Shown here: positions 1 to 64,000 of the stretch, piece by piece
Numbering within the stretch: position 1 is the stretch's first letter
Layout of the letters: the number at the start of each line of letters is the position of its first letter
Origin: Calditrichales bacterium
Lineage (GTDB): Bacteria > Calditrichota > Calditrichia > Calditrichales > J004
Assembly: GCA_965267575.1 (NCBI GenBank)
Contig: OZ254086.1
Coordinates: forward strand, 896,001-960,000
Length of the DNA: 64,000 nucleotides
Reading direction: 5' to 3'
Made by a program: the position numbers and the translations under genes
Notes under the pieces: model-generated
Seen by the model: only the letters and a program-made list of their open reading frames with translations
What the model was told of the DNA's origin: nothing
Database searches by the model: none

Positions 1-415
1 GTGTTGCGCCACGATCAATCCAGGCGGCGATGGAGTCGATGGTGGCGTCGCTTAATGCCGAGCGGTTGCGCGGCATTCTGTCACCGCTTATACCCTGTCC
101 GCGCAGTTTGTTTATCAGATAGCTTTCATCGCTGGCCAGGGGTTTTACCCGGAGCAACTGCGGCATCTGACCGCTGGCAACGCCCACGAGGTTATCATAG
201 GCCAAACCTTCGCTGAGGTCAAGACCAAAGGGCGCCTCTCCGCCCAGGTGGCAGCCTGAAACCGCGCAGGAAACGGAAAAAACGCGATCCTGGATTTCAT
301 TGAATTGAGCAGGAATACCCTCACCCTGCGAAGACGCCGGGTTGCTTTCCGAACAGGACATCAAACACAGCGCAGCAAAAACAGTAAGAGTAATAGCATG
401 AAAGGTGAACCTCAT
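1..415 (-). CDS. Lipoprotein c-type cytochrome (CX4CH heme motif), 3' end runs off the window
   Basis: Not in the ORF track. Manual translation from ATG at 415 (RBS AAGGGGG) gives MRFTFHAITLTVFAALCLMSCSESNP...VFSVSCAVSGCHLGG...SYLINKLRGQGISGDRMP...IAAWIDRGAT. It has a lipobox-like LMSC, CAVSGCH and a distal RMP Met, and is open to base 1. Confidence 0.8.
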   Translation of the reverse strand, partial: MRFTFHAITLTVFAALCLMSCSESNPASSQGEGIPAQFNEIQDRVFSVSCAVSGCHLGGEAPFGLDLSEGLAYDNLVGVASGQMPQLLRVKPLASDESYLINKLRGQGISGDRMPRNRSALSDATIDSIAAWIDRGAT

Positions 416-427
416 AGAACCCCCTTT

Positions 428-814
428 TCAGGTGAGATGATAAATGTCTACTTTTTGTCTTATTAAACGATTTACATATAACATTTTTGAGCTTTTGCCC
501 GGGAAGATATGCTTCCAGTCGCCCTTTTCATCACGAATAACCGAGCCCCATATCTTGCGTTTACGGTTTTCCGAAAACACCTCCCAGAAGAGGTAGCCGA
601 AATAGGCCGTCGTTTTATCTATCCAGAAACCGGGAAGGCGTTCACCAATCTCAACTTCGATTTCCTTTAACGGCAAATACTCATAGCCCCGGCGCAGCAG
701 GCAGGCCCTAAAACGATCGCTTTCATCTTTGCCCTGCCAAAGCAACTCGTGGACGTAGCGCTTAACGCCGCGGCCCAGGATGATGTCTTCAAAAACTGCG
801 TCCAATTCATTCAT
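428..814 (-). CDS. Hypothetical protein (128 aa)
   Basis: Plausible ORF co-oriented with, and ending 12 bp before, the cytochrome gene; no recognisable motif. Confidence 0.65.
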   Translation of the reverse strand: MNELDAVFEDIILGRGVKRYVHELLWQGKDESDRFRACLLRRGYEYLPLKEIEVEIGERLPGFWIDKTTAYFGYLFWEVFSENRKRKIWGSVIRDEKGDWKHIFPGKSSKMLYVNRLIRQKVDIYHLT

Positions 815-1064
815 GGCTTAACATAAGCCGGTACCGTGAAAAATGAATAACAAAAGAATCAATTCATTGAACTTTCTGAGTTGGGCCTGTGGTTGGCATT
901 AACAATACAATTAACATACCAGACGCTTTTAAGTGACATTTGTCGTATCGACGGCCCATGCCATGCGCATAAATTGCGCGGCACCTGCAATTCATTCGCA
1001 CCTTAATTCGAATTTTTTGCAAATGTGCTTTATATTTCGGACAACCAAAGCAGTAAAATTCCTG

Positions 1065-2036
1065 ATGTTTAAGAATATTTTTAAAATCGCCCTGGCTGTT
1101 TCACTGACCGGCTCCTGCTTCGAAGACGCCGCCCGCGAGAATCCGCTGGATCCGGCCAACGGCTCTCAATACATGGTGGAAGGAACGGTGTCAACATTTT
1201 TTGAGCCCCGCTCGGCCATTGAGCGCGCCATCATCATGGCAGCGGGCGAAGACAAAACCGCCATCACTTCGGCGGACGGGCGCTATGCCATGGATGTTGA
1301 AAAGCCGGGCACATACCGCATTACCTGCAGCGCGGAAGGTTTTTTTGCCGATACGGTGCATATCACCGTTTCCCAAAGACACACGCTAAACTTCCGGCTG
1401 AATGCCCGACCGTCTTTTGCGGAGACACAACTCACAAGCCACCGCATATCACGCTGGTTTCCAGTGGAAGATGTCTATTTTCTGGAAGCCCGCGTTTTGG
1501 TTGATGATGCCGACGGACCCGGTGACATACGGTTTGTCACGATGGATATACCGCTTACACAAACAAGGGATACGCTCGATCTGCAGCAGCAAAGTGGTCG
1601 CTGGTTCAGCCGCCTATACGATTATGACCTGCCCATTAGCAGCATCCATGACCTTATCGGTAATCCGGTAATCTTTAATGCCCACAACAATGACTCGATG
1701 TTTACCCGTTCAGAAAACATATATTTGACGCGTGTTATCGAAACAGAACCGTTACCGGTAACGCCGAATGCTTTTGAGACAGTACCTGAGGACAGCATTG
1801 TTTTTAGCTGGGAAAGGATATACCTGCCCTACGCCTTTGATCTGCAGATTACGATTTTTTCTGTTGACCTGGGACTGCTCGTAGAAATAGATCGAATCGA
1901 ATCCATCTCACAAACCGCTGACAGCTATGTGTACCGGCACAACCTGCCGGCAGGCGATTATTTCTGGACACTGACCATAGTGGATCGCTTTGGCAATACA
2001 AGCCGCTCCAAAGAAAGTACATTCAGAGTAGAATAG
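1065..2036 (+). CDS. Lipoprotein with carboxypeptidase-regulatory-like and Ig/FN3-like domains
   Basis: Start moved to ATG 1065 (MFKNIFKIALAVSLTGSC lipobox, then ENPLDP). The segment TSADGRY..PGTYRITCSAEGF is typical of CarboxypepD_reg-like domains. Confidence 0.7.
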   Translation: MFKNIFKIALAVSLTGSCFEDAARENPLDPANGSQYMVEGTVSTFFEPRSAIERAIIMAAGEDKTAITSADGRYAMDVEKPGTYRITCSAEGFFADTVHITVSQRHTLNFRLNARPSFAETQLTSHRISRWFPVEDVYFLEARVLVDDADGPGDIRFVTMDIPLTQTRDTLDLQQQSGRWFSRLYDYDLPISSIHDLIGNPVIFNAHNNDSMFTRSENIYLTRVIETEPLPVTPNAFETVPEDSIVFSWERIYLPYAFDLQITIFSVDLGLLVEIDRIESISQTADSYVYRHNLPAGDYFWTLTIVDRFGNTSRSKESTFRVE

Positions 2037-2044
2037 GATACTTT

Positions 2045-3526
2045 ATGCAAAACAACCCCTACGAATCGCTATTGGAAATCTCTGAAACCATCCATTCCGG
2101 AAAGGACCTCAACGATGTGCTGGACCGCATTATCGATACGGCCATGAAGGGTTTGGAAGCGGAGCGCGGCTTTATTTTGCTGAATACGCCGGAGAATCCG
2201 ACCGAATACAAGCCGGTGGCCGCGCGCAACATCACCCGTGAGACGATCACCGAAATAAACGCGCACTCTTCCAGCGTGGTGAAAACAGTGCTGGCGGAGA
2301 AAGAGCCTGTTGTGAGTGTGGACGCACGGACAGATGACCGTTTTACAGGTGCTGAAAGCGTGATGCTGCAACAGATAAAATCAGTTATATGTACACCGCT
2401 TTTGATGGAGGATAAAGTGGTTGGCGCCATTTATATGGACAGCAGGATGTCATCCCACCGCTTTGATAATGAAAGCCTGAAATTTATGCGTGCTTTTGGC
2501 AGGCAGGCTTCCATTGCGCTGCAACACATGGCCGAAAAAGAAGAGTTAAAGCGGGAAAACCTGCGCCTTATGCATGATCGCGATTTGTCCGCGAGATTTC
2601 CCGAGATTATCGGAAAGAGCAACCGCATGAAGCAGGTGCTGGAACTTGTACATACCGTTGCCCGCAGCGACACCACCGTTTTGATCGAAGGTGAAAGCGG
2701 TACGGGAAAGGAACTGGTGGCGCGCAGCATTCACAAAAACTCTCCGCGCTCCGAGCGACCGTTTATCCCGATTTTCTGCGGCAGCCTTTCGGACAGCCTC
2801 CTGGAAAGCGAACTCTTCGGACACAAAAAGGGATCTTTTACGGGTGCCGCCAGCGATAAGGCGGGGCTATTTGAAGAGGCCAACAGCGGCACGGTTTTCC
2901 TGGATGAAATAGCAGATATCAGTCCTGAACTGCAGACAAAGCTGCTGCGGGTGGTACAAAACGGTGAAGTGAAACGCGTTGGGGAAAACCAATTCCGGCA
3001 GGTGGATGTGCGTATTATTTCGGCGACAAACAAGAAGCTTTCCGAGCAGGTGAAAGAGCGCAAATTCCGCGAGGATCTCTATTACCGGTTGAACGTGATT
3101 TCGGTGGAACTGCCGCCTTTGCGCCTGCGTGACGGGGATATTGAACTGCTGTCGCGATACTTTTTTGAACTGTTCCGCAAGAAGAACCGCAAGGACCTGG
3201 AAGGGTTCACATCCGATGCCCTGAAGGCGCTGAAGCAGTACACCTGGCCGGGCAATATCCGTGAATTGGAAAACACGATTGAGCGCGCCGTGGTACTTTG
3301 CAATGAAAAGCAAATTGACACACAACATCTTGGTTTAAACGAGGATCTGGGTCAGCATGTGCCGATCGGGCAAACATTAAAAGAGATAAATAAATACGCC
3401 ATTCTGAAAACAATCGAACTTACCGGCGGAAATCGCACACGCGCCGCGGAAGTGCTGGGCGTATCGCGAAGATGGCTGCAATATCAGTTGAAAGACTGGG
3501 GCATGGTGGATGGAAACGGTGATTGA
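2045..3526 (+). CDS. Sigma54-dependent transcriptional activator (GAF-AAA+-Fis HTH)
   Basis: N-terminal GAF; Walker A GESGTGKE; ESELFGHKKGSFTGA; FLDEI; FREDLYYRLNV; WPGNIREL; C-terminal GGNRTRAAEVLGVSR. Confidence 0.95.
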   Translation: MQNNPYESLLEISETIHSGKDLNDVLDRIIDTAMKGLEAERGFILLNTPENPTEYKPVAARNITRETITEINAHSSSVVKTVLAEKEPVVSVDARTDDRFTGAESVMLQQIKSVICTPLLMEDKVVGAIYMDSRMSSHRFDNESLKFMRAFGRQASIALQHMAEKEELKRENLRLMHDRDLSARFPEIIGKSNRMKQVLELVHTVARSDTTVLIEGESGTGKELVARSIHKNSPRSERPFIPIFCGSLSDSLLESELFGHKKGSFTGAASDKAGLFEEANSGTVFLDEIADISPELQTKLLRVVQNGEVKRVGENQFRQVDVRIISATNKKLSEQVKERKFREDLYYRLNVISVELPPLRLRDGDIELLSRYFFELFRKKNRKDLEGFTSDALKALKQYTWPGNIRELENTIERAVVLCNEKQIDTQHLGLNEDLGQHVPIGQTLKEINKYAILKTIELTGGNRTRAAEVLGVSRRWLQYQLKDWGMVDGNGD

Positions 3527-5039
3527 AGGTTATCAGGTCATAAGCGAACTGCAGCGCGGCCCGCTAAGCACGGTCTACAAGGCGCTGCAAATCCGCCTTG
3601 AGCGCACGGTGATCCTGAAAGTATTAAACCGCCATGTAAGCGAGGACGATGAAATCCGCGAACGTTTCGCGCGAGAAGCCCGCTCCCTGGCGCGTATCAG
3701 GCATAACAACATTGTTACAGTTTACGATTACGGCATTTCCGGAGACCACGCCTTTATTGCCATGGAGTATATTTCCGGTTCTACTCTGGCGCAGTATCTG
3801 AAAAAAAACGGTCCACTGGATGGCGTAAAAACGGAGAGCCTGTTTGATCAGATCGGTTCGGCGCTGCGCTATATTCACAGCCTGGGCATTGTGCACCGCG
3901 ATGTAAAGCCGGACAACATTTTGATTGACGATGAGGGCCATTTCCGGCTGACAGACTTCGGCCTGGCCCATCTTGTTGACGGCAACCACATGACACAGCA
4001 GGGTGCGAGCCTGGGAACACCGGCTTATATGGCACCGGAGCTCATTGAAGGCGCGCCTGCATCCGCAGCGGCCGATATATTCAGCTTTGGCGTTACGCTT
4101 TACGAAGCGCTGACGGGAGTATCGCCTTTTAAGAGCGAGCAAATTGCCGCAACGCTGCAAAATGTTCTTGGCCGGGATATTGACTTCAGCGATCCGCCCG
4201 TTGCAGAAACCTGGCGGGAGCGCCTGCAGCTTATGCTGCAAAAAGATGTGAGCAAACGCGCCGGTTGGGATGACCTGGTTCAGAAAGAGTCATCCGCGGC
4301 TTTACGCCACGCCGAAGACCATTCGAAATCAAGGAAACGGACGCTGTTTTGGATTGTCCCGTTGCTGGTATTCGCGGTGATTGCCGTAATGGCGTTGCTG
4401 CATGAAGCACCGGAAATAACAAATAGCGCGCAATCCGCCGGGGACAGCAGCGCCTTCACAGCAAGAGCGGATACGATCGGCCGCATAAAAAGCAATGTCA
4501 CGGAAACCGGGGCGGATAGTGCAAAAACAGCCGGTACTGTGCAAAAAACTGCAACACCCAATGAAGCAATCGCACAAAAAGACAAGGTGGATGAAAGCGC
4601 CATCCACCCGGATAGCGCCATGGGCCGGCTGCATGTGCGCGCGGTCCCGTGGGCCGAAGTGTACCTGGACAACGGCTATGTGCAGACAACGCCCTTTACG
4701 CTGGAGAGAAAGGCCGGGGATTATACGCTGGAATTCCGTCATCCGTCACGGCAGAATATTACCAGAACAGTGCGCCTGGCCGCCGGCAACAGTGATACGC
4801 TGGACGTGCTTTTGCCCGCCGTTAACGGCTTTCTGAGCGTATTGGCCGTACCCTGGGGCAATGTATTTGTAAACGGCGAACTGGTGGGGGAAACGCCGCT
4901 GCAGGATTTTGCTTTGCCACAGGGCCGCCATGTATTGCGCATAGAGAACCCATCTTACCCGGCGCTGGTCGATACGATCCGCATTGAGGCCGGTAAGGTA
5001 ACCGAAAAGCGTTTTAGCTTTATCTCTTCTGGCATATGA
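3510..5039 (+). CDS. Membrane Hanks-type Ser/Thr protein kinase with C-terminal PEGA domains
   Basis: HRDVKPDN, DFG and GTPAYMAPE; one TM helix; two VxAVPW..V.VNG..VG.TP PEGA-like repeats. Confidence 0.92.
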   Translation: METVIEGYQVISELQRGPLSTVYKALQIRLERTVILKVLNRHVSEDDEIRERFAREARSLARIRHNNIVTVYDYGISGDHAFIAMEYISGSTLAQYLKKNGPLDGVKTESLFDQIGSALRYIHSLGIVHRDVKPDNILIDDEGHFRLTDFGLAHLVDGNHMTQQGASLGTPAYMAPELIEGAPASAAADIFSFGVTLYEALTGVSPFKSEQIAATLQNVLGRDIDFSDPPVAETWRERLQLMLQKDVSKRAGWDDLVQKESSAALRHAEDHSKSRKRTLFWIVPLLVFAVIAVMALLHEAPEITNSAQSAGDSSAFTARADTIGRIKSNVTETGADSAKTAGTVQKTATPNEAIAQKDKVDESAIHPDSAMGRLHVRAVPWAEVYLDNGYVQTTPFTLERKAGDYTLEFRHPSRQNITRTVRLAAGNSDTLDVLLPAVNGFLSVLAVPWGNVFVNGELVGETPLQDFALPQGRHVLRIENPSYPALVDTIRIEAGKVTEKRFSFISSGI

Positions 5040-5078
5040 TTTGTATAAACAGGCACTGGAAATAACCAGGCAGGAACT

Positions 5079-6311
5079 ATGAAAAGCATTTTTTATTACA
5101 TCATCTTCGCTGCTATAATACCGCTTCTCGCGGGTGAGTGGGTCAACGGGCCGCAAATGGAGATTCCGCGTGCCGGCGCCAGCTCCGTGGTGTTGAATGG
5201 TGAGATTTACGTTTTAGGTGGCAAGACAAACGGCAACCATGTTCTTAACAGCGTTGAAGTATACAATCCGCAAACAAAAACCTGGGATACAACGCGCGTG
5301 GCGCCTTTCGAGACACCCCGTTACAATGCCGCCGCCGTGGTCCAATATGGCAAAATTTTTCTGATTGGCGGGCGCGACAATAATTCTGTTCTCAAAAGTG
5401 TTGAGCTTTATGATCCGGTAGAAAACAAATGGGAAGAGGTTGAGGACCTGGATGAAGAGCGCGAAGGTCACAGCGCCCACGTGTTACGCGACAAGATTTT
5501 TGTTCTGGGTGGCCAGGAAGAGATATATGACCTGGTTAGTAACATCGAGTGGTATAACTGGGAAGATGATAAATGGGAAGAGTCTGCCTTCCAGATGGAT
5601 TCGCCGCGCAGCGCTTTCTTTTCTGCGGCCTGGTGGGACACGGTTTATATTTTTGGCGGATTTCAATACGGACGCATCAACAGCTGTTACAAATCCGCGC
5701 CGGATTCCGGCGACCACACCTGGGAGGCCTGCGGATTGCTGAGCGAACCAAGGGGTTATGGAGCCACTGCGGTGTTCGACAGCCTCGTCTATCTTTTTGG
5801 TGGCGAAACAGCCGATGGAAAGACCACAAAAGTTGAGGTGTATAATTTTTTCAGCGGCGAGATTTACGAGGGCGTCGATATGCCCATGCCGCACAGCGGG
5901 ATGACCGCTGCTGTTCTCGAAGACGAGATATTTGTGCTCGGCGGTTTTGAGGGACCGGAAAACCGCATTGTACGGCACAATCATGTTTATCGCCCGCTGG
6001 CTACGGCGTTGCCGGGCGGGGAAAAGCCGGCAAGCTTTCCGCAAGGTTTCAGCATGCATCCGGCTTATCCCAACCCCTTTAACGGACAGGTAAACATACG
6101 GATTGACGTATCGGGCAGCGCGCATTTTTCTGTTGATGTATATGATTACAGCGGACGCAAAGCGGCAACTCTGCATGATGGCACGCTTGGTACGGGCAGC
6201 CATACCCTGCGCTGGCAGACGTCGGATTTGAACGTGGCCACGGGCGTCTATTTTGTAACGATTCAAAACGGAAAAACGCAACAAACACAAAAACTTCTTT
6301 ATGTTAAATAA
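5079..6311 (+). CDS. Kelch-repeat beta-propeller protein with T9SS-type C-terminal sorting domain
   Basis: Signal peptide; about six Kelch repeats (IYVLGG..SVEVYNP..W); YPNPFN...GVYFV...TQKLLYVK. Confidence 0.88.
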   Translation: MKSIFYYIIFAAIIPLLAGEWVNGPQMEIPRAGASSVVLNGEIYVLGGKTNGNHVLNSVEVYNPQTKTWDTTRVAPFETPRYNAAAVVQYGKIFLIGGRDNNSVLKSVELYDPVENKWEEVEDLDEEREGHSAHVLRDKIFVLGGQEEIYDLVSNIEWYNWEDDKWEESAFQMDSPRSAFFSAAWWDTVYIFGGFQYGRINSCYKSAPDSGDHTWEACGLLSEPRGYGATAVFDSLVYLFGGETADGKTTKVEVYNFFSGEIYEGVDMPMPHSGMTAAVLEDEIFVLGGFEGPENRIVRHNHVYRPLATALPGGEKPASFPQGFSMHPAYPNPFNGQVNIRIDVSGSAHFSVDVYDYSGRKAATLHDGTLGTGSHTLRWQTSDLNVATGVYFVTIQNGKTQQTQKLLYVK

Positions 6312-7083
6312 AATCCTGCTATTGCTGTTGCTGCTTTCCGCGCCCGGCCTGCTGCGTGCACAGGAGCAAAACTATGATCTTTTCCGACTGCAATACCATT
6401 ACGAACGTGTAGAATTCCGCGAAGCCATCGCGGCAGGACGCAAAGCGTTGCAGGAATCGGCATCGCTGGACCGGGAGCAGCTGGTCAGCGCGCATAAGTA
6501 CATGGCTTTTTCCTTTTTCAACCTGTCGCAAAACGATTCGGCGCGTTTCCATTTTTTTTCGTTGCTCTCTTTAAAACCGGATTATGAACCGGGCCAGGCC
6601 GAAGCCTCCCCAAAACTGCGCTCCTTTTTTGACGAGATACGCAAAGCATACAGAAGCAATAATCCGACGTCGGCAGCTGAGTCCTCGCTGACGCGCTATG
6701 TGTTTGTTCAGGACAAACGGCCTGCCGCCGCCTGGCGCTCGATGGTTTTGCCCGGGTGGGGACAGTACTACAAGGAGCAGGAGCAGCGTGCTTACTATGT
6801 AGGCGGGGGATTTGCAACGCTTGGGCTCGCCACGCTGGGCAGCTATATCCTGGAGCGTTCCTATCGCAGCGATTATCTGGATTCCAACGAGCCGGCGCGC
6901 ATTCAGGAGCTTTACGATCGCTATAATACCACGCAGAAATGGCGCAAAGGCCTTACGCTGGCAACAGCCGCTTTCTGGCTATGGAACGTGGGCGATGCGC
7001 TTTGGCGTGACTACCCTGCGCTGAAAATGCAGGCGCGGCATAGCGGCTCGTCCGTCCTGCTTTCGCTTCAGGTTGCGCTGTAG
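6301..7083 (+). CDS. Exported TPR-like protein with DUF5683-like C-terminal domain
   Basis: Signal peptide, helical repeat region and the AWRSMVLPGWGQYY motif. Confidence 0.65.
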   Translation: MLNKILLLLLLLSAPGLLRAQEQNYDLFRLQYHYERVEFREAIAAGRKALQESASLDREQLVSAHKYMAFSFFNLSQNDSARFHFFSLLSLKPDYEPGQAEASPKLRSFFDEIRKAYRSNNPTSAAESSLTRYVFVQDKRPAAAWRSMVLPGWGQYYKEQEQRAYYVGGGFATLGLATLGSYILERSYRSDYLDSNEPARIQELYDRYNTTQKWRKGLTLATAAFWLWNVGDALWRDYPALKMQARHSGSSVLLSLQVAL

Positions 7084-7116
7084 ATGTTGTTTGAAGTTTT
7101 AAAGATAAATGAGAAT

Positions 7117-7148
7117 AAAAAAAAAGCCCCGTTATGCGCGGGGCTTTT
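7117..7148. terminator. Bidirectional intrinsic terminator
   Basis: AAAAGCCCCG-ttatgcg-CGGGGCTTTT with A/T tracts on both sides, between convergent genes. Confidence 0.85.
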
Positions 7149-7158
7149 AATTTTCAGA

Positions 7159-10044
7159 TCATTTTATTAATAGCATTTTGCGGGTTTGCACAAAGCCGTC
7201 CGCTTGCAGGCGGTAGTAATATACGCCACTAGCCAATGACGAGGCGTCAAAGGCCACATCATATTCTCCGGCTTGTAGATTGCCGTTTACGAGTGTTTTG
7301 ATTTCACGGCCGAGCGCGTCATAAACCGCCAGGTTTACTTTGCCGCTTTTGGCCAGGCTATAGCGAATGGTGGTTTGCGGGTTGAACGGATTGGGATAAT
7401 TCTGCTCCAACCGGAACTGCTTCGGCACTTCCGTGAAAATATCATCTTCCAGCGATGTCAATATGCCCGGTTCAGGAGTCTCCAGCTTTTTATCGGTGAA
7501 GATGTAAAACTGCCCCGGCTTTAGTGTATATACCGTGTCCGTCGCGGAAATTAAAACGCTGTCTCCCGAAAAGTAATCATACCACATACCGCCGTGCTTA
7601 AATTGCGGACTGATATTGCGGTTCACAACGTCGAAGTTGCCAATGATCGACGCGCTCATGTCGTCATTGCTCAGCTTTATGCGCTTAACTGCACCGCTGA
7701 CGCTCATGTTTTCCAGCGCATCAGGGTCGCGGAAAAGCGTTGTTTCCCGGCGCATCTTAAGCAGGGCGGCAAAAGCTTTATAAACCTTACGGCGGTTTTC
7801 ATCCTGGAAATAATCCCAGCGGACCGGCTTTGGCGTTAAGCGGTCGTCATCGGTTCCCGAAGGATAATTAATCGAATAGTCATAACCCAGCTCACCAAAC
7901 TGCCAGATCATCTTGGGGCCCGGGAGGGTGAAAAAGAAGGCGGCAGCCGTTTTAATGCGCTCCAGACCGGTGGCCAGATCCTTTACATTATAATCACCGC
8001 TGCTGTTACCGTAAGTTTTATTTTTAAACATCAAGCGCTCTTCGTCATGGCTCTCCATATACGTGACGAGATTAGGCTCGCTCCAGAAGCGATTTTCATA
8101 ATAACCCCATGAAATATCGGATTTGCCGCTTTCATGGTAGCCCATGGTCGCCTCATTGTAGGGGTCGGTCATTTTGCCCCACAGCATCATACCGGCATTG
8201 GAAAGTTCACGCTCTTCGTTATTTTCGCCGAGGTGTTCCAGGATCACATAAAAAGTGGAATCGATCTCCCAGATTTTATTGGCCATACGCTTAAGCAAGC
8301 TGATCCGGCCGCTGTTGTAACCAAAAAAATCACCGCTCTGCATAAAGCCCTTTGAAAGGTCAAAACGGTAACCGTCAATTTTGTATTCTTCAATCCAGTA
8401 GGCGTTAACGCGGTCTACAAATTCTTTGGTCAGAATGCTTTCATGGTTGAAGTCGTAACCAACATTAAAAGGATGTTTTGCTTCTGTGTTCAGCCAGGGA
8501 TTGTCCGCGCTGGGCGGGCCGTACGTGCCGTTAGCGTAAAGGCGCACCAGAGGCGATTGTCCAAATGCGTGGTTCAGCACTATATCCAGAATCACCGCAA
8601 TGCCGCGTTCATGGCAGGCATCGACAAATTGCTTGAATTTTTCCGGCGTGCCGTAATATTTGTCCAGCGCCATGTGAAACGATGGATTGTAGCCCCAGCT
8701 CTGGTTGCCTTCAAATTCATTTACCGGCATCAGCTCAATAGCGTTGATCCCCAGGTTTTGCAGGTAATCCAGGGTATCTATCAGCGCCTGGTAATTGCGG
8801 GCTGCCACAAAATCACGCAAGAGTAATTCGTAAACGATCAATTCCTCCTGGGGCGGGCGCTGAAAATCGCTGATCTGCCAACTATAAGACGGCTTCGCGG
8901 TTTGCAATACGGAAGCAGCCTGCTCACTCTTGCCTTCCGGATAGGGCTTCAAATTGGGATAGGTTACCGCGGGAATGTCGTCGTCGTTCCAGGGATCGAG
9001 TATTTTTTCAGAATAAGGATCGGCCACGCGTATTTCGCCATCAACAAGATATTGAAAGGCATACTCTTCACCGGCTGTCAGTCCGCTTAATTCCAGCCAC
9101 CAATGCACGTGCAGCGCGTCTACCGAATCGCGCTTCATGGCATAATTTTCATCAACAAACCAGTCATTGAAGTCGCCAATCACATAAACGAACTCTTTCG
9201 CCGGCGCCAGCAGTGACAAAACCACCGTGTTATCATCGATGTAGTTAATACCATCCCGAACGTTTTGCTGGCGCGCCTCATTAACAACAGCAGGATTAAC
9301 CATTATGCTCAGCGATGTGGTGTCGCTTATCCCGGCCGTATCCGTAGCCACTACCTCCAGAATGGTAAGGCCGCCATCCTCCGTGCTATAGCTGTAATCC
9401 AGGGTGTCATTCTCAACCTGGGTCAAAATGGCTTCGTTCAATAGCAGCTGCATGGAGGCAACCTGCGTTCCGATGGCAACACCTATAGTGCGGATCTCCA
9501 CCGCTTCGCCTTCGTCGGCAAAAACCGGGGAGCGGCGCGGGTCGCCGAAAGCCGTATTTATTTCAGGTGCAACAATAGTGGCGGTAATACCGGGCTCATA
9601 CAGATCATAAAAGATATCCGCACCATCCGGCTTCATACGGCCGGTTTTACTTGCGTCTGAATTGCGGAACACAAAACTGAGCTGCGTTATTTTTTTGCCG
9701 GCCGGTACATTGTAATAATCGTAAGGATCGCCGACATCCAGCTTCCACAAATCGCCCTCAACGCGGCTTAGCTGAGCCTGCGGTACGTTAACTCCCCACG
9801 GGGCTACCACATAATTCCACGTGCCCTCGCCTTCTATGGTAACGCCGGTATGGGCGTACACATCATTACTACTGTAGCCGGCCAGGCTGGAACCATCATC
9901 CCCGCCTGTTCCGGTTGAAAGTGAAGCGTCAAAATAAATCGTAATGTCATCAAAGCGCGTCGGGAATTGCGGGTCGGAGGTGACAATTTGCGCCTGAGAC
10001 CAAACGACAAGTACGGATAAAACGGTAAGGATTTTTCGCATCAT
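7159..10044 (-). CDS. Secreted GH13 alpha-amylase-family glycoside hydrolase with CBM48-like module and T9SS CTD
   Basis: Signal peptide; VIGDFNDW module; WGYNP; DGYRFDLSKG (nucleophile Asp), ILEH and ESHDEER; QNYPNPFNP...RKMLLIK. Confidence 0.93.
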   Translation of the reverse strand: MMRKILTVLSVLVVWSQAQIVTSDPQFPTRFDDITIYFDASLSTGTGGDDGSSLAGYSSNDVYAHTGVTIEGEGTWNYVVAPWGVNVPQAQLSRVEGDLWKLDVGDPYDYYNVPAGKKITQLSFVFRNSDASKTGRMKPDGADIFYDLYEPGITATIVAPEINTAFGDPRRSPVFADEGEAVEIRTIGVAIGTQVASMQLLLNEAILTQVENDTLDYSYSTEDGGLTILEVVATDTAGISDTTSLSIMVNPAVVNEARQQNVRDGINYIDDNTVVLSLLAPAKEFVYVIGDFNDWFVDENYAMKRDSVDALHVHWWLELSGLTAGEEYAFQYLVDGEIRVADPYSEKILDPWNDDDIPAVTYPNLKPYPEGKSEQAASVLQTAKPSYSWQISDFQRPPQEELIVYELLLRDFVAARNYQALIDTLDYLQNLGINAIELMPVNEFEGNQSWGYNPSFHMALDKYYGTPEKFKQFVDACHERGIAVILDIVLNHAFGQSPLVRLYANGTYGPPSADNPWLNTEAKHPFNVGYDFNHESILTKEFVDRVNAYWIEEYKIDGYRFDLSKGFMQSGDFFGYNSGRISLLKRMANKIWEIDSTFYVILEHLGENNEERELSNAGMMLWGKMTDPYNEATMGYHESGKSDISWGYYENRFWSEPNLVTYMESHDEERLMFKNKTYGNSSGDYNVKDLATGLERIKTAAAFFFTLPGPKMIWQFGELGYDYSINYPSGTDDDRLTPKPVRWDYFQDENRRKVYKAFAALLKMRRETTLFRDPDALENMSVSGAVKRIKLSNDDMSASIIGNFDVVNRNISPQFKHGGMWYDYFSGDSVLISATDTVYTLKPGQFYIFTDKKLETPEPGILTSLEDDIFTEVPKQFRLEQNYPNPFNPQTTIRYSLAKSGKVNLAVYDALGREIKTLVNGNLQAGEYDVAFDASSLASGVYYYRLQADGFVQTRKMLLIK

Positions 10045-10091
10045 AAAATACCTGATATTGTTTAGATTTTGGCGGCCTTAAAACCGCTTAT

Positions 10092-11456
10092 TTATTTGAC
10101 CAGTTCCACGATAAAAGCCTGCCATGGTTCCAGCTTAAGCTCGTTTTCACGGCAATCCAGCTGTTTGCTGCTGTTAAATAACTCGCGGCACCTGCCCAAT
10201 CTTCCGGCAAGCGTAGCCGGCATCTGCAGCTTCCGTTCTTCGCCGCGCATGTTTGCGCCAACCAGGAGCGGTTTATCTCCCGGCTTTTCGTAAAGCAACA
10301 CATCGGGGATGGCGTTGTGCACGTGCTGCCGTATATCGCCGGAAGTCATTAAGGGGTATGCTTTTCTTAAATCAATCAACCGCTTGTAGATTGCGTTTAT
10401 GTCCGCATCGCCATTCTCCCATTCAATAGGCTCGTGTTCAAAAAGAGAAGGCTTATGCATGGCACCAATCTCCTGCCCGTTGTAAACAAGCGGCAGCCCG
10501 TCGAACGTATAAACAACAACCAGAAATGGAATCTGCTCTTTTACGCCAAAGACTTTTGCCGCGCGCTGCTTGTCATGGTTCTCCAGAAAGCGCAACGGTA
10601 ACGCGTTTTGCGGGTAGTAGTCGCGGCGCAGCCTTTGCCATTCAAGCAAAACATGGGCCGATTCTTTCCCTTCGCGCACTAACACCATCAGTTCATTCAA
10701 GACCCAGTCGTAGGTGCTGTGAAAAGCGCGCCGGTGCAGCATGGCGCCATCCCACTCGGCCAGCATGTAAATATTTGGATTGATCGCTTCCAGTTCGGGG
10801 ATGAGTTTTTTCCAAAAATCCAGCGGTACCATGCCCGCCACGTCACAGCGGAAACCATCCAGGTTGAACTTTTCCAGCCAGTATTTGATGACGCCGCGCA
10901 TATGTTCACGCGTTTCGGGATTATCATAATTGAGATCGGTAATATCGCTCCAGCCGGCAACTTTGCGCTTTGGGTTGCCCTTTTCGTCACGTTGGATCAG
11001 TCCCGGTTCATTTTCCAGCAGACGGTAATCCGGCGCCACGTGGTTGGCCACCATATCGATAATGATGTGCATGCCGCGTTTATGCACCTCATTCACCAGT
11101 TCGCGCAGCTTATTTTCTCCGCCGTATTCAGCATTAAGCGTGTAATAATCACGCACGGCATAGGGGCAGCCCTGTGAGCCTTTGCGATCCTTCTCACCGA
11201 TCTCCCAGACGGGCATCAGCCAGAGTACATCAAAGCCCTGTTCCTTTAGATGGTCAAGTCTCTGCGTGAGAGCGCGGAACGTACGCTGCTGCGAGAAATT
11301 GCGCAGGTAAACCTCATAGAGTGTTTTGCCGGAAAGCCAATCGGGAACGGCAGGTCCTTCACACACCTTGCGGGAAAGCTCGCGGTGCAAGACGCGTTCA
11401 ACGGCATCATCCTTTACTTTGGAAATAATCTCACGAAAACGCTGCTCGTCTTTCAT
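10092..11456 (-). CDS. Cytoplasmic GH13 alpha-amylase/maltodextrin-active hydrolase
   Basis: DMVANH, DGFRCDVAG, LAEW and ENHD; no signal peptide. Confidence 0.9.
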   Translation of the reverse strand: MKDEQRFREIISKVKDDAVERVLHRELSRKVCEGPAVPDWLSGKTLYEVYLRNFSQQRTFRALTQRLDHLKEQGFDVLWLMPVWEIGEKDRKGSQGCPYAVRDYYTLNAEYGGENKLRELVNEVHKRGMHIIIDMVANHVAPDYRLLENEPGLIQRDEKGNPKRKVAGWSDITDLNYDNPETREHMRGVIKYWLEKFNLDGFRCDVAGMVPLDFWKKLIPELEAINPNIYMLAEWDGAMLHRRAFHSTYDWVLNELMVLVREGKESAHVLLEWQRLRRDYYPQNALPLRFLENHDKQRAAKVFGVKEQIPFLVVVYTFDGLPLVYNGQEIGAMHKPSLFEHEPIEWENGDADINAIYKRLIDLRKAYPLMTSGDIRQHVHNAIPDVLLYEKPGDKPLLVGANMRGEERKLQMPATLAGRLGRCRELFNSSKQLDCRENELKLEPWQAFIVELVK

Positions 11457-12277
11457 CCCACACTCATGGCTTCCGATTTCTGCAACAGCACCTGCAACTG
11501 GTCGGTATCGCCCTTTTGCATCTCCGTCACCGTCTGCGACACATCGATGCCATTACGCATGCCAAACAAAGTAATATCGAGAATGATATGGTTCGTGGCT
11601 ATATCAACGATGGCCGTGTTTTGCGTCCAGGCCGTCTTTTTAGGCAGCTTGTTATCGGCGTCCCCCATTAGCAACTCCTTTTGATCCACCACCAAAATGA
11701 TTTTATGATTCCATATGCGCATCAGCTCGCGCTCCGGCAGGTTGTAGCTGTACACACAATCTCCCTTTTCAGCCAACTCGGTAAAAGAAAAAAGGATGAC
11801 CTTTACACCGCGTTTACGTGCCTGCTTCAACTCCGAGCGCAGCATACCGGCTTCACGGCTCCACACCGACAAATAAATGCATTTTCGCGCCTTTTCAACC
11901 ATCTCGCGCGCTTTATGGATCATGTTTTCATAACCAACGATGTTCCACAGGTGGCCCGGCTCTATGGCCGTTTCGAATGTTTTCATCGATTTGCGCACAT
12001 CTTCTACACGCTCACGGAACTGGCGCTCCAGCAGATCAAAAAGCTGGTCCGGCGGCAGAGGCGTGTACTTTTGCGGCTCGGTATAAAGTCCGTTAACGGC
12101 ACCCATCGCTTCCAGCTTGCTGATTACGTCGTAAATAGCCGAACGCGGGACGCCGGAATGTTTGCTCAGCTCATAGCGGGTTGCCGGGTGGTTTTGCAAA
12201 AGCGAGACATACGCTTTAGCCTCGTAGGTTGTAAAGCCCAGTTTTTTCATGCGCAGGGCAATATCATCTAATGCCAT
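11453..12277 (-). CDS. TrmB-family transcriptional regulator
   Basis: Start at ATG 12277 (MALDDIALRMKKLGFTTYEAKAYVSLL...LSKHSGVPRSAIYDVISKL); wHTH plus C-terminal effector domain. Confidence 0.88.
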   Translation of the reverse strand: MALDDIALRMKKLGFTTYEAKAYVSLLQNHPATRYELSKHSGVPRSAIYDVISKLEAMGAVNGLYTEPQKYTPLPPDQLFDLLERQFRERVEDVRKSMKTFETAIEPGHLWNIVGYENMIHKAREMVEKARKCIYLSVWSREAGMLRSELKQARKRGVKVILFSFTELAEKGDCVYSYNLPERELMRIWNHKIILVVDQKELLMGDADNKLPKKTAWTQNTAIVDIATNHIILDITLFGMRNGIDVSQTVTEMQKGDTDQLQVLLQKSEAMSVG

Positions 12278-13472
12278 AAATTGTCCGATCGTTAAAAATG
12301 TAAAGGAGAGCATCATCCAGATGTCCACCCCATTGTCCCCAGTTATGCCCTTCGGCATAAACATCGCTGTTAAATGAAGCGTCCTTCTCCGTCAAAAAAG
12401 TCCGAAGTCGGCTATGAACGCTGTCCTGGTTTTCAAAGCTGCCAAAACTGTAATAAAGCTTTGTCTCCGGAAACGAAGCATCTTCCAGCTCGTCCAGAAT
12501 GCGCAGACTGTCGATCCAGAAAGAGCCGGACTGCGAAAAGACGGCTTGCAGTTCCCCCGCGTAATCCTTTAAAGCATAAAATGATATCAGACCGCCGAGC
12601 GAAGCGCCGCCCATAATCAGGGGCGCATTTTCCGCAAAACCGTACTTTGCTTTTGCTTCCGGAATAACCTCTTCAAAAATCAGGCGCAGGAATTCATCGC
12701 TCATGCGATATTCTTTCATGCGATCAAGCGGATTTATGAAAAGGGCGTTAAGCGCAGGAATGGCGTTTTCCGATATGAGATTATCCAGGATCACGGCAGC
12801 ATTGGCCAAACGCAAATAATCTGAGCCGTCATGAAAAATAATCAGCGGAGAAGCCGGTGTTGCCCGCTGATTGCGGTACACATAAACCTCCCGCTCCGGC
12901 GCTTTTTGGCTCTTCGCTAAGCTTATCGTATCCAACTGTGTATAACTGCGGTCTTTTCGCATCAGCCACTCATCAGGGTATTCATAATGCGGCATGAGCA
13001 GCAGCGAGTTTTCGCCGAAACCGCCCCTGGCAGTTCGCGCATTGAGGCTGTCGAGCTGGTATTCTCCGGCGACTACAATCTTGTACTCCAGACGCGCATC
13101 CGCGGGAAATACGACCTGGGCGTAGTAAAGGTCGGTATCCACTATTCGCAGCATGGGGATGCCTTTGGGCCGCCAGCCCGACATATCACCTGTTACATAA
13201 ACGGGCAGGTCTTTTTTATTACGGTACAAAAAATAGACGAGGCTGTCTTCGATAAGCGGATAATTTTCGAAACTACCCAGCCAGTTGTCTATAAAAAGCT
13301 GTCGTTGTTCCCCCTCCACACCGGCAGCTTCATGCAGCGTTTCTATAAAATCTTTTTTTTCTTCCGCGCAGCCACAGAAAGCCAATAAAAACGCTGAAGC
13401 CGCGAGAAAACAGGCTTTGACGGAAATTGTGGATAACTTGTGGATAAACGCCGTTCTGAGAGCTGTCCTCAT
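12264..13472 (-). CDS. Lipoprotein alpha/beta-hydrolase esterase (Fes/CE1-like) with N-terminal CBM48-like module
   Basis: FCGC lipobox; VYVTGDMSGW..EYKIVV module; nucleophile motif GASLGG; EGHNW His. Confidence 0.8.
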   Translation of the reverse strand: MRTALRTAFIHKLSTISVKACFLAASAFLLAFCGCAEEKKDFIETLHEAAGVEGEQRQLFIDNWLGSFENYPLIEDSLVYFLYRNKKDLPVYVTGDMSGWRPKGIPMLRIVDTDLYYAQVVFPADARLEYKIVVAGEYQLDSLNARTARGGFGENSLLLMPHYEYPDEWLMRKDRSYTQLDTISLAKSQKAPEREVYVYRNQRATPASPLIIFHDGSDYLRLANAAVILDNLISENAIPALNALFINPLDRMKEYRMSDEFLRLIFEEVIPEAKAKYGFAENAPLIMGGASLGGLISFYALKDYAGELQAVFSQSGSFWIDSLRILDELEDASFPETKLYYSFGSFENQDSVHSRLRTFLTEKDASFNSDVYAEGHNWGQWGGHLDDALLYIFNDRTIYGIR

Positions 13473-13633
13473 TATTACAAAATGCCTTGTTTAGCGCATG
13501 TCTGCATGCAATAACACAACTAAACCTTTGTTATTAAACGATTTACTTTGATGCGCGCGCCGGACGATTTTTCGCTTGTTGTGTAAACATCAATCACACA
13601 ATCGTAATATTTTATCTTTTGCGCTGTGGATAA
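13428..13633. promoter_or_regulatory. DnaA-box cluster (three perfect boxes, one relaxed) with an IHF-like site
   Basis: TGTGGATAA at 13428-13436, 13439-13447 and 13625-13633; TGTGTAAAC at 13580-13588; TAAACCTTTGTTA at 13521-13533. Confidence 0.65.
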
Positions 13634-13638
13634 TTCGC

Positions 13639-15465
13639 TTATTCGGGGTCGTCCGGCCCCGTATCCACTTCGTCGTTCAAATGACGGTACCATGAGAAAT
13701 AAAGCACCACTGAGGTGACGATCAAAATCGTTAGAACTGCAAAAAACTTGTCCCACTCCCTGGCCATAAGCATCATCCAGGTCAGGAACAGCGAAAGCTG
13801 CCAGGGCACCGCAAAAAAGATTGAGAAAATGTCGCGCCTGTTTTCTTTATTTATCTTCTCCGCCACTGCATCGGGCAGCTGCTTTTTAATGTGTCCCCAT
13901 AACCCAAAGGGTCGTGTTTTTTTGTAGAAGCGAAGCAGTACCTTTTCTTCGGTTTTGGGCGTAAGCAGCGTTACGACGATAATACCCACCAGCGACATTC
14001 CTGCCGCAAACGAAAACGCAAAGTATTCCGGGATATCGGGCCAGAAGATGCGCTGGTAAAAAGCTGCCAGCATCCCCATAATGGTTCCCGCCGTAAAGCC
14101 ATAGCCGTTAAAGCGCCACCAATACCAGCGCACAAGCATGGGCACAATCAGCCCCGCACCGATACCCATGGTAAGCCAGCCCCAAATGTCGTTGATATTG
14201 CGAATGAAGACGCTGAACGCAAGGCCCAGAAGCACGATGATTACGCTTGACCAGCGTGAATGCCTCATCATGGTTGCTTCGCTGGCCTTCGGGTTGATGT
14301 AAGCCTGGTAAATATCCTTTACCCAGTAAGCGGCGCCGGCATTTACCGTGGAGTCGAATGTCGACATGGCCGCCGCCATAAGACCGGCCACAAGAAATCC
14401 CTTAACGCCGATCGGAACAAGCTGGTTGATCACTACCGGCAGCACCGTTTCCGGATCATCGATCACACCGTGCGTCATGCCATAACCAATTCCCATCATG
14501 GCAATCGAAATAATAAAAGGCCAGCGGAAACTAAGCAGAAAGGTCCAGAAGAAAGAAAGCAATCCGGCTTCTTTATCACTTTTGGCGGCGAAGTAGCGTT
14601 GAATCATGTAGCCGCTTGTACCGCCGCTGCCTTCGATGGTTACCTTGAGCAGGTAAAACAAAATGGCTACCCCAAAAAGATTATAAATGGCGTAATGCGA
14701 GTCCGGGTCAATATTGAGCGTCCACTCAGGCGTTATGTCGGTCCAGGCCGCCTTGGTCATCCAGAATTCTTCGTAGCCGCCCCCTTTCATCGGCAATGAG
14801 ATCAGGAACTCTTCCGGCAATACATATTGCGTAAAAGCGATAAAGCAGATTACAACAATGGTCCCGAAAATAATAACGCTTTGAAAAACATCTGTCCAGA
14901 CAACACCGTATAATCCGGAAGCCACCGTATAGATCATCGCCAGGAAAATCATAAGGGTTGCAGCCCAGAACTGCGGCGACAGGCCAAACATACCGGGTAT
15001 GCCCAGGAACTCGGCAATGAACTTACCCGAGCCGATGGCAAAATAAGTTATCATGGCGATCGTCATTACGATATTGGAGAATGCGGCGATAACACGGGCA
15101 ATATGGCCATCGCGCCGTTTTCCGAAGCGCAGGTTCATCCATTCGGCCAGTGTCATAACGTGGGCCCGGCGGTTCCACTTGCCCATAAAGATCATCAGGA
15201 AAGCCATAATCAGTGTAACCCCGCCGCGTATCTCGACAAAAAAGCCGCTGATACCAAGAGCGAAGACCAGGGCCACATTGATCATTGTTCCGCTGACATC
15301 CAGGTTGGACGACATGCCGGATGCGCCCAGCGCCCACCAGGGTATGCCGCGCTGCCCCAAAAAGTAAGACTCTATATCAGCCGAGGCCTTGCGCTGGAAG
15401 TACAGCCCCACCCCGATCATCGAAAGCAGGTAGACAATAACTATTCCATAATCAAGAGTACTCAT
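13639..15465 (-). CDS. Sodium:solute symporter family transporter (probable sugar symporter)
   Basis: Many TM helices; YFLGQRGIPWW, SGLYGVVWTD, QRYFAAKS and AAAMSTFDS. Confidence 0.9.
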   Translation of the reverse strand: MSTLDYGIVIVYLLSMIGVGLYFQRKASADIESYFLGQRGIPWWALGASGMSSNLDVSGTMINVALVFALGISGFFVEIRGGVTLIMAFLMIFMGKWNRRAHVMTLAEWMNLRFGKRRDGHIARVIAAFSNIVMTIAMITYFAIGSGKFIAEFLGIPGMFGLSPQFWAATLMIFLAMIYTVASGLYGVVWTDVFQSVIIFGTIVVICFIAFTQYVLPEEFLISLPMKGGGYEEFWMTKAAWTDITPEWTLNIDPDSHYAIYNLFGVAILFYLLKVTIEGSGGTSGYMIQRYFAAKSDKEAGLLSFFWTFLLSFRWPFIISIAMMGIGYGMTHGVIDDPETVLPVVINQLVPIGVKGFLVAGLMAAAMSTFDSTVNAGAAYWVKDIYQAYINPKASEATMMRHSRWSSVIIVLLGLAFSVFIRNINDIWGWLTMGIGAGLIVPMLVRWYWWRFNGYGFTAGTIMGMLAAFYQRIFWPDIPEYFAFSFAAGMSLVGIIVVTLLTPKTEEKVLLRFYKKTRPFGLWGHIKKQLPDAVAEKINKENRRDIFSIFFAVPWQLSLFLTWMMLMAREWDKFFAVLTILIVTSVVLYFSWYRHLNDEVDTGPDDPE

Positions 15466-15494
15466 GCTTCAGCTCCCTGTTTAGGAAAACACCG

Positions 15495-15653
15495 CTAGAA
15501 AATGGTGTAAATAAACGGTGCCAGCGCACTGCCCTGCGTTAAAACAATAAGCAGACCGAGGCTGATTAAGATGAAAATGATGGGAAAAAGCCACCACTTT
15601 TTATTTTCTTTCAAGAATGAAAAATATTCTGCAACAATACGTACTTTGGACAC
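15495..15653 (-). CDS. DUF5989/SxtK-like small membrane peptide (52 aa)
   Basis: Not in the ORF track. GTG start with GGAG RBS; MSKVRIVAEYFSFLKENKKWWLFPIIFILISLGLLIVLTQGSALAPFIYTIF*; KKWWLxP and SALAPFIYTxF are family signatures. Confidence 0.88.
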   Translation of the reverse strand: MSKVRIVAEYFSFLKENKKWWLFPIIFILISLGLLIVLTQGSALAPFIYTIF

Positions 15654-15733
15654 GATAAATCTCCATCTGGAATCACTGTAATAAACCCGGACACAGGCTT
15701 ATTGCAATGATTCGTCCGTTATGCTTTATGGAT

Positions 15734-15766
15734 AAAAATAAAAAGGAGGCGCAGGAGCGCCTCCTT
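15734..15766 (-). terminator. Intrinsic terminator ending the TBDR operon
   Basis: Minus strand reads AAGGAGGCGC-TCCT-GCGCCTCCTT followed by TTTATTTTT. Confidence 0.85.
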
Positions 15767-15783
15767 GTCAGATCAAACCACGC

Positions 15784-17817
15784 TTATTTCATCATTACCA
15801 TTTTACGTGTTTGTACAACGTCGCCGGCGCGCAGCTGGTAGAAATAGATTCCACTGCCAACCTGGACATTGCTGTTATCCAAACCATTCCATACCAGCTT
15901 ATGAGGTCCGGCCGTTAACTGACCGTTAACCAGCGTACGGATTGTACGACCGGTTACATCATAAACAACAAGCTGAACATCCGTAGCTTTGTTCAGAACA
16001 AACTCAATGTTTGTGCTGGGGTTGAAGGGGTTCGGATAGTTTTGGCGCAGGCTGATGCCTTCAGGAGCGATGATATCGCTGTAGTCATCGATAGCTGTTA
16101 CGCTGTCATAATAGGTACCGTTGGAACCGAATACACGGAATACCGGAGAAGTCGTAACATTGCCTGTATGGTTCTGGGCAAAACCGGCTTCGTTATCAAA
16201 ACCGTTAATGCCGTATTTCCAAACCATGTCCACACCGGCACCGGGGTTGAAGGTAACCGTAATCGACCAGACGTCATCACCGGCCGTAGCATCACCGTCC
16301 GTACCAGCGTCATTCATCTTCAGCGCTTCACGCGTGGGATCGCCGGGAGTAAGGTCCCATACCCAGGCCATTTCCGGATCAGTACCGGAGTGGCCGGAAG
16401 CGAGAAATACATCGTCAATGCTGCTTACATCACCGCCGCCAAAGGTAATGTTACCATACTGCTGCAGGTAACCGATAGCCGGAGTCATGTCAACTTCGAA
16501 AACGATGTTGGTTTCGGTTGTGAAAATATCATCCGGACCGATGTCGCTGAAATAAACCGTATCCAGGACAACTTCGCGGATGTCGTTACCGTTGCTGTCT
16601 TCTTCGTTACCAACGGCAAAGAAGGCACGGTTATCCGTATTGAATTTGGGATCAAAAGCACGGCTTTCCCACACGGTACCACTGCTGTTGGTAATGACAT
16701 ACTTGTAATAAACCGTGTCAGCAATCGGCGTAAGCGAATCTACCCAAATCGTTGAATAGAGGCTTGGATTGAACAGGTCCGGAGAAAGAATATCGCTCGG
16801 ACCGCTCCAGCCGTTGAAACTGCCGCGTACATCCAATGTGTCCGTAGCCGGATCAAATGTACCGGAAAGCTCCTGGATGGAGATGTCGCAGTTGAATACA
16901 ACTTCGAATTCATCTTTTTCGCCCGGCTCAATAACATAAAGATCGCCATTGGAGCCAAACTCACGGAAAACAGGCGATGTGCTTACATCACCCGTGTGGT
17001 TTTGGGCAAAGCCGGCTTCGTTATCATAGCCATTGATGCCGTATTTCCAAACCATGTCCGTACCGGCACCGGGGTTAAAGGTTACGGTAATGGACCAGAT
17101 ATCGTCTTCGGCAACCCTGTCACCATCCATACCGGAGTCATTCATCTTAAGCGCTTCACGCTTTGGATCGCCGGGTGTCAGGTCCCAAACCCAGGCCATT
17201 TCCGGGTCGGTGCCGGAGTGGCCGGAGGCCAGGAATACGTCATCGATGCTGGTAACATCGCCGCCGCCAAAAGTAATCTCGCCGTAGATATCGAGATAAT
17301 CGATGGCCGGAGTCATATCGACTTCAAAAACGACATCGGTTTCAGTCGTAAAAATATCGTCCGGGCTGATATCGCTGAAGTAGACGGTATCCAGAACAAC
17401 CTCTTTCAGGTCGTTTCCATTGTCGTCCGGCTCATTACCCGTGGCGAAGAAAGCGCGGTTATCGGTATTGAAATCCGGATCAAAAGCGCGGCTTTCCCAA
17501 ACGGTACCGCTGCTATTGGTTATTACGTACTTGTAATAAACCGTATCCTGAAGCGGAGTCAGTTCCAGTTCAACCAGAGTCGAATAGAGACTCGGATCAA
17601 ACAGATCCGGCGCCAGGATGTCGCTGGGACCGGCCCAGCCATTGAAGCTGCCGCGTACATCGAGCGTATCCGTTGCCGGATCAAATGTACCGGAGAGCTC
17701 CTGAACGGATATGTCGCAATTGAAAATCACTTCGAATGTTTCCGCTTCCTGGGCGAACGAAGTGGTAATCATAAAGAGCGACACTATCAGAGAGACGAAT
17801 GTAGCTTTGACTCTCAT
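15784..17817 (-). CDS. Secreted non-catalytic protein with two tandem carbohydrate-binding-like units and T9SS CTD
   Basis: Signal peptide; duplicated VRGSFNGW...YYKY (CBM20/SusE-like) and MNDxGxDGDxxAxDDxWS modules; QNYPNPFNP...RKMVMMK. Confidence 0.8.
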   Translation of the reverse strand: MRVKATFVSLIVSLFMITTSFAQEAETFEVIFNCDISVQELSGTFDPATDTLDVRGSFNGWAGPSDILAPDLFDPSLYSTLVELELTPLQDTVYYKYVITNSSGTVWESRAFDPDFNTDNRAFFATGNEPDDNGNDLKEVVLDTVYFSDISPDDIFTTETDVVFEVDMTPAIDYLDIYGEITFGGGDVTSIDDVFLASGHSGTDPEMAWVWDLTPGDPKREALKMNDSGMDGDRVAEDDIWSITVTFNPGAGTDMVWKYGINGYDNEAGFAQNHTGDVSTSPVFREFGSNGDLYVIEPGEKDEFEVVFNCDISIQELSGTFDPATDTLDVRGSFNGWSGPSDILSPDLFNPSLYSTIWVDSLTPIADTVYYKYVITNSSGTVWESRAFDPKFNTDNRAFFAVGNEEDSNGNDIREVVLDTVYFSDIGPDDIFTTETNIVFEVDMTPAIGYLQQYGNITFGGGDVSSIDDVFLASGHSGTDPEMAWVWDLTPGDPTREALKMNDAGTDGDATAGDDVWSITVTFNPGAGVDMVWKYGINGFDNEAGFAQNHTGNVTTSPVFRVFGSNGTYYDSVTAIDDYSDIIAPEGISLRQNYPNPFNPSTNIEFVLNKATDVQLVVYDVTGRTIRTLVNGQLTAGPHKLVWNGLDNSNVQVGSGIYFYQLRAGDVVQTRKMVMMK
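16108..17736. repeat. Intragenic tandem duplication with 828-bp (276-aa) period
   Basis: The FEVxFNCDIS units start at 17736 and 16908, with long identical peptide stretches. Confidence 0.9.
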
Positions 17818-17870
17818 AGATATACCTCCTGTTGATGGTTAGAGTAAAGGTTTTAAAATCCTGCACCCGC

Positions 17871-18890
17871 TTAAAGGCGCAGAAAAATGGTGAATTTCTG
17901 AACGTTATCAAGCCGCCCGAAATGCTCAAAGGCATAATCGAGCTGCATGTTGAGACCGCCAAAATCCTGACGGATGCCGCCACCCACGGTAAAGCCTTCT
18001 TCGCTGTCCGGCAGGAATAGTGCTTTGTAGCCGCCACGCAGCGCCAGCATATTGTCATACACATATTCGGCGCCGGCATTTACGCTTTGCGCGTTGTCAT
18101 TGGGGTGCATCACGTCGGACACAAGGGTCATTGTGTTTTTTTCGTTATTAACCAGATCGTAAGCCAGCCCAAACCGGAACAACAGGGGAAGGTCATACTG
18201 GCCCGTTTCCAGCAAAGCGTTAAGCTGATCATTATTACCGCTGATATTTTTATTTATGTCCACCTGCACCAGCAGGTCATCGCCGCTCATCTGCATTTTG
18301 CCGCCAAAGTTGGAGATGCTGATACCAAGACGCAGCCCGTCGAAAGGCGTGGTAAACAAGGCGCCCACGTCAAGGGCGAAACCGCTGGCCGAAGAGTTAT
18401 AGATATCTTCCTGAATGTATTTACCCGTGAAACCAATCATGAATTTGTCCGTCAGGCGACGGGCATAGGAGAGGCCTACGGCAAAACTTCCGGCCGAGAA
18501 CGTCACACCGGTACCTTCCGGATTGTCCTCCGTGGTCTGTTCAAATTCGCCCATATTCAGGTTGGTAATGCTCACGCCGAATACACCGGCCGTACCCACC
18601 GGCACCGCAACGCCGGCAAACTCAAAATTTATATCCGCCAGCCAATCGGAGTGGTTGAAAATTATTTCAGGTCTGTCGAGCTGGGCAATACCGCCAACGT
18701 TCCAGAACAACGCGGACGCGTCGTTGGAAACAGCGGTAAAAGCGCCGCCCATACTAAGCGGCCTTGCGCCAACACCGATGGTTAAGAAAGGAGCAGCCGT
18801 TGTACCCACCTTTGTAACGTCGCGCGCCTCGGCAACCACCTGGGCGCCCAGCAAAACGGTTATCACAAACAATGCGAGTTTTCGGTTCAT
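17871..18890 (-). CDS. PorV/PorQ (UPF0164)-family outer-membrane beta-barrel
   Basis: KVGTTAAPFLTIGVGARPLSMGGAFTAVSNDASALFWN; beta-strand pattern to the C-terminus. Confidence 0.85.
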   Translation of the reverse strand: MNRKLALFVITVLLGAQVVAEARDVTKVGTTAAPFLTIGVGARPLSMGGAFTAVSNDASALFWNVGGIAQLDRPEIIFNHSDWLADINFEFAGVAVPVGTAGVFGVSITNLNMGEFEQTTEDNPEGTGVTFSAGSFAVGLSYARRLTDKFMIGFTGKYIQEDIYNSSASGFALDVGALFTTPFDGLRLGISISNFGGKMQMSGDDLLVQVDINKNISGNNDQLNALLETGQYDLPLLFRFGLAYDLVNNEKNTMTLVSDVMHPNDNAQSVNAGAEYVYDNMLALRGGYKALFLPDSEEGFTVGGGIRQDFGGLNMQLDYAFEHFGRLDNVQKFTIFLRL

Positions 18891-18926
18891 AGTGCTAACC
18901 TCTTCCCGATAAATCGTTTCTCGTTG

Positions 18927-21900
18927 TTATTTGATGACGGCGAATTTGCCGACTTTTTTGCCAATCCCCGGCGCATCCACGTGATAGATGTAAACACCAT
19001 AGGCCACATCCAGCTGATCCCTGCTCAGCAGGTCCCAATCCGCGGTACCATCGGTAACGGTGGACTCGTGATGGATCGTATCGACGAGTTCGCCTCGCAC
19101 ATTGTATATGCGGATGGTACACACTTTGGGCAGGTGGATAAAGTGAATGGCCCGTTCACCGCGCCCGCTGCTGAAGGTGTTTCGCGGCTCCCAGGCTGCG
19201 GCGGCAATGTAGGGGTTGGGTACAACTTTAATTTTGTCAAGATCGTCTTTTGCAAGCGTTTTGTCTTCTTCCGGACCTTCTGCCGTGAACTCAAAACGGT
19301 CATAGCTCAGGAAAGGTTTGTTAACCGGCAGGATGAGCACGTCACCGGCCTGCGGCAGGACTTTTGTGCTGTCCCATAATGACATGGTTACGCTATATGT
19401 TGGATCATAGCGATCTCTTAACTGATTATATTCAAAGAATATGACTATATCATTTCCGTCCAGAACGCCTTTTAAGCTGTCCGGCTCGGAGTTAACGTTG
19501 TTGTCCGGTCCGCGCTCAAGGACGTTAAATTCTACATATCTGTTTTCCGACGTGTTCTTGACGCGGAAATTGACCGGCGTTTTTCTGAAGCTGTTGGGCA
19601 CCAGGAAGTTGGAGCTGGTGTCTATACCCGCTTCGCCTACTTCAATCTGGTAACTGGCCGGATAGCGCACGCCCTGGAAAACACTGAGGCTGAGCACAGA
19701 CCATCCCGCGGGTGTCGGCTTCAGGATATTGCGCGTTGTGTCCGTCCATGTAACCTCCGTAGGTACAGGACCGGTAATCCAATCGTTGCGCAGGCGCAGT
19801 TTCACGCCATCAAATACGGTGGCGTCCACGTTAATATTTGTATTCAGAGGTACAACGGTATCACCCGTCGTCACATTGTACACATAAAAGCCATCCGTCG
19901 TACGCAGGAAGGTTGTATCGCTTGCTCCGCGAACGATGTACTTGTCCGTAAAGCCAACCTGATAGGTATTGCCGTCCTTTACCTCCAGCGGATCAATAAC
20001 CTCCAGGGAGACGCTGCCGCTGGCATCGCCATCAACGCGCTCCAGGCTTTCCATGGCATCGCCCGGCGGTACATATCCGGCAACCGGAGCTTCAGGCCGC
20101 ACCACTACCACATTCTGGCCCAGCTCAATTTCACCGGCCGTGTTGATGGCGGCAAATTTGGATGTTTCCGACGGCTGCAGAATGCGGCGCTCACCGGAGG
20201 TCGGATCTGTTGCGTTGATACCGCGGTCATAAGCGGTAACCGCGTAGAAATAGTTGAAACCGTTTTTAACCGTGGTGTCTACATAGGTGTGGCGCAATCC
20301 CGTATTATCTCCCAGGTAAAATACAGCGCCCGTCTGCGGATCAACCTCGGGGAAAAAGCCGCTGTCGGCGTTTACAATATCAAATTGCGCAACAGGCACG
20401 TCACTTATGCGGCTGCCAAACACGTTGGTAACAACACCCGTTTCATCCCAGGTGGGGAAGGTAGCGCGGTAGACTTTATACCCCTCAAAATCATTACCGT
20501 CACCGGTAACAACTTCCGAAAGCCTGTCATAACTCTGCTCGGAATTGCTGTCCCAATACAAGGTAACTTTGTTGTCACCCGCGGCAGCCCTAAGCTTGGG
20601 CAACTGGGGTGCTTTTGCAAAATTGTAATCGTTATTATAAATAAGCTGTACGGTATTCTTTGTGCGGAAAATTTCGTTTTCGTTATTACCAAAGAAGAAG
20701 GCCAGCGAGATGCGTTCGGTCTGGTTGACCTGAAGCGGGAAGTAAGCCGTTCCGTAGATAAAGTCCACGTCATCGTTCTGCAGTTCGTCGTCGAAGTAGC
20801 CGGGAAGCAGTGTTTCCCAAAGCTGGTCATCGTTGCGCAGGCGGATCAGGTTAAACGGCTTGAACAAATAGAAACTCGTCAAACCGATCTGGTCAGACTC
20901 GTCAATATCCGTTTTATCGATATTAGGCTCACCGGGAAGACCCGTGTCAACAAGATTACCTGTGCCATCGTCCTGGTAACCCGACGTGGGCAATCCATCA
21001 CCTTCGCCAAAGTCGTTTGTACCCGGTTGACCGTCCAGACCCACGTCATCAATCGAGGCGTTCCAGTCTCCATCATTATCAATACCGTCGGCACGGCTTT
21101 CATCTATAAGCGGATTGGTGCTGTTACCGCCGATAAAGTCTTTATAGGCCAAACCGATTTGCGGGTTTTCTTCATCTACCAGACCGTTGTTGTTGTTATC
21201 GATACCGTCCTGGATCTCTGTGTTTTCATCGATAAGACCGTTTAGGTTGTTATCAATATTATCATAGGGCTGTTCGTACAGCGTATCGCCGGGCTGGAAG
21301 GAATAAGTTTCATCATTTACGGTAAACGTGATGCCTTCGGCGGGAAAATCTACAACGCTGCGTGTAAAGAACGGTGAATCATAATCGATCGTAACTACCT
21401 GCTCGCCTGTCTGTATGACCCGCGGTAACAATAAATCTTCCGTGATTACCGCACTTCCATCAGTACCATCATTGTCATCATCAAAACCATTTACGCTATT
21501 GCCCGGGCTTTCCAGGAAGGCGTAACCCAGGTAAGCAACAGGTGTCCATCCCGTTCCGCCGATATTATCATTATCCCAGGAATAGGTGATGTTTTCTCGG
21601 GCATTAAAACGGGAGTTGTCATCGTTTGTATCACCGTCGCCGCCGATTGTAGTACCGACGATCATGCCAAAAACGGCTTTATCGTAATTGGTTGTACCGA
21701 TGTTAGTCACATCATAAAGCCAAAAGACTGTATTTTGAGCCAGGGTTTGCGACCACTGCAAACCACGGACATTGGCAAGCAAAGCCAAACCTCCGCGAGT
21801 CGTGTCATTGGCATCTGGGAAAAAGTCAAAACCACGAATAAACTCCTTATCGCGGTTGTCATCCATTGCCCAGTAGCTTTCCTGGTCGGCATTAAACTGG

Positions 21901-22412
21901 TCCTTGCCAAAAAAGCCGTTCCACTGTCCGGGCCAGCCGGGGTCGTTGGCATCGGTGCGTCTGTCGGGCCAGTCCGTGGGCCAGGTTCCCCGCTGATGGC
22001 TCATGGCAACGCCACTGTCGGAAGCGTTAAAACCGGGCAACGGCTCCCAGCCCCAGAAAAAGGTGGGATCATTGGGGTCAACATCGTTGCTGCCGCGCGG
22101 TCCGTCAGACACGGTCACGGGCGTAATGATCTGGCCGTCGGATAACTCAATTTCAGCACCTACCATGATGCTGATGTCGCCTACGTAAAAATGACCGCTG
22201 TTGATAGGCCATTCACCGCCAAAATCTTCAGCGGCATTTTCACGGCCAATAAGACCATAATTAAAAAAGGTTGTCCGTACCTGGTTGCCGCTGTGAACGT
22301 TTTTTTCACGATTATTGGGATGCCCTTTGAGGGTCTCGTAATACTGCGCGGAAACAAGGGCGGGCAAAATGGCGATTATGGCAGCCAGCCGAATAAGGTG
22401 TTTCAGTTTCAT
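18927..22412 (-). CDS. Large acidic secreted protein (1161 aa) with Ca-binding-like repeats, FN3 domain and variant CTD
   Basis: Signal peptide; DGIDNxxxG repeats; AGDNKVTLYWD..FEGYKVYR FN3-like segment; C-terminal IKVVPNPY...GVYIYHV...GKFAVIK. Confidence 0.8.
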   Translation of the reverse strand: MKLKHLIRLAAIIAILPALVSAQYYETLKGHPNNREKNVHSGNQVRTTFFNYGLIGRENAAEDFGGEWPINSGHFYVGDISIMVGAEIELSDGQIITPVTVSDGPRGSNDVDPNDPTFFWGWEPLPGFNASDSGVAMSHQRGTWPTDWPDRRTDANDPGWPGQWNGFFGKDQFNADQESYWAMDDNRDKEFIRGFDFFPDANDTTRGGLALLANVRGLQWSQTLAQNTVFWLYDVTNIGTTNYDKAVFGMIVGTTIGGDGDTNDDNSRFNARENITYSWDNDNIGGTGWTPVAYLGYAFLESPGNSVNGFDDDNDGTDGSAVITEDLLLPRVIQTGEQVVTIDYDSPFFTRSVVDFPAEGITFTVNDETYSFQPGDTLYEQPYDNIDNNLNGLIDENTEIQDGIDNNNNGLVDEENPQIGLAYKDFIGGNSTNPLIDESRADGIDNDGDWNASIDDVGLDGQPGTNDFGEGDGLPTSGYQDDGTGNLVDTGLPGEPNIDKTDIDESDQIGLTSFYLFKPFNLIRLRNDDQLWETLLPGYFDDELQNDDVDFIYGTAYFPLQVNQTERISLAFFFGNNENEIFRTKNTVQLIYNNDYNFAKAPQLPKLRAAAGDNKVTLYWDSNSEQSYDRLSEVVTGDGNDFEGYKVYRATFPTWDETGVVTNVFGSRISDVPVAQFDIVNADSGFFPEVDPQTGAVFYLGDNTGLRHTYVDTTVKNGFNYFYAVTAYDRGINATDPTSGERRILQPSETSKFAAINTAGEIELGQNVVVVRPEAPVAGYVPPGDAMESLERVDGDASGSVSLEVIDPLEVKDGNTYQVGFTDKYIVRGASDTTFLRTTDGFYVYNVTTGDTVVPLNTNINVDATVFDGVKLRLRNDWITGPVPTEVTWTDTTRNILKPTPAGWSVLSLSVFQGVRYPASYQIEVGEAGIDTSSNFLVPNSFRKTPVNFRVKNTSENRYVEFNVLERGPDNNVNSEPDSLKGVLDGNDIVIFFEYNQLRDRYDPTYSVTMSLWDSTKVLPQAGDVLILPVNKPFLSYDRFEFTAEGPEEDKTLAKDDLDKIKVVPNPYIAAAAWEPRNTFSSGRGERAIHFIHLPKVCTIRIYNVRGELVDTIHHESTVTDGTADWDLLSRDQLDVAYGVYIYHVDAPGIGKKVGKFAVIK

Positions 22413-22430
22413 ATCTGTTGTCTCTCGTTT

Positions 22431-25121
22431 TTAAAAGTCAAACGAAACGCCAAACTGTACGCGTCGCGGTTCGGTGTAAAAATCGGGCCGGACGATAAAG
22501 CGCGGATCGGCATCGGCGCCGCTCACGGCACTTTGCAGCGTATAGGTAGCGCGTCCGGTGTCGCCCCAAACAACTTGCTCATTACGCGCGTCCAGCAGAT
22601 TGTAAACTTTCAGGAAAAGCTGAAGCTTTGTCTCCTTATCAAAAAAGTCCAGCGGTATATCTTTAAACAGCTGCATATCCAGTGTTACCAGGTTGGGACG
22701 GCGTTCGCTGTTTTGCTGCAAACCGATGGAACCGGCACTTGTACTGGCCCCGCGCTGCGTGCCCTGTACCGGAGTCGGCGTATATGGCAGCCCGCTCTCA
22801 AAACGTCCCAGCAAACTCAGCCCCCAGGTACCGACACCCACATATATATTACCGTTCAACACGTGGCGGCGATCCCAATCCAACGGAATAATGCTTTTGC
22901 GCGGCTCACGATTAGACTGTATGTCATTGAAAGCATCGGTCGGGTTGGAAGCATTACCTTCAGCAACCTGCATGGTGTAGGAAACGTTGGCCGAGTAATA
23001 ATTGGAAAAACGCTTGTTAAGCGAGAACGTGATGCCGCGGACATTGGCATAATCACGGTTTTCATATTGCGAATAAAGGATATCCGGGCGGTAGGTTTCG
23101 ATCAGCGGCGAGGTGCTTACCCAGTTGCGCACGTCACGATAGAAGCCGGTGACGTCAACGCCGATATCATCCGTCATTTGCTGCTGCAGGCCTATCTCGT
23201 ACATGACCGTGCGCTGCGGCTTCAGATCGGCGTTACCCACCAGGTTGCCCTGGCCGCGCGTAACCTTAAAGCCCGGGTTGGCATAAAGCAGCTGAAATTC
23301 GGGAATCTGCGAAAAGTGGCCGTAAGAAGCATGGATAACGCCTCGCGCACTGATCGGAAACGCCATACCGATACGCGGCGAAACGCTGTATTTGGGATCG
23401 GCCTTCTCATACCAGATGTCTTCCAGCGAAGAGGGTGTATCATCCTGGTACTCTTCTCTCAACGGCGAGAAGCGGCTGGGATCCTGCGGATCGGCAAGCA
23501 CATTACCCTTGGAGTCGAAGTAGTCAAAACGCAAACCGATATTCAGAATAAAGTCGTCATACTCCACTTTGTCCTGGATATAAAAGGCAAACTCAATCGG
23601 CTCAAAGGTATACTGACCAAAATTGATATCTTCTACCGGGGGCCTTATCGGTGTATAAAGCGTGTCCGAAACATTGGAATCGATGATATTGAAATCTTCA
23701 AGATTCAGCTCGTAGCGGCGCGCTTCAAAACCTGTTTTGATAAGGTGCTTATCCGAAATCTGTGACGTAATATCAAACTTCACGATGTCATTCAGGGTAC
23801 TGCGGTTAAAATAATTTGTCTGCTGCCCGCCCTTGGAAAACTGAAAGGCCGAAACGGCAAACTCCTCCGAGGCATTGTCCACATAACGCGGATCGGAAGG
23901 GCTTTCATAAACATATTGTTCGAATTCTTTTTTGAAGCTGGCAAGCTTTAAGGTATAAAACGTGGTTACGTTGATCGTATGGTCAAATGTGAGCGAGCCG
24001 TTATAACCGGTCTGGAACTTTTGGAACTCAGCATCCGGATTGAATTTGTAAAAGTGATTGTAATCCTGCCACTCACGGTCTTCATAATTGAAGCCAAAGC
24101 GCAGCTTCATGCTGGGATTGATCTGGTAGGTCAGTTTATTCTGCGATGTATACCAGCGGTTCCAGTTCATCGCTACAAAAGAGCTGTCGCCCGGCGTACC
24201 ATCCGTGTTAAAAATGCGCTGGCCGTAGAGATAGCCGTCATCGTAACTGTTGCGAAAGTTGGTAAAAAAGGTCAGCCGGCCGTTTGTGAAAGGTACAGGG
24301 CCGCCAACATTTACTTTCCAGTCGTAAAGGTGGCTCGGAGAAACTTCATCTATGTTGGTAAAAAGGCCGTCATCGCTGGATATGTAATCGCCCGTGTAAG
24401 CGGAAACGGAACCTGAATATTTCTGGCCGCCGTCTTTGGTCACAATATTGATAATACCGGACATGGCCTGGCCGTATTCAGCATTAAAGGTTCCGCTGAT
24501 GACCTGCAAGCTCTGAACAGCATCGTTTTCAATTTCCACACCATTACTGCCATCAAAAGCATCGGTCACCGAAACGCCATCCACCCAAAAGGCAACCTCG
24601 GAAGAACGGCCCCCGCGGATATGAAAACCACCGCCGGCATCCCGCGTGATACCCGCCTGCAACTGCAACACATCCTCAAACTCTTCAACCGGTATATTCG
24701 CGATATCGTCTGCCGTCACTTCAGATTGAGATGAAGTCAGGTCCTTACGGATCATATCGCGATCGGCCACAACAACGATCGACTCATCCAGCTCCATGGC
24801 ATCTTCACGTAACTGTGCGTTTTGGCGCGTAGTAAAGTCAACGCTGACCCTTACACCTTCAACGCGTTTTTCCTGATATCCGATGTATTGGAAGACAAGG
24901 GTGTAAACACCCGGCGGGACGTTAAGAATAAGGTAATTACCTTCAAGGTCGGTTGTGGCACCGAGGAAAGTACCGTCTACAAGTACGTTTACTCCGATAA
25001 GCGGTTCACCTGTGCCGGCATCCTCTACGGAGCCAACGATTTTACCGGTCGTACCCGCGCTTGCACTAATGGGAATGAGCAGGCTTATTAATAAACAAGC
25101 CTTGATGATTTTTCGCACCAT
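22431..25121 (-). CDS. TonB-dependent receptor
   Basis: N-terminal carboxypeptidase-regulatory-like domain; plug HIRGGRSSE..VDGVS; SGTFNAEYGQAMSGIINIVTKDG; SPRIGMAFP; C-terminal Phe. Confidence 0.93.
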   Translation of the reverse strand: MVRKIIKACLLISLLIPISASAGTTGKIVGSVEDAGTGEPLIGVNVLVDGTFLGATTDLEGNYLILNVPPGVYTLVFQYIGYQEKRVEGVRVSVDFTTRQNAQLREDAMELDESIVVVADRDMIRKDLTSSQSEVTADDIANIPVEEFEDVLQLQAGITRDAGGGFHIRGGRSSEVAFWVDGVSVTDAFDGSNGVEIENDAVQSLQVISGTFNAEYGQAMSGIINIVTKDGGQKYSGSVSAYTGDYISSDDGLFTNIDEVSPSHLYDWKVNVGGPVPFTNGRLTFFTNFRNSYDDGYLYGQRIFNTDGTPGDSSFVAMNWNRWYTSQNKLTYQINPSMKLRFGFNYEDREWQDYNHFYKFNPDAEFQKFQTGYNGSLTFDHTINVTTFYTLKLASFKKEFEQYVYESPSDPRYVDNASEEFAVSAFQFSKGGQQTNYFNRSTLNDIVKFDITSQISDKHLIKTGFEARRYELNLEDFNIIDSNVSDTLYTPIRPPVEDINFGQYTFEPIEFAFYIQDKVEYDDFILNIGLRFDYFDSKGNVLADPQDPSRFSPLREEYQDDTPSSLEDIWYEKADPKYSVSPRIGMAFPISARGVIHASYGHFSQIPEFQLLYANPGFKVTRGQGNLVGNADLKPQRTVMYEIGLQQQMTDDIGVDVTGFYRDVRNWVSTSPLIETYRPDILYSQYENRDYANVRGITFSLNKRFSNYYSANVSYTMQVAEGNASNPTDAFNDIQSNREPRKSIIPLDWDRRHVLNGNIYVGVGTWGLSLLGRFESGLPYTPTPVQGTQRGASTSAGSIGLQQNSERRPNLVTLDMQLFKDIPLDFFDKETKLQLFLKVYNLLDARNEQVVWGDTGRATYTLQSAVSGADADPRFIVRPDFYTEPRRVQFGVSFDF

Positions 25122-25260
25122 GTCCAGAGAGCTCCCTTAGGCTTTTAAGATGTGTTTTTCCTTCCGGAGAAATTGGTCACCCAGTTTTGAGTTACTAATC
25201 TAATAAAAAGTCTAGCTGATAAAAATAAATTTTTAACTTTTTTACCTGGAATTGCTCCTT

Positions 25261-26631
25261 TTACCAGTTGTATTGCTCTCTGACGACTGTAACGATTCGT
25301 GGCACCCTTTGCTGTAAGGCTTGCGGGGAGAGGCCTTCAAGGAGCGCACTGGTATCAACACGGGCGGGATTTTCCTGTCGTATTTCGGCGAGGATATTTT
25401 TGCGGTATTGCCATTCTGTGGGGTTTGCCTCAGCGGCACTAGCCAGCAGGATGGATTTCTGGTATTCGTCAGCGAGAAGTTCGCGACGGTATTTGGTCAT
25501 TTCCTGGCGGAAGCGCGGTGATTCGTCTATACCCAGTTCGCGGGCTTTTTTTAACAGGTAGTGGTCGCGCACCATATCTATAATCTGCCGGGCCATTGCC
25601 GTTTCGGAAAGCACTTCAGGGCGTTTCAGCGGCGGCATCCATTGCAGTTTTTCCATCAGGTCGCCAACGGTCCAGATGCCGTCATCGTATTGAACCAGTT
25701 CCTGATTCATCAGCGCCTCTGCCTCGCTGCGGATCAGTCGTATCTCCCGGTCGCTGATAGTAGGCTCAATTATAAAACGCTGGCCTTCGCTTCGGTCTAC
25801 ATATTTGCGCACCTGCTCCGTAAACTGCTGTAACACGGCTGAAACAATCGTTACCGATTTACCTTTCATTACTTCCTTCACAAAAGCGGCGCTCTCTTTT
25901 GCCGCCCGGCGGTTTTGGACATCTTCAGCAAAGGTCGTGCTGTTGTTCTTGAAATAGTTGCGGTCCAGAAAAAGGTTTTGCTTAACATTCTCCACGCGCA
26001 TTACGTGCCAGCCTCTGGTCGAACGCAGCGGCCGGGAAATCTCGCCGACACGCAAATTATAGACCGGCTCTACCAGGTAAGGGTCCAGGTCACTGACGCG
26101 CAGATAGCCGAGATAACCGCCATTATTTGCCAACGACGTATCACGAAAAGCGCCGCGCGCCAGCGTTTGAAAAGTCTCGCCCGATTGCAGTTTTTTGTAA
26201 TAAGCGGCAGCCTGCTGGCTATCGGGGGCAAAGAGGTGGCGCAGTTCCACACTGATATTTTGACGCTTGTATTCTTCCCAGGCTTCCTCTTCGCTCACTT
26301 CAATCTGGCCCAGCACCTGTTCGCGGTAAAGCTGCTTAAGCATTTCGTTATCGCGGATGTATTGCAAACGCTTTTCAACATGCTGCATGGTGTCCAGCCC
26401 ATAGCGTTCGGCGGCCTGCGCCAGGTAAACGCGGTCAACCATGTGATCAATCTGCTGCAGGTAGGCGCTGCGCAGCGTACTGTTGTTGCGAAAGTCCGGG
26501 TAAAGTGTAAAACGTTCGATAAAGTGTTCGCGCGTTATCGTATCGTCATCCACCCGGGCCACCACATTGGGGTCATCCTTTGTGCCGCAGCCGGCCACAA
26601 CAATCATTAATAAAAACAAAAAATATTTCAT
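25261..26631 (-). CDS. Lipoprotein parvulin-type peptidyl-prolyl isomerase (PrsA/SurA-like)
   Basis: VAGC lipobox; VARVDDDTIT; RHL..GETFQTLAR..NGGYLGY..GEISRPLRSTRGWHVMRV. Confidence 0.85.
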   Translation of the reverse strand: MKYFLFLLMIVVAGCGTKDDPNVVARVDDDTITREHFIERFTLYPDFRNNSTLRSAYLQQIDHMVDRVYLAQAAERYGLDTMQHVEKRLQYIRDNEMLKQLYREQVLGQIEVSEEEAWEEYKRQNISVELRHLFAPDSQQAAAYYKKLQSGETFQTLARGAFRDTSLANNGGYLGYLRVSDLDPYLVEPVYNLRVGEISRPLRSTRGWHVMRVENVKQNLFLDRNYFKNNSTTFAEDVQNRRAAKESAAFVKEVMKGKSVTIVSAVLQQFTEQVRKYVDRSEGQRFIIEPTISDREIRLIRSEAEALMNQELVQYDDGIWTVGDLMEKLQWMPPLKRPEVLSETAMARQIIDMVRDHYLLKKARELGIDESPRFRQEMTKYRRELLADEYQKSILLASAAEANPTEWQYRKNILAEIRQENPARVDTSALLEGLSPQALQQRVPRIVTVVREQYNW

Positions 26632-28631
26632 TGCGGATTCTCTTGTTGCTCACGGTAAGTTACTATTTTTTGGCGCAGATTTCGGGCCTGGGTCAGGCTC
26701 GGCTCCAGGCCCAGCGCTTTATCTATCTCGCGGTTGGCGTCTTCAAAGCGCTTCAGGTTGGCGTAGCTCACGGCCTGCAGATAATGAATATTGGCTTTCT
26801 GGAAATCACTGAAATCGCCGGTTTTCATATCGCGGCTTAGCGCCAGGGCCAGGTATTTTACGGCATTGTCAAACTGCTTTGCGAAAACATAGGCCTGGCC
26901 CAGCTTGACCATCAGGTTGGCGTTGGAGGGATCGCGCTCAAGGGCGTGTTTATACCAGCGCGGCGCTTCGCGGAAGTCTTCCTGCAAAGCAGCCAGATCG
27001 CCCAGCTTCATGTGCGGAATATAGTTGTCATAAAAAGCCAGATTTACGGCACGCAATTCATCGAATGCTTTTTTATACTGTTTTTGCGATGTGTAGTATT
27101 CGGCCAGGTCATAATGGGCTTCGCTCCAGGAGATTTCATTTTTCAGGTGGCGGTAAGCCAGGTTTGCCGTTTGCGGGTCAACCGTTTTCGATGGCTTTAT
27201 TTCAAAAGCATCGCCGCCGCTTTTAAAGGGCCAACGGTTTGTTAAAAGCTGCACACGCAAATGGCCGAATTCAAGATCAAGATCCGTAACGCTGCCACGG
27301 GTTTTGCGGTAACCGCTTAAAATATCGTTAATGTTGGATTGTTTGAGCAGCCGCGCTTCGTACGCGATGGGTTTGGGCGGATTTAACACCTGCAGGCGCC
27401 GCATCACCTCAAAGAAGGTCTGAGCCATCAAGCGGTAACCGTCGAAATTGGGATGCAAGTGCTCATGGAACAGGGTGCCGCCGGCAATACCTTTGGGAGA
27501 GGCCGCCTCAAAAACAACGCCCATATCGGCCAGCGGTACGTTATGCTTTTCCGCAACAAAGCCGATGCGCGCGTTTATCGCTTCCGGAGCTCGAAAGCGC
27601 AGCATGTCATGTTCTTTGGCCCGAAGGAATGCTTCACGCGCAGCCAGGCTGTCATCCAGCATCAGCAATGTCTTGCCCATCTCGAAATGGACATTGGCTA
27701 CGGCAGAATCGTTTTGTGCCGTTTCACGCAACAGTTGCAAAGCATCATCCGTGTCACCGTCTTCGCGGACAGATAATGCCCTGAGATATTTTTCGCGCAC
27801 GGCCGGCGCGGAAAAGTCCGCCGAGACAAAGGGCCGCTGGTCCGCCAGGTTGCTGACGAGTGTGCTCAGGATAACCGTAACACTGTCGGACTTGGCCATC
27901 TGTACAATCGCCGAAAGGTTCTCTTCAAAGTTGCGCACACCGGCACGGAAAACCGCATCGTTCTTTTCGATGGTACGGTCTTCCGCCAGCCGCTGCATCA
28001 GCGACGCATTTGCCTCGGAATCCCCGAAAAGCCCAATGGCCCCGTGTATGATATCATTTAAAAGCTGATAAATGCGGTAACGCTTTAAAGCAAAATGGGC
28101 CCGTACAAGCGAGGGGTTTTGTGTAAATGATATGGAAGAGGCCGCCCCGTAAGCGCCGTAAAATTCATTATGCCCCATGTATATAACGATCACATCAGGA
28201 TCGGCCTGCAGCACCTCCGGCATCAGGTCGCGCACGGTGAAGCTGTTCACCGCCGAGATGCCCAGATTGACCACTTCAACATAATGATCCAGCAGAGCGT
28301 TGCGCAGGCGGTACTGCAGCTGAAAGGGGAAGGTGGCATTCACCTCGTAGGGAAAACCGGCCGTGGTGGAACCGCCTAAACAGATCACACGCAACGATTT
28401 TTCCTGGCGCTCAACGTCAAACAGTTCTTCCGCTGCTTCAGGAATAATGTCATCTTTCAGGTCAAAATAGCGCCTGGTTACTTCCCGGTTTACCTGCCAT
28501 TTTTCCTTACCGCCCAGTTCCGTTTTGACAAATAGCGGGTACTCGCCGCCATAACCGGCTACCCTTAAAAAAACTTCACCGATAACAAAAATCAGTACCA
28601 CCGTGACAAACGAAAAGAGAACGCGTTTCAT
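26628..28631 (-). CDS. Membrane-anchored SGNH/GDSL-fold protein with TPR repeats (paralog 1)
   Basis: N-terminal TM; CLGGSTTAG, NLGISA, YMGHNEF and EHLHPN; C-terminal TPRs. Confidence 0.85.
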   Translation of the reverse strand: MKRVLFSFVTVVLIFVIGEVFLRVAGYGGEYPLFVKTELGGKEKWQVNREVTRRYFDLKDDIIPEAAEELFDVERQEKSLRVICLGGSTTAGFPYEVNATFPFQLQYRLRNALLDHYVEVVNLGISAVNSFTVRDLMPEVLQADPDVIVIYMGHNEFYGAYGAASSISFTQNPSLVRAHFALKRYRIYQLLNDIIHGAIGLFGDSEANASLMQRLAEDRTIEKNDAVFRAGVRNFEENLSAIVQMAKSDSVTVILSTLVSNLADQRPFVSADFSAPAVREKYLRALSVREDGDTDDALQLLRETAQNDSAVANVHFEMGKTLLMLDDSLAAREAFLRAKEHDMLRFRAPEAINARIGFVAEKHNVPLADMGVVFEAASPKGIAGGTLFHEHLHPNFDGYRLMAQTFFEVMRRLQVLNPPKPIAYEARLLKQSNINDILSGYRKTRGSVTDLDLEFGHLRVQLLTNRWPFKSGGDAFEIKPSKTVDPQTANLAYRHLKNEISWSEAHYDLAEYYTSQKQYKKAFDELRAVNLAFYDNYIPHMKLGDLAALQEDFREAPRWYKHALERDPSNANLMVKLGQAYVFAKQFDNAVKYLALALSRDMKTGDFSDFQKANIHYLQAVSYANLKRFEDANREIDKALGLEPSLTQARNLRQKIVTYREQQENPQ

Positions 28632-28654
28632 GTATACTGTTATGCTCCGTAAGA

Positions 28655-30772
28655 TTATTGTAATGTACCCAGCTGACGGGAAAACTGCCGCAAACCTTCA
28701 TCATCCGGTTTTAGTTGCAGTGCCCGATCGATCCATTGCCGCGCTTCGGCTATGTTGCCTGCCGCCGCCTGTATACGGGCCAGGGCGGCCATAAACGAAA
28801 TTTCTTCGGGATTTTGTCTCAATCCGTCCTGCAAAAGCCTCGCGGCTTCGTTGCCGCGTTGCTGGCGCAGTAAAAGCTGAACAAGGGCCGTCCGTGCGTT
28901 TACGTGTTGCGGATCAAGCTTAAGAGCTTCGCGGAAATCGCTTTCAGCGCGGTCCAGGCTTCGCGGCAGAAGTGAAAAGAGCTGGCCACGGTTAAAGTAA
29001 AGCGGCGCGTAGTCCGGACACATGTCAAGTCCGCGCTGATACCAGGTAAGGCCTTTTTGAAAACGCAGCGCCGCTTCACGCTGCTTTTGTGCACGGGCAT
29101 AGTCCTGGACGAGCGCTGTCTCCAGCAGCCCCAGCCGGTTATAGCCTTCGCAGCTTTCTTCAATGGCAAGCGATGCCTCATATTCGGCGCGCGCGCGCTC
29201 AAGGTCGCCCTCGCTGAAAAGCGCATAGCCGTAGTCCAGATGCAGCAGGTGCAGCGGCAAAGCACGATCAAAAATATAGAGCCTGGCCAGTTTTTCGGTC
29301 TGCTCGTTACCCACGCGGCGGTATGGTGCAACAGGACGACCGCTGTGCGTAAAAGGCCAGTGGTTTTTTAAGCGAAAGGCGGCCATGCCGGCCACTTCAT
29401 GCGATAAGATGGTCAGCTTGTTCATGTCCAGGTAAGCGGAATCGCTCAGGGCCAGCGACCAGTCCCACAACGGCGCAACGAGCCCTCTTTCGGACATGGT
29501 GAGAGCGATGGCTTTTGCCATGGCGTAATAGCCCAGCGCGTTGGGGTGTATGTGCTCCAGAATCAGATTTTCGCCGGGGACGCTGTCCGGTGATGTTTGA
29601 ACGAAGGCCGAAAAGACATCGGCCACGGGCAGGCCTTTGTAGCCGGCCACCTCCTTTATGATCGCATTAAACCGTGACGGTGCGCGGAAGCGGATAACGT
29701 CAAGATCGCGGGCGCGGATAAATGCTGAGAGCGCCCTGCTCTTTTGCCCTTTGGCCAGCAGGTTGCGGGCCAGCCAGTAATGCGCTTCGGCGTAGCTACT
29801 GTCTATTTGCAGGGCTACGTCAAGGTTGCGGATGGCGGCATCAGGCGCGCCTTCGTTGAAAAGTCTTTCACCTGCCTGAACCTGTTTTAAAAGCTCTTCG
29901 CGCGCCGGCTCATTCAACTTTTCCGCGGCTTGCGATCCCAGCGGTGGCAGATCACGCAGGTTGTCGGCCAGTGTGCAAAGCAGCAGCGGCACCTCTTTGT
30001 CTGAAGCAGCATCGGCCAGATCGAGCAGGTTGGCGCGGTAATGTTCCGCGGTGCGGTTCAGCAGGGGACTATCCAACGGTATTTCCGCATCCCGGGCCAC
30101 TGTGCCCATCAGCGTGGCCGGATCGATCACCGACCCGGCATCGATGGATTCGCCAAACAGGGAGATGTAGCTGTTACGCAGCAACAAAAACAGCCGGGAG
30201 CGCTGCAGGCCGAGAAAAAGACGCGTCAGCCCGCGGCTGTCAAACAACGTCAGCCGGGAAGCCGACCCCAAAGCGCCGTAAAATTCGTTATGCCCGCTGT
30301 AAACGATGAGCAGATCAGGCTCATAGCGCTCAAGAATTTCCAGCCCCATGTCCAGAACCGAATGACTGGTAATGGCCGTAACGCCGCAATTGACGATCTC
30401 GAAATCGCGCTGCGGATGAATGGATTCCAGAATATGGCCGAGCATGGCGGGAAAAGATGCGTTGGGCGGATAAGGCACACCCTGCGTGGTGGATGCACCG
30501 AGGCAGAAAATACGATAGGTTTGGGGATTTTTATCCAGGGCAAAGCTCTGGCTGCGCGGGTCCGGCGGCGTAATGCCTTTCTTGAAAAAATAACGCTGCA
30601 TAAAATTGGGGTTGAGCTCATAGCGCGCAGAGTCGCCGCTGCCTTTTGCCACAAACAGAGATGTATCGCCGCCGTAGTCCGCCAGGCGCAGAACACCCTC
30701 GGCTACAAGCAAAAGCACTACAAACAGAGCGACGGTTACAAAACTGAACAGAATTTTTTTAATTGGCGACAC
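28655..30772 (-). CDS. Membrane-anchored SGNH/GDSL-fold protein with TPR repeats (paralog 2)
   Basis: N-terminal TM; CLGASTTQG, NCGVTA, YSGHNEF and EHIHPN; TPRs. Confidence 0.85.
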   Translation of the reverse strand: MSPIKKILFSFVTVALFVVLLLVAEGVLRLADYGGDTSLFVAKGSGDSARYELNPNFMQRYFFKKGITPPDPRSQSFALDKNPQTYRIFCLGASTTQGVPYPPNASFPAMLGHILESIHPQRDFEIVNCGVTAITSHSVLDMGLEILERYEPDLLIVYSGHNEFYGALGSASRLTLFDSRGLTRLFLGLQRSRLFLLLRNSYISLFGESIDAGSVIDPATLMGTVARDAEIPLDSPLLNRTAEHYRANLLDLADAASDKEVPLLLCTLADNLRDLPPLGSQAAEKLNEPAREELLKQVQAGERLFNEGAPDAAIRNLDVALQIDSSYAEAHYWLARNLLAKGQKSRALSAFIRARDLDVIRFRAPSRFNAIIKEVAGYKGLPVADVFSAFVQTSPDSVPGENLILEHIHPNALGYYAMAKAIALTMSERGLVAPLWDWSLALSDSAYLDMNKLTILSHEVAGMAAFRLKNHWPFTHSGRPVAPYRRVGNEQTEKLARLYIFDRALPLHLLHLDYGYALFSEGDLERARAEYEASLAIEESCEGYNRLGLLETALVQDYARAQKQREAALRFQKGLTWYQRGLDMCPDYAPLYFNRGQLFSLLPRSLDRAESDFREALKLDPQHVNARTALVQLLLRQQRGNEAARLLQDGLRQNPEEISFMAALARIQAAAGNIAEARQWIDRALQLKPDDEGLRQFSRQLGTLQ

Positions 30773-30920
30773 GCTTCTTCCGCTGCTAAAAATGTAAAGA
30801 TGGTTATTTTAATAAAATCGTATTGCAAAAAAAAGACAGCGCCGGCTCTCTTTGGGGCCGCCCTTTACGCGTTTCCGTGAATTGCGTATTTTGCTTTTTT
30901 CTTTAAATGACCTGTCAACG

Positions 30921-32828
30921 ATGCACAAAAAAAGCCTGTTCCAGATAATTACTGTTTTTCTCGTCGTCCTTCTTCTGGCGCTTGTGGAAGGCGCGCTGAG
31001 GTTGTTCGGCTACGGGGATGATCTGTCTGTTTTTTACCGTCACCCGCAGTTGACGGACTACTATTTTATAAACCCTAACACCGGACGCCGCTATTTTCCT
31101 CGGGCCGAAGAGAAACCGCTGGTTTCGGGTGATGCGTTCCGTGTGCAAAAGCCGGAAAACGGTCTTCGCCTGTTTGTTTTCGGTGGCTCCAGCGCTGCAG
31201 GATATCCCTGGTTCCACAATGGCGCTTTCAGCCGCATGCTGCGTGACCGACTCAGCGATCTCTATCCGCAGCGTATCATCGAGGTGGTGAACGTGGCCAT
31301 GCCCGCCGTTAACTCCTACACCATCGTGGATCTGGCCGGCACGGTGGCGCGCTACGACGCGGACATTTTTTTGGTTTACGCCGGTCACAACGAGTTTTAC
31401 GGCGCATTAGGCGTTGCTTCTTCGGAAACAGTTGGCGGAAAGCGCTTCCTGATAAAAACCTACCTGGCCTTGCAGCATGTGCGATTGTTTCAGTTGCTGC
31501 AGGATGGCATTGGCGGTGTTGCCGGGTGGTTTGGCGGTAAAGCGCCCGCCGGCCGCGACGACCGTACTTTGATGGAACGTATGGTGGACGAGCAACGGAT
31601 CGCCTATGGCAGCGCGCGCTACGAAAAAGCCATGGAGATCTTCGGGCAAAATATGAATGAATTTGCGCGGATTGCGCGTGAAAATAATATCACCGTTTTT
31701 TTCAGCGAAGTTGTAAGCAACGAAAGTGACCAGCCGCCTTTTGAACCCGTTGAGAATACGCCCTTTACAAACACCTGGCTGGATTCGCTGCCGCAGTCGC
31801 CGGGCTATGACACGATAAAAGATTACCTTCAGAAGCAGCCCGGAGATGCTGCCCTGCACTACCGGCTGGCACGGCAACTCGCGCAAGACAGCCTGTACGG
31901 ACAGGCTGCGCGTCATTTCACATTTGCCAAAGACCTGGACGGCCTGCGTTTCCGGGCCAGCGAAGACATCAACAGGATCATTCGGCGCGTCGCCCGCACA
32001 CACAATTTTCCTTTGGTTCCGCTCAAGCAGCATCTGCGCGATCTTTCGGAGCACAGCCTGATAGGCACCAACTGGATGCTGGAGCACCTGCATCCCAATC
32101 TGCGCGGCCAGTTTGAGACAGCGAAAGCCTTTGCCCGCTCCATCGCGTCAGAAATAGCGGGCGGTGCTTCGGCGGCGAGCGACTCTCTCTATTACAACCG
32201 CCTCGGCGTCACCACAATCGACAGCCTGATCGCTGATTACCGCATCCGCGTTTTGATGGCGGGCTGGCCCTTTCGCGATAGCTCGGGGGTGCAGGAGGTG
32301 ATCAGTCGGTTTGTGCCGCAAACCGTTGAGGAAAAGCTGGCGCTGGACGTTTGGCGCAACAACCTATCCTGGTACGACGCCCACGTTCAGCTGGCGAAGC
32401 TCTATCTGCAACAGCAAAGCTGGCCGGCCGCCGAGGTGGAACATGAGGCGTTGGCAAAGGAGAGGCCCTACGATATCAACCTGCAAAACAGGCTGGCGGA
32501 AATATACATTCAGCAAAACAAACTGAATGACGCGCAATGGGCCTTAAGGCGTTCGCTGCAGGCCGGCGAGAACCTTTTTGCCTTGCGCATGCTGGGGTCA
32601 CTGCTGGTAAATGAGAAAAAACTGCCGCAAGGTATCGCGCTTCTGGAACAGGCCCTGGAAATGGATGCGACCGACAGACAGACACTTTACAATCTTTCCG
32701 GCGCCTATGCCATAACGGGCCGCTGGCAGGAGGCAGAGCAAAAGCTTCTGACTCTTCTGCAACATCACGCGGATTATCAACCGGCGCGGGCATTGCTGGA
32801 GCAGGTTCGGCAGCAGCTGAGCAATTAG
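30921..32828 (+). CDS. Membrane-anchored SGNH/GDSL-fold protein with TPR repeats (paralog 3)
   Basis: Start moved to ATG 30921 (MHKKSLFQII); VFGGSSAAG, NVAMPA, YAGHNEF and EHLHPN; TPRs. Confidence 0.85.
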   Translation: MHKKSLFQIITVFLVVLLLALVEGALRLFGYGDDLSVFYRHPQLTDYYFINPNTGRRYFPRAEEKPLVSGDAFRVQKPENGLRLFVFGGSSAAGYPWFHNGAFSRMLRDRLSDLYPQRIIEVVNVAMPAVNSYTIVDLAGTVARYDADIFLVYAGHNEFYGALGVASSETVGGKRFLIKTYLALQHVRLFQLLQDGIGGVAGWFGGKAPAGRDDRTLMERMVDEQRIAYGSARYEKAMEIFGQNMNEFARIARENNITVFFSEVVSNESDQPPFEPVENTPFTNTWLDSLPQSPGYDTIKDYLQKQPGDAALHYRLARQLAQDSLYGQAARHFTFAKDLDGLRFRASEDINRIIRRVARTHNFPLVPLKQHLRDLSEHSLIGTNWMLEHLHPNLRGQFETAKAFARSIASEIAGGASAASDSLYYNRLGVTTIDSLIADYRIRVLMAGWPFRDSSGVQEVISRFVPQTVEEKLALDVWRNNLSWYDAHVQLAKLYLQQQSWPAAEVEHEALAKERPYDINLQNRLAEIYIQQNKLNDAQWALRRSLQAGENLFALRMLGSLLVNEKKLPQGIALLEQALEMDATDRQTLYNLSGAYAITGRWQEAEQKLLTLLQHHADYQPARALLEQVRQQLSN

Positions 32829-32875
32829 CTTTTTGCAGAAAACACGGGTCTGAGGGGTAGCAGGCAGGCTTTCTT

Positions 32876-33298
32876 TCAGCTCATCTTTTCATAGTTGCTT
32901 TTATAATCGCCGCGGGGCTTCCAGTAGCTGGAGGCGTCGCCCCGGAAACCATCATCGATAAAGCGCTTACCGCTGAGACGAGCCACAAAAGCAATCGGCG
33001 TAACCACCAAAAAATATATCAGCGTTAAAATCACCCGTGAAACCAGCCAGCCTAATGCAAAAGCCAGTCCCATCCAGACTTTATGCAGCGGCTTTACCAC
33101 TGCCGGCGCAGCCAGCCCCACGGTAAACACCAGTACCAGCACTGCCAGAAAACTCTGCCAGAATCCGCTGAGGTCTTCGTAAAAATAGAACAGGATGCCG
33201 ATACAGATAACCATCATCAAAACGGCAAACTGGCGCAGGCTTTTCTCACTTTGATTTAGCTCGCCCAGCTCCTGGCGCACGTCTCTAATCCAGCCCAT
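32876..33298 (-). CDS. SxtJ-family membrane protein
   Basis: LRQF...PLHKVWMGLAFALGWLVSRVILTLIYFLVVTPI...SSYW; overlaps the carbamoyltransferase stop. Confidence 0.85.
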   Translation of the reverse strand: MGWIRDVRQELGELNQSEKSLRQFAVLMMVICIGILFYFYEDLSGFWQSFLAVLVLVFTVGLAAPAVVKPLHKVWMGLAFALGWLVSRVILTLIYFLVVTPIAFVARLSGKRFIDDGFRGDASSYWKPRGDYKSNYEKMS

Positions 33299-35102
33299 AT
33301 TGTGTCCTCCAGTCGCCTTCTTCTTTAAATTCGGGCTGGTCGTTTTTAAGCAATATATGATTACCTAATACCAATACATCCATTTCGGTGCGCATAAAAC
33401 AGGCATAGGCCTGCATGGGCGATTCTACTATCGGCTCCCCGCGCACATTAAAGGATGTGTTGACAATAACGGGACAGCCGGTTTTTTTGTGAAATTCTTC
33501 AATCAGCCGGTAATAACGCGGATTGTGCTCCTTGTTCACCGTCTGGATGCGTGCCGAATAGTCCACGTGCGTAACCGCCGGTATTTCCGAACGCGTAAGG
33601 TTAAGTTTGTCGATGCCGAACAGTTTTTTCTCGCTGTCGCTTATTTTTTTCTGTTTCTCCTTTTTCACATCGGCCACCAGCAGCATATAGGGACTTTCAC
33701 GGTCGATCTCAAACCATTCCGACACATGATCTGCCAATACCGAAGGCGCAAAGGGACGGAAGCTTTCGCGGTATTTGATCTTGAGGTTCATCTTCTTCTG
33801 CATTTCGGGGGAACGGGCGTCGCCGATGATGCTGCGGTTGCCCAGCGCCCGCGGGCCAAACTCCATGCGTCCCTGGAACCAGCCGATCACTTTGCCCTTA
33901 TCGAGGTGGTCGGCAACTTTAGACATCAGTGTCTTTTCATCATGCAGGTGGTACGGAATTGCCTTGCGGTTTAGAATTTCGCGGATCTGCTCGTCGCTGT
34001 AAGCGGGTCCGAGATAGCTGCCCTGCTGCGGGCTTTTGCCCTTTTTGGGTTTCGCTGCTTTGCCCAGGTGCTGGTGCCAGACCACCAATGCCGCGCCCAG
34101 TGCTCCGCCGGCATCACCGGCCGCCGGCTGAATCCAGATGTCTTCAAACAGGCCTTCACGCAGCAGCTTGCCGTTGGCCACACAATTGAGCGCCACGCCG
34201 CCGGCCAGGCAGAGATATTTTTGGCCGGTTTCCTTTTTTACCTGACGTGCCATGCGCATAACAATCTCTTCCGTTACATCCTGTACGGAGCGGGCCAGGT
34301 CCATCTCACGCTGGGTGAGGCGGCTTTCGGGGCTGCGTGGCGGTCCGTCAAAAAGTGTGTTGAATTTGCGGTTGGTCATGGTTAGCCCGACGGGATAGTT
34401 AAAGTACTCCATGTTAAGCCGGAAAGAGCCGTCTTCTTTCAGGTCCACAAGGTTTTCGAGAATGGTTTTTACGTAACGCGGTTCACCGTAAGGTGCAAGG
34501 CCCATCACCTTGTATTCACCGGAGTTTACCTTAAAGCCGGTATAATAGGTAAAAGCGGAATAGAGCAATCCCAGCGAATGCGGGAAATCCATTTCGGCCA
34601 TAATAGTGACGCGGTTGCCCTTGCCTACGCCATAGGTGGAGGTGGCCCATTCGCCCACGCCATCCACGGTGAGAAAGGCGGCCTGATTAAAGGGCGACGG
34701 GAAAAAAGCGGAAGCGGCGTGCGACTCATGGTGCTCGGGGAACAGCACGTCGCCTTCAAAGCCCAGCTCCTTTTTTATTACATCGGGAATCCACAGCTTT
34801 TGGCGCAGCCACAGCGGCATGGCCATGATAAACGAGGGCAGCCCTTTGGGCGCGTAGTGCAGATATGTTTCCAGCAGACGGTTAAATTTAATGAAGGGCT
34901 TATCGTAGAAAGCCACGTAGTCGAGGTCGGCAGCGCTTAGACCCGCTTCACGCAGGCAATAATCGGCGGCGTATTTGGGAAAGCGGTGGTCGTGTTTTTT
35001 ACGGGTAAAACGCTCTTCCTGCGCAGCGGCGACTATTTTCCCATCTACAAGCAGCGCCGCGGCAGAGTCGTGGTAGAAGGCAGAAATACCGAGTATGTTC
35101 AT
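33285..35102 (-). CDS. NodU/CmcH/SxtI-family O-carbamoyltransferase
   Basis: ILGISAFYHDSAAAL, QEERFTRKKH, EHHESHAASAF, DGVGE, GEYKVMGLAPYG, GGVALNC, EFGPRALGNRS and NTSFNVRGEP. Confidence 0.96.
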   Translation of the reverse strand: MNILGISAFYHDSAAALLVDGKIVAAAQEERFTRKKHDHRFPKYAADYCLREAGLSAADLDYVAFYDKPFIKFNRLLETYLHYAPKGLPSFIMAMPLWLRQKLWIPDVIKKELGFEGDVLFPEHHESHAASAFFPSPFNQAAFLTVDGVGEWATSTYGVGKGNRVTIMAEMDFPHSLGLLYSAFTYYTGFKVNSGEYKVMGLAPYGEPRYVKTILENLVDLKEDGSFRLNMEYFNYPVGLTMTNRKFNTLFDGPPRSPESRLTQREMDLARSVQDVTEEIVMRMARQVKKETGQKYLCLAGGVALNCVANGKLLREGLFEDIWIQPAAGDAGGALGAALVVWHQHLGKAAKPKKGKSPQQGSYLGPAYSDEQIREILNRKAIPYHLHDEKTLMSKVADHLDKGKVIGWFQGRMEFGPRALGNRSIIGDARSPEMQKKMNLKIKYRESFRPFAPSVLADHVSEWFEIDRESPYMLLVADVKKEKQKKISDSEKKLFGIDKLNLTRSEIPAVTHVDYSARIQTVNKEHNPRYYRLIEEFHKKTGCPVIVNTSFNVRGEPIVESPMQAYACFMRTEMDVLVLGNHILLKNDQPEFKEEGDWRTQYGLD

Positions 35103-35197
35103 TCAATCCGTCTCAATTCAAAAAAAGATGAAATTAACACGGGGCTGTTTTGGGTGCAAGATTGTTTTAGTAGTGAATTTACCCGACGGCCTCGGTA

Positions 35198-35224
35198 TGT
35201 CGTTCCTGCGAAGGCAGGAATCTA
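35198..35224. repeat. REP-like palindrome, class B copy 1
   Basis: TGTCGTTCCTGCGAAGGCAGGAATCTA; near-identical inverted copy at 38216-38242. Confidence 0.75.
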
Positions 35225-35244
35225 CTGTAATCTTCCTGCAACTT

Positions 35245-35337
35245 GTTACGAAGACCGCATCCGCTAATCTTCGTAACGAGAGAGAGGCTTACTCTGCAAG
35301 TTGGTAACGGAGTTAAGCGATAGCGGTCTCCGTTACC
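35245..35337. repeat. REP doublet (REPIN-like), class A copy 1
   Basis: GTTACGAAGACCGC..CTTCGTAAC, a spacer, then the inverted unit GGTAACGGAGTTAAGCG..GCGGTCTCCGTTACC. Confidence 0.75.
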
Positions 35338-35344
35338 CCTCTGC

Positions 35345-36091
35345 TTAGTGTTTGATTGAACTGCGCGCGGCTTCTTCGGCCATCTCCTCGGCCAGTTCGT
35401 GGCCCAGGTAGCGGTCAATCAGGCCATGACCGAGGTAGATAAGCGGGGTGATAAGAATAGCGATAACAAGCTTGTAACTGTAATTGGTAACGGCAAATCC
35501 GAGGTATTGCGCCAGGTTAATTTTACCGGGCAGGTAAAAAGCAATCCCGAGAATAACGATGGAATCGATAAGCTGCGAAACGACCGTGGAACCGGTGGCG
35601 CGTAGCCAGATCATTTTGCCGCCGGTGCGTTTACGAAAGAGATGAAACACTAAAACATCCACCAATTGCGCCACAAGGAAGGCCACAATCGAACCCACAA
35701 TAATCCACATGGATTGGGCGAAGACCTGGCGATAACTCTCTTCGGTGACCGGCGAAATACCATCGGCGGCAGTTGGCAGCATGGTCAGGTAAATCACCAC
35801 AAAGGTGTAAATGATCATGGCCACGGCGATATAGGTAATGCGGCGCACACCGGCTTTGCCATAATATTCATTGATCAGGTCGGTGGAGAGGAAGACGATC
35901 GGCCAGGGGATAACACCTACGCTAAGAATAAACGGGCCCACCTGCGTGCTGAGCAAACCCAGGTTGAGATCAAAGAAGAAATTGGGATCTCCCAAAACGA
36001 TGAGTTTGCCACCGATGAGTTCGGCAATAATGGCATTGCCCACAAAAAAGCAGGCCAGGAAAAGAAACAGTTTTTCGCGCTTTGATTTCAT
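35345..36091 (-). CDS. yhhQ: Queuosine precursor transporter (YhhQ/Vut_1 family)
   Basis: TM protein with FLSTDLINEYYG, AFLVAQLVDV and WLRATGSTVVSQLIDS. Confidence 0.88.
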   Translation of the reverse strand: MKSKREKLFLFLACFFVGNAIIAELIGGKLIVLGDPNFFFDLNLGLLSTQVGPFILSVGVIPWPIVFLSTDLINEYYGKAGVRRITYIAVAMIIYTFVVIYLTMLPTAADGISPVTEESYRQVFAQSMWIIVGSIVAFLVAQLVDVLVFHLFRKRTGGKMIWLRATGSTVVSQLIDSIVILGIAFYLPGKINLAQYLGFAVTNYSYKLVIAILITPLIYLGHGLIDRYLGHELAEEMAEEAARSSIKH

Positions 36092-36102
36092 TGTGGTAGA
36101 TT

Positions 36103-36513
36103 TTAAATGATCAGATTTAATGCTTCTTCGGCCGTCAATATCTGTATCGCGGATTTTTTAAAATCCCGGGCATTGCGCGTAACGATGGCATCACAATTCT
36201 TGGTGCAGGCGGCTTCATACAATACGGCATCTTCAAAATCAGCGATCGGATTGTTAACGGCTTTTGCAAGAATGTCTTCATTAACCTCGGAGATACGAAA
36301 GAGGCTTAGCAGCGTTTTGATTGCTTCATCAGCCACCGTTTTGCTTTTCTCCTTTTCCACAAGATAGTGGATTGTTGTTACGGTGGTGGCACATAACCAG
36401 GCCAAAATCTTTTTGCCCTCCACATTGGAAACCAGTTGTGCTGCGGCTTCAGCAAATGGCGCGCGGTCCAACAGCAAGTCGAGAATTATGTTGGTATCTA
36501 GCAATAACTTCAT
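36103..36513 (-). CDS. PIN-domain toxin (VapC-like)
   Basis: LLDTNIILD...DFEDA...IVTRNARDF. Confidence 0.9.
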   Translation of the reverse strand: MKLLLDTNIILDLLLDRAPFAEAAAQLVSNVEGKKILAWLCATTVTTIHYLVEKEKSKTVADEAIKTLLSLFRISEVNEDILAKAVNNPIADFEDAVLYEAACTKNCDAIVTRNARDFKKSAIQILTAEEALNLII

Positions 36514-36752
36514 TTGTTTTTATCGCTGAGATATTTGCGATAATCTTCCTTTTTGACGTCCGAACCCTTAAGCATACCCCGCAAGGATTGCGTCATGGGA
36601 CCAACATCGTTTGGGGAATCCTTTTCCCGTGCACGAAGCTGTTGCAGGTAGTCCGAAACAATCGCAGATATTGATTTGCCCCGTTTGCGGGAATATTTTT
36701 TTGCAAAATCAATTAGATTATCTTCTATCCGTAAGGTAAGTTTTTTAGCCAT
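36510..36752 (-). CDS. Ribbon-helix-helix antitoxin (DUF6364-like)
   Basis: Start ATG 36752: MAKKLTLRIEDNLIDFAKKYSRKRGKSISAIVSDYL; 4-bp overlap with the toxin gene. Confidence 0.82.
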   Translation of the reverse strand: MAKKLTLRIEDNLIDFAKKYSRKRGKSISAIVSDYLQQLRAREKDSPNDVGPMTQSLRGMLKGSDVKKEDYRKYLSDKNK

Positions 36753-36822
36753 ACGATAAACCCTTGACGTACAAACAGCAAAAAGTATACGTATAATCCC
36801 AAATAATTGCAAAGGAGAAACC

Positions 36823-37290
36823 ATGCTAAAAGAAGGTCAAAAAGCGCCCGACTTTACGCTGCCCGATCAGGATGGCAAAACGCATTCACTGAGCGACTAC
36901 AAGGGTAAATGGCTGGTGCTTTATTTTTACCCGCGCGACCTGACGCCCGGTTGTACTACCGAAGCCTGCAATTTCCAGGAAGCTCTGCCCGATCTGAAAA
37001 AACTGAACACCGAGGTGGTCGGCGTTTCCAATGATCCGGTGAAAAGCCACCGCAAGTTTGCAGACAAGCACGATTTGCAGTTTACGCTGCTCAGCTCGGA
37101 TGAAAGCGATATGACAAAAAAATACGGCGCCTGGCAGGAGAAAAGCATGTACGGTAAAACCTATTGGGGTGTAGCCCGCATCACCTATATCATTGATCCT
37201 GACGGGAAAGTGGCGAAGGCTTATTCCAGGGTTAAGCCCAAGGAACACCACGCTGAAGTGGAGGAAGATTTGAAGGCGCTTCAAGGGTAG
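36823..37290 (+). CDS. bcp: Thioredoxin-dependent thiol peroxidase (BCP/PrxQ)
   Basis: APDFTL..LYFYPRDLTPGCTTEAC; AAGGAG RBS. Confidence 0.95.
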   Translation: MLKEGQKAPDFTLPDQDGKTHSLSDYKGKWLVLYFYPRDLTPGCTTEACNFQEALPDLKKLNTEVVGVSNDPVKSHRKFADKHDLQFTLLSSDESDMTKKYGAWQEKSMYGKTYWGVARITYIIDPDGKVAKAYSRVKPKEHHAEVEEDLKALQG

Positions 37291-37295
37291 CACCA

Positions 37296-37322
37296 AGATG
37301 CTGAAATAAATTCAGCATGACG
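37296..37322. repeat. REP-like palindrome, class C
   Basis: AGATGCTGAA-ATAAA-TTCAGCATGACG hairpin just after the bcp stop; single copy in the window. Confidence 0.55.
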
Positions 37323-37349
37323 AAGCACTATTTAATCTGGTAAAAGACA

Positions 37350-37447
37350 TTACGAAGACCGCGTTTGCTTAACTTCGTAACGAGAATAAAGGTGAACGCT
37401 AAATCATAAATCTGGTGGCGGAGTTAAGCGCAGCGATCTCCGCTTCC
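37350..37447. repeat. REP doublet (REPIN-like), class A copy 2
   Basis: TTACGAAGACCGC..GCTTAACTTCGTAACGAG, a spacer, then GCGGAGTTAAGCGCAGCGATCTCCGC; homologous to 35245-35337. Confidence 0.75.
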
Positions 37448-37454
37448 TTGTTTA

Positions 37455-38171
37455 TCAATCCCGCAGCCCCAACTTTTTCTGTGCAACGGGCGCAACCAAA
37501 TCCACCCACTCAGTGTACATTTTGCCCGATGGATGCAGTTGGTCAGGCGCAAGGTAGGATAGATCATTTTCCGCCTTAAGCGAAATATCCCAGATATCCA
37601 CGTAGGCTATCCCGCGTTCGGCACAGAACTGCTTTTGCAGCGCATTAAAGCTTTGCAACTCCCGTCTGATATTTTGCGCTCCACGGGCATCGTTTTGGCC
37701 AAACGGGGTTACACTGTAATCGGGAATGGAAACCACAATGACGGCATTGCTGTCGCTACCCGCAAAGGCAACGGCAGTATCAAGCAAGGCCAGAAAACCT
37801 TCGCGCATAAAATTAATACCCCGGCCCTGATATTGATCGTTTACACCAATCAGCAGCGTCACCAGATCATACGGCGGTTGCAGATCACTGCGCTGTTTTA
37901 TGGCATCCGTAAGCTGGTTTGTGTTCCAGCCCGTACGCGCCACGATGGTGGGATTTTTCACCACGGAATCGCTGGCATTTAAGCGGGCGGCCAGTTGGTT
38001 GGGCCAGCGCTCGGCCTCGCTTACACTTTCACCAATGGTATAGGAATCGCCAAGGGCGAGGATTGTTTTTGTTTCCATTTGGTCTTCCGTTGCTTTTTTA
38101 GGGGCAACATTTTCCGAACAGGCCAGGAAAAGGAGAGCCATTGCCAGGATAGAAAGATTTTTTGTGTTCAT
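37455..38171 (-). CDS. SGNH/GDSL hydrolase lipoprotein
   Basis: Start ATG 38171 (FLAC lipobox); ALGDSYT, IGVND and DQLHPS (canonical DxxH). Confidence 0.9.
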   Translation of the reverse strand: MNTKNLSILAMALLFLACSENVAPKKATEDQMETKTILALGDSYTIGESVSEAERWPNQLAARLNASDSVVKNPTIVARTGWNTNQLTDAIKQRSDLQPPYDLVTLLIGVNDQYQGRGINFMREGFLALLDTAVAFAGSDSNAVIVVSIPDYSVTPFGQNDARGAQNIRRELQSFNALQKQFCAERGIAYVDIWDISLKAENDLSYLAPDQLHPSGKMYTEWVDLVAPVAQKKLGLRD

Positions 38172-38215
38172 TTGTCTGATCCTCGATGTTCGTTTCGTAG
38201 CTTTTCCCGCCTCAA

Positions 38216-38242
38216 TGGATTCCTGCCTGCGCAGGAATGGCA
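38216..38242. repeat. REP-like palindrome, class B copy 2 (inverted)
   Basis: TGGATTCCTGCCTGCGCAGGAATGGCA. Confidence 0.75.
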
Positions 38243-38260
38243 ATTTTTGTCTGTTCAGTC

Positions 38261-39019
38261 TTATGGCATGTCCGGCAGCTGCCAGCTTTGCTTAAAGCGC
38301 AGATAATCTGCCTCGCTAAGCTGCACCAGAACCGGCTGTGTGTCCCTTTTCAGGAATGAGAGCATCTCTTTCATGCGCTTTTCCGGCATGGCTGTGCAGC
38401 CCAGCGTGGCCGTGGCGCTGTCCCGCCAGACGTGCAAAAAAATGCAGGAACCGTCCCCGGCCTTTACCGGATTCATGTTATGCTTTACTACAACACCCCA
38501 CTTGTATTGCACGGGCAACTCGATCATCAACTCCGACGAAGCCCAGTCTTCATTTACACTATCACGATGAACGACCTGGTTGTAGCTGCGTGAGTAGGGA
38601 TCGTCAACACATTCCAGATCTTCCGTGATTTGAACATAGGGATATTGTCCGGGCGGCAAAGAATCGGGCTCGGCAAAGCCGAAGGCCTCGCCCAGCAAAA
38701 AGACGCCGGAGGTGCTTTTTCCATCCCCTTCCACTTTCTGAACGCCATCCGGCGGTATTTCATGCAACCCTTTGCCCCAGGCCAGGCCGGCATGGCCCAA
38801 CACCACATCAAAGCTGCTGGTGACGGCATGCCACTGCTCGTCGGCGTTGGGACGTTCAAACCAGGCCATGCGGGCGTTGTGCGTTGTATCGTTGGCGCTT
38901 ACAACCATTAAAAGCTGTCGCGATTGTTTTGCAACGGGATTAGGTGAACTGTATTCGGAGCAGGCGCTGAATGCCAGCAAAAAAACGATCGCCGCAGAGA
39001 TATATTTTTTAAAAAGCAT
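38261..39019 (-). CDS. L,D-transpeptidase-like (YkuD-fold) lipoprotein
   Basis: FSAC lipobox; KVEGDGKS; GSCIFLHVW...TLGCTAM His/Cys motif. Confidence 0.8.
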   Translation of the reverse strand: MLFKKYISAAIVFLLAFSACSEYSSPNPVAKQSRQLLMVVSANDTTHNARMAWFERPNADEQWHAVTSSFDVVLGHAGLAWGKGLHEIPPDGVQKVEGDGKSTSGVFLLGEAFGFAEPDSLPPGQYPYVQITEDLECVDDPYSRSYNQVVHRDSVNEDWASSELMIELPVQYKWGVVVKHNMNPVKAGDGSCIFLHVWRDSATATLGCTAMPEKRMKEMLSFLKRDTQPVLVQLSEADYLRFKQSWQLPDMP

Positions 39020-39022
39020 AAT

Positions 39023-40657
39023 TTACCTTAGCAGTAAAAGTTTTTGTGTTTGTGTAAGACCGGCGGAGTGCAGACGCAGAAAATAGATGCCGGAAGACCA
39101 GTTTGCCGCGTTTATACGGATGGTATGGCCGCCCGCGTTAAAACTTCCCGAAGCCACGCGCGAAATGTGCCGGCCGCGGCTGTCGTAAACGTCCAGCTCC
39201 ACGGTTGCCGGCCGGTCAAGCTGCAGGCGCACGGAGGTTTGCGGATTGAACGGATTGGGATAGGCAGCGTGCATGGTCAGCGATTGCGGCTGCTGCGGAT
39301 TTCCCCCGGGAAGCGCCGTCACATCCGTGGTATCATAGCTGACAAAGCGGATGGCATCGGCAACGATGTAGGTGTTGGTAAAAGCGTAATCGGAAATAAG
39401 GACTTTGTCCGTACTGTCTCCGCTGAAAACATATTCGCCTATTTTAACCCACTGTAGCCCGTTTGTGGTCTGGTCTACGCGCACCGTATCCACACCGTCA
39501 CGGTGAAAGACAATAAAGGGCGTATCTTCACAACGGTTAAAGGAATTGACCCACCAGCCGTACAGTTCATAACGCGCCTCCGCGGGCAGGCCGGGGCTGA
39601 ACTCAGCGTAGTCGCTGCCGTCACCTTTGGGGTTGATCTGCGAAGGCGTATCGCCCCAGTAGCCGGCGTTGGCCGAAGCGAACCAGCCATCCCCGACCAG
39701 CTGGCAGGCCTCATCACCGGTATCAATTATCTTTTCTACCTGCGGCTCTTTGGGCAAACCCAGTGAATCACGGTGCGTTACGGCAAGGATCGTTGGTACG
39801 GCGCGCTGTTCGGAGGGGTTGTTGACATAGCTGTCGCCTATTGCCATTTGCGTGGAGCCGCCGCCATCCAGGTTAATGGCATCGCTGCAACCCAGATCGA
39901 TCATGACCTGCGCCAGCTCGGTCAGGCTCAGCCCTTCGCTGGCTGTCTGCCGTCCGTCGGCCACCAGCATAATAATTGTGGAATCGCCAAAGCCCACCGC
40001 CGTGCGCGGGTCGCGGTTGCTCAACCCGACGCCGGAACCCCACATGATCTCTTCATCATACGTGACGTTAACCTGCCCGTCCTTAACCAGCATCGGCCCG
40101 CCACCAATGGCCAGAAGCACTTCATCGTAAAGTGTGCCCTCGCTTTTTTGTGGCGCCGGCAACGGGTCGGGATCATTGTTGCTGTAAGGCATCGGCGCGT
40201 CAAAGGTATATACCCCCTGCAATGTCTGGTCAAAATGGTAAACCCAGTCGGCGCGGAAATTAAAGCTGCTGTCCATCGAGAACATAGCCCGGCGCACGGG
40301 ATACGACTTGCCGTTGCGCGTAAGGGACTGCACGTTTACCGCCTTTACCTCGCCGGGATAAATAATTGTTGAGTAGGAGGTGTTGCCGCCAAAAAAGCCT
40401 CCGTTTACCGCGGCATAGGCACCAAATTTTGCGGTTTGATCGTTTACCTGGTCAGCCGCCCCGATATAGGGCCGCACGGCGAGTTTATCGTTAAAGCGGT
40501 CCAGCTCCAGATACCATGCCTGCAGGTCGGGCGACGTGCGTGTTCCTTTAAACAGCCTCACCCCTTCGGGCAGGTCGGCGTCTTGCTCGGTCCAGGTTAT
40601 TTCCTGCGCGGAAAGGGGAATAACCAGCAGCATCAATATTATTATCAGCCGACGCAT
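39023..40657 (-). CDS. Phosphodiester glycosidase (NAGPA-like) with golvesin-like module and T9SS CTD
   Basis: AAVNGGFF, GGPML, DPRTAVG, DGRQ and AINLDGGGS; IVADAIRF module; YPNPFN...QKLLLLR; ATG 40657 with AAGGAG RBS. Confidence 0.85.
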   Translation of the reverse strand: MRRLIIILMLLVIPLSAQEITWTEQDADLPEGVRLFKGTRTSPDLQAWYLELDRFNDKLAVRPYIGAADQVNDQTAKFGAYAAVNGGFFGGNTSYSTIIYPGEVKAVNVQSLTRNGKSYPVRRAMFSMDSSFNFRADWVYHFDQTLQGVYTFDAPMPYSNNDPDPLPAPQKSEGTLYDEVLLAIGGGPMLVKDGQVNVTYDEEIMWGSGVGLSNRDPRTAVGFGDSTIIMLVADGRQTASEGLSLTELAQVMIDLGCSDAINLDGGGSTQMAIGDSYVNNPSEQRAVPTILAVTHRDSLGLPKEPQVEKIIDTGDEACQLVGDGWFASANAGYWGDTPSQINPKGDGSDYAEFSPGLPAEARYELYGWWVNSFNRCEDTPFIVFHRDGVDTVRVDQTTNGLQWVKIGEYVFSGDSTDKVLISDYAFTNTYIVADAIRFVSYDTTDVTALPGGNPQQPQSLTMHAAYPNPFNPQTSVRLQLDRPATVELDVYDSRGRHISRVASGSFNAGGHTIRINAANWSSGIYFLRLHSAGLTQTQKLLLLR

Positions 40658-40797
40658 ATACACTCCTTGGTCTGTTGTCTGTTTGTTAATTTGCTAAACC
40701 AACCTCATTTTTTCCAGCATAGCAAACAAATAAATTTGTACATTCAAAGTCCTGTTATTTAATTTCGGCTCTTGTAAACATAAAACACGAAAGAAAT

Positions 40798-41166
40798 ATG
40801 CATCGATCCACTCTATTTTTTGTTGTTTGTCTTGCCCTCACCGCGGTTATCGTTGTCGGCTACAGCGTATACACCGATCCCTTTGAACGTGCCAGTCAGC
40901 CCGCTTCAAATGCGGCACACAGTGCCACACAGGGCGACGCCACCCATGATTTTTCAGACATTATCCCGGTGTATTCGCAAAACTGCGCGCGTTGCCATGG
41001 CGTTACCGGCCAGGGCCAGCCCGGTATTCCGCCTTTGAAAGGCACCAACCTGAGCGATCAGGAGATGACAATGCTGATTCGCAACGGCAAAGGTGAAATG
41101 CCCGGGTTTCCTCAGCTCAGCGATGAACAAATCGCCAGACTTATCTCTCTTATTCGCCATCTGTAA
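40798..41166 (+). CDS. Membrane-anchored class I cytochrome c
   Basis: N-terminal TM; CARCH; distal GEMPGF. Confidence 0.88.
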   Translation: MHRSTLFFVVCLALTAVIVVGYSVYTDPFERASQPASNAAHSATQGDATHDFSDIIPVYSQNCARCHGVTGQGQPGIPPLKGTNLSDQEMTMLIRNGKGEMPGFPQLSDEQIARLISLIRHL

Positions 41167-41325
41167 GTCCCGGAGTTATGTATAAAAACCGCCGCAAACG
41201 TCAAGTAAATCAGCCAAATGACGATATATCGCCTACCAATTTTGTTTGCTCAATATCCGCAATGTGCGGGTACGATATAATAATCTATAATATCACCAGC
41301 CAGGAAAGGTTTAGACCAGGTTATC

Positions 41326-42171
41326 ATGTTGCGTAAAACGATTCGTCTCAGGAATCCGCACGGTGAAGAGATGCATGTGGACATCAAACACCGCGAAGAT
41401 GTAAAGGATACGCCCGCTATTATTATACTTCATGGTTTTAAAGGTTTTAAGGATTGGGGATTTTTCCCGGAGGTTGGCGAGCGCCTGGCCGAGGCCGGCT
41501 ATGTGGCCGTTACCCCAAACTTCTCCCGCAACGGCATTGGTTTTGATATTAGCAAGTTTGATCGTCTTGACCTGTTTGCCAAAAATACGATCAGCCACGA
41601 GCTGCAAGACGTTAGAACGGTATTGGACGCCATCAAGGACGGAACGATCGCCCGAAAGGTCGCGGACATAAATCGAATCGGCCTGCTGGGACACAGCCGC
41701 GGTGGTGGTACGGCGCTTCTGGCCGCCCGCGAATGGTCCAACGAGATTGAGTGCCTGGTAACCTGGGCGTCGGTAAGCAGCTTTTTTCGGTTCAGCGATG
41801 AACAAATCGAACAATGGAAAAAGAAGGGCGTGGTTGAGATTGAAAATGCCCGCACCGGTCAGATGATGCCAATAGAAAAAAGCTTTTGGGAAGACCTGGA
41901 GAAAAACAAAAAGAAATTTGACCTTCACGCCGCGGCAGAAGAGCTAGAGATGCCGGCGTTATTCGTTCATGGCGACCAGGACACTTCCGTTTCCCCGGCG
42001 GAAAGTGAACAGCTGCATGAAAAATGCGGATCGTATGTTAAGCGCCTGGAGATCATTGAGGAAGCCGACCATACGTTTGGCATAAAGCATCCCATGGAAC
42101 GCACCTCGGTGCAGTTTGACAACCTGACCAGTATCACCGAAAACTGGTACGACAACTATCTGAATATTTAA
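41326..42171 (+). CDS. Alpha/beta-fold hydrolase
   Basis: HGFKGFKDWG, GHSRGG, HGDQD and DHTF. Confidence 0.88.
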   Translation: MLRKTIRLRNPHGEEMHVDIKHREDVKDTPAIIILHGFKGFKDWGFFPEVGERLAEAGYVAVTPNFSRNGIGFDISKFDRLDLFAKNTISHELQDVRTVLDAIKDGTIARKVADINRIGLLGHSRGGGTALLAAREWSNEIECLVTWASVSSFFRFSDEQIEQWKKKGVVEIENARTGQMMPIEKSFWEDLEKNKKKFDLHAAAEELEMPALFVHGDQDTSVSPAESEQLHEKCGSYVKRLEIIEEADHTFGIKHPMERTSVQFDNLTSITENWYDNYLNI

Positions 42172-42188
42172 AACAGAGAAGCAATTCT

Positions 42189-43037
42189 ATGCAGATCGGA
42201 CCTTACCAAATCAGTACCATCGAAACAGGATATGTAAGCCTGGACGGAGGCGCCATGTTCGGTGTGGTGCCCAAGCCGTTGTGGAGCAAAAGCAATCCCG
42301 CCGATGACAAAAACCGTATCATCCTGGCCATGCGTTCGCTTGTTATCCGCTGGAACGACCGGGTGATGATCACCGATACCGGCGTTGGCAAAAAGATGAA
42401 CGAAAAACTGAGCATGATCTACAACGTTGACCACGAAAAATACGATCTGCCCGGCAGCCTGGAAAAAGCCGGTCTGAAATCTGAAGAGGTCAGCGATGTG
42501 TTTTTGACGCACCTGCACTTTGATCATACGGGCGGCACCACCTGGCTGGATGAAAACGACGCGTTGCAACTCACTTTTCCAAACGCGACACACCATATCC
42601 AGAAGGAACACTGGCAATGGGCCAATAATCCCAGCGTGCGCGATGGCGCCAGTTTTATGAAGGAAAACTTTGTCCCGGTTAAGGAGCATGGAAAGCTTAA
42701 CCTGATTGACGGACCGGGGACTTTTGAGCCGGGCATGGAGATATTTGTCTTGCAGGGACACACACCTTCCATGCAGACACTGAAAATCAGCGATGGTAAA
42801 AAAACGCTGTTTTACTGTGCCGACTTAATGCCCACGGCTACACACATTCCGCTGCCCTACATTATGGGCTATGACCTGCAACCGATGAGTACCCTGGAAG
42901 AGAAGAAAAATGTTCTGCCACAGGCAGTGGATGAAGAGTGGCTGCTCGTTTTTGAGCACGATCCTTATCATGTAGCAGGGAAAGTAGAAAAAACGGAAAA
43001 GGGCTATTCTCTGGGCGAAGAGATAAAAGAGATCTGA
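42189..43037 (+). CDS. MBL-fold metallo-hydrolase (YtnP-like)
   Basis: LDGGAMFGVVPK, THLHFDHTGG, GHT and FEHDP. Confidence 0.9.
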   Translation: MQIGPYQISTIETGYVSLDGGAMFGVVPKPLWSKSNPADDKNRIILAMRSLVIRWNDRVMITDTGVGKKMNEKLSMIYNVDHEKYDLPGSLEKAGLKSEEVSDVFLTHLHFDHTGGTTWLDENDALQLTFPNATHHIQKEHWQWANNPSVRDGASFMKENFVPVKEHGKLNLIDGPGTFEPGMEIFVLQGHTPSMQTLKISDGKKTLFYCADLMPTATHIPLPYIMGYDLQPMSTLEEKKNVLPQAVDEEWLLVFEHDPYHVAGKVEKTEKGYSLGEEIKEI

Positions 43038-44251
43038 TCCGGGCCGTTTTGCTCCTCATCATCGTCGTCATTTGCGGCCAGCGGCAGATCGCTTTTGCTG
43101 CGGATTGAGTCGATTTGCTGTAAAGGCTTTTCAAGTTTGTTGCTGCGGGTTGTCATCAGCCGGTTAAATTCTTTCTGCGCTTCATCGATGCGCCGGCCCA
43201 TCCTGTCCATACCCTCCTTGTACAATCCCCACTGCTTATTAAATTCCGCCAGCAGGTTCATGATCTGCGCCGCAGTCTTTTCCAGGTTGAAATTCTCCAC
43301 CGCCTGGCGGATAATAGCGAGAACAGCATAAAGCGTCAGCGGCGAGCAGAGTATCACTTTCATGCGCATTGCTTCATCCAGCAGGTCGCGGTCGCTCTCA
43401 TTGATAAAGGCATAAACCTGTTCATTGGGGATAAATACCAGCACATAGTCCACAGTATTGTCGGCCGGATTGATGTAATCACGCGAGGTAACCTCTTTGA
43501 CCCGCTGGCGCACATCGCGCAGAAACTGTCCCTTGTAACTTTGGCGTTCACTGTCCGATCCTGCGGAGAGATACTGCAGATAGTTGTTCAGCGGAAACTT
43601 TACGTCCATGTTAACTTTCATATCCTGCGGTAATAAAAAGGTGAAGTCGGGACGCGTGGTGGCGCTTTGTGCGCTTTTCTGCTTGAGGTAGTTGATCCCT
43701 TCGACAAAGCCGGCCATGCGCAGGACGTCTTCGGCCATGCGTTCGCCCCATTGGCCGCGAGCACGGGAGTTGCTCAACGCGCTGTTCAGTTTTTGCGCTG
43801 TTTCCTGCAGCTTGCGCGTCTGGTCCACCGAATTTTTCAGTTGCTCGCTTAATTGACCGTAGCTCTGGCGCCGTTCACGTTCAATCCGGCCCATCAGCTC
43901 TTCAACCTTGTTTAGTTCGCCTTTCATCGAATTCAGCGTCTGATCGATCAGCTGCTTTTTATTGGCCAGATTATCTTCGCTGCGCCGCGACTGCTCTAAA
44001 AATTTCTGGTTGGCCAGTTTTAAAAACTCATCCGTGGATTTGCTCAGCGCCTGCATCGACAGGTTGCCGAACGATTCGCGCAATTGGCCGACAAGCTTTT
44101 CCAGCTCCTGCACTTTTTCAAACTGAGACTGGCGGTTCAGCTCACGGGCCAGATCTTCGGCGGATTTTTGCTGACGCAGCATGAACACATAGATCAGGCT
44201 GGCACCAATAATAAAGCCGGAGACAAATAAAACGATCTCCAAAAAAGGCAT
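43004..44251 (-). CDS. rmuC: DNA recombination protein RmuC
   Basis: N-terminal TM and coiled coil; RGQWGE, RPD, DVKFP and YVLVFIPNE. Confidence 0.9.
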   Translation of the reverse strand: MPFLEIVLFVSGFIIGASLIYVFMLRQQKSAEDLARELNRQSQFEKVQELEKLVGQLRESFGNLSMQALSKSTDEFLKLANQKFLEQSRRSEDNLANKKQLIDQTLNSMKGELNKVEELMGRIERERRQSYGQLSEQLKNSVDQTRKLQETAQKLNSALSNSRARGQWGERMAEDVLRMAGFVEGINYLKQKSAQSATTRPDFTFLLPQDMKVNMDVKFPLNNYLQYLSAGSDSERQSYKGQFLRDVRQRVKEVTSRDYINPADNTVDYVLVFIPNEQVYAFINESDRDLLDEAMRMKVILCSPLTLYAVLAIIRQAVENFNLEKTAAQIMNLLAEFNKQWGLYKEGMDRMGRRIDEAQKEFNRLMTTRSNKLEKPLQQIDSIRSKSDLPLAANDDDDEEQNGPDQISFISSPRE

Positions 44252-44304
44252 TAAATACTCCTTGATGTGACGGGGAATAAAGTAAGCTTAAAATAACTGC
44301 GAGG

Positions 44305-45546
44305 CTAATCTTCGTCGGGATAGCGCTGCTGTATCGATCTTATAACATCAATGATGTCCATAAAAACCTCCACCAGCTCAGGGTCAAACTGGCTGCCGGC
44401 GCCTTCCTCAATTGCCTCCAGGACTTTGGATTCATCCCAGGCTTCTTTGTAAACGCGCTTTGAGGAGAGCGCGTCATAAACGTCGGCCAACGCAACGATG
44501 CGGCCAAACAGGGGAATCTCGTCGCCTTTCTTTCCCAAAGGCCGGCCTTCTTCACCCTCATGGCCATCCAGCGCGTCACCCGTGGCCAGGTCCACATGCC
44601 CGGGATAGCCCTTTCCGTCCCAGCGCTCATGATGGTTCAGCGCCACCTCTTCGGCAATCTCGTCAAACTCCGAGCGTGCGCCCTTAAAAAGCCGCGCGCC
44701 AAGAACGGTATGCTGCTTCATTTTTTCATATTCGTCATCCGTGAACTTGCCGGGCTTTTTAAGAATCAGATCGGAGATGGCCACTTTGCCCACGTCGTGC
44801 AACATGGCGGCCATACGTAAGGCGTCACGCTGGGAGTCGATTTCTTCTTTGGGGATGCCTTTGCGCTTGGCGTAAGCTTCGTATATCTCCAGTGCATACG
44901 CAGCCACGCGGTTTACGTGGGCGCCTGTCTCCTTGGGATCGCGCAGCTCGGCCATGCTTATCATGCGCATGATTGTGGTACGGGTCAGTTGCGCCCGTTC
45001 TATAGCATTGGCCGCGTAATTGGCAAAGTGCTGGATCAGCGGTTCGTCATCTTCGCTGAAGGGGATGATATTGCCGTTGTCATCCTGGGCGTTAATTAGC
45101 TGAAGAACACCTATGATTTGTCCGCGGGTATTTTTTAGAGGCACTGCCAGCATCGATTGCGTGTGATAGCCGCTGAGCTTGTCAAAACTGCCGTCAAAGG
45201 AAAAGGGCAGCGCCGAGGAGATCTTGTAGGCATCAGGGATGTTTACGGTGGAGCCGTTTTTGGCCACAAAGCCGGCAATTGACTTATTGCTGATCGGCAT
45301 GGAAAAAGTTGTATAGATCAGCTTTTTGTTGGGTCCCAGCTTGGCGCGCAGGGTTTCGTTTTGAGAATAGCTAAACTTAAGTTTATTGTCCTCGCGGATG
45401 TAAATAGAGCCGGCGTCCGCATTGGCCAGCTCACGGGCATCGCTGAGAATTTTCTCCAAAAGGACGTCGAGGTCACCAACCTGGTTGACTTCCAGCCCCA
45501 GTTGAATAAGCTTTGATAGTTTCTGCTTGCGATCCAATACGTGCAT
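44305..45546 (-). CDS. GAF plus HD-GYP cyclic-dinucleotide phosphodiesterase
   Basis: GAF domain; ETGAHVNRV, LHDVGK, HHERWDGKGYP, ADVYDAL and GSQFDP. Confidence 0.92.
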   Translation of the reverse strand: MHVLDRKQKLSKLIQLGLEVNQVGDLDVLLEKILSDARELANADAGSIYIREDNKLKFSYSQNETLRAKLGPNKKLIYTTFSMPISNKSIAGFVAKNGSTVNIPDAYKISSALPFSFDGSFDKLSGYHTQSMLAVPLKNTRGQIIGVLQLINAQDDNGNIIPFSEDDEPLIQHFANYAANAIERAQLTRTTIMRMISMAELRDPKETGAHVNRVAAYALEIYEAYAKRKGIPKEEIDSQRDALRMAAMLHDVGKVAISDLILKKPGKFTDDEYEKMKQHTVLGARLFKGARSEFDEIAEEVALNHHERWDGKGYPGHVDLATGDALDGHEGEEGRPLGKKGDEIPLFGRIVALADVYDALSSKRVYKEAWDESKVLEAIEEGAGSQFDPELVEVFMDIIDVIRSIQQRYPDED

Positions 45547-45635
45547 TGGTGCCGTCCTTGTTTTCCCACAGAAGTCATCGGATAGATAAAAAAATATATA
45601 AAAAGTATAGCTAAAAAATATGATGCAATAAACAG

Positions 45636-45664
45636 TTGACAGAAAAAAAACGCCTCAGTATATT
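45636..45664 (+). promoter_or_regulatory. Sigma70 promoter of tRNA-Asp
   Basis: TTGACA (45636-45641), 17-nt spacer, TATATT (45659-45664). Confidence 0.8.
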
Positions 45665-45694
45665 AGGTGCTCGCTTACGGAAATTTATAGAATT

Positions 45695-45768
45695 GGTCCG
45701 GTAGTTCAATTGGTTAGAGCACCTGCCTGTCACGCAGGAAGTTGCGAGTTCGAGTCTCGTCCGGACCG
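45695..45768 (+). tRNA. tRNA-Asp (GTC), CCA not encoded
   Basis: Acceptor stem GGTCCGG/CCGGACC; D-arm TAGTTCAATTGGTTAGAGC; anticodon arm CCTGC-CTGTCAC-GCAGG; T-arm GCGAG-TTCGAGT-CTCGT. Confidence 0.97.
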
Positions 45769-45778
45769 CTCTAATTTT

Positions 45779-45810
45779 AAGGGAGTCTGATTCAGGCTCC
45801 CTTTTTTATT
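45779..45810 (+). terminator. Intrinsic terminator after tRNA-Asp
   Basis: AAGGGAGTCTGA-T-TCAGGCTCCCTT followed by TTTT. Confidence 0.85.
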
Positions 45811-45877
45811 TCTGCCACCCGGCAATTGGTCAGAGCATCCCGACCCGTCGGGAAAGTGGCCAGGTCGAGTCTAGTCT
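45780..45877 (+). repeat. Left direct repeat: tRNA terminator plus degenerate tRNA-Asp-like sequence
   Basis: Homologous to 52986-53072 (AGGGAGTCT..AGGCTCCCTTTTTTATTTCTGC..TCCCG..GGAAAGTGGC..TCG). Confidence 0.8.
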
Positions 45878-46145
45878 ATTAAACCCAGTAAAACACCCAA
45901 AAGCCTTAGTGACCTGCGTAAAAAATCATGAAAAATCATAATCGCAAATTCTGCAGAAATTTTGGCTGATTCGGTTAATTATCCACCGTCCTAAAATCGG
46001 GAAAACGACATCTTTTCACAGGTTTAAAACACTGATTTTCGATTTTGCGGCAAAACGTTATATATTGCTGCTTATTCCACCTACTCAAAACAACGCTTAT
46101 TACAATTATCTTGATGACTAATAATAAGACGGAGGTTTTGTCAAA

Positions 46146-49100
46146 ATGGGGTATGTCGTTATTCTCTTATTCTGTGTCTTTTCTTCCCTTTTTGCTGCGC
46201 GAGCTGTAGAAAATAAAAATCTTCGTTCAAATAGTGACATAAAATTAGATACCCATACTACTTCCAAAACAAATAAAAATATACGCATAAGAGCAAAACG
46301 GCTCATCCCGGAGAAAGGACCAACACCACAGAATGTTTTACAAATGGTCCAGGATAAAAAAGGGTATTTATGGTTCGGAACGCCACATGGGCTTTTAAAA
46401 TATGATGGTTATACAATCACTAAATATCTTCACGATCCGGATAATCCAAATAGTATAAGTGATAACTTTATTAATTCAATGATTGTTAGCAGAAGTGGTG
46501 ATCTGTGGATTGGAACGCAAAATGGACTAAATAGATACGATTCAGAAAATAATAACTTCACTTCATATTATCCTGGTTCAAAAAACAGCAAAAGTTTAGA
46601 TAATTTGATTCATTTAATATTTGAAGACAACAATGGTCTCTTTTGGATTGGTACTCAGGGAGGAATATATCAATTCTTTCCCAAAGGAGGGGTTTTTAAT
46701 CGTTCTCTTTTTCGCGGACGGGCAATAGCTGAGGGTAAAACAGGTATCTTATGGTTTGGTGGTGATGAAGGCTTAAGCAAATATGAGCGGAAAAACAAAA
46801 AATACCACCATTATTTGCCCGAACCTGATACTTCTGAACTCAACAATAATCATGTTTGGACTTTATTTGTTGACAAAAAGGATGTTTTGTGGGTTGGGAC
46901 GCGCTCGGGCTTATTGCGTTTAGAAAAAGACGATTTTGGAAATGAAAAATTTATTAGGGCTACACCTAAAAACAATAGATTATATAATTATCCAACCAAT
47001 ATTGTACAATCCATTTATGAAGACAATAAGGGAATAATGTGGTTCCCAAGCGGTACTGGACTTTATCGATATGATAGAAAATCAGATAAAAAACCGAAAA
47101 AGATTGAACTAGAGTTTGATAGCGCCCAGGCAAACGAATCAATCTTATGGGAATCGGTCTTATGGACTGTTTTGGAAGATAATGCGGGGAATTTCTGGAT
47201 TGCAACAAATAAAGGGGTATACAAAGCTGATAAAAAATATCCACATATTGCCAGTTATGATCCTGAAGCTGAAAATAAAAACAGTCTGAGTAATAGCAGA
47301 GTCACTGATATTGTTGAAGACAGGGATGGTATATTATGGATCGGAACGAATGATGGTTTGAATAGATTTGACCGTAGGAGAAATGAATGGAAACACTTTT
47401 TTTCCGAACCAGGTAATTCCAATAGTTTATCATTTAACTATATAACATGCCTCGGCATTGACTCGTCTGATTATATCTGGGTTGGTACCTATAATGGAGG
47501 ATTAAATCGTTTTGATCCTCAAAAAAATGAATGGAAACAGTATGGTGCAAGAAATGACCCTGACGGTGAGATTTACTACTGGATTCATTCTATTAATGTC
47601 AGCAGAGATAATACTCTCTGGGTTGGTACATGGCATGGGGTTTTAAACAAATATGATCGTCAAAAAGATACTTTTGTTCAATATAAATATAATCCAAAAG
47701 ACACAAACTCGATAAGTAAGGCAGCAGCCATACAAGTTATTTTTGAGGATTCATTTGGGATACTTTGGTTGGGAACACATGCTGGGATTCTAAATAGTTT
47801 TGATCCGGTCCGAAATGAATTTAAGTATTATCAAAATGAATCGGGAAATTCAAAAAGTCTGAGTAATAACTCTATTGATGTTTTATATGAAGACAGTAAT
47901 AAAATGCTTTGGATTGGAACACGCAATGGATTAAACCGACTGGATTTGAATGAGCTCAATGAAGGAAATAATAAGCCGGAATTTGACCGCTTTCTTAAGG
48001 GTACTTGGGTTAGCGGGATTCTGGAAGACGATGAAGGGCATATCTGGATTAATTCTGGATTAAATGATTTAAAATTTTCAAAGCTAAATCCAAAAACAGG
48101 ACTTTTCATAGACTACAGTTATCTTTTTGAAAGTCCGCCGCAATTATTTTATAAAAGTAAAACTAGCGGTGAATTTTTTGCTGGGGGTAAAGGATTAAAA
48201 ATATTTCATCCTTTTAAAATAGAAAAAGATCAATTTAACGCGAATGTAGTATTTGCTGATTTTCAAATTTTTAATAAATCGGTCTCTGTCGCAGGTAACA
48301 TGTTAAAACGAGACATCAGAAGTGAAACTGAATACGTACTGGAAAAGACGTTAGATGCCACAAAAAAAATAGTATTATCTCACAAAGAAAGGGTTTTCGC
48401 TTTTGAATTTGCTGCTCTTCACTATTCGGATCCGGCAAAGAACCAATATGCTTATAAACTGGAGGGCTTTGATAAAGAGTGGAATTACATAGGAACACGG
48501 CGATATGTCTCATTCAATAATATACCTGCCGGAGAATATATATTCCGGGTAAAAGCATCAAACAACGAAGGTGTTTGGAACGAAAAAGGCACATCTGTTA
48601 AGATTATAATTACGCCCCCCTGGTGGAAAACCTGGTGGGCATACAGTTTGTATATTCTAACTCTCATTGGTCTGTTTTTTAGTATTCGTAGCTATGAACT
48701 TAACCGTCAAAGACTTAAACATAATTTGGAACTTGAACACCTTGAAGCCGAAAAACTCAAGGAAGTAGATAATTTAAAATCCCGCTTCTTTGCCAGTATC
48801 TCTCATGAATTCAGGACACCGCTTACCCTGATTAAAGGCCCTGTTGAAAGGTTGTTAAAACAGATCTGGAATAAAGATCAAAAGACCGATTTAAAACGTA
48901 TTTATGATAATGCAAAACGCATGAATAAACTGGTAGAGATGTACCTGGATCTGTCACGTTTGGAGAGCGGCAATCTGTCTTTACAAAAAGAAGAGTGCGA
49001 CATTGTTCCATTAACTAAATCCATTGCTGCGTCTTTCGAATCTATGGCAGAAGCCGCACAGATTAAGCTTGATTCAGATGCATATGTTGCTTCGGCCATT

Positions 49101-50303
49101 TGTTCAGTGGATGTGCAAAAATTTGAAATGATCTTAATTAATTTACTTTCAAACGCCATAAAATTTACACGGGAAGGTGGCTCAATTAATCTATTAATTG
49201 CTTCTCATCATGATAATGAAATCGCTATAGATATCTCTGACAGCGGAATAGGAATCGCTCCTGAGCAGCTTAACCGCATTTTCGAAATGTATTACCAGGT
49301 AGAAAATGATATCAATAAAAAAGTAAGTGGAACAGGAATTGGATTAGCAATGGCCAGGGAGTTAATTCAAATGCATGATGGTAAAATTGAAGTTGAAAGC
49401 TCTCCCGGTCAAGGGACTAAATTTAAAATAAGACTCCCGGCCATCCGGACTGATAAAGTTCCTTTTGATCAGCCCGTGAACAGCGGCCAAAAGTCAGTTA
49501 AACCAGGAAAAGCAGAGTCCCAAAAAGCCGATACGAAAATAAGATCAGATAAAGAGCTGATTTTAATCGTGGAAGATAACCATCAAATGTGTGAATATAT
49601 AAAAAGTCATTTGGAAAATGACTATCGGACAAAACTTGCAAATAATGGTAAGAATGGACTTGCAGCTGCACTAAAAATAAATCCGGCTTTAATAATAAGT
49701 GATGTTATGATGCCGGAAATGGATGGATATCAGTTATGCCGGGAATTAAAGACGAATGAGCTGACAAGCCATATCCCGGTTATCTTGTTGACAGCCAAAG
49801 CAGAAAAGAAAGACAAATTCGCCGGCCTTCAGATAGGTGCCGACGATTATTTAGTTAAACCCTTTGATTCGCAGGAATTACAACTACGAGTAAAAAACCT
49901 TATTGAGCAACGCCGGAGGCTGCGTGAAAAATTCATGAAGACCATAACAGTAAATCCTACAGAAATTGCGGTATCTTCTGCGGATGAAGTTTTTCTGCAA
50001 AAAGTAATTCATATTGTGGAAGAAAACATGGAAAACAGCGCCTTTGATACGGCCAGTTTTGCCAAAGCAAGCGCTTTGAGCCGGGGACACCTCAATACGA
50101 AATTAAAAGCACTAACCGGTCTTGCCAGCCATGAATTTATCCGCCAAATACGCCTAAAAAGGGCTGCCCAGCTTCTTAAGAAAAAAGCCGGTAATATTTC
50201 TGAAATAGCCTACCAGGTTGGATTTAACAGCCCGTCCCACTTCTCAAAGGCATTTAAAGGTACATTTGGAACCCTGCCAAGCGAATATGAGGCAGGTGCT
50301 TAA
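46146..50303 (+). CDS. Hybrid two-component system (Reg_prop/Y_Y_Y sensor, HisKA, HATPase, REC, AraC HTH)
   Basis: Repeated ED..G.LWIGT..GLNR blades; YAYKLEGFD; PPWWKTWWAY; SHEFRTPL; SDVMMP; AYQVGFNSPSHFS. Confidence 0.95.
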   Translation: MGYVVILLFCVFSSLFAARAVENKNLRSNSDIKLDTHTTSKTNKNIRIRAKRLIPEKGPTPQNVLQMVQDKKGYLWFGTPHGLLKYDGYTITKYLHDPDNPNSISDNFINSMIVSRSGDLWIGTQNGLNRYDSENNNFTSYYPGSKNSKSLDNLIHLIFEDNNGLFWIGTQGGIYQFFPKGGVFNRSLFRGRAIAEGKTGILWFGGDEGLSKYERKNKKYHHYLPEPDTSELNNNHVWTLFVDKKDVLWVGTRSGLLRLEKDDFGNEKFIRATPKNNRLYNYPTNIVQSIYEDNKGIMWFPSGTGLYRYDRKSDKKPKKIELEFDSAQANESILWESVLWTVLEDNAGNFWIATNKGVYKADKKYPHIASYDPEAENKNSLSNSRVTDIVEDRDGILWIGTNDGLNRFDRRRNEWKHFFSEPGNSNSLSFNYITCLGIDSSDYIWVGTYNGGLNRFDPQKNEWKQYGARNDPDGEIYYWIHSINVSRDNTLWVGTWHGVLNKYDRQKDTFVQYKYNPKDTNSISKAAAIQVIFEDSFGILWLGTHAGILNSFDPVRNEFKYYQNESGNSKSLSNNSIDVLYEDSNKMLWIGTRNGLNRLDLNELNEGNNKPEFDRFLKGTWVSGILEDDEGHIWINSGLNDLKFSKLNPKTGLFIDYSYLFESPPQLFYKSKTSGEFFAGGKGLKIFHPFKIEKDQFNANVVFADFQIFNKSVSVAGNMLKRDIRSETEYVLEKTLDATKKIVLSHKERVFAFEFAALHYSDPAKNQYAYKLEGFDKEWNYIGTRRYVSFNNIPAGEYIFRVKASNNEGVWNEKGTSVKIIITPPWWKTWWAYSLYILTLIGLFFSIRSYELNRQRLKHNLELEHLEAEKLKEVDNLKSRFFASISHEFRTPLTLIKGPVERLLKQIWNKDQKTDLKRIYDNAKRMNKLVEMYLDLSRLESGNLSLQKEECDIVPLTKSIAASFESMAEAAQIKLDSDAYVASAICSVDVQKFEMILINLLSNAIKFTREGGSINLLIASHHDNEIAIDISDSGIGIAPEQLNRIFEMYYQVENDINKKVSGTGIGLAMARELIQMHDGKIEVESSPGQGTKFKIRLPAIRTDKVPFDQPVNSGQKSVKPGKAESQKADTKIRSDKELILIVEDNHQMCEYIKSHLENDYRTKLANNGKNGLAAALKINPALIISDVMMPEMDGYQLCRELKTNELTSHIPVILLTAKAEKKDKFAGLQIGADDYLVKPFDSQELQLRVKNLIEQRRRLREKFMKTITVNPTEIAVSSADEVFLQKVIHIVEENMENSAFDTASFAKASALSRGHLNTKLKALTGLASHEFIRQIRLKRAAQLLKKKAGNISEIAYQVGFNSPSHFSKAFKGTFGTLPSEYEAGA

Positions 50304-50382
50304 AAATACGCCTTAGAAACTAAGAATTCTTACGCCAGCGCTTAAAATTCCTACAACAGCGCTAACACTCCTTAAATTCACG
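50299..50382 (+). promoter_or_regulatory. Direct repeats with 21-bp period, candidate HTCS/AraC operator
   Basis: CTAAGAATTCTTACGCCAGCG (50320) and CTTAAAATTCCTACAACAGCG (50341), with weaker units at 50299 and 50362. Confidence 0.6.
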
Positions 50383-50521
50383 CTCTATTATAAACACAAT
50401 TAAAAAGTGGATATAATCCTGGCTAAATCGGCCCGCAACCTGATTATGTATTCATTGTATTAACGTTCCGGCCAAAGGTTTTTCCAATTGTGTTATCTAA
50501 ACCAACCCGCGGAGGTGTCGT

Positions 50522-51871
50522 ATGGTACGCTTTTTTTACTTTTTAATCGCCGTTCTGTTTTTTTCTGCTTTGGGCAATACAAATTGTTTTGCCCAAAAAG
50601 AATGGTCCAGACATTCTGAGCCTGTGCTTGAAGGTGGTGATGTCAAAACCTGGAACCATCACCTGATGTGGGCAACTGTAATTTTTAATCCGGATGCCAT
50701 TCGTTATGAAATGTGGTTTACGGCAACTTCCGCGGAAACTGAAAGCTGGAGGCCTATGCATATCGGCTTTGCCACCTCTTTTGACGGTATATCCTGGACC
50801 GTGCACCCGGAGCCGGTTTTGGAACCCAGCGCGGAAGGATGGGATATGTGGACGGTTGAAGAGCCGGCCGTAATTAGGGAAAGACTGCCTAATGCCGTTA
50901 TATACAAAATGTGGTACAGCGCCAGCAGTGAGTTTGATGATGTCTTTAAAATCGGATACGCCACATCAACTGATGGGATAAATTGGGTAAAGGATACGCT
51001 AAATAATCCGGTAATGGTGCCCGGATCGGACGCCTGGCAAGTTCAGGGTTTTTCTTCGGCGTACGTAATAAAAGGTGAAGATGGCTATAAAATGTGGTAT
51101 ACAGGCTGGAGCAAAGATTGGGTTTTTTCAAACATCGGATATGCTACATCCGAAGACGGTATTAGCTGGATGCCTGACTCCGTAAACAACCCCGTAATAA
51201 AAAAAGGTAAAACCCTAAGTTGGGATGATGGAGCTGTTGGCGATCCTGTCGTAATCCTTATAGATACTGTATACCATATGTGGTTCTGCGGAAAAAGGCC
51301 AAACGAAGGTGGCCCCTGGCAAACGGGCTGGGCGACCTCGGATGATGGTATTCATTGGAAAAAATTCAATGACAGCACCACAACTACGCCTTCATATGCC
51401 GACAGCGATCCAGTATTAAAACGAGACGACGCGATTGGTAAATGGGATGAAAGGAATACTGTTCCAGGCACTGTTTTTTTTGATCAGGCAACAAAAACGT
51501 TTCGAATGTGGTATAACGGAAAAACAATTGGAGATACATGGAAAATAGGCTATGCCGAAACAATTGTTACAGATATTGAAGGAAACGATTTCACGTCTAT
51601 ACCGGGTGTCTTTTCTCTACAACAAAACTATCCCAATCCGTTCAACCCAACAACTACTATTTCTTACCAGCTACCCAAAATCAGCCGTGTAGATTTAAGT
51701 GTTTACAACCTTCTGGGACAAAAGGTGGCCACGCTTGTTAATAAAAAACAACCGGCGGGTAGTTATACGGTAGAGTTTGATGGTGGCAAATTGGCCAGTG
51801 GCGTCTATTATTATGTACTGGAGACAGATGCGGGTTTTAAGCAAAGCAGAAAATTATTGCTGCTAAAATAG
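50522..51871 (+). CDS. Secreted beta-propeller glycoside hydrolase-like protein (GH32/43/117/130-type fold) with T9SS CTD
   Basis: GGAGG RBS; signal peptide; repeated YxMWY..IGYATSxDGIxW..NPV units; QNYPNPFNP...RKLLLLK. Confidence 0.8.
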   Translation: MVRFFYFLIAVLFFSALGNTNCFAQKEWSRHSEPVLEGGDVKTWNHHLMWATVIFNPDAIRYEMWFTATSAETESWRPMHIGFATSFDGISWTVHPEPVLEPSAEGWDMWTVEEPAVIRERLPNAVIYKMWYSASSEFDDVFKIGYATSTDGINWVKDTLNNPVMVPGSDAWQVQGFSSAYVIKGEDGYKMWYTGWSKDWVFSNIGYATSEDGISWMPDSVNNPVIKKGKTLSWDDGAVGDPVVILIDTVYHMWFCGKRPNEGGPWQTGWATSDDGIHWKKFNDSTTTTPSYADSDPVLKRDDAIGKWDERNTVPGTVFFDQATKTFRMWYNGKTIGDTWKIGYAETIVTDIEGNDFTSIPGVFSLQQNYPNPFNPTTTISYQLPKISRVDLSVYNLLGQKVATLVNKKQPAGSYTVEFDGGKLASGVYYYVLETDAGFKQSRKLLLLK

Positions 51872-52045
51872 TAAAACAGCCGGTCTATTGTTCTGCCATT
51901 CCGGTCTGATTTTCAGGCAACCCGGGATTCATGTGTCCGCGGTGTTGTGGATCCCGGGCCAAGGAATGGGCGATGAAAGACGGGGATCGAGCCTATCTTT
52001 CCAAATGCGGAGGCTTTTTCAAATTTTATAAACTGGGGGGAAAGA

Positions 52046-52870
52046 ATGATTTCTTTTTTTAACTACCTTCCGACAAAATCCGTTACCCGAATATGGCACG
52101 GTCAATTAGTAGCGGCTTTTATGATTTTGGCAACCGCTGTTGTCTTCATAATGCCCAAAGCAAGTCTTGGACAAACAGACTGGACGAGATTCGAAAGCAA
52201 CCCGGTACTTGACGTCGGTGCGGATGGCGCCTGGGACGATGGAGGGGTTTGGCATCATACCGTGCTGTTTCATAACGATGAATATCATCTTTGGTATACC
52301 AATTCAAACGCAACGGCTATTGGCTACGCAAGGTCATCTGACAAAATAAACTGGATAAAGGATGCATCAAATCCTGTTCTTGAAAGCGACCCGGTTCTAT
52401 TGCCGGGACCTTCCGGAAGCTGGGATGACGCAGATCCAAGCCAGTCCAAAATATTATTCGACGGCACGACTTTTCACATGTGGTATATTGGACGCGGTGG
52501 TAGCAGCGACAATAAATGGCGGATAGGATATGCAACCGCCCCTTTGGATACACTGACCACTGTGCTCTACAAAAGTGCCTATTATGCAGCACGTGGCTTT
52601 TCAAAGGAACAGAATTACCCGAACCCATTCAACCCATATACCACGATACAATATAGTCTAGCCAAACCTGAACACGTTTCAATTAAAATCTATAATCTTG
52701 CCGGACAAGATATAACAACTCTTGTAGACAAAAAACAACTAGCCGGGCATCACGGGGTTATCTGGCAACCTGCGGATTTGCCAAGCGGAATCTACATATA
52801 TCGCATGCAAATCCAAGAGTATATTATCAACAAAGATGATTCTACTCAAGTAGGCTTAAACTTTTATTAA
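52046..52870 (+). pseudogene. Decayed paralog of the upstream propeller glycosidase (internal deletion, frameshifted CTD)
   Basis: About two repeat units only, with the junction NPVLE|SDPVL; the expected terminus TKMILLK* is out of frame (TAG at 52851-52853). Confidence 0.7.
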
Positions 52871-52985
52871 TTGGGGTAGTAGCGGATCGTTGAGAAATGT
52901 GTTCAGGGTATTTAAGCTACGTAAATGCCGGATTACGAAGCAGTATCTTAACTGCGCAAAGATTCTGTTTGTCAATCCTGGCGAG

Positions 52986-53072
52986 AGGGAGTCTATTTTA
53001 GGCTCCCTTTTTTATTTCTGCTATCATGGTAACCGGAAAGATTCCCGCCCCCTCCGGAAAGTGGCGAGTTCG
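52986..53072 (+). repeat. Right direct repeat: terminator plus degenerate tRNA-like sequence
   Basis: Shares 9-nt and 22-nt identical blocks with 45780-45815, with further similarity to 45867. Confidence 0.8.
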
Positions 53073-53162
53073 GAAAATTGATTGAGAGGTTGGTATCGAA
53101 GCGGCTCACCAGAAATGCCTGCTTATGGCAAAGTGTAGGTAAGATAAAATCAGCTTCTTATC

Positions 53163-53600
53163 TTATTTTCTTCCGCTCTTTATATCCGTATAAATCTCAT
53201 CCGAATGCACAGTCGTAAAATATTTATTCATGGCATTATTGTATGCCTCGCGCGCTTCCTCTGTGGCCCATGCCTCCTCAAAAAGCTCGTTATTGCGCTC
53301 ATTGGCTTTGTTTACATCCTCGAAAGACTTAAGCCCGTAGATAACCAGATAATCACGGCTGTCGTTGCCCCACAAGTGGCGTACATTGCGGTGCCATAAA
53401 ATATGCTCGTTCTTTTTGATAACCTTATCGGTGTAAAGCTGGTTGAGCGAATCAAATTCAGCATTTGATCCATCGTCGGGAAAGGCCAGTTGCAGCTTGG
53501 TTATCACAACAACCTCATTATCCGATGGTTGCTGCGCCAGGAGGTTGGTAAAACACAAAAGAAATAAAAGAACTACGATGGAGTGAGTCAAGGTCTTCAT
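53163..53600 (-). CDS. Exported hypothetical protein (145 aa)
   Basis: Signal peptide, AGGGGG RBS and a HSDEIY C-terminal motif. Confidence 0.75.
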   Translation of the reverse strand: MKTLTHSIVVLLFLLCFTNLLAQQPSDNEVVVITKLQLAFPDDGSNAEFDSLNQLYTDKVIKKNEHILWHRNVRHLWGNDSRDYLVIYGLKSFEDVNKANERNNELFEEAWATEEAREAYNNAMNKYFTTVHSDEIYTDIKSGRK

Positions 53601-53747
53601 GAAGCCCCCTAAGTAAAGGTGTGTAGACCATAAGCAGGCAAGAAAGGCCGCATATTAGACCCACACCAGCATCATGTCAACATTGCGCATTAGTTCACAT
53701 AAGCGGGGCTGAATCCTGTCAATCTCCGGGGTCAAAAAGGGGTATGC

Positions 53748-54170
53748 TTATTTTACGGTTTTGCTCTCACTAAGAGCTTCCGCAGGGCGCATAGGGCTGA
53801 CCTCGCAACCTAGCATCTGCATACAGCGCAGGAGCTGTTCGATGTGAAATGGTTTTGGAAGGATAAAATCCGCGCCGAGTTGACGCGCCATTTTTAAATA
53901 CATGATGGAATTATGGTTGGAGCCGCCGCCGGATATTGCAAGAATCTTTTTATCGGAGCCCGCTTCCTTTATCTCCTGTATAAATTCAAGACCGTCCTTT
54001 TCCGGCATAACGATATCGAGGACGATATAGTCCGGTTCATGGCTGTTATAGAGTTTTGCGCCCTGCTCACCGTCAAAAGCGGTAATTACTTCATGACCCT
54101 GTTTTTCAAGCAGTTTTTCCAGCAGATGGCAAAGCTGATGATCGTCCTCAACAATTAGAATCTTACTCAT
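53748..54170 (-). CDS. Single-domain response regulator (CheY-like)
   Basis: ILIVEDD, LDIVMPEKDG, ISGGG and LPKPF. Confidence 0.92.
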   Translation of the reverse strand: MSKILIVEDDHQLCHLLEKLLEKQGHEVITAFDGEQGAKLYNSHEPDYIVLDIVMPEKDGLEFIQEIKEAGSDKKILAISGGGSNHNSIMYLKMARQLGADFILPKPFHIEQLLRCMQMLGCEVSPMRPAEALSESKTVK

Positions 54171-54261
54171 TACAAAACTCCGTTTTTTTTCTATTCCTAT
54201 TAACGACCATCTCTATTATAACCCTTAGCCCGCTTTGTATCTGCGGTCAAAAACAAGGCGA

Positions 54262-54642
54262 TCAGTTTCCGGCAGGGTGTCCCAGCATGGAAAGACAGCG
54301 CAGTATCTGCTCCATGTGAAAAGGTTTGGGCAGAATAAAATCCGCCCCCAGAGCGCGCGCCGCTTTTAGATAGGAGATGGAACTATTGTGTGCCCCGCCA
54401 CCGGATATCGCCAGAATCTTCGTCGTGCTCTTTTTATCGCGCAGGCTCTGAATAAACTCCAGGCCGTCTTTCTCGGGCATCACTATATCTGTAATAACCA
54501 CGTCAAATTCGTTTTCACGATACAGCTTTTCTGCTTCAAGCCCGTTCTCGGCACTTAAAACGGTATAGCCCTCACCACGCAGTATGTGTGACAGAAGACT
54601 ATTCATCTGCGGTTCGTCTTCGACAATTAAAATCTTGCTCAT
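54262..54642 (-). CDS. Single-domain response regulator (CheY-like), paralog of the previous gene
   Basis: ILIVEDE, TDIVMPEKDG, ISGGG and LPKPF. Confidence 0.92.
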   Translation of the reverse strand: MSKILIVEDEPQMNSLLSHILRGEGYTVLSAENGLEAEKLYRENEFDVVITDIVMPEKDGLEFIQSLRDKKSTTKILAISGGGAHNSSISYLKAARALGADFILPKPFHMEQILRCLSMLGHPAGN

Positions 54643-57284
54643 TTCTTACTCCCGGGTACAAGTAAATCTTTAATTTGTTTGGAAAACTCTTTTATCTGAA
54701 AGGGCTTGCGAATGATCAGGTTTACCAGACCTTCTTCCTTCAACAGCTTCACCTTTTTTTCATCTTCAAAACCTGTCATAACAATTACAGGCATTTCCGG
54801 CCTAATGCTTTTTACTGACAGCGCCAACTCATATCCATCCATATTCGGCATACTAAGGTCCGTTATCAGCATATCAAAATCATTTGGATGATTTTCAAAT
54901 AGTTTCAGGGCATCCTCCGGGCTGTTTTTGTAAATAACACGGTAGCCGGCCAACTCCAGCAGCTCCTTGCTGACCCGGGAAATGGCCTGCTCATCATCCA
55001 CAAGCAAGATATTTGCCTGACCCGCATAAAGCTCAGCAGCATCTTCGCTTTGTTGTTCACTGTCGTTAGCCGGCTCGTGCGATGGAAAGTAGACGCTAAA
55101 AACCGTGCCTTTACCGGGACTGCTCTTAACACGTACATCACCGTGATGGTCTTTCACTATACCATGCACCATGGACAAGCCCATACCGGTACCCTGGCCA
55201 ACCGGCTTTGTAGTATAAAAGGGATCAAATATTTTTCTTATTTTTGTAGGATCGATACCGCAGCCATCGTCGGAAACTTCAAGCAAAGCATATTTTCCGT
55301 CTTTAAGCTCGTTGTCCGCGGAAACAGTCACCTCACGCACCGAAACATCAATCCGGCCTTTTTTTTCACCGATCGCGTGGTAGGCATTGGTACAAAGATT
55401 CATTAAAACGGAATGCAACTGCGTGGGATCCCCTTTGACCAGCAACAAATCTTCATTTTTATAATTATAGCTGATTGTTATATGCGCCGGTATGGAAGCA
55501 CGCAAAAACTTGACCACCTCTTTCACGATAAGCTTCATGCGTATCGTTGTAATTTGCCGTTCCGCCTGGCGGCTGAAAGTAAGGATCTGCGTAACAAGAT
55601 CTCGCGCCCGGACGGATGCGGTGAGGATCTCCTGAATGGCCATTTTATTGGAGGAACTTTGCTGCATGGCCAGTTCGGCATAACCCATAATGATGCTCAG
55701 AATATTGTTAAAGTCGTGGGCGATGCCACCGGCAAGTACCCCCATGGCCTCCATTTTCTGGCTTTGCAGCAACTGGGCCTGCAGGTATTTCTCCCGGGTT
55801 ATGTTGCGCAGCTCCAGTTGGTAAAGCTGTTTTTCGTCTCCCTGCTTATCAACCAACGATGCGGTCAGCATATAATATTTTGTCTCTTCGGAGGCATAGC
55901 GGACCGATATTTCCGTGTTGGAAAGGGCCTTTTTATCTTTAAGCTCTTTGATAAAAGTTTTCGCCTCTTCCTCTTTTTCAAAAAGGTTATTGGCCAGGGT
56001 CAGTTGCGCTGAATCGTCATCTCTGCGGAGGTACTCCATTGCCATCGTGTTGGCATCGATGATATTTCCCTTTTCGTCAAATAGAATAATACCATCCTGC
56101 GAGCGTTCAAAAAGGCGGCGGAACTTGCGTTCGGAATTGAGGATTTGCTCTTCGGCTTTCCTGCGCTCACTGAGATCGCGAATCGCTACAACACGGGCAT
56201 CTTTGCCATTGTAACGGCAGTTTTGTGCAACAAGCTCGACCGGATATTCTTCCCCGTTTTTGCGAACAGCCGTGATCTCATAGGGCCTTGCTAAATTTAA
56301 CCCCATATGCTTGCGTGCTTTATCAACGTCTTTGGGCGGGGCCAGCATGGAGACCGGCGCGTTGATTAACTCGGATAGTGCGTAGCCGGTTATCCCGGTC
56401 ATGGCTTTATTGGCGCTTACGATTTTCTCATCGATGTGGATAAAAACGCCGTCAAATGAGGCATCCACAAGGGCTTTGAAACGTTGTTCATTTTCACGGA
56501 TCAACGCCAGGGCTTTTTTCTCATTACTGATATCTCGCAGGACCCCGCATATAGCGCTCTTCCCCCGATAGGTAATCACACTAAAGGCCACATTAACGGC
56601 CACCTCGTTATCCATACTATCCACTGCAAGCTGTTCACCCAGGCTGTGACGCTCGTTTTCCAGAACAAAGCTGAAATTTTTAATCAGGCTGTTATAGGTA
56701 GAGCTGAACACATCACGAAGCGTAAGTCTTCGCGCTTCTTCGCGGCTATATTTGAGAATACGGCAAAAAGAGGGATTGACTTTAAACAGTTTGTAGTCAT
56801 CCAGGTCAGCCAAAAATATGCCTTCGTTGATCGTCTCAAAGACGGCACTGAACAATTCTGCTTTTTCATTCAGTTCAATTTCCGCCAGACGCAGCTTTTC
56901 GCGCTGTTCGCGGTAGCGTAATGCCCGCACAATGGCCGGTATGAGACGCTCGGGCTTATTTTTAAGAACATAATCTACAGCGCCGGAGGTCAGGCTTTCC
57001 ACGGCCGCCTCTTCGCCAATCGTTCCCGAGAAAAAGATAAACGGCGTATCCGGCGATATTTGCTGTGCTATTGTCAGAGCCGCCTTGCCATCATAGGCGG
57101 GAAGCGTGTAGTCCGAAATAATTAAATCAAAGCGCTGTTGCCGCAGCAATTGCTCAAAATCATCGCGGTCTTCAACGGCGACAACCTCCGCGGCAATGCC
57201 CTCATTTTCCAGTTCAAGGCGGATAAGCTCCGTATCTACCTTGTTGTCTTCCAGGTTTAATATTTTTAAAGGTGAATCAAACAT
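54639..57284 (-). CDS. Cytoplasmic hybrid histidine kinase (REC, 3x PAS, HisKA, HATPase, REC)
   Basis: N-terminal REC; PAS repeats; GGIAHDFNNIL; FYTTKPVGQGTGMGL; C-terminal REC. Confidence 0.93.
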   Translation of the reverse strand: MFDSPLKILNLEDNKVDTELIRLELENEGIAAEVVAVEDRDDFEQLLRQQRFDLIISDYTLPAYDGKAALTIAQQISPDTPFIFFSGTIGEEAAVESLTSGAVDYVLKNKPERLIPAIVRALRYREQREKLRLAEIELNEKAELFSAVFETINEGIFLADLDDYKLFKVNPSFCRILKYSREEARRLTLRDVFSSTYNSLIKNFSFVLENERHSLGEQLAVDSMDNEVAVNVAFSVITYRGKSAICGVLRDISNEKKALALIRENEQRFKALVDASFDGVFIHIDEKIVSANKAMTGITGYALSELINAPVSMLAPPKDVDKARKHMGLNLARPYEITAVRKNGEEYPVELVAQNCRYNGKDARVVAIRDLSERRKAEEQILNSERKFRRLFERSQDGIILFDEKGNIIDANTMAMEYLRRDDDSAQLTLANNLFEKEEEAKTFIKELKDKKALSNTEISVRYASEETKYYMLTASLVDKQGDEKQLYQLELRNITREKYLQAQLLQSQKMEAMGVLAGGIAHDFNNILSIIMGYAELAMQQSSSNKMAIQEILTASVRARDLVTQILTFSRQAERQITTIRMKLIVKEVVKFLRASIPAHITISYNYKNEDLLLVKGDPTQLHSVLMNLCTNAYHAIGEKKGRIDVSVREVTVSADNELKDGKYALLEVSDDGCGIDPTKIRKIFDPFYTTKPVGQGTGMGLSMVHGIVKDHHGDVRVKSSPGKGTVFSVYFPSHEPANDSEQQSEDAAELYAGQANILLVDDEQAISRVSKELLELAGYRVIYKNSPEDALKLFENHPNDFDMLITDLSMPNMDGYELALSVKSIRPEMPVIVMTGFEDEKKVKLLKEEGLVNLIIRKPFQIKEFSKQIKDLLVPGSKK

Positions 57285-57296
57285 AATTCTCGATGG

Positions 57297-57740
57297 TTAT
57301 TTGTCGGGTGCAATATTGATGACGGCCCAGAACAATCCCAGTTGCTTGATGCAATCACTAAACTGATCATAATCGACCGGTTTGACCACATAGGCGTTTA
57401 CCCCCAGCTCGTAACTGCGAACAAGGTCTCTTTCTTCGCGGGATGATGTAAGCACGACTACCGGAATATGCTTAAGCTTCTTATCAGAACGCATTTCCTT
57501 AAGCACTTCCAGGCCGTCTACTTTGGGCATTTTCAAATCAAGCAAAACCACGACGGGATCGCCGTTGCCGCGGTTGCTGTATCTTCCATTACGCTTTAAA
57601 TAGTCCAACGCCTCCTGTCCGTCGCCTACCACTTCCAGGCGGTTAGCAAGGTGTGAATCCTCCAGCGCGAGCATGGTCAGTTCCACATCATTGGGATCAT
57701 CTTCGGCAAGCAATATCTTTTTGAGATCGTTACGTGTCAT
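57297..57740 (-). CDS. Rcp1-type single-domain response regulator
   Basis: LLDLKMPKVDG, IPVVVLTSS, GVNAYVVKPV and a LGLFW C-terminal arm. Confidence 0.92.
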   Translation of the reverse strand: MTRNDLKKILLAEDDPNDVELTMLALEDSHLANRLEVVGDGQEALDYLKRNGRYSNRGNGDPVVVLLDLKMPKVDGLEVLKEMRSDKKLKHIPVVVLTSSREERDLVRSYELGVNAYVVKPVDYDQFSDCIKQLGLFWAVINIAPDK

Positions 57741-60700
57741 ATCTTCTCCAATACTTTTTTCTGCTCCTGTGGCAATGTAAAGTAAAACGTTGCCCCTTCA
57801 TTTACACGGCCTTCCGCCCAAACGCGTCCGCCGTGGCGTGTAACAATACGTTTCACATTGGCCAGGCCAATGCCGGTGCCTTCAAACTCGTCCCGGGCGT
57901 GCAGGCGCTGAAACACGTTGAACAGCTTATGGGCGTAGCTCATGTCAAAGCCTACCCCGTTATCACTTACGGATATCACGTGCTCGGCGTTTTCCTCATC
58001 GCAACGGTATGTCACATTTATCCGCGGCTTTTGCCCGTTTGCCGAGTATTTAAGGGCGTTTTCAAGCAGGTTGTTCAACACCTGCCGGATCAGGGCGCCA
58101 TCGGCATTTACCTCAGGCAGCGTGTCGGCGCTTACCAGCGCGCCCCTCTTTTCAATTTCCTCGCTGTTTTCATCAAGCACTTTTTTAACAATCTGGTTCA
58201 GATCCACTTTTGCCAAACGCATCTCCGCCCGGCCCATATGCGAGAACTCCAGCAGATCGTCAATCAGATCACCCATGCGCTGCGCGGATGAGCTGATCAC
58301 GTCAATAAAGCGCTGGCCTCTTTCATCCAGCTTATCGTTGTATCTTTCCGAGAGGTTGCGAACAAACGCGGATATATGGCGCAACGGTGCGCGCAAATCG
58401 TGGGAGACGGAATAGCTGAAGGATTCCAGCTCCTTGTTAACCGCCTCAAGCTGCTGAGTCCTTTGCCTGACCCGTTGCTCAAGCATCGTATTTATATTTT
58501 CCATCTGCTTGTAGAGCCGCGCATTATCAATAATAACCGCGGTGCGTCGCGCAACATCTTCGGCAACGATCAGGTCTTCCTCACTGTAATGCCTTCCTGA
58601 CTCCGACGACACAAAAGTGAGAGCGCCAATAACTTTATCACCGGCTTTTAAGGGCACGGCCAATGCAGATACCAGCCCCAGTGCCTTTAAAATATCCAGG
58701 TGTTTTTCGTCCCGGGCCGCCAGTTCAAGCAACTCGGGTTTAATTTCAGACCAAAGCTGGCTTTTTCCTGTCCGCACCAGTTGCCCCAGCCCGGGCTCCT
58801 GGCTTAAATCCGGCGGGTAAAGTTCATACAATTCCCTGGCCAGTTTCACTTTTTTCGGATCCGGATGGGAAACGGCGATTCGGTTAAGCACATGTTTCTC
58901 AGCATCGTACAAGTCCACGGCAGCCCAATCTGCAATGCCCGGCACACAGCCGTCGGCCAGCGCCTGCAGCGCTTTATTCATGTCATGTTGCGACGCCAAT
59001 ACCGAGCCCATGGTTTTTATCAGTGTTTTTTGCCGCGTATTGGTCAGTTCCAGTTCACGCCGCACAGCCTGTTCATTTGCCAGCGCCTTTAAACGCTCTT
59101 CTTCGACTTTCAGTTTTTCGGTGATGTCCTGAATGTCTCCCACAAAGAAGGCCGGCTGTCCGTTACTTTCACGAACCAAAACGACGTTAAGCCTTATCCA
59201 CACATCCATGCCGCGGCTGTTAAATACACGCAATTTTTGGGTAAAGGAGGATTGCTTCCCTGAGACAAGACTTTCCATATTCTGCGCACATGCCTCCACG
59301 TCAGCGGGATGTGTTATTTCGGGCCACTTTTTAGCCAGCAAAGCTTCCTCGCTGTATTCAACGATTCTCATAAACGCGCGGTTTACGCGAATAAACCTGC
59401 CCGCCGGATCGGCAATGGCCCGCCCGATAGCGGCATTCTCAAAAGCCAGACGAAAGCTCTCTTCGCTGCGCCGCAGCTCAAGTTCTGCTTTGTGCCGTTC
59501 TTTTATCTCTTGCTGTAGCTTTTTATTGCTTTTTTGCAGGGCATTGGTCCTGCGTGCCACTTCATCCTCGAGATCCAAACGAATCTGCAGCAATTCCAGC
59601 TTTGTGGCGCAGATAGAAGCCCACTGTAAAACCAGCCGCTGGGAGCGCTCGTCAAAGTGACCGGCTTCCGCGTTTACAAGCTGGATAACACCAAGATACC
59701 GCTCCCGCGACCCGGACAGCGGTACAGCCAGCAGCGAGTGCAATGAAGACGGGGGATCGCCATCCTCCGGCAGCACCAACGACTGCAGGTCCTCGCAGTT
59801 GTAAGCCTCAAACGCTTGCTGATATTGTTCCCCGGCGCATTTCAGTTCGTGCCTGTTTCTATATGAGTAAGAAATAATCACGCTCTGGGCCGGCGCTATT
59901 TTGCGGGTAAACTGAACAATAAAAGAGAGCATCTCGCCAATGTCATCGATTCTTATCAGCTTTTGGCGTGCATCATTAAAATCCTTTAACTGTTGGGCGT
60001 TTTTGGCCAGCAGGTCATGCGCCTCCTGCATATCGGCCTGCACGTTTTTGCGCTGCTCTATTTCTGCTTGCAGGGACTTGTTTATCTCGGCCACTGCTTT
60101 TTGCTGCCCAACCATTCGCTGGCTCATCGCGACCAGACCGGGCACAAGAAGTGAGATGGCCAGGGCGGACAGCAAAAGCACCAGCGGGATATTTGAATGA
60201 ACACTGCTTAACAGGCTTTCATCCGGCCACAAGGTTATGGTCCAGTTACCGGGTTGATGAATGTGCGTTCTAAGTTCAAAGCTATGCTCCGGGGTGTCCT
60301 GCATGTGGCTGCCATAAACAAGCATGTCATAGGCGTGGATGGCAAAATCGAAATTATCTTCCCGGACAGAATTTGTGATGGGCCCGAAAAACAGCTGCTT
60401 GTCAAAACGGGCCAAAATCTGATGACTTTCCCCGGTTACAAGCATATAAAAATCTCTGTCGTTGAATGCTATGCTTTGGGCATTTTCCCAGGAGTGGAAT
60501 GCCGGCAGCACAGACATATCGCCCGTGATATTGCCGCTGCGGATTGTATCCGCGGATGTTCGCCAGGCCATCCCGGCAAGACCATTAATATCATCAACAT
60601 AAAACTCAGCATCACGATACCAGTCCCTGGCGGTATCATAAACGCCGCTTTCGGCCCTTTCCAACATACGCTCCAGCGCCAGAAAATCGCTGCGTATATA

Positions 60701-61468
60701 TTTTCCAAGAGCGTGATGCACATCGTTCATTTCAAAACGCAGCAGATCATTAATCTGCCGTGACTGATAGCGTTCCAGCGCGTACCACAACAAAAATGAA
60801 CCGGCGACCATGCTCAGCATTAGCGGCACTACGATCCAACGTTTTTCAAAAAAATGTTTGTGTGCATCCAGGTGATAGGCCTGCACCATTAAAGCCAGAC
60901 TGATCAATAAAATCAAAAAAGCGGCCTGCGGCGCCATATGCGTTAAGCCGGACCAGGCATAGGCCGCCTGCCAGCCGCTTACGTACCCAACCAACGAGAC
61001 AGAAGCAATAATAAAGGCGACCAGGACGGCCGTGGCAATGACAACTGAATTGGGCCGCCGCTGAATATAAAACAAACCGGCAGACACCAAAAAAAAGGCA
61101 ACCGCCGTATTGGGCGCCATACGCCCCGGATGGCTTGTATTCGTTACAATTTGCGGCTCAACAAAAAGCGTATCGATATGCAGATTAACGCTAAACACAT
61201 ATTGCGCAAGCACAAGCAGGCTAAAAAGCGCGGCTATTAAAGAAAAAGCAGCGGAGTAGTCCCCTCCTCTACTCCGGTACTGTAGCAACAGCGCCAGGCC
61301 GCAAAGCAAACCGAGCAATGCCGTGTTAAACTGAATGGGCACCACGTTTTCATTGAGCTGGAGAAGTTGCTCAATATCCGCAATCCAGCCCGCCAAAAAT
61401 AGCAGGCTAAAAAATGCGACCAAAGCTCCTATCCCCCGGCACATATATAAATATTGGGGTTTGTGCAA
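57737..61468 (-). CDS. Membrane sensor histidine kinase (multi-TM, periplasmic sensor, GAF, PAS, GAF, HisKA, HATPase)
   Basis: TM region with PGRMAPNTA; ELESFSYSVSHDLRAPLRHI; FQRLH..GTGIGLA. Confidence 0.93.
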   Translation of the reverse strand: MHKPQYLYMCRGIGALVAFFSLLFLAGWIADIEQLLQLNENVVPIQFNTALLGLLCGLALLLQYRSRGGDYSAAFSLIAALFSLLVLAQYVFSVNLHIDTLFVEPQIVTNTSHPGRMAPNTAVAFFLVSAGLFYIQRRPNSVVIATAVLVAFIIASVSLVGYVSGWQAAYAWSGLTHMAPQAAFLILLISLALMVQAYHLDAHKHFFEKRWIVVPLMLSMVAGSFLLWYALERYQSRQINDLLRFEMNDVHHALGKYIRSDFLALERMLERAESGVYDTARDWYRDAEFYVDDINGLAGMAWRTSADTIRSGNITGDMSVLPAFHSWENAQSIAFNDRDFYMLVTGESHQILARFDKQLFFGPITNSVREDNFDFAIHAYDMLVYGSHMQDTPEHSFELRTHIHQPGNWTITLWPDESLLSSVHSNIPLVLLLSALAISLLVPGLVAMSQRMVGQQKAVAEINKSLQAEIEQRKNVQADMQEAHDLLAKNAQQLKDFNDARQKLIRIDDIGEMLSFIVQFTRKIAPAQSVIISYSYRNRHELKCAGEQYQQAFEAYNCEDLQSLVLPEDGDPPSSLHSLLAVPLSGSRERYLGVIQLVNAEAGHFDERSQRLVLQWASICATKLELLQIRLDLEDEVARRTNALQKSNKKLQQEIKERHKAELELRRSEESFRLAFENAAIGRAIADPAGRFIRVNRAFMRIVEYSEEALLAKKWPEITHPADVEACAQNMESLVSGKQSSFTQKLRVFNSRGMDVWIRLNVVLVRESNGQPAFFVGDIQDITEKLKVEEERLKALANEQAVRRELELTNTRQKTLIKTMGSVLASQHDMNKALQALADGCVPGIADWAAVDLYDAEKHVLNRIAVSHPDPKKVKLARELYELYPPDLSQEPGLGQLVRTGKSQLWSEIKPELLELAARDEKHLDILKALGLVSALAVPLKAGDKVIGALTFVSSESGRHYSEEDLIVAEDVARRTAVIIDNARLYKQMENINTMLEQRVRQRTQQLEAVNKELESFSYSVSHDLRAPLRHISAFVRNLSERYNDKLDERGQRFIDVISSSAQRMGDLIDDLLEFSHMGRAEMRLAKVDLNQIVKKVLDENSEEIEKRGALVSADTLPEVNADGALIRQVLNNLLENALKYSANGQKPRINVTYRCDEENAEHVISVSDNGVGFDMSYAHKLFNVFQRLHARDEFEGTGIGLANVKRIVTRHGGRVWAEGRVNEGATFYFTLPQEQKKVLEKI

Positions 61469-61566
61469 TATACCACCGCCTTCTTTATAACCTATGTTCG
61501 GACAATGAAAATCTATCTGCTGTCAGGCGAAACTTGATTTTTGTGTAGGAAAAACACCTACGTAGG

Positions 61567-62196
61567 TTAAATTAGCAGACGTGCTTTTATGCAGTATTTT
61601 ACAAGCTCGGCACTGCTTTTCATTTTCATTTTCTTAAGAATGCGTGAACGGTACGTGGCGACTGTCTTACTGCTGATAAAAAGCTTATCTGCTATTTCAG
61701 CACTGCTGTTTCCGGACGCGATCATACGCAATACCTGGAATTCACGGGTGGAAAGACGTTCGTGCAGCAGACGCGCTTTGTTTGAGTCCGAAGCGCCGGA
61801 AGAATAATCAATGTCTATATTTATATATTTTTTATTGCGTACCGTCTTGCGTATTGCCAACAGAAGCTCAGCGGGATCCGCCTCTTTATTTACAAAGCCG
61901 TCGGCACCCAGCCGCAAGGCGTGTATGGCAAACTCTTCTTCGGGGAAAATTGTAAGCAGCAATATTTTTACACCAGGATAACTGCTCTTTAAGGGATTTA
62001 TGAGCTCCAGCCCCCCGGTCCGCGGCATATTTATGTCAAGGATCAACACATCCGGCCTGGCATGTTCCAGAATGGCCAGAAGCCCGTCACTGTCACAGGC
62101 TTCATTAATAACTTCCATATCGTCTTCGGCCCCAAGGATATATCGTAGCCCGGACCGCGTTACAGGATGGTCGTCCGCAATTACGATCTTAATCAT
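61567..62196 (-). CDS. NarL/UvrY-type response regulator (REC-LuxR HTH)
   Basis: ADDHP, LDINMP and LSTREFQV..ISSKTVATYRSRI. Confidence 0.93.
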   Translation of the reverse strand: MIKIVIADDHPVTRSGLRYILGAEDDMEVINEACDSDGLLAILEHARPDVLILDINMPRTGGLELINPLKSSYPGVKILLLTIFPEEEFAIHALRLGADGFVNKEADPAELLLAIRKTVRNKKYINIDIDYSSGASDSNKARLLHERLSTREFQVLRMIASGNSSAEIADKLFISSKTVATYRSRILKKMKMKSSAELVKYCIKARLLI

Positions 62197-62370
62197 CCTA
62201 AAAAAATTACCTTCCCTGGCAGCATGCCCGGCAGGTCACGGGATCTTCCAATATTTAAGATAAAATCGCTCCGGTATTATTGTCAGTTAAGAACGTGAAT
62301 AAATATCAAAGCAAACCTCAAAAAGGGCAATCGGAAAGTGTATGAAAGTGATGTAGGAATTTTGACCACA

Positions 62371-63000
62371 TCAGGCGAGCAGTTTATTGCGAATACAGTA
62401 ATTGATCAGCTCGGCGCTGTTTTCAAAACCCATTTTCTGAAATACGCGCGCGCGATAGGTTGCGACTGTTTTTTCGCTTATATGGAGAGAACCGGCAATT
62501 TTTCCGGTAGACATACCGCCTCCAATCATGCGCATAACCTCGAATTCGCGGTCGGAAAGTCTATCGTGCGGAAGGTCTGTTTCAGCCTGGCCCTTTTCAA
62601 GCATCCGGCTGGCCAGGTCCTCACTTATATACTTTTTGCCGTAATTGATGCGTCTGATGGCGCGGACAACCTCTTTCGGATCGGCCTCTTTATTCAAATA
62701 ACCCATAGCCCCCAGGCGCAGGGCGCGCATAGCAAATTGCTCTTCAGGATAGATACTCAACATAAGTGCTTTTATATGGGGATAGCCGTTAACGATCATT
62801 TCAAGAAGCGCGAAGCTGTTGTCATTCGGCAAATTGATATCAAGAATAGCAACGTTTATCTGCGGGTCCTGCAAAGCTTTAATCGCTTCCGCTTTATTGT
62901 TTGCTTCTGCGACAACCTGCATGTCACCTTCATGCTCGATTAGCTCTCTGATTCCGAGCCGGGTGAGGGGGTGATCTTCCACGATCATTACTTTGATCAT
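62371..63000 (-). CDS. NarL/UvrY-type response regulator (REC-LuxR HTH), paralog
   Basis: EDHP, LDINLP and LSDREFEV..ISEKTVATYRARV. Confidence 0.93.
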   Translation of the reverse strand: MIKVMIVEDHPLTRLGIRELIEHEGDMQVVAEANNKAEAIKALQDPQINVAILDINLPNDNSFALLEMIVNGYPHIKALMLSIYPEEQFAMRALRLGAMGYLNKEADPKEVVRAIRRINYGKKYISEDLASRMLEKGQAETDLPHDRLSDREFEVMRMIGGGMSTGKIAGSLHISEKTVATYRARVFQKMGFENSAELINYCIRNKLLA

Positions 63001-64000
63001 TACGGCCTCCCTTTACGCGGAATATACAGTTTTATTTGCGTTCCTCCCTGCGCCCGCTTACACAATAAAAACCGGCCGCCGACACTATTGGCACGCTCTT
63101 CCATGCTCAGTAAACCCAGGGATGTCCGGTCTTTCCGCAGTTTATCTATACCCACGCCATCATCGTTTATAATAACCGTAAGATTGCCGCCATTTTGTTC
63201 AAGCTTAACTTCCACCAGGCTTGCCTGCGCATGTTTCAGAATATTGGTTAAAGCCTCTTGGATGATATGAAATACAGCTGTTTTTTCGTTACGTTGCGGT
63301 TGCCAATGCAAAGTTTTTTTTTGAAATACTGTTTGTATAGATGTCTTTTTTTCAAAATCGTCAAGCTGCCAGGCCAGAATTTCTTCCAGCGGTAAGTTTA
63401 ATATGGCAGGATGAAGTTTGCTGATAAGACTTCGGGTCTGTTTGATGGCACGCTCCAGGGAATGAATACACAGGTCAAGTTTCTCAAAATAGGCTTTATT
63501 GCCCGGGATGCTGGCACTGTTTTTTTTGGCCTCGTTTTTTAATCCGTGCAATATATATTTTGTGGAAACCAGTTCCTGCGCAAATTCATCGTGCAGCGTT
63601 TCGGCAATGCTTCTGCGCTCCTCTTCCCGTACCTGTTGCACTTTATGTGTCAGTTCACGCAGCCTTTGCGTGCGTTCGATTTTTTCTGATATGTCGCGCG
63701 CCATAACTGTAAAATAGACCCGCTTGCCTGTCGTAAATGTACTGAAACTCACCTCAACGGGAAATGTAAGGCCGCCTTTTTTGTAATAAAGACGGTCGCC
63801 TAAAAAGTGCGTGTCTTCTTCCAGGGCCGCCTGCACGTGGCGGTCAATATCTTCAGCACTATGGGCCACCACATCATAGTGGCGCATTTTCAGCAGCTCT
63901 TCGCGGCTAAAACCGGTCATCTGGCAAAAAGCCTTATTCACGTCCACAATAAGCCGCGTATGCACATCTACGATATAAATGGCGTCTTTGGCCGTTTCAA
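63000..64000 (-). CDS. PAS-containing NarX/HisKA_3-type histidine kinase, 5' end outside the window
   Basis: Frame open to the window edge (ETAKDAIYIVDVH); ERRSIAETLHDE; QEALTNILKHA; DDGVG; LGLLSMEERA. Confidence 0.9.
   Translation of the reverse strand, partial: ETAKDAIYIVDVHTRLIVDVNKAFCQMTGFSREELLKMRHYDVVAHSAEDIDRHVQAALEEDTHFLGDRLYYKKGGLTFPVEVSFSTFTTGKRVYFTVMARDISEKIERTQRLRELTHKVQQVREEERRSIAETLHDEFAQELVSTKYILHGLKNEAKKNSASIPGNKAYFEKLDLCIHSLERAIKQTRSLISKLHPAILNLPLEEILAWQLDDFEKKTSIQTVFQKKTLHWQPQRNEKTAVFHIIQEALTNILKHAQASLVEVKLEQNGGNLTVIINDDGVGIDKLRKDRTSLGLLSMEERANSVGGRFLLCKRAQGGTQIKLYIPRKGRP

Follow-up and report, generated by a model that had tools for sequence, protein, structure and literature searches.

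The window analysed here is a stretch of 64,000 nt from a genome that is assembled as one contig of 4.73 Mb and is 98% complete, and the locus studied within it (15495..35102) carries genes for a DUF5989 microprotein, an SxtJ-family membrane protein, a NodU/CmcH-type carbamoyltransferase (CT) and three SGNH-TPR proteins (Table 1). A search of the whole genome found the DUF5989, SxtJ and CT genes in one copy each, all within 20 kb. The SxtJ and CT genes overlap by 14 nt (SxtJ start, CT stop) and adjoin the three SGNH-TPR genes; the Pfam matches and the N-terminal hydrophobic helix of each SGNH-TPR protein bear out the description of this group, in an earlier note on this DNA, as clustered genes with membrane-anchored SGNH products. 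That note had placed the peptide in the same cluster, which held for SxtJ, CT and the SGNH-TPR genes but not for the peptide gene, as this lies 17 kb away from SxtJ/CT in a transcription unit with a symporter gene. SGNH-TPR proteins 1 and 2 are 33% identical with their catalytic blocks aligned, the true start of protein 3 is probably an ATG 23 codons into the frame (at MHKK), and outside the locus the genome has a fourth SGNH-TPR paralog.

Table 1. Features of the locus, with positions given in the window.
Feature	Position	Strand	Size	Description and evidence
DUF5989 microprotein	15495..15653	-	52 aa	N-terminus basic; single TM helix; ends in GSALAPFIYTIF
Terminator-like hairpin	15743..15766	-		10-bp stem with 7 GC pairs, then T run
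SGNH-TPR protein 1	26628..28631	-	667 aa	Pfam Lipase_GDSL_2 and TPR; N-terminal TM anchor, helical insert in SGNH domain, C-terminal TPR
SGNH-TPR protein 2	28655..30772	-	705 aa	Pfam; paralog of protein 1
SGNH-TPR protein 3	30852..32828	+	658 aa from TTG	Pfam; alignment with two paralogs
SxtJ-family membrane protein	32876..33298	-	140 aa	PF19588, E 6e-12, 46.6 bits (cut-off 24.4)
NodU/CmcH-type CT	33285..35102	-	605 aa	PF02543, E 8e-106 (N-terminal domain); PF16861, E 9e-77 (C-terminal domain)

The whole interval had also been put forward as one system, and this did not survive, as 15784..26631, about half of it, proved in Pfam scans to be a starch-utilisation/T9SS block unrelated to the module. 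The terminator-like hairpin lies between a T9SS cargo gene (upstream) and the peptide gene, suggesting that the peptide gene opens a new transcription unit, shared with an SSF sugar symporter gene that starts 29 nt downstream of it. At the other end of the block, the start of a SurA-like gene overlaps the stop of SGNH-TPR protein 1 by 4 nt, and SGNH-TPR genes often share an operon with a block of SurA-like, SusC-like and 1161-aa genes. Membership of this second block in the module was considered and rejected, because the 1161-aa family, a multi-copy one with 2-20 matches per genome, occurs in all but one of the 86 genomes of the phylum (85 of 86) and so does not follow the trio of peptide, CT and SxtJ.

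The peptide gene starts at a GTG preceded by GGAG, and its translation ends in APFIYTIF, while a match to DUF5989 (PF19451) at E 4.5e-24 (84.7 bits against a cut-off of 27) covers profile positions 2-49 of 49; ORF, start and family match thus agree on the single-TM peptide ending in FIYTIF that had been read from the sequence. Such C-termini are scarce in this genome, F.Y..F being found at the end of only 2 of 32,957 ORFs of at least 40 aa. APFIYxxF closes all 120 close homologs analysed and, among 150 representatives of clusters at 50% identity, the strict pattern was found in 146 (at the exact C-terminus in 130 of these) with 2 more ending in AFIYTIF. The family is large (3,236 clusters at 50% identity, E<=1e-3), and an alignment of 40 sequences has P24, S42, F47, Y49 and F52 as its invariant residues, which include the terminal Tyr and both Phe of the motif. 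Positively charged residues are strongly biased to one side of the helix (a mean of 5.07 K/R in the N flank compared to 0.40 in the C flank, for 242 peptides), which predicts an N-in, C-out topology and agrees with the N-in orientation proposed before. The free peptide predominates, as a search for fused forms gave 975 matches of similar length and 12 longer ones. Two apparent CT-peptide fusions (P0279 and P0281) have their junction exactly at the stop of the peptide, suggesting that they are probably stop read-through, and they were left out of the topology argument. In a Pfam scan of the peptide, run up to E 10, no family but DUF5989 matched at E below 0.19, and the best match in a profile search of PDB chains was unrelated, at E 1.2.

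An AlphaFold2 (AF2) model of residues 1-460 of SGNH-TPR protein 1 (pLDDT 91.2) has an SGNH fold which superimposes on 4q9a_B with a Z score of 19.0 and an rmsd of 3.2 Å over 199 residues. G86, S88 and H393 are invariant across 51 SGNH homologs, a TM-like segment precedes the SGNH domain in 57 of 57 sequences, and this segment ends in Glu plus a basic residue in 38 of those 57, compared to 27 of 2,212 control ORFs. From these sequence features the SGNH proteins look active and membrane-bound. The best 50 Foldseek/VIA-align matches were generic esterases (Z 17-19), with no DltD- or PatB-type transferase standing out among them.

NodU/CmcH-family enzymes activate carbamoyl phosphate as carbamoyl-AMP, and CTs of this type act directly on hydroxyl groups of soluble acceptors. 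The SxtJ protein is modelled by AF2 (pLDDT 89.6) as three long helices (18-39, 46-63 and 65-109) with F24, W75 and P101 conserved. Its homologs share no conserved Ser, His, Cys or Lys and its model had no structural match in the PDB at E<=0.001, so that SxtJ offers no account of how a carbamoyl group would cross the membrane.

The neighbours within 10 kb were surveyed for 80 peptide loci from many phyla; cultured carriers of the peptide include Marixanthotalea and Seongchinamella strains. CT and SxtJ genes were each found near the peptide gene in 67 of the 80, in varying gene orders, and both were present in 17 of 19 loci fetched with the peptide from the phylum itself. A profile iterated from the SGNH domain in the window, which has 8 matches in the whole 4.73-Mb genome as its background, matched within 10 kb of the peptide gene in 46 of 80 loci at E<1e-3 and in 43 at E<1e-10, and an SGNH gene lay no more than 300 bp from a gene of the trio in 34 of 80. 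Peptide, CT, SxtJ and SGNH therefore co-occur far above background. There are loci which have CT and SxtJ without an SGNH gene in this distance (28 of 80) and others where the peptide and SGNH genes have neither CT nor SxtJ close by (4 of 80); at 12 loci without CT or SxtJ, no alternative donor enzyme was found among 43 neighbour ORFs scanned, picked from 90 called. An SSF symporter gene was near the peptide gene in 1 of 80 loci. One locus (L122) has peptide, SGNH-TPR and SSF genes together, and in another (L039) the trio is flanked by SSF genes.

Across 86 genomes of the phylum, peptide and SGNH-TPR were both present in 57 and both absent in 20, with the peptide only in 4 and SGNH-TPR only in 5. 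They are thus concordant in 77 of 86, and the joint absences are spread over several families, but related genomes are not independent and statistics on these profiles overstate the case. Eight of the nine discordant genomes are 52-90% complete and the ninth (G013) is 91% complete. A genome in one contig (G082, 92% complete) has kept peptide and SGNH and lacks CT and SxtJ. MBOAT proteins (PF03062) had no match in the source genome, 98% complete and in one contig, while control genomes did match, and there was none among the picked and scanned neighbour ORFs. The absence of an MBOAT, as the earlier note had it, and the association of the four families without one are therefore upheld.

FXYXXF is the acyl-shuttle motif of DltX and of bacterial MBOATs, and NgPatA ends in FIYANF (PMC12148441), which confirms the role that the earlier note gave to this motif. 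The locus resembles the DltB-DltX-DltD system in its single-TM microprotein with an FxYxxF at the extreme C-terminus and an invariant Tyr, and in its N-anchored extracytoplasmic SGNH partner (PMC12148441). It differs in having no MBOAT in the genome, no DltX sequence homology detectable in the Pfam and PDB searches, an ATP-dependent carbamoyltransferase as donor with a 140-aa SxtJ protein as its partner, and a presumed carbamoyl group in place of an acyl or aminoacyl one; the module also spans diderm, monoderm and CPR lineages. The suggestion of a carbamoyl analogue of the DltX relay accordingly stands on the invariant Tyr and Phe, the predicted C-out tail, the co-occurrence and the lack of an MBOAT, but not on any detectable relationship to DltX. 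PatA-PatB and AlgI-type MBOAT-SGNH O-acetyltransferases have the same C-terminal hexapeptide, which in those systems hands the group to an SGNH serine (PMC12148441), but in them it forms part of the MBOAT and here a free peptide carries it. Of what marks the MBOAT-SGNH systems, an SGNH partner with a predicted anchor and catalytic Ser/His is found here and an MBOAT donor is not. Acetyl-FIYANF has been used as a donor peptide for PatB.

The saxitoxin genes sxtI (1839 bp), sxtJ (405), sxtK (165) and sxtL (1281, GDSL) stand in a row (PMC2679770). By size, role and order they would encode the same four protein types, as the earlier note had stated; sizes and roles fit, and SxtK would be a DUF5989 member, judging by size and gene order. 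The SxtJ of this locus falls in the Pfam family that takes its name from sxtJ, but Pfam scans found no other saxitoxin-pathway gene families in the window, and the module occurs in many phyla other than cyanobacteria.

The best reading of these observations, to which we give about an even chance, is that CT, SxtJ, DUF5989 peptide and SGNH proteins form one module, a carbamoyl relay by Tyr shuttle that works without an MBOAT. The evidence on SGNH domain, motif and trio is of gene anatomy, conservation and co-occurrence; the steps are all inferred. The cytoplasmic CT would turn carbamoyl phosphate into carbamoyl-AMP and, docked on SxtJ at the membrane, would load the peptide with the carbamoyl group, at the invariant Tyr of its uncharged C-terminal tail. 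At the outer face the tail would bring its O-carbamoyl-Tyr to the catalytic Ser of an SGNH protein anchored by its N-terminus, and this protein would carbamoylate a hydroxyl on an extracytoplasmic acceptor; the several SGNH paralogs for a single peptide and CT may provide several acceptor specificities. Counting against this relay are the lack of a detectable sequence relationship between peptide and DltX, an SxtJ with neither a conserved catalytic-type residue nor a structural relative, the esterase-like fold of the SGNH domain, the direct action of the CT family, the loci with CT and SxtJ and no SGNH nearby, the genome and the four loci that have peptide and SGNH without CT or SxtJ, and the transcription unit that the peptide shares with a symporter here.

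Several of these points would be met if SxtJ and the peptide were tethering or regulatory subunits of a CT that acts directly on a cytoplasmic or lipid-linked substrate, with SGNH proteins that hydrolyse its product or other substrates (e.g. as decarbamoylases or esterases) and with a Tyr motif that is structural. This fits the established carbamoylation of hydroxyl acceptors by CTs of this family, the lack of conserved catalytic residues in SxtJ, the 28 loci without a nearby SGNH gene and the esterases as closest folds. The saxitoxin literature (PMC2885083, PMC2679770) also proposes SxtL as a decarbamoylase, with SxtI, SxtJ and SxtK acting "in conjunction". We consider the subunit reading unlikely all the same, as it does not say why the Tyr is invariant in an FxYxxF placed exactly at the C-terminus, on the predicted outer face, why genomes tend to have both peptide and SGNH-TPR or neither, why a Glu-bearing TM anchor is conserved in the SGNH proteins, or why one genome has peptide and SGNH but no CT.

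The peptide could instead be the ribosomal precursor of a natural product or cofactor, in which case, as in crocagin biosynthesis, its C-terminal residues would be carbamoylated and an SGNH peptidase resembling CgnD would then remove them. CgnD (8a2n), the hydrolase of the crocagin pathway, does give a full-length match to the SGNH profile at E 1e-14, and that pathway likewise has a carbamoyltransferase (CgnI), an SGNH enzyme (CgnD) and a small peptide whose aromatic core is the C-terminal tripeptide of the precursor (PMC10070186). We find the precursor reading still less probable, since the peptide spans the membrane by a predicted helix and is near-invariant across many phyla, in a family of 3,236 clusters, and the SGNH proteins are membrane-anchored, whereas the crocagin enzymes and precursor are soluble; CgnD was also just 50th in the Foldseek search with the SGNH model. 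A dioxygenase and peptide-binding proteins define the crocagin pathway, and among the families that Pfam scans matched in the window genes there was no 2OG dioxygenase, no CgnB/CgnE-type peptide-binding protein and no other crocagin-type tailoring enzyme. That the peptide belongs here to the adjacent SSF symporter, as a small subunit, or to the starch locus, its nearness to CT and SxtJ being leftover synteny, would fit its position 29 nt upstream of the SSF gene behind the hairpin and the SSF genes of L122 and L039, but is very improbable given that the peptide gene is elsewhere beside SxtJ and CT (67 of 80 loci each, 17 of 19 in the phylum) and almost never near SSF (1 of 80), and that the single-copy DUF5989, SxtJ and CT genes lie within 20 kb here.

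Literature searches found no account of a peptide-carbamoyltransferase module, and tyrosine shuttles are, to our knowledge, known solely for MBOAT and AT3 acyltransferases. The carbamoyl relay would extend the Tyr-shuttle principle to carbamoyl-AMP donor chemistry and to a different membrane partner, and would assign a role to SxtJ- and SxtK-type proteins, which have been called "unknown" in print since 2008-2010 (PMC2885083, PMC2679770). With a peptide family of this size, O-carbamoylation would emerge as a possible widespread envelope modification. A broader and more tentative proposal, which we think may well be wrong, is that DUF5989 is a widespread carbamoyl carrier peptide that, together with SxtJ, carries the carbamoyl group of the CT across the membrane as O-carbamoyl-tyrosine without an MBOAT or AT3, and that diversified SGNH transferases place these groups on envelope polymers or small molecules. 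If true, this carrier-peptide route, with carriers as far apart as SAR11, Nitrospira and CPR bacteria, would be a third, unrecognised form of extracytoplasmic group transfer, and the small genes that accompany carbamoyltransferases, long without an explanation, would gain a function.

The single-TM peptide ending in F-I-Y-T-I-F that the earlier note had picked out is a genuine DUF5989 (PF19451) microprotein, and the NodU/CmcH-type carbamoyltransferase (CT), the SxtJ-type protein and the three SGNH-fold genes that it listed are all present. The peptide gene starts at a GTG with GGAG upstream, and its product consists of a basic N-terminus, a single hydrophobic helix and the tail GSALAPFIYTIF immediately 5' of the stop codon. 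The three SGNH-TPR genes (SGNH-fold domain plus TPR; pairwise identity 30-33%) adjoin the SxtJ/CT pair, the genes of which overlap by 14 nt. DUF5989, SxtJ and CT each occur in one copy in the 4.73-Mb single-contig genome, no MBOAT was found in that genome by a search that was positive in control genomes, and an F.Y..F ending is shared by only 2 of the 32,957 genome ORFs at least 40 aa long; the combination of peptide, CT, SxtJ and SGNH-TPR proteins, with no MBOAT, is thus confirmed as real and not a chance observation.

Features of the window around the peptide and carbamoyltransferase genes
Feature	Position	Strand	Remarks
T9SS alpha-amylases, esterase, SSF symporter	7159-15465		just beyond the 15784-26631 block
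DUF5989 peptide, 52 residues	15495-15653	minus	translation; full-length match to Pfam DUF5989, E 4.5e-24
Terminator-like hairpin	15743-15766		peptide gene behind hairpin
T9SS cargo protein with CBM20/CBM53 signals	within 15784-26631
PorV/PorQ-family barrel	within 15784-26631
1161-aa protein	within 15784-26631		no Pfam family
SusC/RagA-like receptor	within 15784-26631
SurA-like isomerase	within 15784-26631
SGNH-TPR 1	26628-28631	minus	paralog of the other two SGNH-TPR genes
SGNH-TPR 2	28655-30772	minus	paralog
SGNH-TPR 3	30852-32828	plus	paralog
SxtJ-family gene	32876-33298		17 kb from peptide
NodU/CmcH-type CT	33285-35102		two domains; adjoining SxtJ

The earlier note treated 15495-35102 as one system, but the starch and T9SS genes at 15784-26631 were rejected as part of it, as they belong to a starch-utilisation locus built on T9SS which spans 7159-26631 and includes two alpha-amylases, of which one carries a sorting tail for T9SS. 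The family of the 1161-aa protein does not track the trio of CT, SxtJ and peptide, because it is multi-copy (2-20 matches per genome) and found in 85 of the 86 genomes of our phylum set. Since the peptide gene lies behind the hairpin and the SSF gene starts 29 nt downstream of it, the peptide is transcribed apart from CT and SxtJ in the window. In relatives, CT, SxtJ and the peptide canonically form a contiguous trio, and starch-locus genes recur beside this trio in three phylum families, which explains the separation seen here. The stop of SGNH-TPR 1 and the start of the SurA-like gene overlap by 4 nt (26628-26631) and, in the related loci L043, L045 and L052, an SGNH-TPR gene is interleaved between SurA-like and SusC-like genes, so SGNH-TPR genes share an operon with an outer-membrane uptake module in this phylum. 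Elsewhere in the window, a PIN-domain gene and the DUF6364 gene upstream of it (36103-36824) resemble a toxin-antitoxin pair; they are flanked by the gene for a queuosine-precursor transporter on one side and a small SGNH gene (37455-38243) on the other. G+C is much lower (0.35-0.37 compared to about 0.50) in the stretch that includes 46146-50303, which encodes a hybrid two-component regulator of 1385 aa (Reg_prop, Y_Y_Y, HisKA, HATPase, receiver, AraC HTH).

The DUF5989 family comprises 975 matches of similar length and 3,236 clusters (50% identity, E<=1e-3). APFIYxxF forms the C-terminus of every one of the 120 close homologs analysed, and the strict tail pattern was found in 146 of 150 cluster representatives, with two more ending in AFIYTIF; of the other two, one is truncated and one is a 1106-aa protein of low complexity. 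The motif is at the exact C-terminus in 130 of the 146, the remaining 16 extending into apparent stop read-through, and the terminal residues F47, Y49 and F52 are invariant, with P24 and S42, in a 40-sequence alignment. Two singleton peptide-CT fusions from K/N-rich organisms (P0279 and P0281) are joined exactly at the peptide's stop codon and are probably read-through or gene calls under another genetic code. Mean K/R content is 5.07 in the N flank versus 0.40 in the C flank (242 peptides), which by the positive-inside rule predicts a tail on the outer side of the membrane and favours the N-in orientation proposed earlier. The tail carries the FXYXXF motif described in excerpts of PMC12148441 as the 'acyl shuttle' of DltX and bacterial MBOATs, in agreement with the earlier note; there, Neisseria PatA ends in FIYANF and the acetylated hexapeptide serves PatB as donor.

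Pfam detected DUF5989 in 61, SxtJ in 56 and the CT C-domain in 64 of the 86 phylum genomes, the SxtJ count being too low, as our own profile found the gene in two Pfam-negative genomes (G071:C131:2809-3198 and G083:C222:1403-1792; E 2e-35 and 3e-33). The peptide was present in 19 of 20 fetched phylum loci, 17 of these 19 also having CT and SxtJ. Peptide and SGNH-TPR occur together in 57 genomes and are both missing from 20, these joint absences being spread over several families; 4 genomes have just the peptide and 5 just SGNH. Of these nine exceptions, eight have a completeness of 52-90% and the ninth, G013, of 91%. The pattern is strong evidence for a link, though not statistical, as related genomes are not independent. 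The single-contig genome G082, of the same class, retains the peptide beside an SGNH-TPR gene (L052, G082:C1:4044800-4063117), and no CT or SxtJ was found in it by Pfam, protein query or profile.

Across phyla, 80 loci were taken from genome records (Bacteroidota, Nitrospirota, Nitrospinota, Acidobacteriota, Gemmatimonadota, SAR11, other Proteobacteria, Omnitrophota, CPR, Actinomycetota and others). In 67 of the 80, no more than 10 kb separates the peptide from CT, and the same is true of SxtJ (67/80); the genes occur in several orders. An iterated profile that started from the SGNH domain of the window matched in 46 loci at E<1e-3 and 43 at E<1e-10, and in 34 loci an SGNH gene is no further than 300 bp from one of the trio; in SAR11 the genes abut in the order SxtJ-SGNH-peptide-CT. 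The picture is complicated by 28 of the 80 loci in which the trio has no SGNH gene close by, and by four that have peptide and SGNH without CT or SxtJ. As a control, the profile gave 8 matches in the whole 4.73-Mb genome, 4 of them strong and 3 of these in the window, and Pfam GDSL matched 6 of 8 sampled SGNH matches at E<=1e-5, and one more (L122) at 1.5e-5. This last locus (JAACEJ010000034.1; PPIase, peptide, SGNH-TPR and a 610-aa SSF gene), labelled Actinomycetota, has the layout of the source phylum and its contig may be mis-binned.

The best-supported reading, to which we give an even chance, is a relay in which CT would pass a carbamoyl group to the peptide Tyr, which would hand it to the SGNH Ser and thence to an acceptor, with SxtJ coupling CT to the membrane. 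Since serine hydrolases are well known to be carbamoylated by aryl carbamates, O-carbamoyl-Tyr would make chemical sense as a donor. G86, S88 and H393 (SGNH-TPR 1 numbering) are invariant in 51 SGNH homologs, and a TM-like segment precedes the SGNH domain in all 57 examined. In 38 of these 57 the segment ends in Glu with Arg/Lys 3-5 residues on, compared to 27 of 2,212 control ORFs, suggesting that the anchor probably makes a specific intramembrane contact, as in DltD, beyond tethering. This signature is seen in SGNH homologs of loci L039-L132, and at about residues 5-25 of the window SGNH-TPR proteins. The SxtJ model (pLDDT 89.6) has three long helices and no structural relative in a structure search; F24, W75 and P101 alone are strongly conserved, none of catalytic type, and topology is ambiguous from charges alone. 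The protein has the look of a scaffold or conduit.

The carbamoyl relay proposed earlier is thus partly supported: motif conservation, co-occurrence and the lack of an MBOAT favour it, but no CT or SxtJ was found in G082, no sequence homology between DltX and the peptide was detected (Pfam families and PDB-chain profile search), and no transferase-type match stood out in a structural search with an AF2 model of SGNH-TPR 1 residues 1-460 (N-terminal helix, SGNH core and large helical insert; pLDDT 91.2, pTM 0.89), the top matches all being generic esterases (best 4q9a_B, Z 19.0, rmsd 3.2 A, 199 residues). That SxtJ and the peptide are instead CT accessory subunits and the SGNH proteins hydrolases is unlikely, if the foremost alternative; in excerpts of the saxitoxin literature (PMC2885083, PMC2679770 and a 2026 bioRxiv preprint) sxtJ and sxtK are 'unknown', as the earlier note had it, or act 'in conjunction' with sxtI, and sxtL is a putative decarbamoylase. 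Less probable again is a crocagin-like pathway, in which an SGNH enzyme resembling CgnD would cleave the peptide as a precursor, although CgnD matches the SGNH profile (E 1e-14) and, according to excerpts of PMC10070186, the crocagin cluster includes a carbamoyltransferase. That the peptide belongs to the SSF symporter as a small subunit is scarcely credible. The open-access literature searched made no mention of DUF5989 and linked 'acyl shuttle' and SGNH in the Dlt and Pat systems only, and none of the matches listed for carbamoyltransferase with DltX was on topic by title or abstract.

Under the relay reading, a single peptide and a single CT would serve several SGNH paralogs, which suggests that there are several acceptors, and the module would belong with the tyrosine-shuttle systems, a view that we hold with evenly balanced confidence.

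Follow-up and report, generated by a model that had tools for sequence, protein, structure and literature searches.

In Bacteroidia, the capture of oligosaccharides and their hand-over to a TonB-dependent receptor (TBDR) are roles of SusD and of surface glycan-binding proteins, and carbohydrate loci of Proteobacteria that hold such a receptor (TBDT) without SusD are known as CUT loci. With the latter, as reported for the Xanthomonas sux locus (PMC12798719), the loci described below share a glycan TBDT whose neighbours are glycoside hydrolases (GHs), a regulator of the LacI type and a transporter of the inner membrane; unlike them, the proteobacterial loci are not known to have a type IX secretion system (T9SS) cargo or PorV-like barrel fixed beside the TBDT. 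Precedents for retained C-terminal domains (CTDs) bound by cognate PorV-like barrels are given in PMC10202324 and PMC9143113. According to the former, PorZ and PorU keep CTDs that are bound by the PorV-family barrels PorQ and PorV, respectively, and in type B cargo paired with PorP/SprF (SprB-SprF, PG1035-PorP) the uncleaved CTD is thought to serve as the anchor (PMC9143113, PMC10202324). In BamG-BamH, as presented in PMC12578637, a 14-stranded FadL/PorV-like barrel is a surface-protein platform beside a larger barrel, and PPIase lipoproteins are part of the BAM complex.

We found no published description in the literature of the combination reported here, i.e., a TBDR, a large secreted protein and a PorV/PorQ-family barrel (hereafter, the trio). 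This trio resembles SusC/SusD pairs in that a TBDR with a CarboxypepD_reg-like extension is followed at once by the gene of a large surface-directed protein, in that its loci contain GHs together with regulators, inner-membrane transporters for sugars and additional surface binders, and in that paralogous copies are tied to differing GH families. It differs from them in that the TBDR falls below the SusC/RagA model (TIGR04056, 90.2 bits vs. a cut-off of 368.25, over model positions 2-214 of 981 only), and in that its partner is a beta-rich protein of 1161 aa with neither a TPR-like SusD fold nor a family match, which carries a Sec signal peptide and not a lipobox. Furthermore, attachment is proposed to occur via a CTD held in a third protein, the barrel, which SusCD lacks.

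The five-gene unit and its alpha-glucan locus

In the window, i.e., the whole 64-kb stretch of Calditrichales DNA that was analyzed, five co-oriented genes on the reverse strand (15784-26631) encode, in order, a lipoprotein PPIase, a TBDR, the 1161-aa protein, a PorV/PorQ-family barrel and a CBM20-like protein, with intergenic gaps of 139, 18, 36 and 53 nt; all five lie where the initial annotation had placed them. A terminator-like hairpin on the same strand (15743..15766; a stem of 10 pairs, seven of them G-C, leading into a T-rich tail) lies directly 3' of the final stop codon and closes the unit, and it was the strongest site in a terminator scan of 13400-31200. Since the arrangement recurs in related loci, it is not due to chance.

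The TBDR (896 aa; 22431..25121, reverse strand) is composed of the CarboxypepD_reg-like extension (PF13715, 4.1e-20), a plug (PF07715, 6e-11; residues 126-222) and a large C-terminal barrel, the order of domains that characterizes TonB-dependent receptors, and residues 617-743 of the barrel region match siderophore receptor models. PDB matches covered only the plug, which is similar to those of CirA and FepA, or the N-terminal extension; the SusC homologue 8aa4_A aligned solely over the extension and the plug. No SusD match was detected among 35 window ORFs (25 searched at E ≤ 1e-5 and 10 at E ≤ 0.01) or among 280 flanking ORFs of 66 related loci (E ≤ 1e-10 or 1e-15). This agrees with the earlier view of a TBDR without a SusD partner nearby, and the locus is not a PUL as defined by SusC/SusD, where a SusD/RagB gene stands beside the TBDR.

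The five-gene set is placed in an alpha-glucan locus. Downstream, again on the reverse strand, Pfam and NCBIfam matches assigned an SSF symporter (13639-15465), an esterase-like protein (12264-13472), a TrmB regulator (11453-12364), a GH13 (10092-11456) and a second GH13 with a type A CTD (7159-10044). The CBM20-like protein (677 aa; 15784..17817, reverse strand) consists of two ~270-aa repeats of 85% identity (227/267) with weak matches to CBM_20 (5.1e-06) and CBM53 (2.3e-04), and it ends in an ordinary type A CTD (Por_Secre_tail, 8.4e-07; TIGR04183, 1.5e-09). The ORF in the same position of a related locus (L048) matched CBM_20 at 5.4e-24, together with X25. The protein at 15784-17817 is probably a T9SS-displayed alpha-glucan binder.

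Type A CTDs are encoded by six genes in the window (5079-6311, 7159-10044, 15784-17817, 39023-40663, 50522-51871 and 52046-52870); for such CTDs, the cut-offs are 27 bits (PF18962) and 23 bits (TIGR04183), and a C-terminal seven-strand Ig-like fold is expected. The variant CTD of the large protein is present in a single copy, as is the PorV-like barrel, and no T9SS core genes were found in the 64 kb. The earlier observation that the tail of the large protein is unlike the six CTDs elsewhere in the window was confirmed, and the motifs quoted for that tail are present in the translation.

The large protein, its variant CTD and the adjacent barrel

The large protein (18927..22412, reverse strand) matched no Pfam family at E ≤ 0.01. 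Its signal peptide is followed by an Asp/Gly-rich conserved beta domain (N-domain, residues 28-600), an FN3-like region (600-780), a variable beta-sandwich region (781-1045) and the variant T9SS-type CTD (1057-1161; 18930..19244). Among 8000 candidates, 2044 relatives were retrieved at E ≤ 0.001, with 632 clusters of 50% identity at E ≤ 1e-30, and every named relative among the matches listed is a "hypothetical protein"; by these matches, the large protein founds a big family without a name. In a 41-sequence alignment (A1), the mean majority-residue fraction was 0.65 in the N-domain, highest in the CTD (0.75) and lowest in residues 781-1045 (0.42). The latter (19278..20072, reverse strand), which form beta-sandwich strands in the AF2 model (pLDDT 77.6 for the large protein), are a candidate specificity region. 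The N-domain contains many invariant Asp, Glu and Trp residues, and fold searches with the N-domain and with the whole model recognized no glycan-binding fold. Specifically, the N-domain retrieved no more than weak similarities (best E 2.1e-5, TM 0.21) to the supersandwich domains found in enzymes acting on carbohydrates, namely dextran dextrinase, PL26, GH94 and mutarotases, and the whole model retrieved FN3/Ig chains only, with PorZ (5m11) as the rank-6 Foldseek match (TM ~0.1); outside the CTD, this was the sole likeness to PorZ.

The variant CTD comprises seven strands (residues 1062-1159 in the AF2 model) and a conserved insertion of ~17 residues after the PNP motif (1067-1083, pLDDT < 50). 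It aligned with the six type A CTDs of the window in hhalign with a probability of 94.9% (E 4.6e-8), although it reached only 16.3 bits against the type A model TIGR04183 (cut-off 23). Among 27 variant CTDs, the PorZ C-end and PorU C-end models of NCBIfam each matched 25, TIGR04183 matched 21 and TIGR04131 one; the PorZ C-end was the top match in 25/27, compared with two of the six ordinary window CTDs. In Pfam, CHU_C (PF13585) was the commonest match (15/27 at E ≤ 0.1, best 1.6e-6), a trait shared with type B cargo, and PF18962 matched three. Assignment to type B was rejected, with 17.2 bits for CHU_C in the window CTD (cut-off 27) and the single TIGR04131 match. This profile evidence identifies the C-terminal tail as a divergent T9SS CTD, nearest to the retained CTD of PorZ. 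Given the variant CTD and the six genes for type A CTDs nearby, we infer that the large protein is exported by the T9SS.

The adjacent gene (339 aa; 17871..18890, reverse strand) encodes an outer-membrane barrel of the PorV/PorQ family (NF033709, 229.3 bits over residues 30-336, cut-off 90), for which F. johnsoniae PorV (6h3i_F, E 1.3e-12) is the closest chain of known structure. It was rejected as PorV proper (NF033710, 92.1 bits vs. 250), as PorQ proper (NF033711, 91.6 vs. 220) and as PorV2 (NF052325, 82 vs. 325). All 26 trio barrels examined matched the PorV_fam model NF033709, with PorQ outscoring PorV, and no PorP/SprF model matched the window barrel (E ≤ 0.01) or the 26 barrels (NCBIfam, E ≤ 0.001). 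The trio resembles type B cargo in that the cargo gene neighbours its own barrel gene, and differs from it in the family of that barrel and in the constant presence of a TBDR. Its likeness to PorZ-PorQ and PorU-PorV lies in the matches of CTDs and barrels alike to the models of those proteins and in the predicted docking of the CTD on a PorV-family barrel, described below; in contrast to them, the trio barrel scores below the PorQ and PorV cut-offs, occurs in several copies per genome beside TBDRs and belongs to a nutrient-uptake context, not to cargo processing.

When the variant CTD was co-folded with the adjacent barrel, a score of 0.92 was obtained vs. 0.00 for the best control, a pass that may have been driven by solved PorV-cargo complexes (8gl6 to 8gln share the PorV chain), own alignments having been supplied. 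In calibration, 116 of 157 solved complexes attained this mark, compared with 2 of 215 mismatched pairs, and the runs showed at least 94% contact agreement with a partner pLDDT of at least 81. Docking of the variant CTD on the barrel is therefore predicted with high confidence, which supports the large protein-barrel part of the complex that the initial annotation had put forward for modelling. In the model, docking uses the conserved PNP, G-x-Y and C-terminal motifs of the CTD, and the insertion (1067-1083) is disordered and mostly outside the predicted interface. We propose the barrel as the cognate anchor of the large-protein CTD.

Conservation of the trio and its glycan context

Related loci were collected by using the large protein as bait. 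The 80 best of at least 534 were compared; they contain 83 large-family genes and span at least eight phylum labels. Trio carriers in carbohydrate-utilisation loci belong to Calditrichota, Ignavibacteriota, Fidelibacterota (Marinimicrobia), Rhodothermota, Kryptoniota, KSB1 and Stahliibacteriota. A TBDR lay within 1500 nt upstream of the large gene in all 68 cases where the sequence extended at least 1500 nt in that direction, the barrel standing between the two in four of them. Where at least 900 nt of downstream sequence was available, the barrel adjoined the large gene in 67 of 69 cases, and the two misses were fragments of frameshifted large genes in which the last piece is followed by the barrel. 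Conversely, 73 of 74 PorV-like ORFs in the related loci adjoined a large-family ORF, a figure that is silent on the count of partnerless PorV paralogues. Independent examples with consecutive NCBI locus tags are D6748_09110/09115 and D6681_21745/21750, and in a third pair, Kow0037_02220/02230, the tag numbers lie close together. Tandem trios occur in four loci (L049, L071, L076 and L077), and one MAG carries two loci. The identity matrices of the three proteins were correlated (Spearman 0.64-0.67), in line with similar divergence. The three members of the trio are thus inherited together. The pairing of variant CTDs with PorV paralogues anticipated in the initial annotation extends across genomes (67/69), and a scan with an HMM of the variant CTD gave strong matches only in the large-protein family. 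SusC/SusD pairs are also present in Rhodothermus marinus and Melioribacter roseus, as indicated in PMC6987092 and PMC3534657, so mere substitution for that pair cannot account for the trio in all its carriers.

GH families were found in the fetched flanks of 35 of the 66 loci scanned: GH13/77 in 20, from a sample of 80 loci that leans to alpha-glucan types, GH94 with PF10091 in nine, GH26 in two, and GH66, GH29+31, GH43+10+127 and GH31 in one each. Also common were LacI/TrmB regulators, SSF/ABC sugar transporters and type A CTD proteins, and the PUL-like setting suggested earlier accordingly widens to CAZyme loci of varied specificity. The fetched flanks of the other 31 loci held no GH, and in a few of them peptidases occurred alone (L028, M24; L040, S8; L043, M13), which leaves room for a role of the trio beyond glycans. 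A tree was built from 73 large proteins, 25 of which carried a label for their neighbouring GH family; these labels required five changes, the minimum possible, compared with a mean of 11.8 for shuffled labels, none of 200 shuffles being as low as five. The GH94 clade (nine rows, support 100) spans Calditrichota and Fidelibacterota, and one MAG holds members of two large-protein clades (L003, L016). The tree of the large protein follows the neighbouring GH family.

Proposed function and competing explanations

We consider it somewhat probable (roughly 55%) that the conserved trio imports glycans across the outer membrane as a unit that dispenses with SusD, and it may do the job of the Bacteroides SusC/SusD pair. 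The large protein would retain its CTD, as PorZ does when bound to PorQ, PorU to PorV or type B cargo to PorP/SprF, and its own barrel would thereby fix it to the outside of the cell next to the TBDR, where residues 781-1045 and the conserved N-domain could capture oligosaccharides for the TBDR. At the present locus, extracellular alpha-glucan would be bound and cut by the T9SS-displayed GH13 (7159-10044) and the CBM20-like protein, the products imported through the trio, trimmed by the second GH13 (10092-11456) and passed to the cytoplasm by the SSF symporter, under TrmB control.

This import reading has to be weighed against a rather unlikely one in which the large protein is a T9SS cargo and the barrel its anchor, together yielding a surface glycan binder or scaffold, SusE/F-like rather than SusD-like, with the TBDR co-regulated but uncomplexed. 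The CTD-barrel coupling and the predicted docking fit it equally well, and type B cargo-PorP/SprF pairs are known without a TBDR, as PMC9143113 indicates. However, the invariably adjoining TBDR (68/68), the fixed gene order, with gaps of 18-36 nt here, and the similar divergence of the three proteins point to more than loose co-regulation, although shared descent alone could suffice. It is improbable that the large protein is a new surface-displayed carbohydrate-active enzyme (hydrolase, lyase or phosphorylase-like) with the barrel merely as its anchor. The numerous invariant Asp, Glu and Trp residues and the fold matches of the N-domain would suit such an enzyme, but these matches are to non-catalytic supersandwich parts with TM values of about 0.2. 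Moreover, the same conserved N-domain is shared by alpha-glucan, GH94-type, mannan (GH26), dextran (GH66) and xylan/arabinan (GH43/10) loci, making a single catalytic specificity unlikely.

Similarly low odds are given to the barrel, with or without the PPIase, acting in TBDR assembly much as BamG and the BAM PPIases do, or to its being a FadL-type channel. BamG, a FadL homologue of 14 strands, serves to hold surface lipoproteins, and the BAM complex also includes PPIases (PMC12578637); weak BamG matches were obtained for 15 of the 26 barrels (best 2.4e-7), and some sources label relatives "long-subunit fatty acid transport protein". All 26, however, matched PorV_fam, PorQ and PorV far better, the window barrel reaching 21.7 bits for BamG (cut-off 250). 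Furthermore, the barrel multiplies with the trio inside genomes, a poor fit to a housekeeping factor, and it stands in CAZyme loci next to a partner that is predicted to be held by its CTD and not lipid-anchored. Least credible, and very improbable, is a role of the TBDR in exporting the large protein with no glycan import at all. The Myxococcus Oar receptor is required for PopC secretion according to PMC6434023, and the N-terminal domain of the TBDR is of the CarboxypepD_reg type; nevertheless, the T9SS-type CTD and the adjacent PorV/PorQ barrel already explain export, and the periplasmic or cytoplasmic GHs and inner-membrane sugar transporters of these loci require an import route.

Within the import reading, a more specific and distinctly tentative version is a stable three-part machine, in which the barrel, lying against the TBDR, holds the uncleaved CTD, the N-domain lids the TBDR and the variable domains select the glycan, with the CTD insertion as a possible TBDR contact. 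Were this true, nutrient import in the carrier phyla would depend on the type IX secretion system, and the FCB group would possess a second, possibly older solution to glycan capture, parallel to SusCD.

The PPIase (456 aa; 25261..26631, reverse strand) is of the parvulin type (SurA/PrsA-like; Rotamase PF00639, 3.7e-13; SurA_N_2, 4e-05) with an N-terminal lipobox Cys. The initial annotation had regarded it as dedicated to the module; a homologue was found anywhere in the locus in only 28 of the 80 related loci, and the PPIase is an accessory member. It could be a clade-specific helper, perhaps in the folding or assembly of outer-membrane parts. Upstream, two GDSL/SGNH proteins with TPR (26628..30772, reverse strand; Lipase_GDSL_2 and TPR matches) are encoded, and the second gene overlaps the PPIase start by 4 nt and is translationally coupled to it. 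A similar GDSL/TPR gene precedes the PPIase gene in one related locus (L001).

Gene organisation of the alpha-glucan locus

Five genes of one orientation occupy positions 15784-26631 on the minus strand. They encode a lipoprotein PPIase (456 aa, 26631-25261) with a parvulin-type PPIase domain and a SurA_N-like domain, a TBDR (896 aa, 25121-22431) in which a plug is combined with a CarboxypepD_reg-like N-terminal extension, a large protein (1161 aa, 22412-18927) that bears a Sec-type signal peptide and matches no Pfam family, a PorV/PorQ-family barrel (339 aa, 18890-17871) that scored 229 bits on NF033709 against a cut-off of 90, and a CBM20-like protein (677 aa, 17817-15784). The latter combines weak CBM20/CBM53 matches with an ordinary T9SS (type IX secretion system) C-terminal domain (CTD) of type A, and is composed of two repeats that are 85% identical. 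The genes of this unit are separated by 139, 18, 36 and 53 nt, and an upstream GDSL/TPR gene runs 4 nt into the start of the PPIase gene. A terminator-like hairpin, the strongest of the scanned stretch, lies directly past the last stop (15766-15743). A sigma-70 promoter scan returned 12 sites when 18.3 were expected and was therefore uninformative on the promoter.

The region is an alpha-glucan utilisation locus. The genes downstream of these five code for an SSF symporter, an esterase-like protein, a TrmB regulator and a pair of GH13 enzymes, of which one bears a type A CTD. The window as a whole encodes six type A CTDs, one variant CTD (residues 1057-1161 of the large protein) and one PorV-like barrel, and no SusD match was obtained in any of the 35 window ORFs scanned. 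The initial annotation, which had described these genes and their positions, the variant CTD, the barrel and the lack of a SusD, was borne out in every detail that could be checked. By the curated model TIGR04056, the TBDR is not classed as a SusC, since it scored 90 bits against a cut-off of 368 and covered only the N-terminal 214 model positions. When compared with PDB sequences, either alone or as a 25-sequence profile, it matched only the plugs of siderophore-type receptors and one SusC homologue, with the latter match spanning the extension and the plug.

Several minor features of the surroundings were also recorded. As listed, the esterase-like ORF (12264-13472) and the TrmB ORF (11453-12364) have about 100 nt in common, so the start of one of them probably lies further downstream; esterase-family genes are also present in two other alpha-glucan loci carrying the trio of TBDR, large protein and barrel (L001 and L036). 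Three paralogues combining GDSL/SGNH-hydrolase and TPR domains lie at 26628-32828; one, on the plus strand, is divergent, the other two stand immediately upstream of the PPIase gene on the minus strand, and a similar gene precedes the PPIase gene in L001. Further away, a stretch at 45695-50303, which starts just past a tRNA-Asp gene (45695-45769), has a GC content of 0.35-0.37 compared with about 0.50 elsewhere. It encodes a 1385-aa hybrid two-component regulator with Reg_prop, Y_Y_Y, HisKA, HATPase, receiver and AraC HTH domains, followed by two type A CTD genes, one of them GH130-like, and may be an acquired glycan-sensing island.

Conservation and glycan context of the trio

A one-genome-per-species scan yielded 620 pattern matches, 534 of which encode a relative of the large protein, and the best 80 loci (L001-L080) were kept; this sample is biased, as it was baited with the large protein and ranked by likeness to a member from an alpha-glucan locus. 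According to the record titles, 17 loci belong to Ignavibacteriota, 12 to Fidelibacterota, 11 to 'Bacteroidota', 10 to Calditrichota, 5 to Rhodothermota, and one each to Stahliibacteriota, Kryptoniota and Acidobacteriota, with 22 being unclassified; KSB1 also appears among record titles and protein names. The five window proteins were then searched against all ORFs of the 80 loci, and neighbours were counted.

The trio is conserved. Among the 83 large-family genes in these best 80 of 534 loci, the TBDR gene was located just upstream in all 68 cases with enough upstream sequence, with the barrel gene between the two in 4 of them. A coupling of the variant CTD to PorV paralogues across genomes, which the initial annotation had proposed as a check, was found: a barrel gene adjoined 67 of the 69 large genes with enough downstream sequence (64 after, 3 before), while the two misses (L027 and L028) stem from frameshifted genes that are split into fragments, the last of which is followed by the barrel. 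Conversely, 73 of the 74 PorV-like ORFs in the loci adjoin a large-family ORF. NCBI locus tags of database proteins provided independent examples of the same adjacency. Four loci (L049, L071, L076 and L077) contain tandem trios, and one Calditrichota MAG carries two separate loci (L003 and L016) with different GH neighbours (GH94 and GH66); like PULs, the trio has expanded within genomes. The sole PorV-like ORF away from a large-family gene (L057:3251-4324) had a lower score on the barrel HMM, 146.6 bits, and may represent a different paralogue class.

With regard to glycan context, a Pfam scan was applied, over 66 loci, to 280 of the 324 flanking ORFs with a length of 180 aa or more (the last 44 ORFs, in L069-L080, were left out). 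At least one GH family was present in the flanks of 35 of the 66 loci: GH13 or GH77 in 20, GH94 in 9, GH26 in 2, and GH66, GH29 with GH31, GH43 with GH10 and GH127, and GH31 in one locus each. The GH94 genes were mostly accompanied by PF10091, the family to which GH144 beta-1,2-glucanases belong. Also common in the flanks were regulators (LacI, TrmB or hybrid two-component), sugar transporters (SSF or ABC), sulfatases and proteins with a type A CTD, and none of the 280 ORFs gave a SusD match. Of the loci devoid of GH genes, three contained peptidases (L028, L040 and L043) and many had short flanks. Judging from these neighbours, the context of the trio is glycan use, apparently with varied specificity.

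This was further reflected in a FastTree phylogeny of 73 full-length large proteins, from which ORFs shorter than 1000 aa or containing X were excluded. The GH labels, available for 25 rows, required 5 changes, the minimum possible, while shuffled labels required 11.8 on average and in 0 of 200 shuffles as few. In particular, the GH94 group formed a single clade (support 100) across Calditrichota and Fidelibacterota, and the window protein grouped (support 98) with the proteins of four further GH13 loci, which come from Calditrichota, Stahliibacteriota and unclassified MAGs. Since relatives share labels, the tree shows substrate-linked subfamilies, the same pattern as that of SusC/SusD paralogues, rather than co-evolution.

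The PPIase, by its distribution among the loci, is not core to the trio: a homologue was present in 28 of the 80 loci, chiefly those of alpha-glucan or GH26 type, and all nine GH94-type loci lacked one. At its N-terminus (26560-26631), the window PPIase displays a lipobox Cys followed by G-T-K-D-D. When a surface-export-like acidic motif after the Cys was sought, the lipobox pattern matched just 7 of the 28 homologues; inspected by eye, many homologues of related loci have K/E/D-rich residues after the Cys. This stretch resembles the surface-lipoprotein export signal of Bacteroidota, so the PPIase could be exposed on the outside, as are the PPIase lipoproteins in the BAM complex of Bacteroidota.

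The large protein, its C-terminal domain and the barrel

A word-indexed search with 8000 scored candidates retrieved 2044 relatives of the large protein at E<=0.001, and the best 120 had no precomputed Pfam domain, with the named ones all being 'hypothetical protein'. When 50%-identity representatives were searched exhaustively, 632 clusters reached E<=1e-30 and 2160 reached E<=1e-10; by these sequence matches, the large protein is the founder of a big unnamed family. Similarly, the 30 nearest clusters in the ESM Atlas were all 'hypothetical protein' with no common Pfam family, and one cluster (score 0.90) has Por_Secre_tail in 61% of its members. Many distant relatives match only residues 435-825 or so, comprising Asp-rich loops and the FN3-like region, and have different ends, which indicates that this segment is also a module in other architectures.

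The AF2 model of the large protein (41-row alignment; pLDDT 77.6, pTM 0.66) is nearly all beta. It begins with a conserved N-terminal unit (about residues 28-600), in which several Asp/Gly-rich loops have low confidence, and continues through an FN3-like region and additional beta-sandwiches to a seven-strand C-terminal domain. Conservation was highest in the CTD (0.75), followed by the N-domain (0.65) and residues 781-1045 (0.42). No function could be assigned by fold searches: in the PDB, only FN3/Ig chains matched the whole model, with PorZ (5m11) at rank 6 and a TM of about 0.1, and the family profile had no match among PDB sequences at E<=1. The N-domain model (pLDDT 77.2) weakly matched supersandwich-bearing carbohydrate enzymes (best E 2.1e-5, TM about 0.2), a likeness that we treat as a lead rather than a result.

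The C-terminal 105 residues could be aligned over 27 trios, with invariant N-P-Y, G-x-Y and terminal K. Behind the PNP motif, these domains share a conserved insertion of about 17 residues (19163-19213, residues 1067-1083; W-E-P..N....G-R-G.R), which is strongly conserved and is disordered in the AF2 model (pLDDT <50). In a profile comparison, the variant CTD matched the six type A CTDs of the window with 94.9% probability over 50 columns, and it stayed below the cut-off of every curated CTD model. Among Pfam models, the 27 domains matched type B CHU_C in 15 cases (best 1.6e-6), FlgD_ig in 6 and Por_Secre_tail in 3; among NCBIfam models, PorZ and PorU were matched most often, both at their C-terminal ends (25 of 27 each; best for PorZ 1.2e-8), followed by type A TIGR04183 (21 of 27, best 2.5e-4), with type B TIGR04131 matched by 1 of 27. 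In a control with the six ordinary CTDs of the window, every one matched TIGR04183 (best 4.1e-13) and PorU, and only two matched PorZ. An HMM of the variant CTD retrieved 78 large-family ORFs with a median of 146 bits, and 24 type A proteins weakly (17-33 bits). A review states that PorZ and PorU keep their CTDs and through these bind to PorQ and PorV, that type B cargo depends on adjacent PorP/SprF barrels, and suggests that cognate PorV-like barrels shield CTDs from cleavage (PMC10202324); PorP-PG1035 and SprF-SprB complexes have been shown experimentally (PMC9143113).

All 26 trio barrels examined matched PorV_fam, with PorQ (best 3.1e-40) outscoring PorV (1.4e-29) and weak BamG matches in 15. 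The closest solved chain to the window barrel is F. johnsoniae PorV. An assignment as the organism's own PorV or PorQ was rejected, because the window barrel falls under the equivalog cut-offs and barrels of this kind are present in several copies per genome. When the barrel (residues 22-339, 26-row alignment) was co-folded with the 105-residue CTD (27 rows), a value of 0.92 was obtained in three runs, compared with 0.00 for the best of three controls. The mark applied is attained by 116 of the 157 solved complexes and by 2 of the 215 mismatched pairs, a calibration that is rough here since in-house alignments were used. At least 94% of contacts agreed between runs, and partner pLDDT was at least 81. 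On the CTD side, confident contacts involved the PNP segment (6-14), strand 45-54, the region of the G-V-Y strand (74-90) and the final ten residues; on the barrel side, they involved the N-terminal segment (25-38) and several loops. The model thus supports the predicted barrel-CTD binding, but the pass may reflect likeness to solved complexes, because PorV-cargo complexes are among them. The CTD insertion lies mostly beyond the confident predicted interface and is a candidate contact for a third partner.

Proposed function and previous reports

The best-supported reading, to which we assign a probability of roughly 0.55 for the whole chain, is the SusD-less import unit proposed in the initial annotation. 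The large protein would be exported by the T9SS and would retain its CTD; its own PorV/PorQ-like barrel would hold it at the surface beside the TBDR, with which it would make contact, and its variable region would bind the glycan and confer specificity. In the alpha-glucan version, the tandem CBM20-like CTD protein would act as an extra binder. What the analysis establishes is the conservation of the trio, its CAZyme setting, and CTD homology along with predicted docking. The main rival, in which the large protein and the barrel form a cargo-anchor pair merely co-regulated with the TBDR, is in our judgement rather unlikely. The divergence of the three trio proteins was moderately correlated (Spearman 0.64-0.67; the nearest relative was common in 32 and 31 of 54 cases), a correlation that is explained by shared descent and was therefore not counted as evidence of contact. 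Readings of the large protein as an enzyme, of the barrel as an assembly factor or of the TBDR as an exporter are less likely.

The tools that predict PULs and a good deal of glycan ecology, marine and soil alike, rely on SusC/SusD pairs, so that lineages such as Ignavibacteria, Calditrichota and Marinimicrobia seem poor in dedicated glycan importers. If the import unit is real, the trio would provide a new genomic marker of substrate-specific uptake in these phyla, a family that is labelled hypothetical and counts at least 632 sequence clusters would gain a role, and the principle that a cognate PorV-like barrel holds an uncleaved CTD would reach nutrient import, beyond secretion and motility. 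In cultured carriers, this idea can be put to a direct test.

Glycan loci centred on a TBDT are known already, as are cognate PorV-like anchors, while both their fixed combination and the family of large proteins appear to be undescribed in the literature searched. Full-text searches returned no description of the arrangement; the Caldithrix abyssi genome paper has no occurrence of SusC, SusD, PorV or T9SS, and a 2026 review of glycoside transporters none of PorV, type IX, Ignavibacteri-, Rhodotherm- or Calditrich-. A starch operon of M. roseus is reported with SusCDE (PMC3534657), and susCD is described as scarce in CAZyme clusters of Ignavibacteriales (PMC10576277). Finally, Table 1 of a Rhodothermus marinus study (PMC6987092) lists, within a xylan locus, a TonB-dependent receptor (Rmar_1070), a hypothetical protein with a Por sorting domain (Rmar_1071), a hypothetical protein (Rmar_1072) and another hypothetical protein with a sorting domain (Rmar_1073), next to genes for GH43-CBM6 and GH10 and alongside a SusC/SusD pair that is separate from them, a set that passes uncommented in the available part of that study. 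Judged from the published table, Rmar_1070-1073 looks like the same trio, in a context that resembles that of locus L026.
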